Shown here piece after piece: positions 1 to 64,000 of a stretch of DNA of 64,000 nt. A program made the translations under genes and the position numbers. Under the pieces are notes generated by a model. The model searched no databases, had not been told where the DNA came from, and saw nothing but the letters and a program-made list of their open reading frames with translations. Every line of letters starts with the position of its first letter. Position 1 is the first letter of the stretch. The stretch lies in NCBI GenBank assembly GCA_965285935.1, contig OZ260664.1, positions 86,552,001-86,616,000 on the forward strand, in the 5' to 3' direction. The DNA is from Ophelia neglecta. Lineage: Eukaryota.

Positions 1-975
1 AACATATCCCTTAGTATTAATGGATAAATGTTTAATACCAATCGCCGGGCAAACAATTTAAGTACAAAATTGGTGGTTTTACATACACCAAAGAAATGTT
101 AACCCTGGGTGTTCACATAGGTACGGGTTAGCCAAAACATTAACAGAATTATTCCATCCTTAACCCTAATACCTATCCCCAACCATTAATGTATGTAAGT
201 TTATAATACCTAATGTTAGTTAACCTCTTATATCTGAAAATTCGTATCAGTTTACAAAAAGGCGTTATTCAGATCGTGCCATTCCCCATTGTAGGCTGAG
301 TGCAAATGATTCACATGGGTCAAATATTATGGCAGCCACCCCCTTCCTCTGATTATCCCATCCCACAGCGGCGGATACATGCTTTTAACCGCTTAGGGGT
401 TGTGGGTTTTGTCATGTTGTTTGCCTCCCCCGCCTCTGAAAAAACTGCGAGGCCCCAACGTCTGTTATAAATTCAATCTATAATGTAACCCCCAACTATT
501 TTTTTTAACAACTAATGTAGAAATTTTGAAATACCAGCCGAGTGGTCCATTTGGTTTGCAGCTATATATGTTATTATATCATTTGTTTTTAACCTTGTTC
601 TCCCAATGTTATTGAACAAATTATTTGCCCCGCAATTCACTTTTCAGTTTATCGTTCTGGCTGCTATTTGCTGTTTCGAAAGGTGCAGTGATAGCGTATT
701 TATCTTTTGAATTATATATACCATACATACAATTGAGTACAATATGCCGTAGATATTGCCAGTGGTAAGGTTAATGACGTCATGATTGAACATTTAAAAT
801 ATGAGAAAATGAAAATCATTTGGCGCCGCCTATCTCAAGGATTAGACATGCCTTTGGAGAGTTTGTAATGGTCTGCGCACTCCTATATTGCAATGTTATC
901 CCGCAGAGGACAAGGCAGCGCCACTTAACAGGGAAGCCACTAAACACAAGAAAAATAAAGAACTATGCCACTTAC

Positions 976-1219
976 CAATATACAAAAGGACCACGACCGT
1001 TCTGAAATCTTGTCTCACATTCCCACCAGTGACCACCTGTGACATAGAAATTGTTCCAGAAGTCAACTCCTCGCCGGGCAGCGTGCATAATGCTTTTCTC
1101 TTAATCCCAGTGCAAATGCTCAGTTCAAACTTAACATCCCATACACTACCACAAGGATATACAATTTCCGTTGTGCGTAGTATGAAATTAGGCACAAAAA
1201 AATCAATAGAAGCCGATGG
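976..1219 (-). other. Candidate isolated exon of unknown gene (possible divergent or decayed Ig-like exon)
   Basis: Acceptor ttcttttaattcttag and donor G|gtaagt flank 244 nt open in phase 0 to 1 (PSASIDFFVPNF...CGSVWDV...LCTL...VVVLLYI); no clear family motif. Confidence 0.25.
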
Positions 1220-2075
1220 CTAAGAATTAAAAGAACTTGTAAAGGGGTCGCCCTTATAATTAAAAGGGGATATAGCCCAAAATCTTCTCTAGACCCCTGA
1301 AATTACTTCAAGAAGTGGATATATGCCGCTAAGCTCTACGGTATTTCTAAGTCTCTTTTTATAAAAAAAAATTACAATATGCTACAACAATTATTTAATT
1401 TTGCTAAAGAATTAAAACGAGGTATAGTATATCCCCTTTTAAATATAACTCATGCGATCATGTGAGGGGGAAAGTATCACTTTTAAAATGAAATGGGATC
1501 TTTATTTATATTTCCATTTAAAATTTCTATCAACTGACCAAACTGTCAAAAATATTGGCATTAAAACGGGACATAAATTTATAACCTCTTTTTAATGTTA
1601 CAGTAATAATCCGATAAAAAACATGGCACACAAAAGGAAATACTAGGTTATAACCCGTTTTAAATTGATCAAAAATATATCGTCGAAATGTCTGTCGAAA
1701 TAGGTACCTATATTAAAGCGTTTGGGGAAGATGTCAATAAAGTTCCATTCTAGGGTATCAAAAATTGACAGCGGCAACATAGCCAGCCCTTCTGTCAAGT
1801 TCTGACATATACCAGCATCATCATACATTACATTACATATAGGCACCATGACTTCCTGGAGGTCTTGTCGGTGAGGCCTCTGACTTGGTATCTGTCAAGC
1901 AGGGCTAGCCACTATCACGTTCTAAATGCTTTTGGATCCAGTTAACGGGATATTCTCATGACTTTTGGAGCTGTACCGTCAACACCTTTTGGCGGCTTTC
2001 TTTGCCGAGGAGATGTGTGGCCGAGGTAGGGAAAGTGGCTGTTTTTAAAGACACTTTTCGACACTCTTGGCGTAA

Positions 2076-2374
2076 GGGACGGACCATTAGATATCTAGGG
2101 GGGGGGGGCAAAAAAAAATGAAAATAAATTTTCTGGCTTTGATTTTCTCAAAAATAAATAATCTGCCAGAAAAAAATAATAATAATCCCTGAAATAATAT
2201 AGAGACAGAAATTTTTTTACTTGAATATTATATAGAGAAAATAAATAATCTGGCAGATTCTGTGGTGAAAAAAAAGTTTCTGTCAACTTTATTCATGAAA
2301 AAAAAAATTCCTGACTAGAGCCAAGTTCTCTGCCCCCCCCCCCCCCCCCCCGTAGATATCTAATGGTCCGTCCC
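2076..2374. mobile_element. PIF/Harbinger-type MITE
   Basis: Perfect 22-bp TIR GGGACGGACCATTAGATATCTA followed by poly-G/poly-C; TAA on both sides (2073-2075, 2375-2377); AT-rich non-coding interior. Confidence 0.85.
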
Positions 2375-2544
2375 TAATGGTTCTACTAAAGGCTGGTAAC
2401 TGTGTGCTAGTATCAGGTTTCCGTAGGGCCTTCAGCGGTGTTTTTACAATATCATAATTTATTGTGAAAGATGACCAAAGATCGCCAATCGGACTAAAAC
2501 CTAAGCAATAGTCTTTTGTGGAGGTAACCATATATGTTAAGACG

Positions 2545-3130
2545 GATTTCTGATGGTGAAGAGTTGGACAATTTGTTTCATTTTGCCTATTTGGGGCTGT
2601 CGCTCTCACCAAATATGGCCTGGGGGAAACCTAAGAACGGGCTGTATTGCAGGCGAAAAAGATTCAATAGCTTCTTGAAAGACGCATGTACCTCCCTAAC
2701 CAATATCAACTCTGAGATTTTTGTGCAGCGGCTCTATGGCATTGAGTCATGTGGACTCCCTCGGTCTGACAAAATAGATCGATTTTAAGTGGCCTTTCTC
2801 AAGAAACATATTAGCCTTAAACGCGGCACTAAGAAAGGAATGTTTCTCGTGGAATCGCACCTTTGAGATTCAAACGACAATACCGAGTGATCAGCTTCTG
2901 GGCTTCACTTCTAGAGCCCGTGTCTGGATAAAAATAAGCTTCAAAACTACCAACATACGAGAAACACTACTGATTGCGCTAGCCCCTGGCTACTTGATGC
3001 TAGGTATATCATTTTTTAGTATGGTTTTGGCCAATTTTGACAGTCTTAAACTGGTAGTAAAAATGCATTCCTTCCGCATTCCTTCCGTTCTAAGGAGGTT
3101 GGCACGGCCGATACATTGTTGGAATTATAT
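2545..3130 (+). mobile_element. Degenerate LINE fragment (C-terminal part of ORF2)
   Basis: Frameshifted peptides DGEELDNLFHFAYLG, LYGIESCGL..KIDRF, GIAPLRFKRQYRVISFWASLL and YGFG resemble the post-RT region of CR1/L2-group LINEs; limits approximate. Confidence 0.55.
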
Positions 3131-4060
3131 CAGTACTGTTTGGCATCTTCTAAAGCAACCGTTGTGAAGAAAACCGTTTAATAAAGGCGCATGGCACTTG
3201 TCAAATTTGGGCCGGAGTAGTACGCTAGAATTAAGCAAGTATCGAATCCGAAATAGTTTTATTCGGATGGAAACCAACAGGTAGGTTGACTCGCCTGTTG
3301 ACGGCGACTGATGCGAACTATGTGAGGTGGTAGCAGGGGTGGGAAAATCTTTGGAGATTTACAGGCCCACCGGGCCAGCAACTTAAAAAAATGTCAGCCC
3401 AGACCAAAAGTTACAGGCCATATATGTTAACTTTTCTACACAATTTAAACAATGAGAAGATCCACAGGTACGCGAGGCGCCTATCCGCTACTACCTATAG
3501 CAACTGCGCAGTACGCCCAGTTGTAACCCCCACCGCTACACTGGAAACGCATTGGTCCCTGCATTAGGTCACCGATATCGCGCCTTAGTCGTGTTTCTCG
3601 GCTGCCATAACAATGTTTGCAAATAAATACATATCAATGGTGATGTATTCGAACCCTGCGTGTGTTTTAGTCCACTTAAAGACTATTTCGAGCCATTTCT
3701 GGCATTCGTTCAGTAATATTCGCCAAATATCTCTGGTAAATAGCTTGCATGTCGCGATCTTGCTTCACCGTAACCAAGCAGGCTTAGCACAGGCAGCAGC
3801 CACGCAGTCCATAAATAGTGTGTTGCCCATTAGTCGATCTGGATTGAACTCGCAAACGCGTACGCATGTGCAGAAAGTTTGTTTTGATTAGGCAATACAC
3901 GTGCGATCATATCTACACATTGAGTGCCAAAATTACAGCGTGTCAACATGGGGCTTAACGTGGATCAGACGACAGCGTTAGATTTGGTTTTGGCAGGAAA
4001 AACTGAATCAAAACGAGGAAGTGCCGGAGGGTAGAAGCTACAAACAGCGTGATTGGTGAT

Positions 4061-4243
4061 TGTTGAAGATTTATTTTATTAGTAAGTAGTACCATGTTGC
4101 CATAGGAGGTGTAAGGTGTCAGCCCTGTGAGTGCTGCCGTCTCTAGGCACAATAAAGTTACTAGTCTAGTTTATGCAATGGCGAGTTGTTACCTGTCTGT
4201 CTCACAGTTATAAGTTTGGGCTTTCAAGCTAATATCCCTAACA
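4061..4243 (+). repeat. 5' LTR (183 bp)
   Basis: TGTTGAAG...CCCTAACA, identical to 10679-10860 except a 1-bp indel; contains AATAAA. Confidence 0.97.
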
Positions 4244-4245
4244 TT

Positions 4246-4263
4246 TGGTGCCGGAACCCGGGA
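4246..4263 (+). promoter_or_regulatory. Primer binding site, tRNA-Phe-like
   Basis: TGGTGCCGGAACCCGGGA 2 nt after the LTR; differs at one position from the complement of the animal tRNA-Phe 3' end as I recall it (TGGTGCCGAAACCCGGGA). Confidence 0.8.
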
Positions 4264-5015
4264 GTATTTGGAATATAAGGACATTGTGATTATTCAGGGA
4301 AGCTGAAACCCAACCCAGTGACAGAGTTTAATGAACTGGGCTGTCAAAGTATAGAGACTGGTATACTGTGAATGAAAGGTAGGCCTATACAGTCAATCAG
4401 TGGGCCAAGTGACCAGTGGCTCTTTACCGGCACGGAGGCGGAGAAACGCACGTGGTGGTTGCTAGTGTACAGTTCAGCAGTGCTGAGGGCTGTCTCGGCC
4501 TACAATACAGACCGTCTGAAAGGTGTTCGCTGAAGCGGAGAAGGGCAGCAAACAGGAGCGGTGCTGTGAGACAGGTAAGCTGTGAAAGGCTTTGACCAGC
4601 ATTGTGTTGGCAGCTTGAATTGACTGAACTACAAGAAACATAGTTTCAATGCAGCTGAGCAGATTCAGTGTGGAAACACAGTGCAATACACCTGAACTGT
4701 AGTGACTGCTCAAAGGGAACAGCAAAGCTGCAGTGTGATTTGTAAACTGGATAGCACTGGTGAGTGACTTTAATACAATTCTTGAACTGTATGAGGAACT
4801 TTGTATGTGTAGAGCCAAATTAAATGAGAGCTGGTGTGGTAACAAGGACATGTCAGCTAGTTTGGAGCTTTGTAACACATACATTGCAGTGAGTTTTGAG
4901 ATTTATTCCTGAAGCAATATTGGCGACTGAAATCCAAGCAAGCTTAGTGCGCTGGGGTGGTAACAAAGACATTCTAGTGAAGTTTGGAATTTGGTGCAAC
5001 AAATGACAGTACAAA

Positions 5016-7139
5016 ATGAGTTTGGTGGATTCAAAAAAGTCACGCTCTAATGCCCGCAGGTGGGTGACAAGGGCTATTGCAGCACTTGGAAATGAGATGG
5101 CTAGTGAGGATGCTGACAAGCACTCCATAGCAATAGCGCTTACGGAATTAGCCCGGCGTTATGAGGTACTCAGTGATGCACAAACCGCGGTGGAAGAACT
5201 GTTAGACGAAGCGGAACTTGATGCAGACATTGAGGAGGCAGGTGCCATCATAGATAAAGTGAACTTGGCACAGACCTCTGCGGCTCGCGCCCTCGACAAG
5301 ATATTGAAGAGGGCCAGTGATGGCGACTCCGAGGATTCTGCGTCACAAATAGGAAGTCATACTTCTGCTTCACTCGCAGTAACACTGCCAAAGTTGGAAC
5401 TACCAAAATTCAATGGAAATATAACTGAATGGCAGACATTTTGGGACAAATTTAAGGCCACGATTGATCAATCTGAACTTCCAGACATTACCAAATTTAC
5501 TTATCTTCAGTCTCTTCTGGAGGGGGAGGCCAGTAAGGCTATAGAAGGATTGTCATTGACAGGAGCGAACTACCATAACGCCTGTGCGCTCTTAGAAGAA
5601 CGCTTTGGGAGAAAGGAGTTGATCATATTCTCCCATATTCAGGGTCTTCTTACGTTGGTTCCAGAGAATAGGGGATCCAAACTGGAGCAGCTGAAACAAT
5701 TACAAGATCAAGTACTGGTACATATTCGTAGCTTGGAAACAATGAAGGTTTCAGGAAAGGAATATGGTATATTTTTGACTCCTTTGATTTTGTCAAGACT
5801 CCCTAATGATGTCCGCATGGAATTGGCACGGGAAGGAGAAGGCAAGGAGAGTAATCTTGACTACTTGCTGGACTTCCCGAAACGTGAAATAGAAAGACGG
5901 CAGAGAGCCCTTTCCTTTCATTTGACTCCGACAGAAAATCCTCGGCATAATCAGAAACCGGAAGAAAAAAGGAGGTCTGGTAGGTCAAGTTCGGCCTCTG
6001 CTTTACACACAAACTCTACACCAGGATGTGGATTCTGCCACAAGAAGCATTCAACTGCCAAGTGTTGGGCGGTACGTAATCTAAGTGTGGAGGAGAAGAA
6101 TCAGAAGATTAAGGAAGCTGGATTGTGCTTCCGGTGTTTAAAGACGGATCATTTTGCAAGGAAATGTTCGGCTACGTGTTCCTGTTGCCAGGGAAAACAT
6201 CATAATTTGTGTTGCCTTGGTCCAGGGTGCAAGGACAGTATGGCCACGGCTGCCGAAGCTATAACAGAGGAAAAGAAGCCAGAGTTTACGTCTTGTAACA
6301 GCAGCACTTTGATGAGCCCAGCCCCTGGTCATACTAGAGCTCTGCTGCAAACTGTTCAAGTGGAAGTGAGGGGTCCGAAGGGTGTAGCCAAGGTGACCAT
6401 GCTCTTGGACAGTGGTGCGGACAGAACGTATGTTACTCATGATATAAAAGGGAAACTCGGTTTAAAATGGCTAGGAGCTACGGACATCAAATATGCTGTA
6501 TTCGGAGGTGGGCAGTCAGGATGCCAGAAAAGAGACATTTATGAGTTGAAAGCCATTGGTACGGATAAGCTACCTATCACGATGAAGGCAGTGGCAGTCC
6601 CTGTAATATGCGCCCCACTATCCAGACCAAGGATCAGCATGGAGTCCTTGAGGCCTTTTGAGGACTTGCGGCTAGTTGAGGTAGACTCAGAGAACACCGA
6701 GCTTAAGGTAGATATTTTAGTGGGCCTGGACTACTACTGGGATGTGGTTGGAGACAGGACCCGTCGTCTGCCAGAAAGGAATTTAGTGGCCCAAGAGACA
6801 GTATTTGGATGGGTACTGTCAGAATGTGTGAAAGATACTTACCAGGACGGTGCATCTCCTCAGTTGTTGTGCCTTAATGATGTATCCGAAGTGGTGGTAA
6901 GGAAATTCTGGGAACTGGATTCACTTGGCATCGTTACTCCAGAGCCTGCTACTTCATGTGAGGTCTTGGAAGACTTCAATCGTTCAATCCAATACAAGGA
7001 CCATCGCTATATTGTTGAGCTTCCTTGGAAGGAGGAGAGTGTTCGTCCTAAGCTGATGAATAATGAGCAACAAGCCAGGATTAGGATGGAGAGACTCTCA
7101 CAGAAATTGGATAGGGATCCAGTATTGAAAGATGGGTAA
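5016..7139 (+). CDS. gag: BEL/Pao Gag plus aspartic protease (N-terminal part of polyprotein, ends at premature TAA)
   Basis: LPKLELPKFNG...WQTFWDKF (DUF1759-type), knuckles CGFCHKKHSTAKC, CFRCLKTDHFARKC, CSCCQGKHHNLCC, protease LLDSGADRTYV. Confidence 0.92.
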   Translation: MSLVDSKKSRSNARRWVTRAIAALGNEMASEDADKHSIAIALTELARRYEVLSDAQTAVEELLDEAELDADIEEAGAIIDKVNLAQTSAARALDKILKRASDGDSEDSASQIGSHTSASLAVTLPKLELPKFNGNITEWQTFWDKFKATIDQSELPDITKFTYLQSLLEGEASKAIEGLSLTGANYHNACALLEERFGRKELIIFSHIQGLLTLVPENRGSKLEQLKQLQDQVLVHIRSLETMKVSGKEYGIFLTPLILSRLPNDVRMELAREGEGKESNLDYLLDFPKREIERRQRALSFHLTPTENPRHNQKPEEKRRSGRSSSASALHTNSTPGCGFCHKKHSTAKCWAVRNLSVEEKNQKIKEAGLCFRCLKTDHFARKCSATCSCCQGKHHNLCCLGPGCKDSMATAAEAITEEKKPEFTSCNSSTLMSPAPGHTRALLQTVQVEVRGPKGVAKVTMLLDSGADRTYVTHDIKGKLGLKWLGATDIKYAVFGGGQSGCQKRDIYELKAIGTDKLPITMKAVAVPVICAPLSRPRISMESLRPFEDLRLVEVDSENTELKVDILVGLDYYWDVVGDRTRRLPERNLVAQETVFGWVLSECVKDTYQDGASPQLLCLNDVSEVVVRKFWELDSLGIVTPEPATSCEVLEDFNRSIQYKDHRYIVELPWKEESVRPKLMNNEQQARIRMERLSQKLDRDPVLKDG

Positions 7140-7157
7140 AATAGGGTCTTATCTGAG

Positions 7158-10100
7158 ATGGAGGAGACCGGGATTATAGAGGAAGTCCCGCCAGATGATA
7201 AAACCCCTTTCCCTGTGTTCTATCTGCCTCACAGGCCGGTATTGAAGGAGGCTAGTGCAAGCACCAAGATACGACCGGTGTTTGACGCTTCAGCAAAGGG
7301 CCCCAACAACGTTAGCCTGAATGATTGTTTGGAAACTGGCCCATCGCTTATTCCCAGTTTGGTAGAAATACTCCTACGCTTTCGTCGGTGGAAAATAGCG
7401 TTGACTGCTGATCTAAAAAAGGCGTTCTTTCAGGTGGCATTACAACGCAAGGATCAGGATGTCCACAGGTTTTTGTGGAAGATAGATGACTCTGTGCGCA
7501 AGATGCGATTCTTGAGAGTGACATTTGGGAATAAAGCAAGCCCATTCCTTCTTAATGCCACAATTAAGCATCACCTATCAAAGTACCCTTCATCATTGGT
7601 TGTACAAGAGTTGACTGAAGACCTGTACGTGGACGACTGGCTTACAGGTGCTGACACCGAAGAGGATGCACATAGAATGTTCACAGAGGCAATGCAGATC
7701 ATGGATCAGGCAGGCATGTGCCTGACAAAGTGGAATTCGAATTGTAGAGCCATTGCAGAGAAGGGTCTGGGAGAGAATGGTGACTTTCCGTGTGAGGGAG
7801 TTAAAGTGCTCGGTGTAAGGTGGATACCAGAGGAGGACTGTTTCTCATACGATGGGGTACCTTTACCAGCAGACATCCAGACTACAAAACGGGTGGTTCT
7901 GAGCTTTATTGCCCGAACATTTGACCCACTAGGATTTACAGTGCCATTCACTATGAGTGCCAAGATACTGTTTCAGAGATTGTGGCAGGAGGGCCTCAGC
8001 TGGGACGAGGCTGTGCCTGAGAACCGGCACTCAGAATTCACAGAGTGGGTGGATGGATTCCAGTTTCTTTGTAACTGGAAAATCCCAAGAAGCTATGCTT
8101 CAGATACATTTGACGGAGATCGAATTGAGCTACACTCATTCGGAGACGCGTCTGAGTGTGGCTATGGTGCAGTGGTGTACATGAGAGTTGAAGGCTTGGA
8201 CGGATTAATCACGTCGCTCGTTACAGCGAGAGCCAGAGTGGCCCCAGTAAAGCGGGTCACATTACCCAGATTGGAGCTATTGGGAAGTCTCTTGGCAGCT
8301 AGGCTGCTTAGCTTCGTGAGATCGTCACTGAAGCTACCTGATGATGTGCGATACCAATGTTGGACAGACTCACAAGCTGCGCTTGGGTGGATTAAGGGCA
8401 ATCCTCAACGATGGAAACAGTTTGTTGCCAATCGAGTCTGTGAAATCCAGCGGCTGACTGAGCCCTCTCGTTGGTTTCATTGCCCAGGTCGTGACAATCC
8501 AGCCGATGTGACAACACGTGGCCTGGATGGTAAAGAATTGGTGTCATCAGAGTTGTGGATGCATGGGCCATCTTGGCTCTGTGGTCCTGTGGAAGCATTC
8601 CCACCAAACATTCCAGCTGAGAGTCCGGATGAGGAAGTTTTGTTGATTGCATCAGAGGTGTCAATAGTCAATGCCTCAGCTAGTGAGGGAAAGCCACCTA
8701 GGATATTTGAGGTGGAACGCTGGGGAACCTTCGTGAAAGCTATGCGCATCGTGGCTTGGGTATGGCGGTTCCTGCATAATGTGAGAGTTAATAGTAAGGA
8801 ACGTATCTCGGGTGACCTTACATATGATGAGCTAATGAAGGCCAAGCAAGAACTATTTATGGAATCCCAGCGACAAACTTACCAGATTGAGCTGCGGGCA
8901 TTACAGACAGAGGGCAAAATGTCCAACTGCTCTTTGTCCAAGTTTGCGCCATTCATGGACAATGGACTGTTGCGGGTAGGAGGAAGGTTGCAGGAAACCA
9001 ACCTGTCATATGCAGAGAAACATCCTGTCATCTTACCTGCAGATCATGTATCAAAGCTCCTTGTGAGACATCAACACCTACTATTGAAACATGCAGGGAT
9101 TGAAACTGTGTTGACTTCTTTAAGAAACAATTACTGGATAATAGGTGTGAGGAGACTAGCGAAAGCGGTCAAGAAAGAGTGTTTAGCATGTGAGAGAATG
9201 GAGGCTAAGGCATGTAACGAAGTGTGCGCCCCCTTACCTGCCTTAAGAGTCAGTGAAGCACCTCCATTCACAGTCACAGGAGTTGATCACGCAGGGCCTC
9301 TGTTCTGTGTTGACTTCCCGGGAAAGAAGTTCTATATATGCTTGTTCACATGTGCTGTCATTCGAGCAGTTCACCTGGAGTTGGTGGACTCTCTCAGTAC
9401 ACGAGACTTCATTCTGGCCTTCAAGAGATTCGCTGCAAGGAGGGGCCTTCGGAATGTGATGTATTCAGACAATGCTAAGACATTTAAAGCTGCAGAAGTG
9501 AGGCTGCAAATAATGTATGGACCATGCTGCCCCAGATGGAAGTACATCGTTCCCAGATCCCCTTGGTGGGGTGGATGGTGGGAAAGGCTTGTGCAGTCAG
9601 TGAAAAAGGGGCTAAGGAAATCTCTTGGCAGGACCTGTTTGACCAGAACGGAGGTGGAAACCACGTTACATGAAGTGGAAAACTGTGTGAACTCTCGGCC
9701 CCTCACCTTTGTTGGAGATGAGGTGCAATACAAAAGGCCTCTGACCCCAAATCACTTCCTGACAGGCCGTGGATCTGACTTTCAAGGTTCTGTGTTGGAA
9801 GATGTGGACTCAGTGACCCCTGAAGCGTTGAGTTTGCGTGAGAAAGTCTGCCAAGAGCGACTTGCAAAGTTCTGGTATATCTGGAGGGACGATTACCTGA
9901 GAAACCTCCCACAGGCTGTCCCTCAATTTCGGTCTAAGGGTTCACTTTCTGAGGGATCTGTAGTGCTCAGTAGAGAGGACAATGTACCCAGATTACAGTG
10001 GAATCTGGGCAAAATCGCTAAGTTGTTGCCAAGTAGGGATTGCAAGCATCGTAGTGCCGAGCTTGTGACTCATAGAGGTAATATAGTTAGGCCTATACAG

Positions 10101-10301
10101 AGGCTGCATCTCTTGGAATTTGTAAAATCACCATCTGAGAATGCTGTTAGAAATGTTGAAACCGAGTCGGTTCAAATATCTGACATTAATGGTTCAGTGA
10201 ATCCGCTGTCTGATAACTCAATGCCAGAAGTAAACAAACCAGTAGGAATGGTTACCAGAAGTGGTCAAAGGGTTAAGGCCGTCGAGAAGTTAAATTTGTA
10301 A
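7158..10301 (+). CDS. pol: BEL/Pao Pol (RT, RNase H, integrase); same frame as the upstream ORF across one stop codon
   Basis: YLPHRPV, RPVFDAS, YVDDWLTG (RT); LHSFGDAS, WTDSQ, DNPAD (RNase H); HAG...CLAC, GVDHAGP, YSDNA, WWERLV (integrase); FWYIWRDDYL; C-terminal TRSGQRVK. Confidence 0.95.
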   Translation: MEETGIIEEVPPDDKTPFPVFYLPHRPVLKEASASTKIRPVFDASAKGPNNVSLNDCLETGPSLIPSLVEILLRFRRWKIALTADLKKAFFQVALQRKDQDVHRFLWKIDDSVRKMRFLRVTFGNKASPFLLNATIKHHLSKYPSSLVVQELTEDLYVDDWLTGADTEEDAHRMFTEAMQIMDQAGMCLTKWNSNCRAIAEKGLGENGDFPCEGVKVLGVRWIPEEDCFSYDGVPLPADIQTTKRVVLSFIARTFDPLGFTVPFTMSAKILFQRLWQEGLSWDEAVPENRHSEFTEWVDGFQFLCNWKIPRSYASDTFDGDRIELHSFGDASECGYGAVVYMRVEGLDGLITSLVTARARVAPVKRVTLPRLELLGSLLAARLLSFVRSSLKLPDDVRYQCWTDSQAALGWIKGNPQRWKQFVANRVCEIQRLTEPSRWFHCPGRDNPADVTTRGLDGKELVSSELWMHGPSWLCGPVEAFPPNIPAESPDEEVLLIASEVSIVNASASEGKPPRIFEVERWGTFVKAMRIVAWVWRFLHNVRVNSKERISGDLTYDELMKAKQELFMESQRQTYQIELRALQTEGKMSNCSLSKFAPFMDNGLLRVGGRLQETNLSYAEKHPVILPADHVSKLLVRHQHLLLKHAGIETVLTSLRNNYWIIGVRRLAKAVKKECLACERMEAKACNEVCAPLPALRVSEAPPFTVTGVDHAGPLFCVDFPGKKFYICLFTCAVIRAVHLELVDSLSTRDFILAFKRFAARRGLRNVMYSDNAKTFKAAEVRLQIMYGPCCPRWKYIVPRSPWWGGWWERLVQSVKKGLRKSLGRTCLTRTEVETTLHEVENCVNSRPLTFVGDEVQYKRPLTPNHFLTGRGSDFQGSVLEDVDSVTPEALSLREKVCQERLAKFWYIWRDDYLRNLPQAVPQFRSKGSLSEGSVVLSREDNVPRLQWNLGKIAKLLPSRDCKHRSAELVTHRGNIVRPIQRLHLLEFVKSPSENAVRNVETESVQISDINGSVNPLSDNSMPEVNKPVGMVTRSGQRVKAVEKLNL

Positions 10302-10667
10302 CCTGTTTATTTGATAACAAAATTAAGTGTAATGTGCTCCGAAGAGAATGGGTTTTGCAACAAATGGTATGTTTGTTTTGATGTAGATTAAGTTTACCTT
10401 TTGCATTTGCCTTTATTTAACTGTGGGCAATTGAAAGACACTTGAAATGTTCGTTTGATAAATTACTACAACGGATAAGTTGGAGTCTAATAGCTTATAA
10501 CTGATGTTAAATCATTTGGTGTAAGGGTTGAGGAAATGATTAATGTAGTCATAAGATATTTCAGTTTTGGTAGATATTTCATTTCATTGATCACTGCTAT
10601 CAAGCAAAGGTTTAAATTTAATATTTGATTATATTTAAGTGGATTGGAGTCATTGAGTAACCCCAAT

Positions 10668-10678
10668 GGTGGGGAGAA
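10668..10678 (+). promoter_or_regulatory. Polypurine tract
   Basis: GGTGGGGAGAA immediately before the 3' LTR. Confidence 0.8.
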
Positions 10679-10860
10679 TGTTGAAGATTTATTTTATTAG
10701 TAAGTAGTACCATGTTGCCATAGGAGGTGTAAGGTGTCAGCCCTGTGAGTGCTGCCGTCTCTAGGCACAATAAAGTTACTAGTCTAGTTTATGCAATGGC
10801 GAGTTGTTACCTTCTGTCTCACAGTTATAAGTTTGGGCTTTCAAGCTAATATCCCTAACA
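10679..10860 (+). repeat. 3' LTR (182 bp)
   Basis: Direct repeat of 4061-4243. Confidence 0.97.
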
Positions 10861-12150
10861 GAGATCAGGGGCATGCCCGGCTAGGCCAATCAGATCGCTC
10901 CTTCCATATAGGTAGAAAACATGCATGACAGCAGCAATCTATATCCACGAGTTGCAAGATCCAGGTTTTTTTGTGTAGAAAATCATGAAAAGGTGAGAAG
11001 TTTATCGACCCGATGCAATATTTATCGGCCTCGGGCCGACGGGCAGGCGGGTTTTTCCAACCCTGGGTGGTAGACTCCGATATTCACTATATTGTGTGTC
11101 GTCCACAATTTGCTAATTCACGCTTTATATCCATTTTTATTTCAGAAAAGAAGTAAGTGACGTGAAATTGGTCGAGTTTATTACGACTAGAGACATAATA
11201 AAGGTGCTTATAAATAAACTAGCATTGTATTAAAGAAAAGCTAACGCTATTGAAAAGGAAACGTATTATTGCTTAAAAGGAGCACGGGGTGATAAAGGGG
11301 TTAGTCGTTATGTGATACTTTTTTTGCAATAATGTCAGACCACGAACGTTTATTTGATGTGTATGCGTGCTTTTGGGATGTTAGATTCTTCCCTTTGGGG
11401 GGGGGGGGTGTTTGATTCTTTCCTTGGGGGGGGGATGCGTCTCGGGGGCGGGGGGACGATGCCCATATTTATTGCAGTACTGTGGGTATTCTGCATTCTG
11501 GCCTCCGCTGCGAGGAACGTTATGTTGCCTTTGGGTGGGCGCCAAATGTGTCTGGTTGGCGGGGTTTTTATTTCGACATGAACCTTCGATAACATGGTAT
11601 GTATTTATATTATGCTGGGAATTAAAATGTGCGGTTTACAAATCTTAAGCCTTGCTCTTGTATAACTGTTGCTTCGATTATGAGTGAAAATATCAGGATA
11701 TGGGTATTAAAGTTCGTGTATCATTGTAAATGTTCAAATGCACAAAAACATACATTTAGTAATAATGCGTATACACACCTTTGCTAGTAACTTCATGCAT
11801 TGCCGAAGTATGTGTAATTATATTGGTTGATACTGCGTTAGCTGTAAAAGAAAGGTTCATTTCTGAATTTTTATTTTAAACATTTTATACCATTCATGAG
11901 GACAGCATGAGTCTTTTAATTGAAATATGAACAATTAACTCGCATGTACAATTCGTGAAATTTATAAAAGTTATATTTTCAACAGTATGATAGAGCATGG
12001 CAATAACAAAGTAAACCACAGATTTTGTGAACATCATAATACATCTCAAAGTTCATTACTTTTATAGAGTACATAGAACACCTGAATGAGCCGAAAAAAA
12101 ACTAGAAAACACTACACTCTCAATTCAGTAAAATAAGGCATACCACACCT

Positions 12151-12656
12151 TTACGGTGGTATAATTATGTGGATGTGTGTGGGCCCACAGGCCTGAAACC
12201 TCAAAGCTATACACAACTGGTGGATTGGCAAGACGGCCATGCTTCTTGCCGTAGCGCACAGCAGCGCTGCTTGCAAAAGCTCAACCATGTACACGATGGT
12301 CTGCCTTGTAAATCTGTATCTTTCTCTCACCATCTCAGCTGGCAGGGCGAGAGGATCATTCCTGTCCTTGAAAACACACTCCCTCCTCATTGCCCGTCGC
12401 AGGAGCTGTGCTTCTGGGTTACCGGTGATAGGGGCAGCCATTTCCCACGGAGAGACGCTGATTTGAACACTGGGCTTAAATCTTATCCAGCAAATTAGAC
12501 ACCTCAAGAGGTGGCTATCGGAGAGACTAAGTTACCATAGCTTCCGAGCTAAATCTTAGCCAGCTAAGTTTTATGAAACCGTTTAGCCCGGAAAATATAG
12601 ACAAGGCTAAGAATTTAGCCGGCTAACCGCTTAGACAAGTTTTATGAAACAGGCCC
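12151..12656 (-). mobile_element. Truncated PIF/Harbinger transposon: one end plus N-terminus of a HARBI1-like transposase
   Basis: Terminus GGGCCTGTTTCATAAAAC at 12656; ORF from ATG 12441 reads RRECVFKDRNDPLA...ERYRFTR...ATARSMAV...LCIALRFQACG and breaks off before the DDE core; second TIR not seen. Confidence 0.8.
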
Positions 12657-13729
12657 CAGATGCCAGTTCTTGTTGATTATAGACCGATCCAATGTACTAT
12701 TCTGGACTATACAGTTAGCCTTGCCTGCTTAAGATTTTCGTTGTATTCGAATAACCTAAACACGCATCTGGAAGTATTTATCCATTTTCTAAATAATATT
12801 TGATAAATTATTGCAATCAATGAAGGCCTTATGGCAAGAAATATATTTGGATATTTTGCCCTAACTTTAATCAATTTTGGCTTATCGAACCTATTAATCG
12901 ATATGATGATCTTATCAATTATAATTTGACCTATAATGATATCAAGCAAGCCTGGCTTTTCAGCCTTTCAGGACATTGTTTACTGCATTGTGTCTTTGTA
13001 AAGAAAAAATACTATTATTACCTTCAAACCTAGAAATCAAGAATGTAAATGTACTCACCTTTGCTGGTGATCTCAGACGTGGTAGAAGAAGAGTATACAT
13101 TAGTCGTCGTTGCATAGTTTTTTATATTGCATTTTTTTTGTGTTTAAAGGTGGGGGGGGGGGGGGGGGGGGGCGACTCGCGGAATCAGCATTTGGTTATG
13201 GGCCATGAAATACCGCCTTAAATTACCTTTGCTCGCGATTTTAAATGATTTGTTATGGGTGATTCTACTTAATTATTATGATATGGCTATATAACACTAT
13301 TGCTTAATTTTAACCAATATTTTGAATCAATTCCCGCGAGACTGACATTAATACGAGCAGAGTGTACGGCAACAAGAAGGATTTTGTTATGTAGCTAAGT
13401 GCAGTACATCTACCAAACAAACGTAAACATTCCTGTTTCACCGAGAGCCTCCGGTATATGGATGTAACTCGTGCCAAATAAATTCTCCAGTTTTCTCCCG
13501 GTTCTGAATTTGTACTCGCTATTTCTCCCGGGTTTATTAATGAAAAAAAGTACAATATTTCTCCCTTTTTAACATTTTCTCACGTTTCTTGCGAGCTTAT
13601 TTATCAATATCACGGCAACCAAAATAAACATCTGATTTCTTCGCGAATAAGCTCCCGCCTTACCCTTGGTAGTAATTGTGACCCCTTTGTCTTCCGCACA
13701 TGTTCCAATTCCAAGCTAAAGCGGAGATC

Positions 13730-14090
13730 TTTTCAGCACGAATGATGCTGTTGGGGAGAAATGAAGAGGGAAAGACCCTCCCCGTGCAAGCGAATGCGAG
13801 ACATCGAAAACTTTTGAATTTAGGTAGCGTGCTTAACCTGTGCACTGCTCGCATTAACTATTCAGCATGCCTGAATGCAACAATGCCAGCTTGTGATCCC
13901 TTTAAAAAATGTATAACTCTCAAGGTTTGGGAAAGGGTGGGGCTCAGTTCGGCTTCTTCAAGTTGCACATATTGTGTGGACGACATGGGATGGTTGTTCT
14001 GCCTCGTGTGGGGTCAAGGGGAGGCAAATGACCTCTCGAGGAAGGCACCATCGTGCACCCTCTTAAGAGTACCATTCTCCCTGGTTCTGC
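13730..14090 (-). mobile_element. Possible degenerate LINE 3' end
   Basis: Peptides YVQLEEAELSPTLSQ and FACTGRVFPSSFLPNSI resemble the C-terminus of CR1-group ORF2. Confidence 0.35.
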
Positions 14091-15060
14091 CTACTTAATT
14101 TTTTCACTTTGTAATTTTAGCGCAGGTTGTTGAAATTAGGAAAGTCATAATCGTGGCCGATATCCAAACGAGAAGAATCATCAATATTTTAAATTACCAC
14201 AAAATATTGATATGTATATTGGCTGCCTTAAGGATGTTTGTTGCATTGGTTTATAGTGGAAAGCTATGCTCAGCAATATGCACCTTCCATATAAAAACAT
14301 GGCGGCACCTAGTAAGACTTGGAACCACGCTTTTTGCGGTTTTTTTTTTGAGGCCTTCATCTCAATGCATTTTAAGAATCCAACTGTTTTTTAATATTCA
14401 GATACTGTGATAAAGGCAAGCTGTGCTCCCGAGGCTTCAACCGCCAAATGTTAGTGCTGGATCATCTAGGACTAGAGAAAGAGGTATATAATATATAATT
14501 TTCACCCGGTTAATGCCACATTTTCGGTTTAAAGAAAAGAATGAAGTTGCGTAAACAATTGGCTTGTTGGTAATAAAAAAGAATTATTTGCGATTGAGGA
14601 ACGAATTAGAAAATAGTTGGCTTAAACCTACATTAAATCACCCATCTTAGCCTGCCTGTCAGCCTTATATAAAATTACAATATTCCTCCAATTTTACAGG
14701 TCTTATTTATTTTGAAGGACAATGGATACACTTCAATATTATAAATATTATAAATCAGAGGTCTACAACAATGGCAGCGGTTTATAGTCTTACATATGTT
14801 ACAAGTTAGTAAAGGCATCACATATGCTACATATTGATTTTAATTTATCACTATATCGATAAGGTATTGGATTTTCTACGCTTTACCACGGCACATTTTG
14901 AAATAAGAGAAAGTTTGAAACAGTACCTTGCGGAAAAGTACTTAACGTTCAAATATTGCTTAAATTCTATAATATAAATATAAATTTACACACAAGCACT
15001 CGTAAAAGCTTGTTTACAAAAAAAAAATATTGTGATAGACATATTTGCAGGTGGTAGTAT

Positions 15061-15833
15061 CACAGTAGGGGAGACGTTCCATGAGAAAAAGGTAATTGTC
15101 TACTTTAGGTCCGGGTAATTGTGTACTTGCTATTGGTAACCGTATATTGCTCCGGATGATTGTCAACTGATCTGACTCAGCATTGAAAGAATCTAGTAAG
15201 TGTCAACTTAAAATACTTTAGACATGCCTCATACGGGTAATATTATCTAAATTGTTTGCCAAATGATCCATGAATGAATGTAGCACATGTAGACCACCAG
15301 GTGTGTCCTAATTTAACCTATAATTGCTGTTCTACCATTATATCTTATTTATTGCCATTATTTGTTAAATTATATATTTTTTTAGCAGATACCATATGTG
15401 AGATGAACATTCAAACAACATAATGCATAAGTTCACCTGTTTTTTCTATAAAACAACAATTACATCAGTATAATCATTACAGAACCTCAATAAATGGAAA
15501 ATATACATTAATGTGATCATTGAAGGAAGCACATAATGCATTAGATAATTAATGTATTATAGATAATTCCACAATTTTGTGTTTAAAAAAACCCTGCAAA
15601 TTCCAGACTCACTACAGGCTAGTTCACCCTACCATAATTTACATGTGATGCACATTGTTTAATATATTGTTATGTAATAAATGTCGCAAAAATATTTACC
15701 TTATTAGCCTGGTTTTTAAACCATTTGGTTAACAGTCCCTCTCAAAGTAAACAATTACCCAGAGCAAGTACACAATTACCCGGACCTAAAGTAGACAATT
15801 ACCTTTTACTCACGGAACGTCTCCCTTATGGTG
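15061..15833. mobile_element. Non-autonomous TIR element with CAC termini (Transib/CMC-like)
   Basis: About 75-bp inverted repeats (GGGAGACGTTCC..GAG.AAAAGGTAATTGTCTACTTTAGGTCCGGGTAATTGTGTACTTGCT); ends CAC...GTG; flanks AGTAT/AGTTT. Confidence 0.75.
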
Positions 15834-16611
15834 AGTTTATTCAAAAACGTTTACTTAGAAACAACGAGACTTCTTCTTTGTGCTGTATGGACAGAGAATA
15901 GTACTTTTTCCAAGTTAATATACATCAGTTCAGTAGTGGTAAGTTGTCCCGTAATATCAATAACACCCTATACCACGGTGTGTGTGCTTGGTTCGAAATG
16001 AGCATATCATCACGATGTCCCTTTTTGAATGCCTGTAATGTAAGATGTAATCGATTAACAGTTAATAATGCTACATCAATGAATCGCTCATGCAACTGTG
16101 TCACAGTTATTGCCTAGACAAAAAAGCAAAACGAGTCTGTATGGAATTTTCATATTAAAGAAGACACGTGCACAAGATACTAAAATGATCATATTGAAAT
16201 CTGCGTTACAAATGCTAAAGACTGTATATGAGGAAGGACTTGTTGAAATTTTATCTTTATTAATGAAACAAAAGGCTCGCAAAGTCATCTAGTATAGATT
16301 CAATGGACTTGTCTCTATTAATGATTTGGCATGTGTATCGGTATCGATTCCCCTGTGGTAACACAATGAAGCAGTCATGCTGTATTTGAGAGGTAACACG
16401 AGGTTAAATGTGCTATTTAAACGGAACATGGCTTTTAGCGCTAGCATTAAGGCTATGCAAAAATGGGTTGGGTCACAAACCAACTAAACAAAGGTTGTTG
16501 TCCGCCATATCATTCTATTGGTCTGCAAATGTATTCAAATGTTCTATATTTAGAATCTTTCAGATGTTTCTGGCTACTTTGAACAATGACCTCTCCAGTC
16601 ACTAGACATGT

Positions 16612-16838
16612 TCATATGACCAGAGCATTCTCAGCTTCCTGGGGATCATACAGCCTAGCTGCCACACAAGGCGCTACTGGCTCGTCAGGGGCCATCTTTG
16701 TTCTACCGGGTACCCTTTTATACTCCTGGGTTGAGAGTGTCAGACGAGAGAGTAGATAAATTCCATGCCCATCACACAGGATTTTGATTACCAAACTCTA
16801 GGTCCTCAGTTCAAGGTGCCAGCCACTACACCGCGCTC
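16612..16838 (-). mobile_element. tRNA-derived SINE, degenerate
   Basis: A-box-like GGTGTAGTGG head, then CTCTCAACCCAGGAGTATAAAAGGGTACC and GCTAGGCTGTATGATCCCCAGG, resembling a conserved invertebrate SINE central domain (recalled, not searched). Confidence 0.6.
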
Positions 16839-19548
16839 TCTATAGTTGTCAAATATGCATTATATTCATAGACTGGATGACGACCATTGGTTCCTTAGTA
16901 TCACGTATTACTTTTGCTATAAATGTTTTTGTATATATCACGCTTGAAGGTAAACCAAATCTAGATAATGATACCCAATGGGAACTCAAATGCTGAATAT
17001 TATCAAGACAAAAGACAAGGAGAGGGAAAAGGTCTAGACAGACGGGGGGGATATTTTATCCCTTTACAGGTGAATTAGCTACTGTCGGAGGTAGACCCTG
17101 GATTCTTTTAACCGGGCTTCTATGCAACGTTCTAAGAATATCAATCGGGTTGCCTTTGAGGTTACAAAATTCAAGTCTATAAAGATAGTAGTTCGGCCCT
17201 ACTACAGCCCAATACAGATGGCTTAGCGTAAGTGTGTTCATCTTGCCATTTGCTCTTCCCACACCCACTTCCCACATGTCGCCTGGCATTTCCAGGTTTA
17301 TCGGTAACAGCTGCTGCGAAATACGCTCCAGGGCTGACCAGGGGCACTCCAGGGTGCTGGGTAGACACTGTTTCTGGGAATCTTCCGAACCTAATCTGGG
17401 GATATACGTCAAGGTTGGGTTCTCCAAAACGTATTATATCACATCTTAGGGGTAAAGCCCAGGGTCCACCTTTTGCCGTATGCAATTATCTGGTTAAACA
17501 GCTTTATGTAATCTATCACTAACCGTGTCATCAGCATAGTCAGGGCAACTTACATCTATCACGTACAAAGAGTAGTTCTTGTCCAAAACTCTCACCTTGC
17601 TTGTGAAAACCAACAGTATGAGTTTCAATTAGTTCATTATAGAAATACAAGGAAAGAATCATTGACAATTTTTCACCTTGGTGTAGGCCCTGTTCAATCA
17701 TATATCAGCTAGATAACTGTTCGTTTATTTTCAGGGCTTTGGTAATCTTGTAAAGCTCCCTTATCAAGCTGTAAATTTTCCCCTTATTTCGGCATTGAGT
17801 ACCTTTAAAACAAAGGGTCCGAACACTCAGAGTCGAAAGCATCCCTGCAGTCGAGTAAGGCTTCGCGTAAGGCTTGCCCTTTAACGTGATGTTGCTCAAT
17901 GATTTGTCTTAAGAACATACTTGAGTCTAAACAGTGCTTATGTAAAGTTTCTTGTAGTGGATAGATTATTTTATTTTCAAAGTTCATTTTACGATTCGTT
18001 GCAATATCACAGAGAATAATTTCCTAAAGATTGCCAGAAAGGTTATTTGCCTATAGTCATCTTTATAGAGAGAGCTTTTTACTCACTTTTACTCCCCTCC
18101 TAAATGTTAAAGGGATAAACTCAAACTGTTTTATTGCATTTATAGGTGTAATAAGGCAATAGCTTCGAAATTGCTATAATAGTTTATAAATTAAGCAATT
18201 TATTAATATAGTTATTTAAGCAGGCTAACCCTCTGCAAATCCATTGTTCTATATTATTCTATCTCCCTTTCCCTTAATTATCATGTGATTAGGAGAGTTT
18301 TCATATAAATAGACATGATTTATATAATCTGATAGTCAGAGTTCAAGTAAGGATTAGCTCTGTGATCATAATAGTCGCGAGCCGAGGCAATTGGATTCCG
18401 ACCACGATAGTCTATAATGGCTATTTTTTAACATAATTAAATGAGCCCTGTTATTTGGTAATTGTTAAGTAATGGTTTCAATGGTCTAGTCTCTTGTGTG
18501 GCGAGAATACCCCCCTGTATAAAGTGAACATATAGTGAAGGGTCATATCAGAAACATTAGACGAAAAACTGTCGGATAGGAAACTAGTGAGGTACTGTTA
18601 GGCGCGGCTTTCAATGTAAGGAGGGGGCGGGGGGGGGGGGGGGGAGGGGTTCTTCTCACAGGTTCGAGCATTTATTTGGTTTAGTGGAAAGTGTGAAATC
18701 ACAAAAGATGACAAGGGTAATATATCTCGATAGTACAAAGATATAAACAATTTATGTAAACCAGTCAAGCTTTTATTGTGACTTAATATATGCATCTGTA
18801 ACACACCATGGATCAGATTGACATAGCAATTATCTAAAAGAAAAGGGCAGTCGAAACCGTTGAAGTGTTTTATTGCATAGGTTTTCCTTTCCAAAACAGG
18901 AGTTTATTTTTGCTTGCTTATTCAGGTCTAATTAGTCTATGTAACCTGCGAGCAAACGTGTCTGAAAACGGTAGTGGATATTTCACAAGGCTAAATCGTT
19001 AATCATTAATAGTAGTAGTCCATTAAATACATCCTGTTTGAACGGTACAATAATTTCGCATTGTATAAAGTGCAACCGATAACTGCAGTGATGTGTTTCG
19101 GATTTTCAATCTTGGAAATCTGATAAAAGATGACTTGTGTTATTATCTAAATATGAAGACGCTGTCAGGGAATGAGACACGGTAGCATAAGTAAAATCGG
19201 TGCAGGTTTATATGTACCCATAAGTTATGTCACTAGTCGAACGGTTGAGATTGAAACCGCCAAGTCAGTGGCTAGTAACATTATGGAAATCAAATAACCA
19301 TATCAAAGGCAAACGTAGATTGATGGGTTCTTGATCGGTTATCTACGAATCGAATGAATTGTAACAAAATGTAGCATTTTGCCAAAACAATTTGTCTCGT
19401 GTATAGCAAAAACCACCACATGACTACTCAGTATTTATGGGATCACATATGATCTAATCTTGATGTTCGGCTGAGTATTGTGACATTTCAAAAATAAAAC
19501 ACAAAACTGACATTACAACACATTAGGGATTAAGAATCACTAACTGAC

Positions 19549-19653
19549 CTGTACAGACATATATCATTAGCAGTATAATATCAAGAACGTAAAGGGCATA
19601 ACAAACTCCTCCAGCTGCATTCACTGCCATCGCACTTATGTTTTCACAATCTC
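19549..19653 (-). CDS. Gene B exon, TM3
   Basis: tttctttgcag|..|gtcagt, phase 1-1; GDCENISAMAVNAAGGVCYALYVLDIILLMIYVCT. Confidence 0.7.
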
Positions 19654-22600
19654 CTGCAAAGAAATGATAAGGTATTTGGATACTGCATAGTTTTTCAAAT
19701 AAAATTCGATTCGGTGAAAAAGGAATAGCTTCAAAATATTTAACTAATAACAGTTAGTCTTGAAGACATTGTGTCGCTGTATTAAACTATTTTATCTATT
19801 TATTCTCCATAAGTAGAATGTCGCAATGGTTGATTGATAAAGAAAAAGAAGGCTGGTGTAGACCTGTTTTCACTCTCCCTTGCTTAATGTTGAAATAGTC
19901 AACTAACTTGATATAGGAAAATACACGAGTTAAATGCCCACCTTTGGCAATAGCAACTCCATGCAAACAGCCTGCGATTATTACTAAAATGGTGCTACCC
20001 ACGACAGAGACAATGAGAATGGTCCCGGGCTTGCTTTTACCGCCGTCTAAATAAAAAAATAAAATTAAAAAATTAAAACTATGTGAAACCTTATCGACCA
20101 AGGAGTATTGCTGTACCATTATCAAATCCAAACAATTATAGTACAAATTAAGCAGCGTACCGCAATTTCAAGTACGAAGTGTCAGATAACATAAATTCGG
20201 TATATGAGTGGCTTAGTACTATAGCGATCTAAGTGAACCAAAATTGGGTTAACCATTTCTTATTTGAGTTAGTAGTATTAACTGCCTATGGTGGAAAATT
20301 GCTGGCTAATATTTCAATAGGAAATGCTCCATATGTCGAGTAAAAAAAATGGCGACTTTCGAAATGAGTTCAAAAGAGGCCTAAGTGAAATTATGCAAAA
20401 ATGGTCTAAGTTAATGCAAAATGACCATAACGAAACAAAGCAATTTCTTATACAACTCGTATTCTAGAGAAAAGTTCCAGCTCCTTATGTATAGAAAAAT
20501 CATTCCATGGATGCAGTAATGGGTTGTTTTCATAGTTAACAGCTATAGAATGCTTAAGAAATTAAGGGACGCTTTGGTGCAATATGGACTAAGTGAGTTG
20601 AGTGCAATAGTGGACTAAGTGACAATTCCAAAGGATAATCACATTTACAGTAGGCAGATATATTGGCTTCATATAATATAACAAAATTATAATGCTTCTA
20701 ATCCCATATTATTTTTTCATGTAAAATGAATACAATCACAGACATTTAGAATTAATTATATAGGTCTATGATTCCATATTATGAAAGGTATGGTTTAATT
20801 GGCCATTATGAATAATTGAAATGTAAATAAATCGAATTAAATATATATAGCATTCTTAATATAGATCTGTTATTTCAACCACTTTTTATGTGAATTCTTA
20901 TTTTTATAAATATATCATTCACACAAGATATTTTACAATGCAATAAAAATCATGGACATTGTCATTAAAGTTATTTTTGACATTGACTATCAGCTGATTT
21001 TAAACAGGCACTTTATCCTTATTAAACGTTCGACTATACACGAATAAGGTCCATTTTTGGATGGTCATTTCATATTTCATGTACCACTCGCCAAGTCCAG
21101 TTTGTTCTTTTTTTCATTTTGACGATTGGCTAGAGGAATAATTTGTCTTATTTGTAATAATGGGGTAATAAGTGACATTTTCAATTCAAATTTGGTCTAA
21201 TTGACACATTTCTTACAAAAGAAACCAGACATATTGGTGTTCAGAAAGCCATTAACATAATATTATCAGAAATTTTGGTTCTATGTATTTTTGCCGAATG
21301 ACAATAAACTCAGAACTATGCACTTCCGAACAAATATCATGTAAAATCGTTATTTACTTTATTCAGTTACGAGAAAGAGCAGAGTGTTTGATTGAATAAT
21401 TTGAAATTGACAACCATCACCATTCGCAATGTGATTAAAAAAAACTACTGTCAATGAATAATTAGGAGAGCCATATATTTCTAGCTGCAATCAAAACATG
21501 GCACCAAGGTCAGTTTCACAAGAGTCGACTATAAGTAATATGGTCCAGGTATTAGGGAAGTTGCTCCAGTAATCGGCCATCTCAAAATCACTGTGTATAA
21601 TATTTATTATTCCCCTTTTTGAAATGTCGTTCGTAACCTTATGGCTTACTCTCAAATAAGAGTCCCCATTTAAGTTTATATTGCAAGAGTGAAAACCTAT
21701 CACAGCAAAGGCACGCATGATTATTTTATGACAGTACAAATAGTGTTTAAATTCGGATCACCCTGGAGCACATTGCGGTGGTACATAAGGGTAGCCGCGG
21801 TTACACTGGGAGAGTCGTGTTTAAGGTTTACCTCTCTTAAAACGTTTCGTAAGCTATCACGGTCATTCATGCACTGGTCATGCATGACGGGTCATTAGGC
21901 GGGAGCGCAGACTTCGCCCCTTCGAGGATACCGCTCCCATTAGCCAAAACATCGGCACGTCAGTCACGAGGCGTCTGACCACCGGCCCGGAGCTTCTAAA
22001 ACCGTCCTCGTGTCCAGCTCTGTTTTTCGACTTCCTAACCTACCCTGATCTACCTCGTGTACACCCTCGCCCAGATTACAATCACTGTAGTCAACACTGA
22101 GTACTCTTTCCATGCCCTTCTGGCATAGCCCCGGGCGAGCCATTCAGTCTGGTTAAGCCACAAGCTTCCAAACTTCTATCTTTTAAACTCGTGTATACTA
22201 TTTCTTCCACCTCCATGTGTAGGCCATGAATTCAGCCAGAGACTCGTTGGATACTGACCATTTTACAGGTTCGTGCCCTAACACAACTCACAACAAACTC
22301 ACAGACATGGCGCGACCGGTCAGGATTCTTTGAATTATTAAAACAAGCAGCTTGGACTTGATACTGCGGAAATATTCTCCATGCGCATACAGGTTGTTAC
22401 TTTCGTTGGCTACTAGAACTACGATTCAAATCGCGTATGATCTCGTTCATAACTAAGCTTTTCGTCATAAGGCTGGTCATTACTGCTGCTCGCTGGATTG
22501 AAACTGTGCTCCAAGTACATCGTAGGCCTGCCTTCTATATGAATGGACTGCTGCTTTCATGTTCATTGAACTATCGCTATTTTCGACTGACATTAAGCGA

Positions 22601-25600
22601 ACTACAAATCTATTGCCTTGCAGTTTATCTATGCGGTGAGACACACCTCACTCTAGTTAGCTACTTTTGTCATCACATTAACATACTTCCTTTATTACAC
22701 TTCTCTTCAAATGCCGATTTTGCCCTATAATTACATGTATAGCGAGCACCTTTTTGTCAAGTTATTTATATTATTGTCTTCAATGCGCTGGTCTTCAACA
22801 GCCGATTTGTGCGCTATAATTAGCTTTGAAATAAAATTGCATAGTAGTAAGAGTGCACCACACTCCGGCTCGTTGTTGTCTCTGTTATTCAGTAACTCGC
22901 TTCCGCATAATGTGTACACATTTACTGGATCTTAATGGCTTGTGTATTTGCCTGTACTAAAGAGGCTATAATTCTCACAAGCTGCTTCCGTTAAATATCT
23001 TTCTAATGTTTATCCTGGTGATTTTATTGATATCGTTATTGAAATGCCAATAGAACTTAACCACACAAAGGCGTTGTCCTAAATACACAAAATCAAACGA
23101 CCAAATTTACAATTTTAGCTCTCACGAGCAAAGATAAAAATGGAATATGTGTTTTATCTGCGTCGACGTAATCATAGTTATCGATTGTCATGTTTCAGAC
23201 ACGTATCATTGAACCAAACAACCCCACCTCACACACTTCTGGAACACTGGTCTTTATCAAAATTATAAAGCAATGGGACCAACGTATATTTGGTTGTCCT
23301 GGTTTGGTTATTTGTGACTGATTATGGCAAGTCCCGTGGGCTAATTTGTCTGTCCACCTGTGGCGTGACTAATAATTTTAGAAATACAAACATATGTATT
23401 GGATATTTCAATACTTTATATGAATGATCATTAATAAACCTACGTGGTGTTTTGGGGGGAACAGCCTTGATCGTATCATCGTGATCACTGGTAGACGAAG
23501 TCGTGGTCCTTCTGGCTTGTTCTTCTGCATCTATGAATATAAAATAAATTCTCAAAATTGGTTTGGGACACATCATTTTAGGAGAGTTTGCTCGAAAGCC
23601 TTCTCCTTTGACGGGAACCATAAAGGTATCATTTCCCACTTGTTTTTCTCGTTCTTATTTCACAATTGTATAGTTTGAGGCCATTACAACAAATATATCC
23701 GAGATCATTATTTTGCACCATGTCGATGATTTCATTTGAATCAAATCGATGGCCTTTTACTGATTTCATTAATTCTGCAATCGTATTTTAAGCGGATAGT
23801 AAAATATAAAAGCTTCTGCCTCTGGACAGAGTTTGTTGGTAACCAGAAACCCCACGGAGGTATGTAATATAATATTAATTGCTTTGAGACAGTGTTTATG
23901 CACTATGTGGCCGTTTTGGAAAAAAAACTTTATGTATAATTGTGTTGATTTCTCGGAGCCCATGAGGGCTATGGAAAGAAGCTAGTAGGAATGGTCGCAG
24001 GCTGATGTTTGTTAGCGCTTGGATTGTGACGGTTGTTTTTGTGCTAAATCGCCCTGATGTTTTTCGACGGTGCGTGAAGAAGTAGCAATTGTGGGTGTTA
24101 TGAGAAGCTAGTGTTTTTTTAATAAACATTTCTCAAGTTTGCTACTGTTTGCGGCTGGATTTTATGATCAGCCATGTAATATTTATTAACATTTTCACAA
24201 GTTATTCTACTTTGTGTGACTAGCAGGAGATGTAAAGTATAACAATCAATTATATTTAGATCCACTGCCAACTGCTATTTCCAGGTTACAAATTGCAATT
24301 GATTGTTACATTACACTATGTAGCAGGTGTGTACTGTGATGATGGAATCCCTTGATTGAATATGTGCTAGTAGATATATTGGCTTCTGTGTGATAATAAA
24401 TGATGTAATGTGGTATTACTCCTGTGAATTTGGATTGATTGATTGAATGATTGATAGTATTGTATTTTGCTTTCGATTGATGGATTGTTGCATGGAAATA
24501 TTTGTGCATACGTATGGTGGTGTTATGTCTGGTGTCTACGGCAGTGAGGCAGCACTATAAAGAGGGCATTAAGCCCCCTGTCACAAGTAGGCACCGTGGC
24601 GATATGACCATATAAATGTTGAAGGCCACGTAAAATTCCAAACAACCAACAAACCAAACTTTGTATTTAAAGCAATTGCCGGTGTATGTTTTAATTTTTT
24701 TTGTTTGACATTTCTTTTGTGATTGTGAAGTACCCTTGGTTGAACCACCCATTTTTAGGATTATATTTGAGTGTGTACTTGAACTCAATATGTCGCATGT
24801 TGATGGCTATCCTTCGCCTGAGAGCCCTGGAGATAATGTCTTTGGCCCTCGTGCCCTTAATGCATATCCTATGGAGGCAGGGATGCCAGTGGTGCAGACT
24901 AGGGGTGCTGGTGAACGTGAACTTACCGGAAGAAGTCGAAAGCAAGTGAGAAGAGTCTTTTGATCTATAGATCATCTGTTCCTGAATTGTGAAAGGTGTA
25001 TATGGGGAAATGCAGGGTTTGCTATCAGTTGAAAATGTTGTTACATTTGTACTTAAGAAATAAAGAGGGGAAATTCACTATGGAAAAATCAAAATGTGTT
25101 GTGCAAAGCGCAACGGCATGCATCAGAGTACTACATCAGACACCAATATCACACCGATACACGGAATTTATAATTAATGTGCGCCTTTCTATAACATATA
25201 TTAATAAAAGAAACATTTTTTTGGTACTGATCAGCATGTTTAAATGGCTCAGGCTATATCCGTGGAGATGGTTAGATCAAAGTGTATTGTATTTGTTTCC
25301 CAGGAATGAAAAAAAAAAGATTAAAGGCGTCATGTTATAACTAAATTTGACAAATCATCTGAGATTCATTCAAATGCCACCTCTATTGACAGTGAGTTGT
25401 GACATTCGTAATATGGAGTTCGAACACCGCTCTATTCCCCTATTTTATTTTCAACCCAAGCACCAGAAAGGTCATAAAAAATACCCGATATCGATTCTTA
25501 TTCAAGACTCATAACCTATGTTTCCGACTATTTCATTGTATAACGTAAACTGCCTATAATAGGTATTTTCCCATCATTACTTCGGTAATAATCGCCATTT

Positions 25601-28600
25601 TGGGGTCGTGTGAACAGAATCCTTCAGCTTTCCGCCCAGATTTCAATGGGAAAATACCGACCCTAAAACGGTGAGTAAAATTGTCATTTATAATTTTTGT
25701 ATGAAGAGTTAAGAATTGTAGGGATGACAAACCGTTTTGTCTAGTGGTCATGCCCCCGTATGAACACTATTTCACGTGTTTTGGGGTTTGCTGTTTTGAA
25801 GAGTTACAAGTTTGCTCGAAACACTTGCACCCTCCCGGAATCAAAAGTTGGTCCAAGGAGCGGCTAAATAAAGCTTTATAGTGTTGAGAACGCAAAGATC
25901 GAAAATAATATCTCCCAATTTTCTACACTGCTTAAATCATACCATAGCATGAAATGATACTAAATTTAAACTTTTATATAAATCTAGATTATTCCAGGTA
26001 TAGTTTGTATTTTTACTTACCAATTGTTTCGCTTATTAAAGTCACCTTGCCCTTGAATGCTGCAATCATAATGGCCAAAAGAATAGCATCCGAGAATATA
26101 CTGATCACTTCGAATACTAAAGCAACAATGACAACTGCAGCACAATCTTGGGAAGTATTGACTGGCTCTAAAAAAAAACGTGTGGGAATCAGATGAACAA
26201 TAGTCGGCCCATAAGTTTTATGATTTATGTTGGATGACAACCTTTTAGTGACATTTATTCATACAATATTATAGGAGAATTGACCTATGGCATAAAACTC
26301 TTTGCAACCATGAAATGCATATTTCCAGATGGCAATTAATATATGCTGTGCTACAAAGGGGAATTTAAAAAAAAAATGGCTTAGACAGTTACGTCTTGGT
26401 ATAAACTGTATTATTTCTATGTCTACTGGAGATAAAACTAACGCTTATAATTAAAAAAATCTTTTTTTTTAAATTCATTCATTAAATAGACAGACACACG
26501 TCAATAGGTTTAAATAGTTTACTACAGCATATTTCCTTTGTAAAGTAATGCTGCACTCCCTTTTCGGAAGTGTCTGATAATAAACTATTTTTGCTGCCTT
26601 TCTGCAGTCAATGATCAGCTCATTTTCGTGTAGTTTGCAGAGTGAAGTTTTTCTGGGGTGTGGGTGGGGGGTGGGGGGTTAAAGCCAAATTTAAGATTTT
26701 ATGCAAAGCGATAGCGGAGTGGTATTCTGTTTGCCTTTCCTTAGGAATTGACGGTGCAATAAGTTTAAGTACTAATAAACTTATTTCAAGTATAGTTTGT
26801 TTTATTCCTAACCAGTGAAGTGTCGAAAGGAGAACCTTTTATTAAGGCTGGACTATTTGGTAAAACATTTTCACCTCATTCTGAGGACAATTATGTAAAT
26901 GGGTGGTTTTTTTCTGACGATGGAAATCCCAAACCTTTTTCGACAACAGAAAATATTTCTTTTGAAATAGTAGAATAGCACTAGTCCAGGAGACAAGCCC
27001 CTAAAATTGGGAGAACCGTATAAATGAGTATGGTCAAGGTTTTTTTGACGAAATGATTGCTTCAGGGTGTCCCATTTAAGAATCCGACGGGTGCCACTTT
27101 GGCATGTTTTAGCAATTTGTTTTATAAACATTTTTAGAGAGGACCATCTGATGACCAAAGTTGAAATTGTATTGGAGCAGATTTGAGCCATAGTAAGTTT
27201 ACGATCTCGAGATAATATTATTGTGTCGGACTGTGGCTTTATGGAGGATGTTTCATATCGCACGGTATGTCTTCTGTCGATATCAAAAAAAACAGAATTG
27301 GAATAACTTAATTTATTATCTTACTAGAAATGTTCAACTGCAAGCGCTTCACAGGCCTATTGCACGATTTCTTTTTTATATTCATATAATGATTTGGTTT
27401 TAATCTCACACCAACAGGATTTGTTTAAATGCTTTTAATATACTTTACTATTAAAGATCACTACCTTGGCATCATTTTAAGCCTTTATTGGTGTCTGAGG
27501 AACTATTTTTAGTGGAATGACAATTTAGTTGTCTGGACTGAATTATTTCTAATAGGCCAAAAATTCAATTTCTATAATTTTACTCCTGGAAAAGGTAACT
27601 GAACGCTTTAAACTGATTTAATATGGTTTTCGGGCACAAAGCACCTGTTGAAAGATGCCTAGTTTTTAGTGAAAGAAGGCTCATTAGTTTTTTGCTGACA
27701 AGTAAAACATGTTTGCACATTTCTGCTTGTGGCCGACTGATATACAAGCATGAACAATTCGTACTTCCACATGTAGAAAAAAACATGAAACGCATTATCA
27801 CCCATGCAAATAACACGACGAAACTATATAGTGCATGTGTCATTAGAGCGTTTGATACTATTCATCATATATCAAAATACCATTCATTCGGGATGATTAC
27901 TATGCATGACATTTTTGGAAGATGTAAAAACCTCAAGTTCTTTTCTCTTCGACATCTTGCAAAAACCATTACAAAAATGTAAACTCACAGAAAACTAAGA
28001 ATAAAATTAACACATATTTTACGGGAATAAACAAAAGAAAAAAGAAATACGTAACAAACAAATGTATAGATAATATAGTGTATTTACCAACAGTAACTTT
28101 GAAAGTACCATTAACCAGATTGGAGCCTCCCGGGGGTTCATAGGAGCATGTGTAATATATCACGCCAGCGGCATGATGCAGTGCTGTGATACTACTTGTT
28201 GTGGAATTAAGGTCAGGACGACTGCTGCATGTTTCTACAGAATTGTTCACCTGCAAAATAAACAATAGCAAAATATGATGGTATATATTGATGGTAGACA
28301 CATGGAATCGAGAAAAGTGGACGATGGGATTGGCTTACACTCAAAGGGTCCGGTCCTGTCCAAATTATATTAGGGTCAGGGTAACTACAGTTGACTTGGC
28401 AAGTAAGTTCGAACTGTTCATCAACAGTGACGGTTTTTTCCCAAAATCCATCTGGAGTCGTTACCGTGTCAACAGGTACTGGAAAAGACAAATTTGGAAT
28501 ATTATAATTAATTACTCAGCTGTATGACTACTGTGGTTACTGGTGCCTTTGTACCGGACCAAACCGCTCAAAAGACCACAACTGAACTTTTAAGATCCAT

Positions 28601-31600
28601 TGTCTCTATCTGCAATAATTAGGGCATGCTTCCCCAGACAATATCGCATATCCTCTTTGGGATTTGAATCCTTCCATCAGCTCATTCGAATTGTGGCCAA
28701 ATCTTCGGAAGCTGTTATTTCATTCATCTCTTTTCAGCTTTTCGTTTTCGTTTAAGACTTAACAATGAGATAGTCAAAGATGAAACAAACCTTTCCAAGA
28801 TCAATTAGAAGATTTCATGATGGCAGCTGGTGATTATTTTCAATTACTGGACGGTGATGAATGCCAAGCTCAATAAGTCGCACAATCTCTTGCACTGGAT
28901 ACAGTGTATGGAGTTTGCATTGACATACTTACCTGCGGGGACCCAGACGCCGCCATTATTGGTCTAAACATAATGAGGACAAGGGCCAAACTCATTAATG
29001 ACCGCCCGAGTGGCCTTTAGTCTTATGTGTCACTATAATTGGTTTTAATGTTTAGCCACTGAAACACTAGTAATATTGTATAGGCCCAAATAGCTAAGCG
29101 TATTGAGTCACTGTATTAATCGTTATCCAAAATTTTCATGCATACTTTCCTCAGGCTTTTACTGTACATATGTTATACTACTACGTGATGTACTCTCTCC
29201 CACGAATGGGCGAAAAAGAAATAATAAAATAAAAAAATACAAAGATAAAAGAAGAATGAAAGACTTCTGAGAGAATTGTTCAGCAGACTACTTCATTGGG
29301 ATCCAGGATTGTCAAGAACATTCCAAAACATTTGGTGAGTCGCAGAAATTGAATCTACAAGCTCACCATGTTCTGCCGCGACAAGTCGAGTTCTCTACGA
29401 CTAAAGGAACTGCAAAGATGGGCCGAATTTGATACCAGGTATGCAGATTTGAAGGAAAAGGAAATTATTAAAAAGAAAAAAAAAATAGCTGAAGAAGATT
29501 TTGAGTTAAGAACTGAACTAACAATAGTTGATGCTTAGACAAAAGTTATTGATGATGATGATTATGAAAGTGTTCCACCCAACGTATTGTCTTGTAGTGT
29601 TTCTAATAAACATTCTTGTATCCAATTGTCAACAAAAATGTAGCTAGTCCAAAGCCCAATGATGTTATATCCCAGAAATCAGTTGATAGTGATGATAATA
29701 GTATGTGTCAGAAAGTATCCCATACTATTGTACATGACCTACAAAAATGGAACGGAAAAATATGGTGGGAATTTGGTTCAAATAATCTATTTGGATGAAA
29801 CCTGTTGAGAGCATTATTGAGGAGGGTTTCAAATCACGCCCTTTTCACGCGCGTGGTGCGTTCACTAATGACATAACTAAAAGCGCTCTATGTTTTTAGT
29901 ACCCCCTCCTCCCTTCTCCCCCATACCAAACATGTATGCCTGAATTTAATACTCGGAATATTCGAGACGTCACACTAGCATTGAATAAATTTTTTTTATA
30001 TCGTGGGAAAATGGTTGTATTCACCAGGAATACGGTGATTATTTTCGAGTGACTGTATTTTTATTTGGAGCAACGTCGTCTCCGTAATGTGCCAATTTGG
30101 CGTGGAAACACTACAAATTTAAATGAGAAAGAATTTAGAGCTTTTGGGATTTGGGATAATGCACCAACAAGAAGAGTTATTCTACATTCGGTAATCTTAC
30201 TATTTGATCTCCTAAGACTCATTACTTTCTGCAAGAGGAACTAGCCTATAGTAAGTTTGACCATGTTAATTGATAGCAAGGTGGCTTTAGGTTGCATTGA
30301 GATCGATCCATTTATGTTTCAAACCGAGTGCAGCAAACCAGGGAACACTCAGACATAAGTGATTGTATACATATTGGTGGCAAAAACAAAACGACACATA
30401 TTAGCATGTTTCTAATGCTGACGAACTTACATTGTGGTGGCTGTGACCTGCTTTTCAGTCAATAACCCAAGATTTAGAATGCTCCTATATTTTTCAAACC
30501 TGAAGACCCTGAGATTAAGAAAGTGTCGGCTTTTGCTACCAAAATGAAAGTAACAAGTTAGGTACGTTTTCTGGAATAGACGATATATATTCAGTGCACG
30601 TTGGAACAAGAGCTAAGAGGGCTAACGCATTGTGTTTACTTTTCTTACAGAGACTGATAGTCAGACGTGTTACAAAAGGCAGTTGGCCTACTAACGATGA
30701 AGGAAGATAAACGAAACTCTGTTTTGTCGATAAGAATGGTGTTTAGTACGTGTCCCTGATGTGTTTCTCGGGGAAGATATTTATGCGAGGAAGGTAAATG
30801 TTGCTCATGGCCATCCCGTACACAGGTTAGTTTTAATAGTAAGCCAGGGAATCCCCGACGAGGAACGTTGGACATTAGACTTTAGAAGCCAACATACTTT
30901 ATCAACTTTATTTGGATCTTGTGTTATGACTTTGGTATTTGCTTTTGTTCAACTTTATAAATATATTGTGGTATGACTTACATATCAAGTTACTCTTAAC
31001 AAACGTTGAAAGTATAACGCCTTAACGTTTAATGGTAATAGTCAAGTTAATGATAATAGTCAAGTTACTGATGCATCTCCTGTTATTTCTCGATTGTATA
31101 CTAAATTATTTTGTTGTAAACTGAGGTACAGGAGCCATGTAACTGCGGTTATTATGTATTGCCGTGTATCTAGTTAACTGAACATTTAGTTTTTGTAAGT
31201 TATAGTGTGCTGAAATATTGTTATGTTACTACAACTGCCATCTGTTTAGTAAATACCTTGTATTTGAACTGCCTGGAAGTAAATTACCCGGCAAGCGGTG
31301 TATTCTGTGCCCCAACAAAAAAGAGTAGGAAACATCAACGATAAATTAGAGAAGATATTCCTGCACATTATTTCAGCAAATTTGACCCTGAAATAGTGAT
31401 ACGTCTTACTAGAATCATTAATGTATAAAGATATTGTTACGTATATTGGAAGTTATTGTAAAACTTATGTGTTTTTATAAGCGATAAAATAGTGTTTATA
31501 TCGATAAAATCAGCCCAAACCATGAGTCCTTACTGTTTTTCTTTGGGTTCTGGTTAATTTTGTGACCGACTTACCATAGCTTTTTGTCGTAGTAATTCGA

Positions 31601-33882
31601 AGTACCGTGGCTATCTGTCATTTTAAGTTTTACGTGATGAAAGTAAGTTTAGTGATTGCAGAGACTTAAGTTCATCAAATGTGTTACTAACGGTGACAAA
31701 AAATGAATAATAGGTGAATAACAATTTGTAAAAATAATCAATGATAAAACAATGCAACACATATCTATTTACATGAATTGGCATTTACAAAAGCACATTG
31801 TTCATCAACGTAGTCAAGGTTTTAGCGTAGTCTAAATAACTAAATTGACCATGTGTCACGTATTTTAGTCCACGACTGAGAGTCAGCGCTTGAAGATGCC
31901 GAGATATTAGAATTTATCAGTAGAATTAGGTAGTTGAAAGGTAAAAATGAAAGCCTACACTATGAAAGGACGATTGAGGTGGTGTTTGGAATGCTTAGAG
32001 CATGTTCAGGCTAATAGAAAATAATACCTACCCATGCCTTGAAAGATGCATGCAAAATAACCTGTGGAGGGGGGGGGGGGGGGTGGCTAGGGTGAACGCG
32101 TACACAGATATGGGCAATCAATTACTGCATAAAACGGAAATATCGAGGGCAATAAGGGTACTTTTAAAGGCTAATTGCATTGTGATTTTGGGAGGGGGAA
32201 ATCAAACTATATTTTATCCTAATGTTAAATTGCAGATACCACTCATGATAATTATTGCATTGGCCTCTTTCAGAGAAAATAAGAAACCTTTGTATGAATA
32301 TCTAAAAAATATTTCATTTTACTCCTTATATATGTCTAAAAACAACATTGGATACGCGGCAGACAAAGCCAAATAATTAGTGAAGAATGGTCTGTTAAAT
32401 CGGCCCGGATTTATCAGGAACTACCAGCCAAACAGAAATTGCTAACTAGGGTACACCTAGAATGTTCATGGATACCAAACAAGCCAAGCTAATATATTGC
32501 ACGTACCCATTATGAAATATGCTGGTTTGAAGTAAAGATTACCACATCAACCCATGTGTTTTCCCCACTATTCATTAGTAATAAGGAATAAACAGTGAAG
32601 TGGTCTGTGTGGGTAAATAAATGCAAAATTATGTGTTATTTTGTCAACTAAAACAAAGACAGTTTGCTTATCCTACCTCTTAATCCAATCATATGCATTT
32701 GTCTAGAGCCTAACAAATAATATAGCGGCCTACTTCCTCTAAGGTATTCTCTACTCACTGTGGAGGGTGATTTGGACTTATGTACATTTTTAAGTGGTAT
32801 CAAATACAAAACTAATAGGAATCAAATAGCCATAAGTAAGAGCATCGTCTAACAAAACGTGTAAATGATTCTGGTTTTACACTTTTCATGTCAAATGACC
32901 AGTCTTTTAAAGAAAGACAAATTCACACCAGTAACCTAATAAAGCATTTAGGACAGCGGATGGAGAAGGGGGGGTTACTCCCGAGATGTAACTAACAGTG
33001 TTTTTAAAGTAGTATTGTTTATGTCCTCTCTAGCTATGAGTGTTTCCCAATGCTTACCTACATATACTACTAATTACATCAAAACTGTAGACGTCGCCAA
33101 TGAATAGAATATTCTTGCTTGTAAAAATGTCATGATTTCAGAGGCCATATTGGTATTTGGGTCTTTTTCCGTATAACAATAATCAGATTTTGCCTCTTTT
33201 ATGTACTTATCATTACCGTGATATATCATAATAATTGATATGGATTTTGTTTTCAGTGGGTGCTATTACTTACCATACACATCTATGAAGATAGAATCAC
33301 GAACACCGTTCACTTGACAATCCCACTTTCCGCTGTACGTATCATTCCGGTATGCTTGTATGAGAAGGGTGCAGTTTCCCTGTGGATTTCCACATATCGG
33401 AGCTGAAGCACACTCAGCGGCCTTCACGACTTCATGAAGCTGATTTACCGTACATCCAGTAGCAATATTCCTATCATATTAAAACTCATTAAATATCTTA
33501 TAATACTATGAGGATAATTCAACATTTCAAAATATAGCAGACTTAATAGGTGAACATTATGGAAATAATAAATGTGCTGACCAATGGTTCGGTTGAAAGG
33601 TGCGACTATTTGAAAAACTTACGTGGCTAAAGGTGGCTTATACCACACCTTTGAGAAAGGCGTCGAATCAAAACAAGTCAGAAGGAACATGTCTCCCTCC
33701 AGTGGTGTGCTGTCGTTTGTGGTGACTGCCACCGATTCGATCACTGATGAAGAATAAATAGTAATACCTTAAATGCTTTTCATAACAAAAACATTAGTTC
33801 CGACTATTATGGTTGCTCCTAAACGTATATTACCTGGTATCGCGACCAAAATGAGTGCTATTTTAATCATAATGATAAGCAT
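19549..33882 (-). CDS. Gene B: IgSF multipass membrane protein (signal peptide, 2 Ig domains, 3 TM helices); 3' end unresolved
   Basis: Phase-consistent GT-AG exons 33882-33834, 33743-33623, 33470-33274, 28478-28339, 28250-28088, 26167-26021, (23530-23444), 20046-19942, 19653-19549 give an open frame of at least 342 aa. Confidence 0.8.
19942..20046 (-). CDS. Gene B exon, TM2
   Basis: ttttttatttag|..|gtgggc, phase 1-1; GGKSKPGTILIVSVVGSTILVIIAGCLHGVAIAK. Confidence 0.7.
21500..22930 (-). mobile_element. Possible degenerate LINE 5' part (ORF1 and start of endonuclease)
   Basis: HKIIMRAFAVIGFHS..NINLNG.SY..RG resembles the APE N-terminus; KIEV...WLARGYARRAW resembles an ORF1 C-terminus; many stops. 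Confidence 0.4.
23444..23530 (-). CDS. Gene B candidate cytoplasmic exon
   Basis: ttttatattcatag|..|gtaggt, phase 1-1; DAEEQARRTTTSSTSDHDDTIKAVPPKTP. Confidence 0.55.
24516..24659 (+). mobile_element. SINE 3' portion
   Basis: GGTGTTATGTCTGGTGTC..CAGTGAGGCAGCACTATAA..GCACCGTGGCGATATGACC..GTTGAAGGCCACGTAAAA followed by a (CAAAC/CAAC)n tail; resembles MetaSINE-type elements from recall. Confidence 0.6.
26021..26167 (-). CDS. Gene B exon, TM1
   Basis: poly-T tag|..|gtaagt, phase 1-1; EPVNTSQDCAAVVIVALVFEVISIFSDAILLAIMIAAFKGK. Confidence 0.8.
28088..28250 (-). CDS. Gene B exon, Ig domain 2 second half
   Basis: ttttgcag|..|gtaaat, phase 0-1; ...GVIYYTCSYEPPGGSNLVNGTFKVTV. Confidence 0.85.
28339..28478 (-). 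CDS. Gene B exon, Ig domain 2 first half
   Basis: cttttccag|..|gtaagc, phase 1-0; FELTCQVNCSYPDPNIIWTGP. Confidence 0.85.
29290..30870 (+). mobile_element. Old, internally deleted BEL/Pao relic in gene B intron 3
   Basis: FRVTVFLFGATSSP*CANLA (about 30043-30102) and PTRRVILHSVILLFDLL match BEL/Pao RT-region motifs; Gag-like coiled-coil remnant near 29400-29560; limits approximate. Confidence 0.65.
33274..33470 (-). CDS. Gene B exon 3, V-like Ig domain second half
   Basis: tag|..|gtaagt, phase 2-1; NIATGC...AAECASAPICGNPQGNCTLLIQAYRNDTYSGKWDCQVNGVRDSIFIDVY. Confidence 0.85.
33623..33743 (-). CDS. Gene B exon 2, V-like Ig domain first half
   Basis: ttcttcatcag|..|gtaagt, phase 1-2; IESVAVTTNDSTPLEGDMFLLTCFDSTPFSKVWYKPP. 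Confidence 0.85.
33834..33882 (-). CDS. Gene B exon 1, signal peptide
   Basis: MLIIMIKIALILVAIP then CAG|gtaata phase-1 donor. Confidence 0.8.
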
Positions 33883-34092
33883 AGTTCCGTAAACGATAGT
33901 ATCCAATGACTCTCTTCTTCGCAGCTTTATGCTTTGTGGTTTAAAACAGAAGCAATTTGTGCAGTAGCGCTCAGGTAGTCGTGCGCGCCGCTTGTTGCAC
34001 TTTACTGAACCAGCATAAAACGAATAGTGCACACAGAAATATACCCTCGGCGAAACATGATGAAGTGAAGTCATATTAAAATTCCTCTTGAT
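33883..34092. promoter_or_regulatory. Putative bidirectional promoter and 5' UTRs of genes A and B
   Basis: 210 bp between divergent ATGs; short CpG-rich core GTCGTGCGCGCCGC near 33977-33990. Confidence 0.6.
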
Positions 34093-34150
34093 ATGTATAT
34101 GATGAAACACGTGATAACTTGTTTGATATATCTTTTCCATTCAGTTGCAG
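34093..34150 (+). CDS. Gene A exon 1, signal peptide
   Basis: MYMMKHVITCLIYLFHSVA then G|gtaaga. Confidence 0.8.
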
Positions 34151-37100
34151 GTAAGATATTGGCATTGTCTGATCACTTTTTTTCCATTTTAAATGCATTT
34201 TCGTACATACCATTCATTCGGAAGTGATTGCACCACATATAAGTTCACTTATATTTATTCAGCAAACAATTCCATCTTCGTATGGAGTACCGAGTATTAT
34301 GTTATGGTGGGAGACACAATCAGGCTATCCTGTTCCATAAAGTTTATTGCACAAACTGGTCAATCCCAGTGGAATGTAGACAAAGGAGTTGACGCCTGTT
34401 CTATGTGTTTGTTCGAACCCCCGTCGTATGTCAACTACATAGGATCTGAGTGTGCCTCAGACCAACGATACCGAGATGGGGGTTGTGATGGTAACGGGAC
34501 GTGGATCACAGGGACACTGGAAGTAGACATAGAAAATAAGGACATCAGGGAGTGGCTGTGTGTGGGAGCCGATAACTCTCCTAAAGAATCGCTAACACTC
34601 CTGAAGTACAGTAAGTATGCAAATAGGTATATCGGATTTGAAAGATTATAAGTAAATCAAATACTATCAACTGAACTGGACTGCACCTATTATATGTAAA
34701 ACTGGTTTTAGACAATTATGCCCATAGCTACCGACATCGCTTGGTATTCATCACGAATCTTTCCGTTTTGTTCGCTGCACGACTACAAAGGTTAAGTCAG
34801 GCTTGCTTGCTATTGAAGTTGGTGCAAGGGTTGGCCGAGGATGCAGGCAATTTAAGCCTTCCTAGAAGACTACCGTTGTTCATAATAACAGGACAATTTC
34901 CGTAAAGAAACCTGTTTTTATTCAGTTCATTGTTTGACATCTTAGACAAGATTCACTTAACAATTAAACATGGACGCCAAGTTTGTATGATGGAGCTGAG
35001 AGCGGGATTTTGTATTTACTTATTTCAAAAATAGCTATTTTCAAAAGGTTTGGGGTGGGAAGGAATAGTTATTTTTTTTTGTTAAGTTCGCAGTCTAAGC
35101 ATTCCTAAGGCCTCAAGCCCCACTTCAGTGTGAGTTTTCTGGATGAAACCCTGCATACATGTGCCGAAATATCTTTGCATCGCATTCTCTTCTTTTCTGT
35201 AAGCACAGTTAGTCCGGTCCATACTACCCAATGCAAATTGTGTGCCACAATTCGGCAGATGCTTTCGCGTTATGACGGTATGCAATCATGTCAATTCTAG
35301 ACATACCAAACGATTATACCAGTCCATTCGATTTTATGACACCCTGTCTTATTTGTACGTATAGACCGTGTATTTTTGGGCATCCATGCATGCGTCACAT
35401 TTCATCAATATAATATAATTAACAAGTTTTTGGCTGCATCAAGTGGGTATCTTAAGAAGCATCACACCAACTAGTCTCACTGCATTAGATGATAGCTGTG
35501 TTCCCAGGTTTTTGATATTGCTCGGCGATACACTTTACTACTTGTGAATGAAATATATTGTAAACTTGCGGAGGTTTGAGATTTATGTACAGACAAAGAA
35601 TAGCCTAAAAATTGCATTTTAAAATAATTGTCGACTTTTAAAAAAACCTTATTAATGCTTTCTAATGTAGTTCTGGGTTGTGTTGGAATAAAATAGCACA
35701 CCATATATGTAAGATTGGTAGAATCAGCATATATAACTAACTATATTAAACATGTTTCTTTAGATACAAATAAATCATAAGAATAAAAGTGGACCCAGGA
35801 TAGACCCCTCAGGTACACCCGAAGTACTATGACAATATACTGAAGTGATTCCCCGGTACTCAAAATATTGTTTGCGGTTACATAGATAGCATTTAAAATT
35901 ATTAGAAGCATCAGTGACTCGATAGTATTGAAGTTTCTCTGTCGATAAAGAGGGCTAATTGACTATTAAAGATAAAGGCTAATTAAAGGCTAATTTAGCC
36001 AATTTGTTGGTTATATGGAGGAAGTCTTTATACCAGTGCAAGAGACCAGTGCGCATTGACCAGGAAATAAGAGCACGGCATTAGGCGCTTTACATGCATT
36101 ACGTTACTAGTAACAGCATTAATAGATGCAGGAATGTTTATTTTTTAGATATAATGCGGTAGCCACCAATCCATGACTACATACAACGGTCTATTACATT
36201 TGGCTGAATCTATTCAGGCCGTGAAATCTCATCTGCATTTATTAGACTGAAAGATATACGTATTGAATGCTGGAATCATAACAGCAGTTATGATGAAGTA
36301 ATGCATTAATCTCTTTATGTCTCTGCTTTTATACCTTTGACGGAACCGTCATAGGCCCCACATGTAGATGCACCAGTCGTCTTTTACAGCTCAAGACGAT
36401 TTATTTCATAAACTATCATGAATGATTTCATTAAACGGAACATGGCGGCTTTATGATAGCAGCGCTGAGTTTGGCGCCAGCGGCATTGTTAATTTATAAG
36501 TGCTTAGATTAGCAGCTGTGTTTGGTTCCAAAGGCATTGTGTATGGATAAGGGGTTAGGGGTTAGCGGCACTTTGAGACGACCCCTGTCGATGTCACGTG
36601 TGTACTACGTCACTGTTATGTGATCTAGTCGCTGATGGCTGGCAACGGGATGTAAACAATGATGTTTTGAGGCTCAAAAGAGAGCTTAAATGCCAATAAG
36701 CACTTTCGGGAGTATTCGTACGTCAAGACAAATGTCTGAGGAATCGATCGATGGTGGATAAGTATTTCTATTATTTTCGCTTGTGTCCGTGAAACTTGCA
36801 GAAAGCGGGTAGGGGGCCGCATCCAAAGTGGATGCGCAAAATTTGCGTGTTTTTATACAGGAGTATCTCTGACTCTAAACGAGACCATGCCATATAAAAA
36901 GTAACTCATGGTCGTGGTGTAAGAGGCAGAGGAATCTCGGGACTAAAATATCAACTGTTTACAACAATACATGTGTTATGGAAGTGTAAACCGATAATCG
37001 CCGTGCACTATAAATTTTTCTTAAGATTTTACTGAAGTAGGATATATGAATATGCGATCATGCCTCACTATTTCTGTTGTGTGAAAGAGCTTTGTGGTGG

Positions 37101-40100
37101 TGATAGTCTTCCAAAACTCGGCAAATCTACGGCCATCATCACATGTATTGAATTTAGTTTCCATATGCAGGTGATATGCTTCGAACACCGGCACATCTAG
37201 CGCAATCACATCGGTTGTTATTTTCAAAATTTCTGCCTTTCGCAATTCTGAATTGTTATTATCCCGTTCCTCCAAATATTTCTCCGGCAATCGGTCACTG
37301 TCCACTTCGATTTATCAGAATGTTTACTTACTTATCAGAATACCCTACCAGTATTGTCACGTGGGCCGGCGTGATACAAGACGCGCCACCTAGTGAACTT
37401 GACTTTGAAATGCCATTCAAACGCCATTTCATAGCCAATTGTTTATTCTTCTATTTCGTCACTATCTTCTCCCCATCGGCGTTCTATGCCTGCCAGCTAC
37501 GGTGCCTCGTTATTATTAAAATCTAACACAGTTTTTCGGCTTACCGGTCCGTTTTCGAGATATACCTCATTTTATGTTTAGCGGCGTGTTCGCTGTATCT
37601 CAGAAACTATTGGTCGCCGCAACTTCCAGTAAAAAGGGTGGCCTAGGTGACCTAGTGACATTTGTCATCATTGACCCGTTGCGCATGGAAAACGAAACAT
37701 GGAGAGCGTTGGATTTTATTAATTTGCAAAAAAAATTCTGGCGCCCCCTCTCGTCAAAACGACAAACTACAGCACTCAACAAGCAGATCTTTCTTGGCTC
37801 TTTTAGATTCTTTTCGATTGTTGCATCGTTGTCTAAAAGGCGTCCTTTCCTGTTTTGAGGTCCGTATGCTGTATCTCAGGAACCAAGTCGCGGCGACTTC
37901 CAGTAAAAACCAAATTCCGCATTGAATTAATTATATAATATGCTATTTTTCGTATGTAAATGCATCTGCTGGAACGTCCCTTAAGGGTCGAGCGTTTGTC
38001 ATTAAGCCGGGAATATTCTGAGAGGTCGAGCGTTGGTCATTTTCCTTGGCTTTTTCCGATGAATAGCTATTTAACATGAGCTTTACGTTCCACCCCTAGC
38101 ATATGAAGAACATTCTAGATCAGCTAATAATAGGCTATTTGATTCATTTTGATATCTGCTAGTTGCAAGGGTAAAGATCAAGTCTGTACGCTTTCGACTC
38201 TGTCATTTTATATGATAAATGTTCATTGCACATGTGCAAACTACATTTTTAGTATTTCAATGATAATAAAAGGATATTTACAAATGAGCATTGAAATACA
38301 TTATTTAGCTGAAATATACAACTTTCCTGAAATTCCAATACACGTTAATGTTCATGTTAACAATAAGCCAGCCGAATTTATTCCATTTGTAAGTACATAA
38401 TAGCGAAGTAACTAGTATATTCATGCAATAATCATTATCATACACTACACGAGATATTGATATAACTATTCACTTGACATCACATTAACATGATACGATA
38501 AGAGTTGGATAATAAGTAACGAGGACAAGGGTGTTTCTTGAAGCTATCGGAGCTTCTTGTACCCCTTAACATCAATGAGTATAATTGTCAAATAATAATT
38601 ACTTAACATAAATACGAAGTTCAAAAACGAGACAAGCAATCGAACCTCCAGCAACCCCAAAACTGCAAGATAATGGCTGCTTGATACATAAAAAACAACT
38701 GCGGCAGAACAATAGAAATCTGCACACATACGAACGAAGAGAGCACATAGGAGGGCCACGGGAAATCTCACGCCTCGGGGGCCTCAATACCCATCCATTG
38801 GATAAACATGATTGATGTCACTGCCAAATACCTCGACACAAATGCGCCCGCCATTCAAAAGCGGACCCCAAACATGCACGGCAGCCACAGACAAAGGAAA
38901 ATTATAGAGACGGTTGTAGAACCAGTTTGACTGAGATCTTAAATTGATGAGTTGTCAAAAAGAATAAATGCATGCGATGAGCACATTCGTTCATTGATAA
39001 GATGGCCTGGTATGCAACACAGTGTTGTTTAACAGTTGTCAAACGACACGGAACATTGTCATGTTAAGTGATAATGAATATTTAATTTAAACAGTGAAGA
39101 GACACGAATCGGTACGAGAAAGTTAATGTTTCGGATCTCCCTTGAATATGCCGAAGATTCTTATTTTCTTGGATTTAATATGAAAAATTGTCAACAGCCA
39201 TGTAAATAAATCATCTAAAAGAAATTATCAATATGCATCCAAAATAAACTGTAATACGTTTTTCTTCGATAAAAAGAGTGATTTATCTGCAAAATCTGCT
39301 AATAATCAATAACCGTCCGACATTATCGGCTTCAAGTGCTTTTAACACTAATTGATTTTGATTACATTGGTTTTTCGAAGCTTAATCGTCCTGAACATGG
39401 TTACCACAAACTGTGACCTTTTTTCGTTCATCCTTCTGGAATTGTTGGCTACCTCGGCCAGATAGGATTATGGTTCCGACCATTTCTTTCTGAAGCAGTC
39501 TTCGCAAAAAAGTTTCTGTCCTTATCGGAAGATGAAAACAAATATGTTGGCTTTGGAGAGCTTTGTCATATAACATTTTTGATTTTTGTGTGCGTTAAGT
39601 CGCTGTTTTAAGGGGGTCATCATGAAAAAGCCATGTTAACTGCATAAAGCTTCACTGCTCAGCATTTGAAGCATACGTACCTTATCTAGGTATCAAATGC
39701 CATACTATGTTACATAAATGTTTATGTTCAACCTTACTTTGGGAAAATGAGATGAAGGAACAATATGTAGAGTTAAATTGCATAGCAAATTTTCCGGATA
39801 ACCTTCACCAATAAAATTGACCATTCAAAGTTAGTGCAAAATGGTGCATGACTATTGATTTCTTTTCCTTGCTTAAATTTTAAGGGACTCACCCTGAGAA
39901 AAAGGCATGTTTTCCGATTCAAACTTAGCTTCTCAGCTTTTCATCATATGTTCTTATCTACTAGTGCCATATAATAGTACATAAATGTTGATGTTTGACT
40001 TGTTTGTAGTATAACTAAAAAACAAGATAAATATGAAATATGTATAGCAAATGATGCCGATTACCTTCGCCGTTGCTCTGCTTTCACCAGTTCAGTTCGT

Positions 40101-43100
40101 GAGAGTGTGCCTACCTTCTGTTTTATTGCTAAAAAAACCCATCCGACAAATGCCACAGAAAAAATATGGCTTATGTATGGCTCCGTTCAACAAGGGCGAT
40201 AGTGTCGTTGTACAACTACAAAATTATGTTGTCGTCTGGATTCTAACCCCCAACTAAAAATGCGATCGGCTATGTATATGTCGGCTATGTATATACTATG
40301 TATATTGGTCTAACTCAGTAAGTATAGATGGACTTTCAGAAGAGGTAGCCTATGAAACGTTATTTGTATTTCAGTTTCAGGAATTTTGTCTTTAACTGCT
40401 TTTAGTTAGGGACCGCTAAGTATTGATGGATGGGTGTGGGAACGCAGTATTCGTAGGGGGGGGGGGGGGCTTTATTTTGCACAAGATTCATAGGAGTGTG
40501 GGGTAATGATCTTTGTGTTATCCTAGCTATTGTCTAATGGGTCGAGCGTTGGTCATTTTCCTTGTCAGTCTCCGAAAAAAAGCTATTCTAAACGAAATTC
40601 TCGTTTGACCTCCTGCCTATGACGAACGTTCTAGATCTACCAATAATATATCAATTGATCTTAATTTGGATTTCTTCGAGTGGCTAGGAGATTATATTTG
40701 TCAAGAGCCTTGTTTTTAAGTTAAACCGGCGATGATGTTTATAAAATATTTTTATTTGCAGAAGCGACCTCTACTCCAGCAATTGATAATTACCCCTCAG
40801 ACGCCTTGGTATCTGTCAAGGAGAGGCAACCGATTTCGCTCAAATGCCAAGTACAAGGGGGCGCTCCTAGTCCTGTTATCACGTGGTACCATGCCCCAGC
40901 CGCCAATATCACAGCCAACTCGCAGCAGGACGATGGTAACGGAGGACACTCCCGGGTTTTAGACCTCACATTAACACGACAGGATAGTGGCTTGGTAATC
41001 TACTGTGGAGTCGATCAGCCTGGGTCATCTCACTCTCAACCGGCACAGTCACCAAAACTAACGACCGATGTTCTGTGTAAGTATTTGTAACACTCACTAC
41101 TGCATAGATTGTAAAGGTTGTGCGATATGGACGAGCTGAAAGCTTGGAAAGGGATGAAAGGTGTTTGTGTAGCCAAGTTGTAAAGACAAAAGTACCGAAA
41201 AAGTGATATTCGGAATTTCTCAGGGAAAAAATCTAAATTGATTAACAGTCTCTATATGATGTCGAAATATTGCGCACACTTTTGTTTAGTTAGTTAGTTT
41301 GAGACTCCAGTTTTCGGTGTCGTGCAAATTTATTTGCCCGAAATTCAAATTTCTAAGTTATTATCCTACATATTAACCGAAAAAAATTGGGCATATGCGT
41401 GGTTTGGAATAGGACTTATTCTAAACAAGGAGAGCTTAGATGAAATTAATAAGAGAATTAGATTGGCGAACACAACTAAAATAAAAGTATTGCTTTTACA
41501 ATACCCAGTATAATTGCCAAAACGTAGGGGGATTTGCACCACCAATCTGTACGCAAAAACTGCTGTAATCCAATATGGAAACTACCACTGACATTAAGAG
41601 CATCTTGCAAGCATTCTCGGTCAAATACCCTCTGATCTGAGTTGTGAGGCGCGCTTGGCGGAAGCAGGATCGCCCCACCGAGATAACATGAGCTTTCATG
41701 TTTCCTAAAGTTCCAATATTGTTTTTTTAGAGGTAATAGTACTTATATCATAAGTAGTCTGATCACTGTTATAAATTTCAATGGTATATATATATTAAAT
41801 TCATTCCTTCGCTGTAAATATTCACATTAGCTGCATGTGGTATATTCTAATCTCTTTATTTGTTTGCTTATAATAAATCTGTGAGTAATTTTTTTTTAAT
41901 TTGATTCTATTGTAATGCGCCCTTGATCACTTCGGTGGAAAGGGCGCTTTATAAATGCAAATAAATGAAAAAGTCCTTCTAAATGGGCTCTGATCCTGAT
42001 GCCATTGATTTTAACACGCTAGAACCACCACCAAGATTTAATTAATATTATTTCTACTTAGCGCATACAAAATTCACGTGCAATATCTAAATTTGGACTT
42101 TACCCGTTAGCAGGCTAAGGCTACTGTCTGGTAGTATAATAGCTATTAATTGCTTTTACTGTATATTTCTTTGATTAAATTTGATTAAATTATCTATATG
42201 CTCCTTTAATAGGAATTTTACGTATGCAGTTAGTTTCGTTAATTATAATACATTTTCAATAAGATAGATGGCTTAAATAAAAATTCACAGAAATGAAACG
42301 TTGACTTCACTTTTATAGACAAACCCGACCCAGCAGTAGCTACTCCAAGCAGTGTTCCCGTTGTATTAGGAGACACAGACGTGTCCCTAGCCTGCCAGGC
42401 TAACAGCCCGTGGCCGGGTAACCCTCTACCGGCCTTTACCTGGACCAGGACCAAAGGCGGCTGGACAGACAGCGGGGCGACTATCAAGGTGTCTGTACAA
42501 GATCTGTGTATAGATAAGTATTACTGTACTCCTGGTAACAGTGAAGGACAGGGACAACCGGCTACTGTGACCCTCGTCTTATCAGGTAAGATTGAGTTCA
42601 TAATCTGATGTGCATGGACAAACCTGTTATGGATTAACGAAAGTTAATGCGTTATTCTTTCCCTTTTTCTCCATAAGCGCCGACGATACCCAGCACGACA
42701 ATGCCAATAACTGTTGCGGCTGTAAACACTGACGATAGTTGGAAGGTGAGATGTGGGTTCAAGGGCCTCCCAGCGCCGTCTGTCAGCCTAACAGGTCCTG
42801 GGATTGGGACCGTCTATCAGGTGGTCCAGGGATCTGTCAGCCCCACGACGGATTGTTATCAGGACTCGTCCGCCATCTTGGAATGGAAAACAACTGACCC
42901 GACTACAAGGAAGAACGGAAGTGGTCAAATGACATGCTCGGGAAATAACGGAGTTGGTTTACAACCTCAGAGTCAGACGATCAACATCGATGTCCAATGT
43001 AAATATCGGGGTGTTATTATAGTTTGACGGGTACGCTTTGATGGCCATTATATATAAATACATATGTGCAAATGTAGCGAAGGTAAAATATATTTCCTCG

Positions 43101-46100
43101 AGTTCTGATAAAAAGACAATAACGACAACAGGTGCATTAAACCACAATATATTAGAAGTTTAAGCCTTGCATTGATTTATATAAAGCTACTGTGGTTGCA
43201 CTTAACGATATGAAAGGTTTTGTTTAATAGCGGAACTTTGCGGAGCTAATTTCCGACTTTAGGACGCAAAATTGGACCTACAAAACGACCCTTACCCTTT
43301 CCCGAAACCTAAAATTAACATCAGGTCCTAGCCGTAGCCTTGCTGACGATATTTTGCTTCGTGCCACTAAGAAATACCAATGACCTCCAGATAGCCTCCG
43401 CACCTCCGCGTTTTATCAGTAGCCATATGGAAGAACTACCTATACTTATTGCTAAATTTTAGAAATTTTGTAATCTTAGTTTTGGATATTTCCGGTTACC
43501 TTTATCTTTTTATCATAGTAAAGGAGTATCGAGAATATACAATAGCTGACGTAGGCCGGTTGAGTTATAAATCTGCAGCTAAGATATATAGCGTGTACTT
43601 ACAGCCTTCGGCTGGTTACACCCCAGTCACACAGAGCCATCGGTGATAGATCGCTAGTTTTCTTAGCCGGATTATGGCGGGAACCGATGCAAACCTATTA
43701 ACCACCGATATCACCTATTGTTCGCCTGTTTTCCACCGATCAAATGCGATTGGGTAAAGATGAGTCTCGTCGGGGAAAAACTACCGATTGGGATTTTTAA
43801 ACGTGTTTAAAATTCTCGATCGGTGAAAATATCTTATGGCCCAGTCACAATGTCGGCGATCTGTCGGGGATTAGTTTTGGCCGGGGGTCGTCGTAGGAAA
43901 TAAAGAATCCTTGAACAATCCTAGCAATAATCCTAATAAAAGTGGAGCAGTCACATTGTCTGAGATTTTTTCAAGGATTTTGACCCGGTTTTGTCGAAAA
44001 ATCGTGGGATTAGCCTCCGATCGCCTCCGATTGCATCGGAGGCGATCGGAGACGATATCTGCGAGCGTCTTTTCTTTTAATTTTTCCCCCACCATGGGTA
44101 TATGTGGGGGAAAAGGAGGGTTTTCTGACCTCGCATCTGTATTTCTCCCTGTACACTGTAGCGTGGTATCCCTCATCTGGTTGTACATAGAACAGTCACT
44201 TCAACTCTGCAGAGAAGCTGGCGCTGATTCCGCCCCAGAGGCTCAGATTCCACCGTACGATTCGTCGGAGACGATCACAGAAAGCGTCGCAGGGCGCCTC
44301 CGATTCAGTCGGAGGGCGCCGGAGACTACTCGCAGACATTTAATCTCAACCTGAATTTCCAATCCCACACAGAATCTTGCGACTAGTCTCAGATTATTCG
44401 GAGGACGCCTCCGATTAATCGGAGGGCATCGTAGGTCATCGGAGATTGTGTCTGGGATGCCCAAAATGGGTGAAAAATCTTGCGAGCAATCTTCAAATTT
44501 AAAGTTCAAAGTTGGGGACCGCGACGGGTGTGGCGATGCCTAAAAAATCTGCGACAAGCCGCAGGCGTCCGGAGAGCGCCTCCGACGGGTGCAAAATCGT
44601 GAGATCTGTCTCAAGATTTTGTTAAAATTTCCCGGGTTTTACCCATCGCCGACGCATCGCAACTGATTTGTGACTGGCCCATTACAAATAACCGATTAAC
44701 AACCTGTCTACAACCGATATCACTGATAGGCCACCGATAAGCCACCGATATGCCACCGATGAACTGATACTAACCACCGATGAAAAAAAATGAGAATAAA
44801 ACTTGTTATAATTAAAATTTAAAAAAATGGTTTCACGATTCTCGGAGATAGGTGTTGCAATAGCTCGTCGAATTATTTTATCCTCGGTTAACCAATGTCT
44901 GGTCCATCATCACCTTTGCCTCCTACGGCACCGCCTTTGCTCGCCTATGGGCTGCTGGGCTACCCGGATGACTTGTCTGACATTGAGAAGGGCCTGCTGT
45001 TGCCAAAGTGCTGGATGACCTTTCCATCCTCTATGATTTCAAGCGGCGAAATGTAAGATATTCACCAGTTTTCATCACTTATACATATTTTTTTATTAAA
45101 TGAACCGACAACCACCTTAAAAGATATGGAAGCTCTTTATCACCTATCTATCCCCGATCGGCCACAGATTACCACATATATCTCACCGACCATATCAGAC
45201 GAAAAATGATTGGTGACTACTGACTTGTTCCCAAACACCGATCGATCGCCGACATACCCGATTTAACACCGACTTACAAGCGATGATAACCGGTCATACC
45301 AGCAATTATTTTGACCGACTAATAATTATTCACCACCGATACCCAGTCACACTAAAAGTAAGAAATGAAATCATTTATGACAACCGATGAGAATGAAATA
45401 TCATTTGGCCGATTGGGTGCCGATTTAAGCCCGACCGTCTGTGTGACTGGGGCATAACATGGCTATATAACCAGGCTGTTATATTGTACGCCATTGTGCG
45501 CAGTCGGACTTGAAGAAAGGGCAATGCTTCGAAATTTAATGTAGTATCTTGTTTATTCAGCAACCCTGTGTGAATTCTCGACATTTCTATCTAAAATAAA
45601 TATATAATTTAGTATCATTAATGTACCGAAAGTTACCGTAGGCAATGAGATATTGAACATGGAAAAAGCTGTAAAGGCCGAGTGCTGTACTCTAAGGGTA
45701 AAACTCCTAAAATAACAAAACCCGCTGTGTTAGAAGACCCCAGGTAATGAATAGGCCCAAGGGAAGTTTTTCAGTCGTCCAAAGAAGTTTCAGTGCGGAG
45801 TTGCTCTATTTAATATAATAATACGGACCAGAGACCTACATAGAATTCTATACTATTCCCATACAGTAAGGAAAAAATAATAGAGAAAACTGCACGGAGC
45901 ATGTCAGAAAAAACCAATTTCAGGACGCATGGGTACTAATCCGAAACAATTTATCTATTGTAACCTCTTATTGATACCAGGCCACTATTAACGGGGCCTC
46001 GGCACATAAACTATATAAGAAATGGCTATTTCAGTATCTAATTGTTAATGTATGTACTATATGCTTTGCGCCAAGAAGAAAACACGTGCCTTTGTATACA

Positions 46101-49100
46101 CCGGCCATTGAGTCACTTCAGATATTGTCTTCTTATACATAGTTGCCAGGCATATTTGTTAGCACATTTCTCTGCCGTTCTATATCACGGTGAAATGCTG
46201 CCGACTGAGTATTTAGCTAACACAAAGTATGCCCGTCAAATGTCATCTCAGAGTTCATGGGTGGAGTTAATATCCTGTTTTAAGTATTGATAGTGCGCGT
46301 TTTTCGTATGTGTTGTTTCCTCATGAATCATTCACACTGTGAGAAATTAATTTCTGTTAGATAAACCAGGAGTGGCTTCCCCTCAGACGTCGCCACCAGT
46401 ACTTGTCCACCAGACGGCGACACTTACTTGTCTGATGGTCGGAGGTAATGAGGGAAACCCAGAGTCAAAGTTCAACTGGACCAGGCAGAATGCGCCAGCA
46501 TGGGAAATCTTAAACAACAATGGTAGTGTTCTCTTTCCGGTGCCAGATGTGTCTTGGGATGACGACTACTACTGTGTGCCTTGGAACATACACGGGGCAG
46601 CGCAGAAATCAACGATCACACTTACAGTCAGAGGTGAGACATGGCGGTTGTTTAATAACGAGCCTATATCGTGGCAGGTACTGCACTGGTGAGGATGTAG
46701 GCAAAACACCGGTGTGCAAACGTTTATATTAGTTATTTCCGTAAAGCGAGCCCAAATTTATACAAATTTATGTATGCCAAAAGCCTTCACATTAATTATT
46801 CCCTTGAAAGTAAAAATCGCTGATTATTTTAGCACTGATATTGTCCTCACTCTTTTGACTCCATTGAAACTATTCGGTACATGTTATTTCGTCATTGTTG
46901 CGGCGGCCCTCCCTGACCACTGGCGGTTAATTCTACTCTTCACCCGCTGTTGTGTTGGTCATGACATAACTTTACTTATTGGTTAATATAAGGCTCTGAG
47001 AAATCATTTCTCTTTCCCCGTATGAGTCCCGGAACCTGTACTAGACAATTCTTCAGCGAGGCCCAAACGGCAGAGACTTGATCACAATAACGATATAGAT
47101 AAATAATTGTATTTGTACATTAAAGTTATTAGCCGATATTAACTGATAGATTTGGCTAGAGGTAATTGATGTGCAGTTTCTTGTTTCCTGACCATATTCT
47201 AGATCACTAAATTCGTTAAGTCTATCGGGTATTGACCCCCTTTCATACAGACATCTATCATCCAACCCACTACCAACACATCTTCTAATCTATCCCCTTA
47301 ACCATCCTTTACACAATACACTCCGTCCTACCACATGTAATGGCCCAACTAATCCCTTAACAGACACATGCAAGGCGGATCTCGGCGGGCGGATCAGCGC
47401 ATGAATGTGCCGGGCCGCATATAGCTCCGGATACATTTACCATCGGCCAGTTTAGTGGCCTAAACTGACAACTTCTAGCGATGTAAACGGATTTATCATC
47501 AAATGTGTAATCGAATAATTATTGTAAAATTTGGCTGATTTATTTATTTCTGCCGCGCCTGATCCGAGGCACTTGGTCATACTATGAGATGTTAAAAAGA
47601 ATTATTTTTCGAAAATGTAATAAACCAATCCAGCTGACATGTGCACGACGTTCATGTGTAATTATGTAGTGATGCTATATTAGTGCGGCATATTGGTGAA
47701 AAGTCGTTCATTGTGCGAAACAAGCATGACATTTTCAGGGATTGTACACATTCAAATTTAAACATTTTTTTGAGAGGGAGTTTTCCAATTTTCCCAGGTT
47801 GCCACTGAACGGGAGACGAAGTTCTTAAATAACGCAGTACACTATGGTGACCTATATGGCAACAGAGGAAAGGAAGAAATAAAAAGCTAACAGAACCCGG
47901 TCTCAAGGAATACGCTTCTTACGTTTGACATTTTCATCTGATATGTCATTGGTTGTCATGGGAACGGACACATATTCCAAATTGTCCAGCAAATTTTAAG
48001 TCTGAATTTTAGTGTTGGGTCTGTTTGTTTTTATTTTTTTATATTTTAAGCAGGGAGAGATTACAGACTAGTAGGGCCAAGTAAAGAGCTTTACAACGTG
48101 TCCGAGTTTATGTTCTGATCAGTATACACTTTATTCGTACTCCTTGCAATATTCTTATTGTGGTCAGTCACTTGGACAGATTTTTGAAGTTACTGTAAGC
48201 ACCAATATTTACAATATTAACAAGACTCCTATACAAGTAGATATCAAGAAAACAAATTGAAAAAGGTAATCTAATACAGTCTGATCAATATACACGTTTT
48301 ATTAGGAGAATTGCATAATTGCCGACAGGGCAAGGTTCTTACAATTTGAATTGCCCCCCCCCCCCCCCCCCCCTTCAAGGGAAGTTACCAGGACGGCATG
48401 CAACATTAAACTTACAGAATAATGCTTAATGTATCGCAGAACATAGATATTTAGTCGGTATGGCAATTCTGAAAGAAAGAAAAACATTCTACATTATGCG
48501 ATTCATTTAATACATAAAACAGTATTGGCTCCCTTGTATAGTGTTAAGGTTGTATTTGTATTAATTGCGTATGCCGTTCAGGTTAGAGGGCCAATTAAAT
48601 TGTTTTTCAAAAGTGTTTTGCTGCATCTTTAGAGCGGGTATTATTGCCAACGTTGGTGACCTTGATTGTAGATAATTATGTATGAGATAATCACATTTTG
48701 AAACGAAATATCCTGTTTAGCACTGGGCAGTGAAGGGCAATGATGTTTTCAGTGAATGTGCATGTTTAAGGTGTTAAAGTGCGTAGATAAGCTTCACTTG
48801 CCCAATGGACTACTTCACATTGACTTTGCCCCAGCCCACAATTGCTGGCTCCGAGGCATAGGGAAATGGGTTATTTGCCGTGACCTGAACCTGAATCATC
48901 TGGGTTTAATTTCAGTACCCGCTTACCTACCTTTATCCGATATACCGGCGCCGACCACAACCTTGAAATACACTGAGGACCTGGACCTCGCTTGTGTTGG
49001 GGAGGCGCGGCCGGGAGGTACAGCCACCTGGACCTGGGACTCGGCCTACGACGAGTTGTTTGATCAGAACTCAGTGTCCGTGTCCACGGGAACAAGGGAC

Positions 49101-52100
49101 TTGATAACTCGCACGACCTCCTCGCTGTCTTGGAAAGCTTCAGGAGACAATAGGAAGGCTGCAAACGGGGCGGTTCTTACATGTACTGTGGCTAATGATT
49201 ATGGGAGTAACTCGACTTCTGTCATGTTAACTGTCACGTGTGAGTATATTTAGTAGAGCGGAATGCCTAATAGTTATGAAAAGAACCGGAAAGTCACAAT
49301 GTTTTATCTAATTAAGTAAGTAATGACTACAAACTAGGTTAACATCCCCATCTGAAATTATGAGACTAATTACTGGATTTTCAACTTTATTCTAACTAGA
49401 TGAACCAACAGGGGCTCAAACAATAGGAACAACAACTCCAATTAATGAAATAGGAGAAACTGTGGCACTGCAGTGTGATTTTGATAACGCTCCTTTTAGC
49501 CAGGGAAATCCCTCCGGGCAGTTTAGATGGACTCGACAATATGGAGTCGGAGTCTTAGATGTAAATCAAGGAACTCTGCAGGTCTTACTGAACAGTCTGG
49601 ACGATGATGATGTCTACAGCTGCACTCCATTTAACAGCGTGGGCCAAGGCGCGCCTGCCATTTTCAACGTGACCGTTGCGGGTATTTTAACGCTATGTTA
49701 TATAAACTAACGAAACAAGTAGACAATCGGGTGACCTCTCTCATTCAAATCGATGCTTGGTTAAAGAAATGCTCAGCTATTATTTTGTAAACTGATATTT
49801 AAAAACTATATAAAACATTATTTTTTGTCTTAACAGTTCAAACACAGAACGGCAATCCACAGCTTCCTCAATCAAAGAACCTGTTCTTTACGAACGACCT
49901 GTCCATAGAGTGCACCTTCCAAGGCCGTCCTGCTCCCAGTATAAAGTGGACGTACAGTGGATCCATCGGCCAATACTTCAAACCGGGAATGACTGTTATA
50001 ACTGCCGTGGGGAGTGGTCACGTCACGGAGTACCTCTCCTCAAATCAGCTAGACTGGGACACGGCGAGTGATGAAGAAAGGAAGGCTGCCTCGGGCGTGT
50101 TGACTTGTGAGGGAGACAACGGGTGGGGAGGAGTGATCAACCAGTCAGTCGACCTCAGTATCCAATGTGAGATTAATGCGTAATGGGATTGTTCTCACGT
50201 AATGACTAATTGTTACTTAATATCTTATAAAGTGTACTAGTATCAAAATGTGTTTCACAGATCCCCCTGGCAACCCATCCAGTCTGATATTTAGCCCTGA
50301 CAAGGACGTCTATGCTGGTGACACGGTTACCTCGAACTGCCAGGACTCTGAGGATGGCAATCCTTTTTCCAACGAAACCACCTGGTTTATTAACGACTCG
50401 TATATTACAACAACAAACCCCAAATCCCGATCCTTTGTAATCGGAGATATCAACCAGGTCGGAGCCTACTCATGTTCCATGGTCAACTATCCGGACGTAG
50501 GTAGACAACAGTCTTCAGCGTCTCCGCAGACAAGTTTAGACGTAAAAGGTAGGAGACCGTCATTGATAAAACAAAATTATAATTCGGCGTGTTGATAAAT
50601 GAGTGATTCATGATAGGTTGTTAATATTTTGCGATCAACTTCATCAATGAACAGTATGAATTCGGCAACTTTTTCATATTTCAACGATAAACACATTTTC
50701 AAAGCAGGCGATGTGTTATCATTTCGATGTATGTTTGCTTCTGATTTTTTAATGTTACAATACATTTTCAGTGGCACCCTATTTCACCAAGCCCAGTTCC
50801 TCTGACCCATTATATTTCATGTACAACGCCTCTGGCGTAACAATCACGTGTACCTTAACGGCGAGACCTAACCTCCAGAGCAGTCAGTTAGACTGGCTAA
50901 AAGACAGCGATGATATATCTACTGACAGTCGGTACAGTGTGGACTGGCAAGAGATAACAGACGGTGGGTTCCCTTATGGTATGTCACACGGCTGGACCAG
51001 TACACTCAGATTAGAGAACTTAGAGAGGGAGGTCACCTGTGATAACGTGGCTGACTACGACGGACAATACACGTGTTACGCCACTGACGGTACCAGAAGT
51101 AACACATCCATGGTGACCCCATTAAAAACACAATGCAAGTATTATTGCTTCTTATTACGAAATGGTTGTTGATATCATCGATCATTTTAAGAAATTTATA
51201 AATACGAATAGTTTAAATCTTCATTTAGGAGAGCATATACTGGAAGATTTATCATAATTTGTGTGTACCCCGCACAGATTTGCAGATATGAAACCCATTT
51301 AAAATACGCTTGCTATAATATTTGACTGTTCATTAGACATGACATAAGGCGGCGGGGGGGGGGGGGGGGGGGGCATTTGAACAATTCCGGAGGGGTAAGA
51401 GTAGAGCGGGGGGGGGGGGGTCATACAAAGGATTCTGGAGGTGGTGAGCGTATCGTTCCATAATCGTGTATTTATATTTCCACGATTTGGTACACCCGGT
51501 ACATCTGCAAAAATACAGCAAATGTAAAAGTTTCGCGAAAATATTCCTCGAATAATTCATAAATTATAATACTTTGGTGTATGTTGGAATTTGGTGGATG
51601 TATTTTCCCACCTTTTAGAGGAAAATGGTTCGTTAAAAGTAAAAAAATATATAGATTTCTTTTGACTTCAGTAGGACTTGTTGCTTACGGTATATTATCC
51701 CTAGCGGCTATTTTAGGATAAATCATTGTCACTGTAACCCAGGTAATGTTTTCGAGCATCATTTGTTCTCGATTATCGCGGCTTCCACAAACTTCGGCAA
51801 GATTTCCTGCTCACTTACTTAACTTTGCGGAAGTTCAAACACTTGAGGTCATATGCTCAATAAAGCTAATACATATTGCGATTTATATTATACACCACTT
51901 TCCAGTTTGACAGAATTTCGTGTAATAGTGGAAGATTTTTCTCCAAAATCTGCATAATATATATTTGTATAAAGTATGGCAGATATTGGCAGACTTTTTT
52001 TGGCCGAGCAGGAAAATTCCGTGAAAACCGACTAAGTTTTATTTGAATTATTTATTTTAGATTATCGCCCAAAATAGCAGACCGATCTCAAAAAGTTTTG

Positions 52101-55100
52101 CTCCTTTCTACATCACAAGGTTTGCCTGAATCTGTTGGTGTCTGTAATCAAAAATATGGCAGTCTCTATCAAAATCAAATAATTTTCTGAGACTACAATA
52201 TACCGCCTCAATTAGCCATACTCTGCAAATTGTCTGCAAATGTCTGCCTATTATCTGACGATGGGGGCGCCAAAAACCCAGACATGCCCAGACTCTCTAC
52301 ATATGGCCGGCCTACTTAATAGTACGTGCAATGTGGAGGAAAGGTGTGGGGGTGGGTGTAATTGTTTTATGGGTAAGCGGAGGTATTTTGTACTTTACGT
52401 GCTTAAAATCCTCCAGCCCCCCTCCCCTCACGCGCTCCCCTCCCAAACTCCCAACCTCGCTGGGCATAAATAATAAACACAGGCTGTGGCCTGATATCAT
52501 GGCAATAACTGAACACCTGTACCTCGATGGACTATCTTAATATTTTGTTCCATTCATTTAAGTTTATTCTCTTTATTATTTGTGTATTAATGTGTGATTA
52601 TTTTCAGATCCTGCCCTATGGCTCGAACATCAAGATCAGGTTGTTGCATCGCAGGTTGGTAATAATGCAACGTTGTCTTGTGATGTTTGTCAGGAACCTC
52701 CGGGGACTTTTGAATGGACCTTGCCTGCGTTGTATAGCAATGTTGAAAAAATAGATAATAAGCTAGTCATCACTGATCTTACTGTAGAGCAGTTTGGGAA
52801 CTACACATGTACAGCCTCTAATGTGATAGACAGTACCACGTACTCTCCATCATTTGTGCTAGAGCTGATTCCTGTAGGACCCCCAGGCTCCCCCAGAGAC
52901 CTGGTGGTAGTGGCTTCTACATCTGTCAGTGTCACACTACAGTGGGCGTGTGGTAGTAATAACGGGGTCCCGGGGATGACATTTAACGTGTCCGTGAAGT
53001 TAGCCAACGAACCAGACAACACCTATGTTAATCAACCCCAAACTGTGTCTGGTGAAGATTGTCCTGCTGGCACCAAAGTAGTTCCATATCGAGTTGAACA
53101 TTTGGATGCCGATACAGAGTACAACTTCAGAGTTCTGGCATATAACCAGTATTCATACATGGACAACTTTCAGTCGTACTTGGCGGTACAAGAACAAACT
53201 AAAGGTGGAGTGAACTTTATTTATATAATATGTTATCCATAATATTCATTATCAGGCAGTATGACAAACATTTGACGCATCCATATCAGTCTATGAAACT
53301 TAACAGCAGACCCGTTTTCCTTTATTTTCTTTGGTATAGTGACTCCAAACGTGACGATCATTGATACTCAATTGACTGGATCATACGTAAACATCACATG
53401 GAAGTACCTTCAAGGTGAGGCGTACATTCTCAGATTGTTTTACCAGACACAGGAGTCTCGGAGGAGGAGATCTACAGCTATGTGTGGTGGAACGGGATGG
53501 TTTTACCTAGAAGGAGACATCAATGGAACCGACCCTAAAGATAGAGTAGTATATAGAAATCACACGTTTGACCTGACAGTCACAAATGTGTTCAGTCTTT
53601 GTGCCTATGAGGACCCCACTCTGACTGATAAAGGAATATCCACCGGGGGCAGTGCAGTGGGAGAAGGAGTTGTCGCTCCTGTTCCTGATAACCAATCATC
53701 AAGTCAGTACCGTTAATCATTATACGCTCACTAAATTGAACTTTACCGACTTATGGTATATAGTGCGATGTATGCGAATTTCGCTGCTATGGCATCCTTT
53801 ATCGTTATGTAATATCACACGGTCCCATGATAAGGTGGACTGTACGAGATTCGAGTGATATGTGGTTTATTTTAAAAGTGTCAATCTGTTTAAGAAACAC
53901 CGGACGTCTGACACGCCGGGGCTTCCGCTGTTTTCAGTAAGCCTCGTATGATAGCCCCTGATCGATCATTGGATACAAAACATATATAATGGTGGTGTCC
54001 CCGCGTATGTGAACGAACATGGTGGGGTGAGGGGGCGGGGGGGGGGGTGAGGAGGGTGGGGGGTGAGGTGGGGGGTAGTATGAAAGCAGTGCCTACATCA
54101 GTGCCATACATTCGTTGTCAAACAAGTTAGTTACGAAATTCTTAAACCAGTATAATTTTTGTGTGAGTAATATGTCCTTATAAAACTAACGGGAACAAAA
54201 TTATTAACACGAATTTGGACACCAACACATCTGCTGCCATCCATCGCCGCTCTCGCTTGGAGTTGATTTAAATTTTATGTACTCCTATTTTTCACAGAAA
54301 TACGCATTCACATTAACCGAAATTATTGCTAAGTCATGCTATATTTTTCTGGATTCTCATAAAATACATTTCCTTGTCCATAACAACAAGTGTACGGTCA
54401 CAGAATGTTCTTAAACATTGCGGCTGCACTGGCTGCCGCAACCACCACCATCACAAGCCGTAAAGAATGACACATGGTTGTTTCAAAGCTTTGATCTTTC
54501 CAGATATTGGAGTCATAATGGGAGTTGTATTTGCTGCAATCTTTTTGGTGCTTATCGTGCTGGTCCTTTTGTTTTTAATGAAGAGACGTAGAAGGATGAA
54601 GCGACGTAAGTAATTAGTATTCTCTATAATTTTTGTTTCTTATCGGACCAATTGCGCTGACCAAAAGTGCATTTGTTGAGTATAAGGCTGTTCTCGAACA
54701 GTCATGAAAGGAAGTGTACTAGACTAAACCAATAGGCCCTAACTAGGTATACCATTTGATATATTTGTCATGCGCGAGCTTCTTCTAAAACAATTTAATC
54801 GTTACCCGGATAGTTTTTGTGCATTGGAGGAGAAGATGCTAAGAATTCCAATATCGGAATTTAACCTAGTATAGTAACGGTTTTGGTGATGGCGTATGTG
54901 ATTAAAAATGATCATTACAGAAAAACTTCTGATTGGCTGGACATCTGGTATCAATCTCTACCGTCAATAAGCACTAATTATAGAATAAGTTGAGACTATA
55001 TGTAAAAATACTACCTATCCATCTTTCACGATATTAAAATAAGATCTATTTTGAAAGTACTCCCATGGAAAATGCATAGTTAATGAGTTATTCAATACGT

Positions 55101-57844
55101 TAATAATGCGACCAAAATTGGTCCACGTTGAGAGAGACTCCGTACAGTGCGGCCGGGGAGTTTCAGATTAATACAGTTCACTGCAGTATAGCAACACAAA
55201 ACTCGGTTCGTCCGATGCTTCCGATGTAGCTTCTACTAAATAGATGGCTAGTGAGGCACACTGACTTGCTATTTACATTAAATATGAATAGCTATAAATA
55301 ACGGTGGAAATATTATTAGTTTTTGTCATCTGCTGATTGATGTCGGGCACAACACTGCTCCGAACCATAAATACACAGGTGAAAGTCAATGTGTCTTGTA
55401 AACACTTTTTCAACTATGAACTTATGACGTCAAAGTGTATTAACAGCTTCATTACTTGAAACCTAACTTACAAATTACATGCTGTAAAATATACGTGAAT
55501 CCAAATATAAATTGTTTATTCCAGATGATGATCAAGATCAGTTGCAAAGGTGGGTGGAGCTAAGTGTATCACACGAGACCAATAAATAAGCTCATTGAAA
55601 TACGCTTCTCTGTTTCGTTTCCTGTAAGCAGGTACTACAGTATGAATTGTGTTAGACACTTTTAATTTCTTCCACATGTGTTGCATAAGCAGTGAGACTG
55701 GTGTGGCTGGAAACTCTCACCACATGAAACAGCTTGCTCCAGAAAACCCAGGTGTTCTTTTCTTTGTTTTTTTTTTAGTTAAAAGCAGACGATTTTGCTT
55801 CGTTCATTACTATATTCCATTGTACATAAAAGTGTGAAAAGTAGGCAATCCAAGCCAAATTCAGACAATTTCTATAATATCTTCAAATAATAGAAGACAC
55901 GTATGTTTCTAAAGCTAAAATTGTATGGCCAGTCAGAAAAGTTAATAATATTTTTTCTTTGTAAGGTCTGGAAAGCGAGTCCGAAGCTGATGGAGCCGTA
56001 GGTCAAGGTGGGAAGTATTTATATGTTGTATTATCAATGCAATATTTAGTTGAAATGAGTAAATATAATATGGATACAGCCATCACCATAACAACAACCA
56101 AGCACCCTAGCATTATGGACATATCTATAATCGTGTTGCTTTTTTGTTTCAGCTGTATACGCCCAAGTTGTTAAACCGAACAAATCTGCGAAAAAAGACA
56201 ATGGTAAGGAATATGCTTCTTTCAATAAAAAAAAATCCATTGAAATTCCAGAATCTTTTTCACAATTACATTGAGAATCTTAACGTATGTGTTAACTTTA
56301 AAATATTTTAGCTGGAGTGACAGCGGACGGAAAGAATTCAAATAATGGTGATTAAAAATCTAATTGTTGGTGCTATTACAATGTTTTAGCAATAGACATG
56401 AAAGTTATCAGTTGCGCCAACTTAGTCTCCTCGTTATATTTGTCCGTGTTCACTCTAGTAATATCATCGTCCATGTAGTACGATCAGGAACTCGTGCCAG
56501 TTTCATTCATGCTACTTAAATGTTAAGCATATTTTTCGAAATTGGAGTAGATGCGGAAACAATAAATGTGGGTTGTATGACTGAAAATGAAGCACCGAAA
56601 GATGAATTCATCTCAAGCTGAAGTACTCACGTTATTGAAAACTGCTAGATTGACAGGAGAGCATTCGCGAAAGAGTAATTTCGAGGCTAAGACAAACCAA
56701 CAGAAACATTTTGCTAACAAAGATAATAGAACTCAAATAATACGGATTGCCACCCCAGGAATATACATCAGTTAACAAACACCAGCTACTTCATTTATAG
56801 TTTAATATTGTGATATCCCGTTTCAGTGTTTACTGATATCTACGCCATAGTTGTCCCTGGGAAGAAAAATGGCGAAAAAGGTAGTCTTGATTTTTTTTCC
56901 ACTGTGTTCTTATTTGCCGTTTAAATGATATATACAGGCTTTATATTTAAATTATACAACCATTGTTAAATGCTTGACCAGATACCACCCGTTTTCTAAA
57001 AAAATAAATATTGAATCATTAAATTTTCCAAACGGTTTACGTTCGATATTAATGTTTAAATAATAAGTTTTGTGTTACCTTGGAATTTTGTATAATTTCA
57101 GAAAAGAAACCTCCAAAAGGAAAGCAGAAAGATAAAAGAACAGTTGACAACACGCCACCGATGGGGACATCGGCTATTTATGAGAACACGGAGCTGAAAG
57201 CAAAACCTAAACCTCCACAGGTAAGAGCTTTCTGTTACGCACGTTATTTCAACAGTATGTACTCAGCAGACTACATTCCTAATTGCTGTTTCTGGGAAGC
57301 TGAACTATGCATCAAAACGCAACAAAAGCATTAATATTTGAAATCTTTTAAAAATATTTCATCGTGAAATGTTTGAAACGATACCTTGTCCAGATATCGT
57401 GAATATACTATTTTCAACGCGACTAGTCTTACATGATACCCTCACCAGCTGCAAACTAGCAACGTCAACATATTGTTGACTAGCAAAGTCAACATATTGT
57501 TGACAAGGAGTCTGTTTATGTGGCCATTCCAGTTACCGCTATGGCATTCTAGCAATGTATTTAGCAATTGAAACGTGTAAACACATGTATTTATACCGAC
57601 ACGACATGTCAACTTATTCCAGAACAAAAACCCAGATGGAATAATCTACGCCGAACTCGTGTGGCCAAAGCCAAAGAAGGGACACAAGGATGTGATACAT
57701 CGTAAGGAACCACCTACTATATATGCGACAATCGACTTCACAAAGAAGGCCCCACCAATGCCCGAGGAGCCGGAGAAAGAGGAGGAGGAAGATATTTGGG
57801 ATTATGTGCCCGATGATCTTCTTCCTCCCGATGATGAGGAATGA
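34093..57844 (+). CDS. Gene A: IgSF receptor, 11 Ig + 2 FN3-like + TM + ITIM/ITSM tail (nephrin/Siglec/PECAM-like architecture), about 1612 aa
   Basis: 22 phase-consistent exons: 34093-34150, 34263-34610, 40762-41076, 42319-42585, 42678-42998, 46361-46633, 48916-49239, 49400-49681, 49837-50166, 50261-50548, 50772-51134, 52608-53204, 53340-53702, 54504-54605, 55525-55549, 55693-55751, 55966-56007, 56153-56203, 56312-56347, 56827-56880, 57102-57220, 57623-57844; total 4839 nt. Confidence 0.88.
34263..34610 (+). CDS. Gene A exon 2, N-terminal V-like Ig domain
   Basis: VGDTIRLSC...QWNV...GTLEVDIENKDIREWLC; phase 1-1; 6 Cys. Confidence 0.88.
35400..35940 (-). mobile_element. CR1/L2-group LINE reverse transcriptase fragment
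   Basis: KLQYY...YLCNRKQYFEY, SGVPEGSILGPLLFL, LYADSTNL; stops and frameshifts. Confidence 0.8.
38024..38143 (+). repeat. Dispersed repeat, copy 1 (copy 2 at 40540-40660)
   Basis: Both begin GGTCGAGCGTTGGTCATTTTCCTTG and share TATGA.GAAC.TTCTAGATC..C.AATAATA. Confidence 0.7.
40540..40660 (+). repeat. Dispersed repeat, copy 2
   Basis: Diverged direct copy of 38024-38143. Confidence 0.7.
40762..41076 (+). CDS. Gene A exon 3, Ig domain (CD80-like C2-set)
   Basis: LKCQVQGGAPSPVITWY...LTLTRQDSGLVIYC; phase 1-1. Confidence 0.9.
41560..41700 (-). mobile_element. L2-type LINE fragment
   Basis: MKAHVISVGRSCFRQARLTTQIRGYLTENACKMLLMSVVVSILDYS resembles the L2 post-RT motif. Confidence 0.7.
41905..41970 (+). 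mobile_element. L2-type LINE/SINE 3' tail
   Basis: TGTAATGCGCCCTTGATCACTTCGGTGGAAAGGGCGCTTTATAAAT stem-loop plus AAAT repeats. Confidence 0.55.
42319..42585 (+). CDS. Gene A exon 4, Ig domain
   Basis: LACQANSPWPGNPLPAFTWTR...DKYYCTPGNSEGQG. Confidence 0.9.
42678..42998 (+). CDS. Gene A exon 5, Ig domain
   Basis: VRCGFKGLPAPSV...LEWK...SGQMTCSGNNGVG. Confidence 0.9.
43619..45454 (-). mobile_element. Non-autonomous PIF/Harbinger element (outer)
   Basis: TIR core CCCCAGTCACACAGA at both ends; flanks TTA/TAA; many ACCGAT motifs; minus-strand remnant RRCRRRQR**WTRHWL (about 44890-44940) like a Harbinger transposase N-terminus. Confidence 0.75.
43837..44681. mobile_element. PIF/Harbinger MITE (inner, nested)
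   Basis: TIR TGGCCCAGTCACAA / TGGGCCAGTCACAA (13/14); TTA on both sides; internal CCTCCGAT..ATCGGAGG hairpins. Confidence 0.8.
46361..46633 (+). CDS. Gene A exon 6, Ig domain
   Basis: LTCLMVGGNEGNPESKFNWTR...DDDYYCVPWNIHG. Confidence 0.9.
48916..49239 (+). CDS. Gene A exon 7, Ig domain
   Basis: LACVGEARPGGTATWTW...LSWK...ANGAVLTCTVANDYG. Confidence 0.9.
49400..49681 (+). CDS. Gene A exon 8, Ig domain
   Basis: LQCDF...GNPSGQFRWTR...DDDVYSCTPFNSVGQG. Confidence 0.9.
49837..50166 (+). CDS. Gene A exon 9, Ig domain
   Basis: IECTFQGRPAPSIKW...LDWD...ASGVLTCEGDNGWG. Confidence 0.9.
50261..50548 (+). CDS. Gene A exon 10, Ig domain
   Basis: GDTVTSNC...GNP..ETTWFIN...GAYSCSMVN. Confidence 0.9.
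50772..51134 (+). CDS. Gene A exon 11, Ig domain (GC donor)
   Basis: ITCTLTARP...LDWLKD...STLRLENL...YDGQYTC; ends CAAT|gcaagt. Confidence 0.88.
52608..53204 (+). CDS. Gene A exon 12, Ig domain plus FN3
   Basis: LSCDVCQEPPGTFEW...FGNYTCTASN; PPGSPRDL...SVTLQW...HLDADTEYNFRVLAYNQ. Confidence 0.92.
53340..53702 (+). CDS. Gene A exon 13, divergent FN3-like domain with RRRRS furin-type site
   Basis: VNITWKY...RLFYQTQESRRRRSTA...; phase 1-1. Confidence 0.85.
54504..54605 (+). CDS. Gene A exon 14, transmembrane helix
   Basis: IGVIMGVVFAAIFLVLIVLVLLFLM followed by KRRRRMKR. Confidence 0.92.
55525..57220 (+). CDS. Gene A exons 15-21, short cytoplasmic exons (span includes introns)
   Basis: Seven exons of 25-119 nt join in frame; Tyr motifs AVYAQV, DIYAIV, AIYEN. 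Confidence 0.7.
57455..57502. repeat. 24-bp tandem duplication with internal hairpin
   Basis: ACTAGCAA(C/A)GTCAACATATTGTTG twice; GTCAACA-TAT-TGTTGAC inverted repeat. Confidence 0.8.
57623..57844 (+). CDS. Gene A last coding exon with ITIM and ITSM
   Basis: NKNPDGIIYAELVW...PPTIYATIDF...acidic tail, TGA. Confidence 0.9.
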   Translation, partial: NKNPDGIIYAELVWPKPKKGHKDVIHRKEPPTIYATIDFTKKAPPMPEEPEKEEEEDIWDYVPDDLLPPDDEE

Positions 57845-58844
57845 AGGAAAGTTCTTGATTGCATGTTTTGACAACTAAGGCAACTTAGTAAAAGGAATGT
57901 TGTTGATGCAAGTGATTATTGCTTGGCTTATGAAGCTATTTAAATCTCGCTCAAAAAGTTCATTATAAGGTGCTTAAATGAGATGTATCAAAATATACAT
58001 ATCACGTAATTGGGTAAATGGTAAATTGTGCTTGCCTGACCATGTTTACTCCTTTTCATCAGTCGATATGGCGAGTATCACTTGTTATTAAATCTTAGTT
58101 TTAATGGCATTTAAAAAACACTCATATCAAGCTATGAATGCTTACGATTACTGATTAGACATCATTGCATTTTGTTAACATTATATGCTTCATAAGCGTA
58201 CGTTTTGTACACAAGTTATGTATTTGCTCAAATTCAGAAGGTAATATTGTTCCTAGATATTTTGCATTGGAGCTCCGAACAACAAGTCCCTCTTTCTTGT
58301 TTCTCGTATTTGTAATTTAGTCCAATACTTAATGCTAAAGAAAAGAAATATAAACCGTTGTTTATTTAATGGGTATATTGATGTATTATATTATTATGTT
58401 AGCGCAAACTGAAACATTATGTGGTTGATTCTACAAGAAAATGCGTTTTAAATGCATGATATATAGCGTATTTATTTTTATGGACATATATGTTTAAAAT
58501 ATATTGATAAATTTATGTTAATAACACAAAAAATCAATTGTTATAATAAGCAGGTGTGTGCAGTGCGCACAGTCTGCTTCTCTTCATACATCCAAGCGAG
58601 TTCACTCTTAATGTTGTTTATATGTATTTTTGTGTATTATAAATGAATGAACGAGAATCATCTGTATAGAAAGGATGTGGGCTAAGAACGTGCTATTATG
58701 ATTGAACACAGCTAAACACTTTAAACTGCTTTTTACCAGGTTTTCTTTCATAGCAGTATTACAAGGCGACAGAGAGGAAATCAGTAATGCAGGGTATGTC
58801 ACCTCATGAAATACTAGTGCTTCCGGTTTTGTATCAAAAGCCTT

Positions 58845-58850
58845 AATAAA
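58845..58850 (+). terminator. Candidate polyadenylation signal of gene A
   Basis: AATAAA about 1 kb after the stop, followed by T-rich sequence; other AATAAA occur further on. Confidence 0.3.
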
Positions 58851-60662
58851 ATTTATATTAGCTGTTTCAATATATTGTGCTTCGTATCATTTCGTTTTGC
58901 AAATGTTTGACGATTAATGCGTTTTAAACGTTTAATGACGTCATTTGTAGAATGTTATGCCCCCGTATGCTAACAATGGTCGCTATCAAAATCTTATGCA
59001 ACATTTAGCTGATTATTAAGTAGAATGTTTACATGTCATTGGTTTCAAGTTCATGTTTTATATTAAATACTAAGTACCAAAGCTCGTTTACAAATTATAT
59101 CAGCATAGAGCGATTCGAAATAGGAGCATGTTTTAAATAACCGTCGATGAGACGATATATTAACGGAAATCATCGAATATGTCTCGTCATCGTCGAATAA
59201 AGTATCTAAAATAACCTTATTGATGATTTATGACAGTAAAATTTTAAATACAATAGATCTTCAATCGAATGTGCAGGCTAGGACGCTTGGTAGAGGAGAA
59301 AGCTGACATTAGAGCACACACAAGCACACTAGACACATTATAAGAATAACCCTATTCACATACCTGGTCAAAAAAACTAACCCCAAAACCGGTCTTAAAC
59401 CATCTCTAAAATAACATGTCATTTGTTCCGGATATTATTATCGGCCTATCGGCCGCACCTGCGCGTTAAATCAATTGGACGAATGCATGGCATTTTGGGG
59501 GTTGTTGGGGGTGGGGAGGAAGCGGTGGGGGCCATTTTTTACAACAGGCGTTTGTCGAAAACGAGAAACGCATTTGGTTTCCGACCTACAGAATACGAAA
59601 AGTTTGAGCATCATTCAGTAAAATGATTTTGAATGTATATGGCTTGCAAGTAATCTTCTAGCCCCCTACCCACTTCAATCTTAGGTTGCCGTCCTTACTG
59701 GCATAACAAATTCGGCGGCTTAAAACTTATCTTTAATTGCACTGATACGGGCTTTAATACACTGACAGCGGTTAAGGCGGCATGTTATCATATTGATTTT
59801 GGCAATTCATGGTTTTAAGCTTTTATATGAAAATACTCGCATACAACAAGGATCTGCTTTGTATAATCCAACAAATTATAAAGGTGACCAAATAAATATA
59901 TACGGAATCCGTCCCACAAGCATAGCATCGCCAAATCAAATCTGTAAAAATCATATTATTTAGGGTAAATGAATTGCAATAACAATTATATGAATTCGCA
60001 CTTTTCATTAGCATTGCCCTCATATTATGGATAGTCAGTAAAGTATTGTCATTTGGACTGATTTGAAATATGCAACACCCAAATTCAGCAAAACTAATAT
60101 GACCTGATGCTTCTCGTAACCTAAACTTGAATTCACTTGCAATATGTTCTGGATGCAAACAACGCATTTTAATCAGACTAAAACATTTAGGATGAATGTT
60201 TAATTTGTAGCTTTCCTATATGTTTATTGCCTGCATTATTCATTTCCACTATTGCCTAACTAAAGCATGAATTTTATTTCAGGCAGCCGTACCGAATATT
60301 GCTTGCATATTTGTTATCGGCATATAGTTTTATTCATTGTTTGACTGAACCTCGAAAACAAGTGCTTGCCAAACACGCCGTCCAGTACCAGGTGCATATA
60401 ACCTTTAACCCGGCACAGGCAACATTAACTCAAAGGCAGAGTAAAACATTTGAAAATACCAAACAAAATCACATTTAATAGATATCCAAAAGCAATGATT
60501 TACAATTCTATATAGTTCAGTCTGTTATATCCATAATAGATCGATTCGACTATGAGGTCACCATTTTGTATTAAGATTAAGACTGGCTGGGTTTTGATTT
60601 AATAAATATTCAATGCATGGATTGAATAACGTTCAATACTTTAAGAACGCTTATTTTGCGTC

Positions 60663-60713
60663 TCACACATGACACTCACGCACACACATATACACATATA
60701 CGCACACACACAC
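60663..60713. repeat. Imperfect (CA)n microsatellite
   Basis: cacacatgacactcacgcacacacatatacacatatacgcacacacacac. Confidence 0.75.
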
Positions 60714-63700
60714 CAGAAACAGGGAAGCTTACATATAGGGCCTAACAAGTCAGAAGATGTATTATTAGATGAAAATTTCTGTCAACATTAAGCCATGAAC
60801 TAAAGATGATAATTGACCGAGCATGTAAGCGATGTTATTTTAAGAGAGTTTGAGAATAATCCAATATTCATAAGTCCAGTATACAGCTGTACCTGGGTTA
60901 CTGCGAGTGAATCACTATTGCTTTAAAACCTTGTTATTAAACTCATTGAAGCAAAAGAATGGGCAATATCGGTTTAATTTGCATTTCTCTTAAAATGACA
61001 TTCCAAGGTCAGATAAAATACATTTAGAAAATAAAGCATCTCACCATCCCCTTTATATTCTAAATGTCCTGTGTCTGTCATGTTACAAAGGTTTGCTTTC
61101 AATAATGTGATAACAATACACACACCAAAGACAGCTAATAATGTTTTGTGTGTTGTGTTGTAATATGTCATTAGTCTCGTGTCCAGAATACCCTTTTATT
61201 CCATTAAATCAACAATAAGAGATATGATCGCCTTAAATAATCCATAAATTGCATCTTAATATCAAATAGAGTCAATGGTGGACTAGGAGCGTTCACAATA
61301 ACGATACTATAATTAATTAGGGCTCCACAAACAGAAAACCATGAAGGAAGATAATCAAGGCGAGGAGCTGGGGGTGGGGTCGTTTGAAGCAGGTACAAAT
61401 TGCGAAGTGAAAATATGAATTATGAACCATGAATTAGATTCAAATCACCACCATGGTGCCATATACGATCCCCTGTTTTGCTACGACTCATGTCCTATAG
61501 TAACAATAATTCAACCGGCCTCTTGAACAGTCAAGCGGCCGTCTTAGACAATTTTTGAACTCAAATGTAAGTTGTCCACGCATATTGCATGTTTAAGACT
61601 TCATAAAAAGTCCACACAACAATCGCGTGCCGTAGTCACCGTTCTTACTCGAAAGTGCAATGCTTAGCGATATGCAATTACAGATACGACCACCCTGATC
61701 GAACTCTTTTCTTTTTTACATTTTAATATTTTACTTACTTGATGTTATCGCCATTTTATAAACAGCCTACAAAACCCATGTGGCCGAGGGCAAAGGCCTT
61801 ACGGTCTGAGACATCTTGTGTATCAACTTGGTCTTGCCAAGGGCCCCAATGTGTCCTTCTTCACGTAATAGTTCCTGACAGGGGACAGGGGCAACAATGA
61901 ATTGCCAATAATCAATATAATTACATGCCGTCTTAACCCGTGTGAATGTTCCAAAGCCTGTATCAGTGCAATTACAGACAAGGTTTGAGCCGCCGTATTT
62001 GTGATCCCGCTAAGGCACGCACCCTAAGATTGAAATTTTGTTATCAGGGAAGCTAAAAATTCTGTATAACTGGGCGATATACTGGAGTAAAAATCAATTC
62101 ACCTCGAAAATATATTCAGCGTAGAATACCTGCTCCCAGTATCATTGACAGGCTTCAACTTTAAAGCGAATTAAATAAAAATGCTGGTGAATATAAATGC
62201 AATAGTATGCATCCAATATCCTATGTCCTATATCATATCCTGCACATTCAGCTTCTTAAACTATGTAAACAGATTTGGTTGATTGTATACTATATCATGC
62301 ACATATATTTCTGCACAAATATATTTCTATCAGCATTACCTTAGGTCATCCCAATTCCTAAATTTCCACCTACCCGCTATAGAGATACAAATATCTTACT
62401 TTTGGGCGGACAGTGTGTCGTTTCATTGAAATGACCGACCTGGATGTCGCCAGTCCTAAATGACCGTATATATTTGTTTTAATTATGCCTATGTGTGCCT
62501 GAATATAATATTATTTCTCCAAAAAATTAGATGATTCTTATTCTCAACATGGATACATAAAGGTAGACCTCGGGCACGGAGGACTTTTATTCTTTCTATG
62601 AACGGTGAAGACATGTGTCCTGCGGCTTCTGTGACCACTGTGTTTGTGATATGGAGTCCAAAGGTGCCACAATGGGTTTATGGGTGGTTGGGAGGTAGAG
62701 CAGTACCCGAGCTAATAAATTTCCGTGGCAATTTCAATATGACAGATATCATCCTATAACTCAGATTAATCTACGTCGGAATCATACGGCACACTCCGGG
62801 CGTTGTTCATTTTCTATCGGTTACCGACGATTTTGACAGCTGTCACAATGCCTTTCATCAGCAACAAAATCATTTCCCTGACCTGCAAACGTTTTTTTAT
62901 GCCTACTCTTCTCCCTTGATAGGTGTGGGTGAGGAAGAAGAACTTATATGAGTAGGAAATATGTTCATTTTTTTCTTATGCCGCGTTAGGGTCTGTGCAA
63001 GGAGCTAAACATTGTGAATGTTCACCCTTTGCAGGTATATATAGTCCCCCTCCCTAGGGTTTGTAAATCTGTGTGTGCGCCTCCGATGTAGGCCCTAGAA
63101 CATTGCTTACCAATTTATATCCGATACAACGTTTGCAACTTAAAGTGGGTTTTTCCAATATTTCTCGGAAGTGCAGCCATTTTGTCCGCTATTTCACGTA
63201 GCGCTTATTAGTTTCTTCAGTGTGTAAAGAATATATCAAATGTCATCATTTCCCAGGCCGATACGCCAATAAATGACTCAAGTCAGACATCCCATTATCT
63301 TTGATCGACACTATAATTACTATAGAACTTAGGGTCTACGAAATTAAAGATATCGTGGCTAATATTGCGAGCTCGTTTGTAATAGTTTACTACAGCGAAG
63401 GAGATGGGTGTCGGTTTGTGCTCTCTTAGCCAACCACGCCTAGGCGGACGACGTGCGTCGCGGATTAATTCTAGTTCCGGGCGCGGACTGCGACCCCAAG
63501 TTTATCCCTGGCCATCTATTGCTAAAAACATACAGGTGTCCCTAAAGTGGGTGTAACAATTCCAACTTAATACGTTTGCAAACCAATTTTTCCACAACTT
63601 ATATCAGAGAGTGGAAGCCTGTGGTTTGCCTTTTATTGGATATTCATGATGTGCGAGTGTATTATTTCCGTTTGTCTGTTTAAATCCTTTTACTCGCCTG

Positions 63701-64000
63701 ATATTTAACATCATATCTGAACATTATGTAATAATGGCATTTAGAATTTGTTTGGACTGTTTCTGAAAGCCGAATCATTCAGCTCTCCGCCCTTATAAGT
63801 TTTGTCTTGATCCAGCCAGGAAAGCAGGAGCGTCATTTTTTGGAATTAAACAAAAACTACGATTGGCCGAAATCGCAGGAGACAAATTGGATACAATTCG
63901 AACACAAATGAAGACAATTATCGCCAGAAAAACGCCAATTTTGACAATTTTAATTGTTTCATCCCATTTTTTTTATTTTTCAACCATAAATAAGTGGTAC

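Follow-up and report, generated by a model that had tools for sequence, protein, structure and literature searches.

The closest described systems are the head-to-head gene pairs of Botryllus schlosseri, in which the FF proteins have Ig and Sushi domains, three transmembrane segments and a short tail without motifs, and the FcoR proteins have Ig domains, one transmembrane segment and an ITIM or hemITAM (PMC12582321). The genes for FF and FcoR are arranged head-to-head, coexpressed and duplicated as pairs, and their first Ig domains are encoded by unequal numbers of exons (1 against 3) (PMC12582321). These pairs are the closest known system to the locus described here, closer than CD47/SIRP-alpha or Themis, which a sequence-only reading of the same DNA had favored as analogies; for this reason, a receptor/co-receptor reading of the locus is preferred over a receptor/ligand one. 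PD-1 (TEYATI) and PECAM-1 have the same ITIM-then-ITSM tail layout as the plus-strand gene of this locus, and through it their tails attract SHP-type phosphatases, whose tandem SH2 domains they engage. CD47 and SIRPA are not known to be promoter-sharing neighbors.

The stretch of 64,000 nucleotides analyzed here (the window) includes two divergent Ig genes, and this pair is a single unit within an IgSF receptor cluster that is lineage-specific and has expanded in tandem. The start codons assigned to the two genes by the sequence-only reading are confirmed: the minus-strand ATG at 33882 (CAT at 33880-33882) and the plus-strand ATG at 34093 are separated by exactly 210 bp, and each begins a hydrophobic signal-peptide exon with a phase-1 GT donor at its end. 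The region between them (33883-34092) is a candidate shared bidirectional promoter. It aligns with three copies at a paralogous locus (A), where the ATG-to-ATG distance is ~240 bp, and has a GC-rich core (GCGC...GCGCGC, ~33965-33992) that is conserved between the window and the A-locus copies. An independently built contig from a public DNA run of the same sample as the assembly covers 30301-34507 with zero differences from the window; thus, local misassembly does not account for the head-to-head junction. A second haplotype is not seen over 30301-34507 in this one contig of the sequenced individual, a weak observation as contigs drop variants.

The minus gene (33882-19549, minus strand) has eight exons with canonical AG/GT splice sites, matching phases and no stop, and encodes ~342 aa or more with two Ig domains and three hydrophobic segments. 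Exon 1 (33834-33882) encodes the signal peptide and has a phase-1 donor. The V-like first domain (D1) is divided between exon 2 (33623-33743; B-strand Cys, C-strand Trp and a GTAAGT donor), which is 62-64% identical to the A copies in alignment, and exon 3 (33274-33470; four extra Cys, NCTLLI and W.C), of which the genome has 10 of the same type. The second Ig domain (Ig2) is similarly divided between exon 4 (28339-28478) and exon 5 (28088-28250; YYTC), with an 88-bp intron before the latter. The hydrophobic segments are encoded by exon 6 (26021-26167), with an intramembrane Asp and then a basic loop, exon 7 (19942-20046), with a conserved LHGVA, and exon 8 (19549-19653), with a conserved GGVCY..LDIILLM. 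Their Kyte-Doolittle 19-residue maxima are 2.2-2.7, and segments 1, 2 and 3 have a conserved Asp, His and Asp, respectively. The positive charges in the loop after segment 1 are as expected for an N-terminus-outside topology, and the product is predicted to be a three-span protein of this orientation. No tyrosine or other signaling motif is present in the eight exons found. As the three hydrophobic exons (147, 105 and 105 nt) are all of symmetric phase 1-1, isoforms with fewer spans are possible. Position 19549, previously taken as the end of the gene, is the boundary of exon 8 but may not be the gene end, since the site is splice-donor-like and is kept as a GC donor in a paralog; thus, the gene may continue beyond 19549 and be longer than modeled. 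Read through 19549, the frame reaches a stop at 19525-19523. Downstream of the minus gene, a non-coding block (14692-16210), broken by a 775-bp insert, is 65-69% identical to a block downstream of the paralog at locus B. No conserved reading frame is found, and the element is possibly a 3' UTR or regulatory element.

The plus gene (34093-57844, plus strand) is a sequence-based model of 16 exons and ~1,520 aa with matching intron phases and no in-frame stop. The product, whose exons have Pfam matches to Ig and FN3 domains, begins with a V-set domain, continues through ~10 further Ig and two FN3 domains to a single membrane span, and carries both an ITIM and an ITSM in its tail. All acceptors are AG, and all donors are GT except a single GC donor (T|GCAAGT) after exon 11, at 51134, near which a paralog has a GT. 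Exon 1 (34093-34150) encodes the signal peptide and ends in a phase-1 GT donor; the ATG of the paralogs aligns with its third ATG (34102). The N-terminal V-set domain (D1) is encoded by a single exon (exon 2, 34263-34610), and its identity is supported by alignment, AlphaFold and Foldseek. The AlphaFold model has a pLDDT of 81.5, the Foldseek V-set matches are PVR, nectin-2, MPZL1 and VHH, and the alignment identifies the canonical Cys pair plus four more invariant Cys. D1 exons of this type number 25 in the genome. Exon 3 (40762-41076) encodes D2, a C2-set_2 type Ig domain (Pfam PF08205, E=2.6e-8) with 32 copies of its exon on contig C7. Ig domains D3 to D8 follow in exons 4 (42319-42585), 5 (42678-42998), 6 (46370-46633), 7 (48916-49239), 8 (49400-49681) and 9 (49837-50166), an Ig-like D9 in exon 10 (50261-50548) and D10 in exon 11 (50772-51134). 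Exon 12 (52608-53204) encodes D11 and the first FN3 domain (Pfam Ig_3, E=9.8e-10; fn3, E=1.5e-7). Exon 13 (53340-53702) encodes a second FN3-like domain, which has no Pfam match and is 88% identical in paralog B, and ends in a weak donor. Exon 14 (54504-54605) encodes the membrane span (Kyte-Doolittle 19-residue maximum 3.51) followed by KRRRRMKRR. The span is without any charged residue and, as a counterpoint to the view of both proteins as one receptor unit, offers the buried Asp residues of the partner no basic counterpart.

The tail of the plus gene is encoded by exon 15 (57102-57220), with YENT and 95% identity in paralog B, and exon 16 (57623-57844), with the ITIM, the ITSM, an acidic DIWDYVPDD and the stop codon. 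The tail is strongly conserved across eight paralogs. In the seven paralogs with a match covering that part, the ITIM (IIYAEL, 57641-57658) conforms to [IL][IV]Y[AV][ED]L, and the ITSM (TIYATI, 57716-57733) is invariant in 8/8, with its Tyr at a fixed spacing of 25 residues past the ITIM Tyr. As this layout is like that of the PD-1 and PECAM-1 tails, we infer from the motifs that this type I receptor is of the inhibitory signaling type. Together with the three hydrophobic exons of the minus gene, the two motifs bear out the description of a long ITIM/ITSM receptor beside a short, motif-less partner of two Ig domains and three spans. Outside this genome, no homologs are found for the N-terminal domains of the two genes or for the tail, and the N-terminal domain and tail of the plus gene have no relatives among 1.84 billion representative proteins.

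Both genes look real, with reading frames that are open and constrained. The 16 and eight exon models, without stops and with matching phases, agree with the earlier view of two apparently intact genes, that is, intact as sequence. Uncorrected pN/pS is 0.28-0.63 in nearly all exons of both genes, with the N-terminal domains of both evolving faster (~0.6 vs. 0.3-0.4 in other domains). Between the window and locus B, the minus hydrophobic exons have a pN/pS of 0.39-0.55, and the first half of minus Ig2 is 37% identical with a pN/pS of 0.87. When the three recent A copies are compared, the plus D1 exon and minus exon 2 have a dN/dS of 0.3-0.5, and the second half of the partner D1 has 0.8-0.9; for the latter, one A pair has 12.5 non-synonymous vs. 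0.5 synonymous changes, a count that is not significant by hand estimate.

The cluster spans 85.10-86.93 Mb (~1.8 Mb) of contig C7 and includes ~30 receptor genes. The sequence-only reading had called for a genome search for repeated head-to-head pairs, and ~ten divergent pairs are found in the cluster. Each of the 10 partner-type N-terminal exons of the genome diverges from the receptor-type D2 exon closest to it, with eight pairs 4.6-7.5 kb apart, a ninth 14 kb and a tenth 30 kb, and the divergent position is kept among partner-type D1 exons that are 37-57% identical across lineages. Four of the divergent pairs are mirror-image, as judged from match coordinates only, and have no D1-type exon beside their D2. 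A compact cassette comprising the two signal exons, the first Ig domain of each gene and the GC-rich core recurs in locus A at 52-65% protein identity, with the ATG spacing kept at 210-240 bp while the introns changed size severalfold. In locus A, the entire pair is present in three copies (A1-A3), a recent segmental triplication of 122 kb spacing. The locus A partners keep the order of D1 then Ig2 and have a single span with KKKK; the receptors of locus A are limited to five Ig domains, and an exon with ITIM/ITSM is not found in them. The locus B partner has D1, Ig2 and three hydrophobic exons, with exon order and splice positions matching those of the window (50-58% identity).

Linkage and joint duplication of the two genes are supported, and the proposal of a co-inherited pair stands, in that the genes are inherited and duplicated as a unit, with 10/10 partner exons divergent and the cassette kept in locus A. 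No partner is detected for about 20 of the ~30 receptor genes, including the two whose N-terminal domains are nearest to that of the window, and the three-span anchor is present in two copies only (window and locus B); both observations are counterpoints to the receptor-unit view. Comparison of A1 and A3 reveals a receptor side that is 98-99% identical and a partner side that is 82-94% identical, with the break at the promoter. This difference marks a break, by recombination or conversion, that falls precisely between the two genes; thus, the pairs are not locked haplotypes or units. The receptor D1 of A1 and A3 is nearly the same, and the partner D1 halves differ at ~12 of 69 residues. That the two halves are not evolving as a locked unit is a further counterpoint to the receptor-unit view.

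The reading to which we tentatively incline, while holding it as possible rather than probable, is that both genes form one receptor unit, with a shared promoter, expression in the same cells and a partner that joins the ITIM/ITSM receptor. The 210-bp region would serve as a bidirectional promoter driving both genes in the same cells, the motif-less multi-span Ig protein would function in ligand binding or surface assembly, and its long plus-gene partner would provide ITIM/ITSM signaling. The scheme parallels a still unproven proposal for the fester-family proteins of Botryllus and their FcoR co-receptors. A somewhat doubtful alternative is that the two genes have no functional coupling and owe their proximity only to descent within an IgSF cluster of the birth-and-death kind, each protein acting alone (e.g., in adhesion), with segmental duplication having copied an ancestral divergent arrangement that was never broken up. 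Duplication copies an arrangement for free, as exemplified by the recent triplication of locus A, and this account is consistent with the majority of receptors being without a partner, with gene conversion breaks that fall between the two genes and with variation among lineages in the membrane anchor and tail of each partner. It fits less well with partner-type exons that remain divergent in 10/10 cases at 37-57% identity, with an ATG spacing and GC-rich core that are kept while introns are resized, and with two open and constrained reading frames.

A trans ligand-receptor pair, the first option of the sequence-only reading, in which a small multi-span Ig marker is seen by an inhibitory receptor on another cell in the style of CD47/SIRP-alpha, appears improbable. 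The analogous architecture and the fast N-terminal domains of both genes point toward it; however, the partner is not of the CD47 family, a shared promoter would make the same cells display the ligand and the inhibitory receptor, and FF/FcoR, as the nearest documented head-to-head system, has been interpreted as forming a cis heterodimer (PMC12582321). Moreover, a near-identical receptor D1 facing partner D1 halves that differ at ~12 of 69 residues in A1 and A3 is unlike a co-evolving lock and key. We likewise give little weight to a minus gene that is a decaying relic, or a set of alternative cassette exons yielding single-span products, rather than a working gene for two Ig domains and three spans. 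The symmetric phases, the likeness of exons 6 and 8 (DC...D[AI]ILL[AM]I) as in duplicated alternative exons, the poorly conserved first half of Ig2 and the single-span partners of locus A are consistent with this possibility. By contrast, all eight exons are free of stops and broken splice sites, paralog B keeps the three hydrophobic exons with their order, splice sites, Asp/His/Asp and constraint, and the basic loop after segment 1 fits three spans. Least probable, and by our estimate quite remote, is a polymorphic module for self/non-self discrimination, as proposed in the sequence-only reading, in allorecognition or gamete recognition. The architecture and paired evolution match the Botryllus allorecognition receptors, the pair is located in a large diversifying cluster, and the elevated dN/dS of the partner D1 second half points the same way, with its non-significant count. 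Against it, the one contig over 30301-34507 is without a second haplotype, subject to the loss of variants in contigs, and IgSF-based allorecognition in annelids is not found described in searchable papers.

No orthology to neural IgSF adhesion genes is seen, and the plus gene is not an ortholog of a known member of this group. By sequence, the PDB entries that single exons match best are contactin, Robo, neurofascin, SYG-2/nephrin and titin (E 1e-13 to 1e-15), a generic Ig/FN3 similarity of single domains. The D1 domains of the plus and minus genes have no profile similarity to each other outside of the Ig F-G strands. The tail of the plus gene is like that of PD-1 and PECAM-1 in its ITIM then ITSM, with ~25 residues between the tyrosines, but is otherwise unrelated, with an ectodomain that differs in size and makeup. 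As in CD47/SIRP-alpha, an Ig head on a motif-less multi-span anchor faces an ITIM receptor whose N-terminal domain is of the V-set type; however, CD47 combines a single Ig domain with five spans, whereas the minus gene combines two Ig domains with three, and no CD47 Pfam match is detected in the latter. The KIR, LILR, SIRP and CD300 clusters and Hydractinia Alr are likewise tandem birth-and-death Ig receptor clusters, in which long-tailed ITIM forms occur beside short forms with charged membrane residues and membrane-distal domains change faster. Unlike in these, the short form here is three-span and divergently oriented and is not a truncated copy of its long neighbor. With FF/FcoR, the locus shares a motif-less, three-span type I Ig protein beside a single-span, multi-Ig partner with ITIM-type motifs, an unequal exon split of the first Ig domain (1 vs. 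2 here; 1 vs. 3 in Botryllus) and mosaic histories of ectodomain and tail regions. The two systems differ in that neither protein here has a Sushi domain by Pfam, the receptor has ~11 Ig and two FN3 domains compared to the far shorter FcoR (three Ig and one Sushi), the tail has an ITIM plus ITSM rather than an ITIM or hemITAM, the three spans are limited to two copies and the host is not a tunicate. The resemblance is one of design, possibly convergent, with Botryllus-like head-to-head IgSF pairing recurring ~ten times in a 1.8-Mb receptor cluster of an invertebrate.

The locus holds two intact-looking, constrained immunoglobulin superfamily (IgSF) genes with divergent starts 210 bp apart, and comparison with paralogous sequence shows that they were retained and duplicated as a pair. 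The start codons proposed in the sequence-only reading are confirmed: the minus gene (partner) begins at 33882 and the plus gene (receptor) at 34093, with 210 bases between them, and each ATG opens a short hydrophobic exon with a phase-1 GT donor at its end. Positions 30301-34507 are covered, with zero differences, by a contig from a public DNA run of the same sample; thus, the head-to-head junction is not a local assembly error. The public sequencing runs found for this stretch are three, all of one sample and none recorded as RNA, so the reality of the genes, as judged from sequence, is founded on paralog comparison. Within the first long intron of the minus gene, 32300-32499 is a high-copy repeat, with a contig depth of several hundred and many loose ends in all three DNA runs.

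The exon chain of the receptor gene (34093-57844) was built by combining open frames with splice consensus and intron phase. The model has 16 exons and approximately 4,563 coding bases (~1,520 aa), which specify an ectodomain of about 11 Ig and two fibronectin type III (FN3) domains and one membrane span. Phase-1 introns flank every internal ectodomain exon, and phase-1 introns on both sides of an exon are usual in Ig genes. All acceptors are AG and all donors GT, bar the GC donor of exon 11 (T|GCAAGT, 51134-51136), which is the sole non-canonical splice site; the other Ig exons of the gene have T|GTAAGT, and a paralogous locus (locus B) has GT near the same position. Pfam Ig families match most exons, and fn3 matches exon 12. 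Ig superfamily assignment of the pair is supported by B-strand Cys, C-strand Trp and F-strand Cys residues and by Ig_2, Ig_3, C2-set_2 and I-set matches on the receptor exons and on Ig2, the second Ig domain of the partner. Exon 2 encodes the membrane-distal receptor domain (D1) and has no Pfam match. When an alignment of eight paralogs is the input, it is predicted to fold as a V-set sandwich (pLDDT 81.5, pTM 0.73), with PVR/CD155 D1, MPZL1, nectin-2 and VHH domains as the nearest solved folds, and it has the canonical Cys pair plus four further invariant Cys residues. Single exons of the receptor match contactin, Robo, titin, FCRL5, SYG-2 and CEACAM only at a generic Ig/FN3 level, and the receptor does not qualify as the ortholog of any known neural adhesion gene.

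The span of the receptor (54504-54605; Kyte-Doolittle 19-residue maximum 3.51) is followed by KRRRRMKRR and a cytoplasmic tail that carries, downstream of the span, an ITIM of the (S/I/V/L)xYxx(I/V/L) pattern (IIYAEL, 57641-57658) and an ITSM of the TxYxx(V/I) pattern (TIYATI, 57716-57733). The two tyrosines are 25 residues apart, and an acidic DIWDYVPDD stretch follows the ITSM in the last exon. PD-1 and PECAM-1 engage SHP-2 via an ITIM and an ITSM at such spacing. All eight aligned paralogous tail exons carry TIYATI with unchanged flanks, and the ITIM pattern [IL][IV]Y[AV][ED]L is present in the seven paralogs whose match reaches this part, with fixed ITIM-ITSM spacing. The alignments show a tail under strong constraint.

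The partner gene (33882-19549) is modeled in eight exons, all on the minus strand, whose splice sites are canonical AG/GT and whose intron phases agree: a signal exon (33882-33834), two D1 exons (33743-33623 and 33470-33274), two Ig2 exons on either side of an 88-bp intron (28478-28339 and 28250-28088) and, last, three hydrophobic exons (26167-26021, 20046-19942 and 19653-19549). Its D1 has no Pfam match and displays the Cys/Trp/Cys pattern of a V-like domain plus four extra Cys residues. A common origin of the receptor and partner D1 domains as copies (e.g., by inverted duplication) was considered and rejected, as BLASTP and hhalign similarity is confined to the last Ig strands. The hydrophobic exons have Kyte-Doolittle 19-residue maxima of 2.2-2.7, and none of them contains a tyrosine motif. 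The loop after segment 1 has a net positive charge, which fits the N-out, three-span topology predicted for the partner.

Position 19549 is a good donor, and a paralog has a GC-donor consensus at the same place, leaving the 3' end open; read-through of this donor would end the protein eight codons later. No conserved coding exon is detected below 19549 by tblastx or blastn against the locus B paralog. A non-coding-like block downstream of the gene (14692-16210) is 65-69% identical to that of the paralog (L039:197-883), a conservation equal to that of coding exons. It has no conserved reading frame and no other copy within the 264 kb compared, and is a candidate 3' UTR or regulatory element. 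The block shared with locus B is split by a 775-bp MITE-like insert (15060-15834), the ends of which are 80-bp inverted repeats of 91% identity (15060-15139 and 15755-15834). About 9 kb beyond the last modeled exon lies a BEL/Pao-type LTR retrotransposon on the plus strand (5016-10301) with two long open frames (707 and 1047 aa) and Pfam matches to DUF1759, Pao peptidase A17, reverse transcriptase, an integrase zinc-binding domain and DUF5641.

A search of the genome of O. neglecta itself places the receptor in a cluster on contig C7 (85.10-86.93 Mb; the window spans 86552001-86616000) with 32 D2-type, 25 D1-type and 11 ITIM/ITSM tail exons, which suggests approximately 30 receptor genes. Nothing convincing is found outside this genome for the receptor and partner sequences searched. 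Receptor D1 has two marginal matches only among 1.84 billion representative proteins (exhaustive HMMER), and the partner D1 exon and the receptor tail exon have no word-sharing homolog outside the genome, a result to which library content and length window may contribute. In an Atlas feature search, the tail best matches an unnamed cluster of mostly molluscan proteins (0.92), to be read as a lead only, and the first hydrophobic exon of the partner has no usable match. Searches and folds were performed exon by exon.

The repeated head-to-head pairs that the sequence-only reading proposed to look for are present among the paralogs. Locus A (C7 85.73 Mb) includes three copies of the pair 122 kb apart and 90-94% identical in DNA, with a signal exon, a two-exon D1 and Ig2 on the partner strand and a signal exon, a one-exon D1 and D2-D5 on the receptor strand. 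The proteins are 52-73% identical to those of the window. About 240 bp separate the two ATGs, and the GC-rich core between them (GCGC...GCGCGC) aligns with that of the window. The intron within partner D1 measures 144 bp in the window against 1.3 kb in locus A; thus, exons are conserved, not a block of DNA. The receptor at locus A comprises five Ig domains and a span; an ITIM/ITSM exon is not found in it. Locus B (C7 86.876-86.961 Mb) contains the partner gene in full, with an open frame resembling the first half of D1 (86905180-86905341), the second half of D1 (86899674-874), Ig2 and all three hydrophobic exons. It is divergent to a long receptor with a tail 95% identical to that of the window. 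A search with the locus B D1 exon reveals five more partner-type exons.

Each of the genome's ten partner-type D1 exons has its nearest receptor D2 exon upstream on the opposite strand; the distance is 4.6-7.5 kb in eight, 14 kb for a further paralogous locus (locus C) and 30 kb for locus B. Random placement would give the divergent configuration at about 17% per locus. The loci descend by duplication, so the arrangement was retained through every detectable duplication rather than originating ten times. The favored interpretation, tentative and at somewhat below an even chance, is that the genes encode co-receptors: a shared bidirectional promoter would drive both, the receptor tail would recruit SHP as its motifs predict, and receptor and partner would act as one receptor unit. 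The chief alternative, rather unlikely though a serious one, is that the plus and minus genes are mere neighbors by descent. Retention of the arrangement speaks for the co-receptor reading, although duplication alone would also carry the arrangement along. At locus B, at least 24 kb with transposon open frames now lies between partner and receptor (a 308-aa open frame in this gap, C7:86907097-86908020 on the minus strand, is a candidate transposon). Within locus A, identity between copies A1 and A3 is 98-99% from the promoter onward into the receptor and 82-94% on the partner side, such that exchanges can separate the two halves of a pair. Loci C and g-j were placed from match coordinates only, and four of the ten pairs, known from coordinates only, are mirror-image loci (85.17, 85.29, 85.52 and 85.65 Mb) with no D1-type exon beside D2. 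At these same four sites on C7, a three-gene unit seems to be repeated, again by coordinates only, in the order receptor D2 exon (minus), partner-type gene (plus) 5.7-6.9 kb away and D1-type receptor with an ITIM/ITSM tail (plus). For six other D1-type exons, the 1.5 kb upstream contains no partner exon, and the genome-wide search places no partner-type exon near any of them. Two of the six are those closest to the D1 of the window (at 86.726 Mb and, interrupted by a stop, at 86.822 Mb), and the other four are more distant. Pairing of receptor and partner is, therefore, not universal in the cluster.

Three further explanations carry less weight. That the minus gene is non-functional or differently spliced is improbable. 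The hydrophobic exons are symmetric (147, 105 and 105 nt), so skipping any one keeps the frame, and the locus A partner has a single span that ends in KKKKTK and a stop, both of which would suit different splicing. At locus B, all three exons are 50-58% identical to those of the window, with the same splice positions, and keep the Asp of segment 1, LHGVA of segment 2 and LDIILLM of segment 3. Uncorrected pN/pS values between old paralogs are 0.39-0.55 for two hydrophobic exons and 0.28-0.41 for the inner receptor domains, which points to constraint on both genes. A trans ligand-receptor pair, with the two proteins binding each other from separate cells, has about the same small chance; both N-terminal domains have pN/pS values of ~0.6 (the first half of Ig2 has a loose 0.87), and thus both membrane-distal domains change faster. 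A complex prediction of receptor D1 with the two partner D1 exon pieces as separate chains scores 0.28, under the mark of 0.34, and counts neither for nor against binding. A polymorphic role in self/non-self recognition, which overlaps the co-receptor reading, appears equally improbable or slightly more so. Among the recent locus A copies, dN/dS is 0.3-0.5 for receptor D1 and the first partner D1 exon and 0.8-0.9 for the second partner D1 exon, in which one A pair differs by 12.5 non-synonymous versus 0.5 synonymous changes; positive selection is not called in partner D1, as the counts are too small. A second haplotype is not seen over 30301-34507 in the contig of one individual, and, as contigs can hide variants, its absence argues only weakly against high polymorphism.

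The receptor genes are also mosaics. Between the window and locus B, the 3' end of the receptor (second FN3, span and tail) has pS values of 0.02-0.22 compared to saturated values (~0.5-0.6) in the Ig domains, a disparity that is explained by recombination or conversion. In protein, the last FN3, span and tail (53340-57844 versus C7:86957168-86961349) are 88-97% identical, and a third gene (C7:86339406-86339666, 86.339 Mb) matches the last tail exon at 95% identity. These near-identical 3' ends point to recent gene conversion or 3'-end exchange.

The sequence-only reading had compared the pair to CD47/SIRP-alpha, Botryllus fester and Ciona Themis. A 2025 paper offers a much closer system for comparison, the fester family (FF) and fester co-receptors (FcoR) of Botryllus schlosseri (PMC12582321). 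The partner is not a member of the CD47 family. No CD47 Pfam family is found on any partner exon, and the partner has three predicted spans, not five; the sole V-set_CD47 match is sub-threshold and on receptor exon 11. The FF proteins are type I proteins with Ig and Sushi domains, three spans and a short tail without a signaling motif, and the FcoR, their proposed co-receptors, are single-span type I Ig proteins whose tails carry an ITIM or a hemITAM (PMC12582321). The first Ig domains of FF and FcoR have unequal exon numbers, recombination between ectodomain and tail parts diversifies the genes, and one further Botryllus cluster has co-receptors alone (PMC12582321). Each listed genomic feature has a counterpart in the present cluster, and head-to-head partners duplicated as pairs are evident in the 210-bp ATG spacing, the divergence at 10 of 10 partner exons and the triplication in locus A. 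In Botryllus, the FF/FcoR system is further marked by co-expression of cognate pairs and by high allelic polymorphism in at least some of them.

Finding the two-gene design, in which a motif-less multi-span Ig protein lies back to back with an ITIM-bearing Ig receptor and is co-duplicated with it, in a second, unrelated lineage would make it testable as a recurrent solution and not a tunicate oddity, and lophotrochozoan immunology would gain a candidate inhibitory receptor family of approximately 30 genes with a PD-1/PECAM-1-like tail layout. If the genes are functionally unrelated, the locus is still a clear case of a divergent gene pair that survived many duplications in a receptor cluster. 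Among invertebrates, no genes are said to be common to the allorecognition and immune-type receptor systems of different phyla (PMC12582321). A full non-tunicate counterpart of the FF/FcoR design, of independent or ancestral origin, in which a three-span Ig protein lacking motifs and a co-receptor with ITIM/ITSM form heterodimers, are head-to-head, co-expressed and multiplied as pairs, and serve polymorphic self/non-self or conspecific recognition, is a long shot. The single span and ITIM of the receptor are shared with FcoR. The partner is a possible parallel to the three spans and short motif-less tail of FF: its three motif-free hydrophobic exons, kept in paralog B, may share one transcript, and the gene may continue past the last of them. 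The differences are in domain composition and length: the FF ectodomain is an N-terminal Ig and Sushi, whereas the partner has two Ig domains, with Sushi matched by none of its exons, and FcoR are Ig-Sushi-Ig-Ig proteins with an ITIM or hemITAM, whereas the receptor has about 11 Ig and two FN3 domains, no Sushi and five times the length. By analogy, the locus is thus classed as one that may work like the FF/FcoR system and is set apart from its members by its Sushi-less domain make-up and its length.
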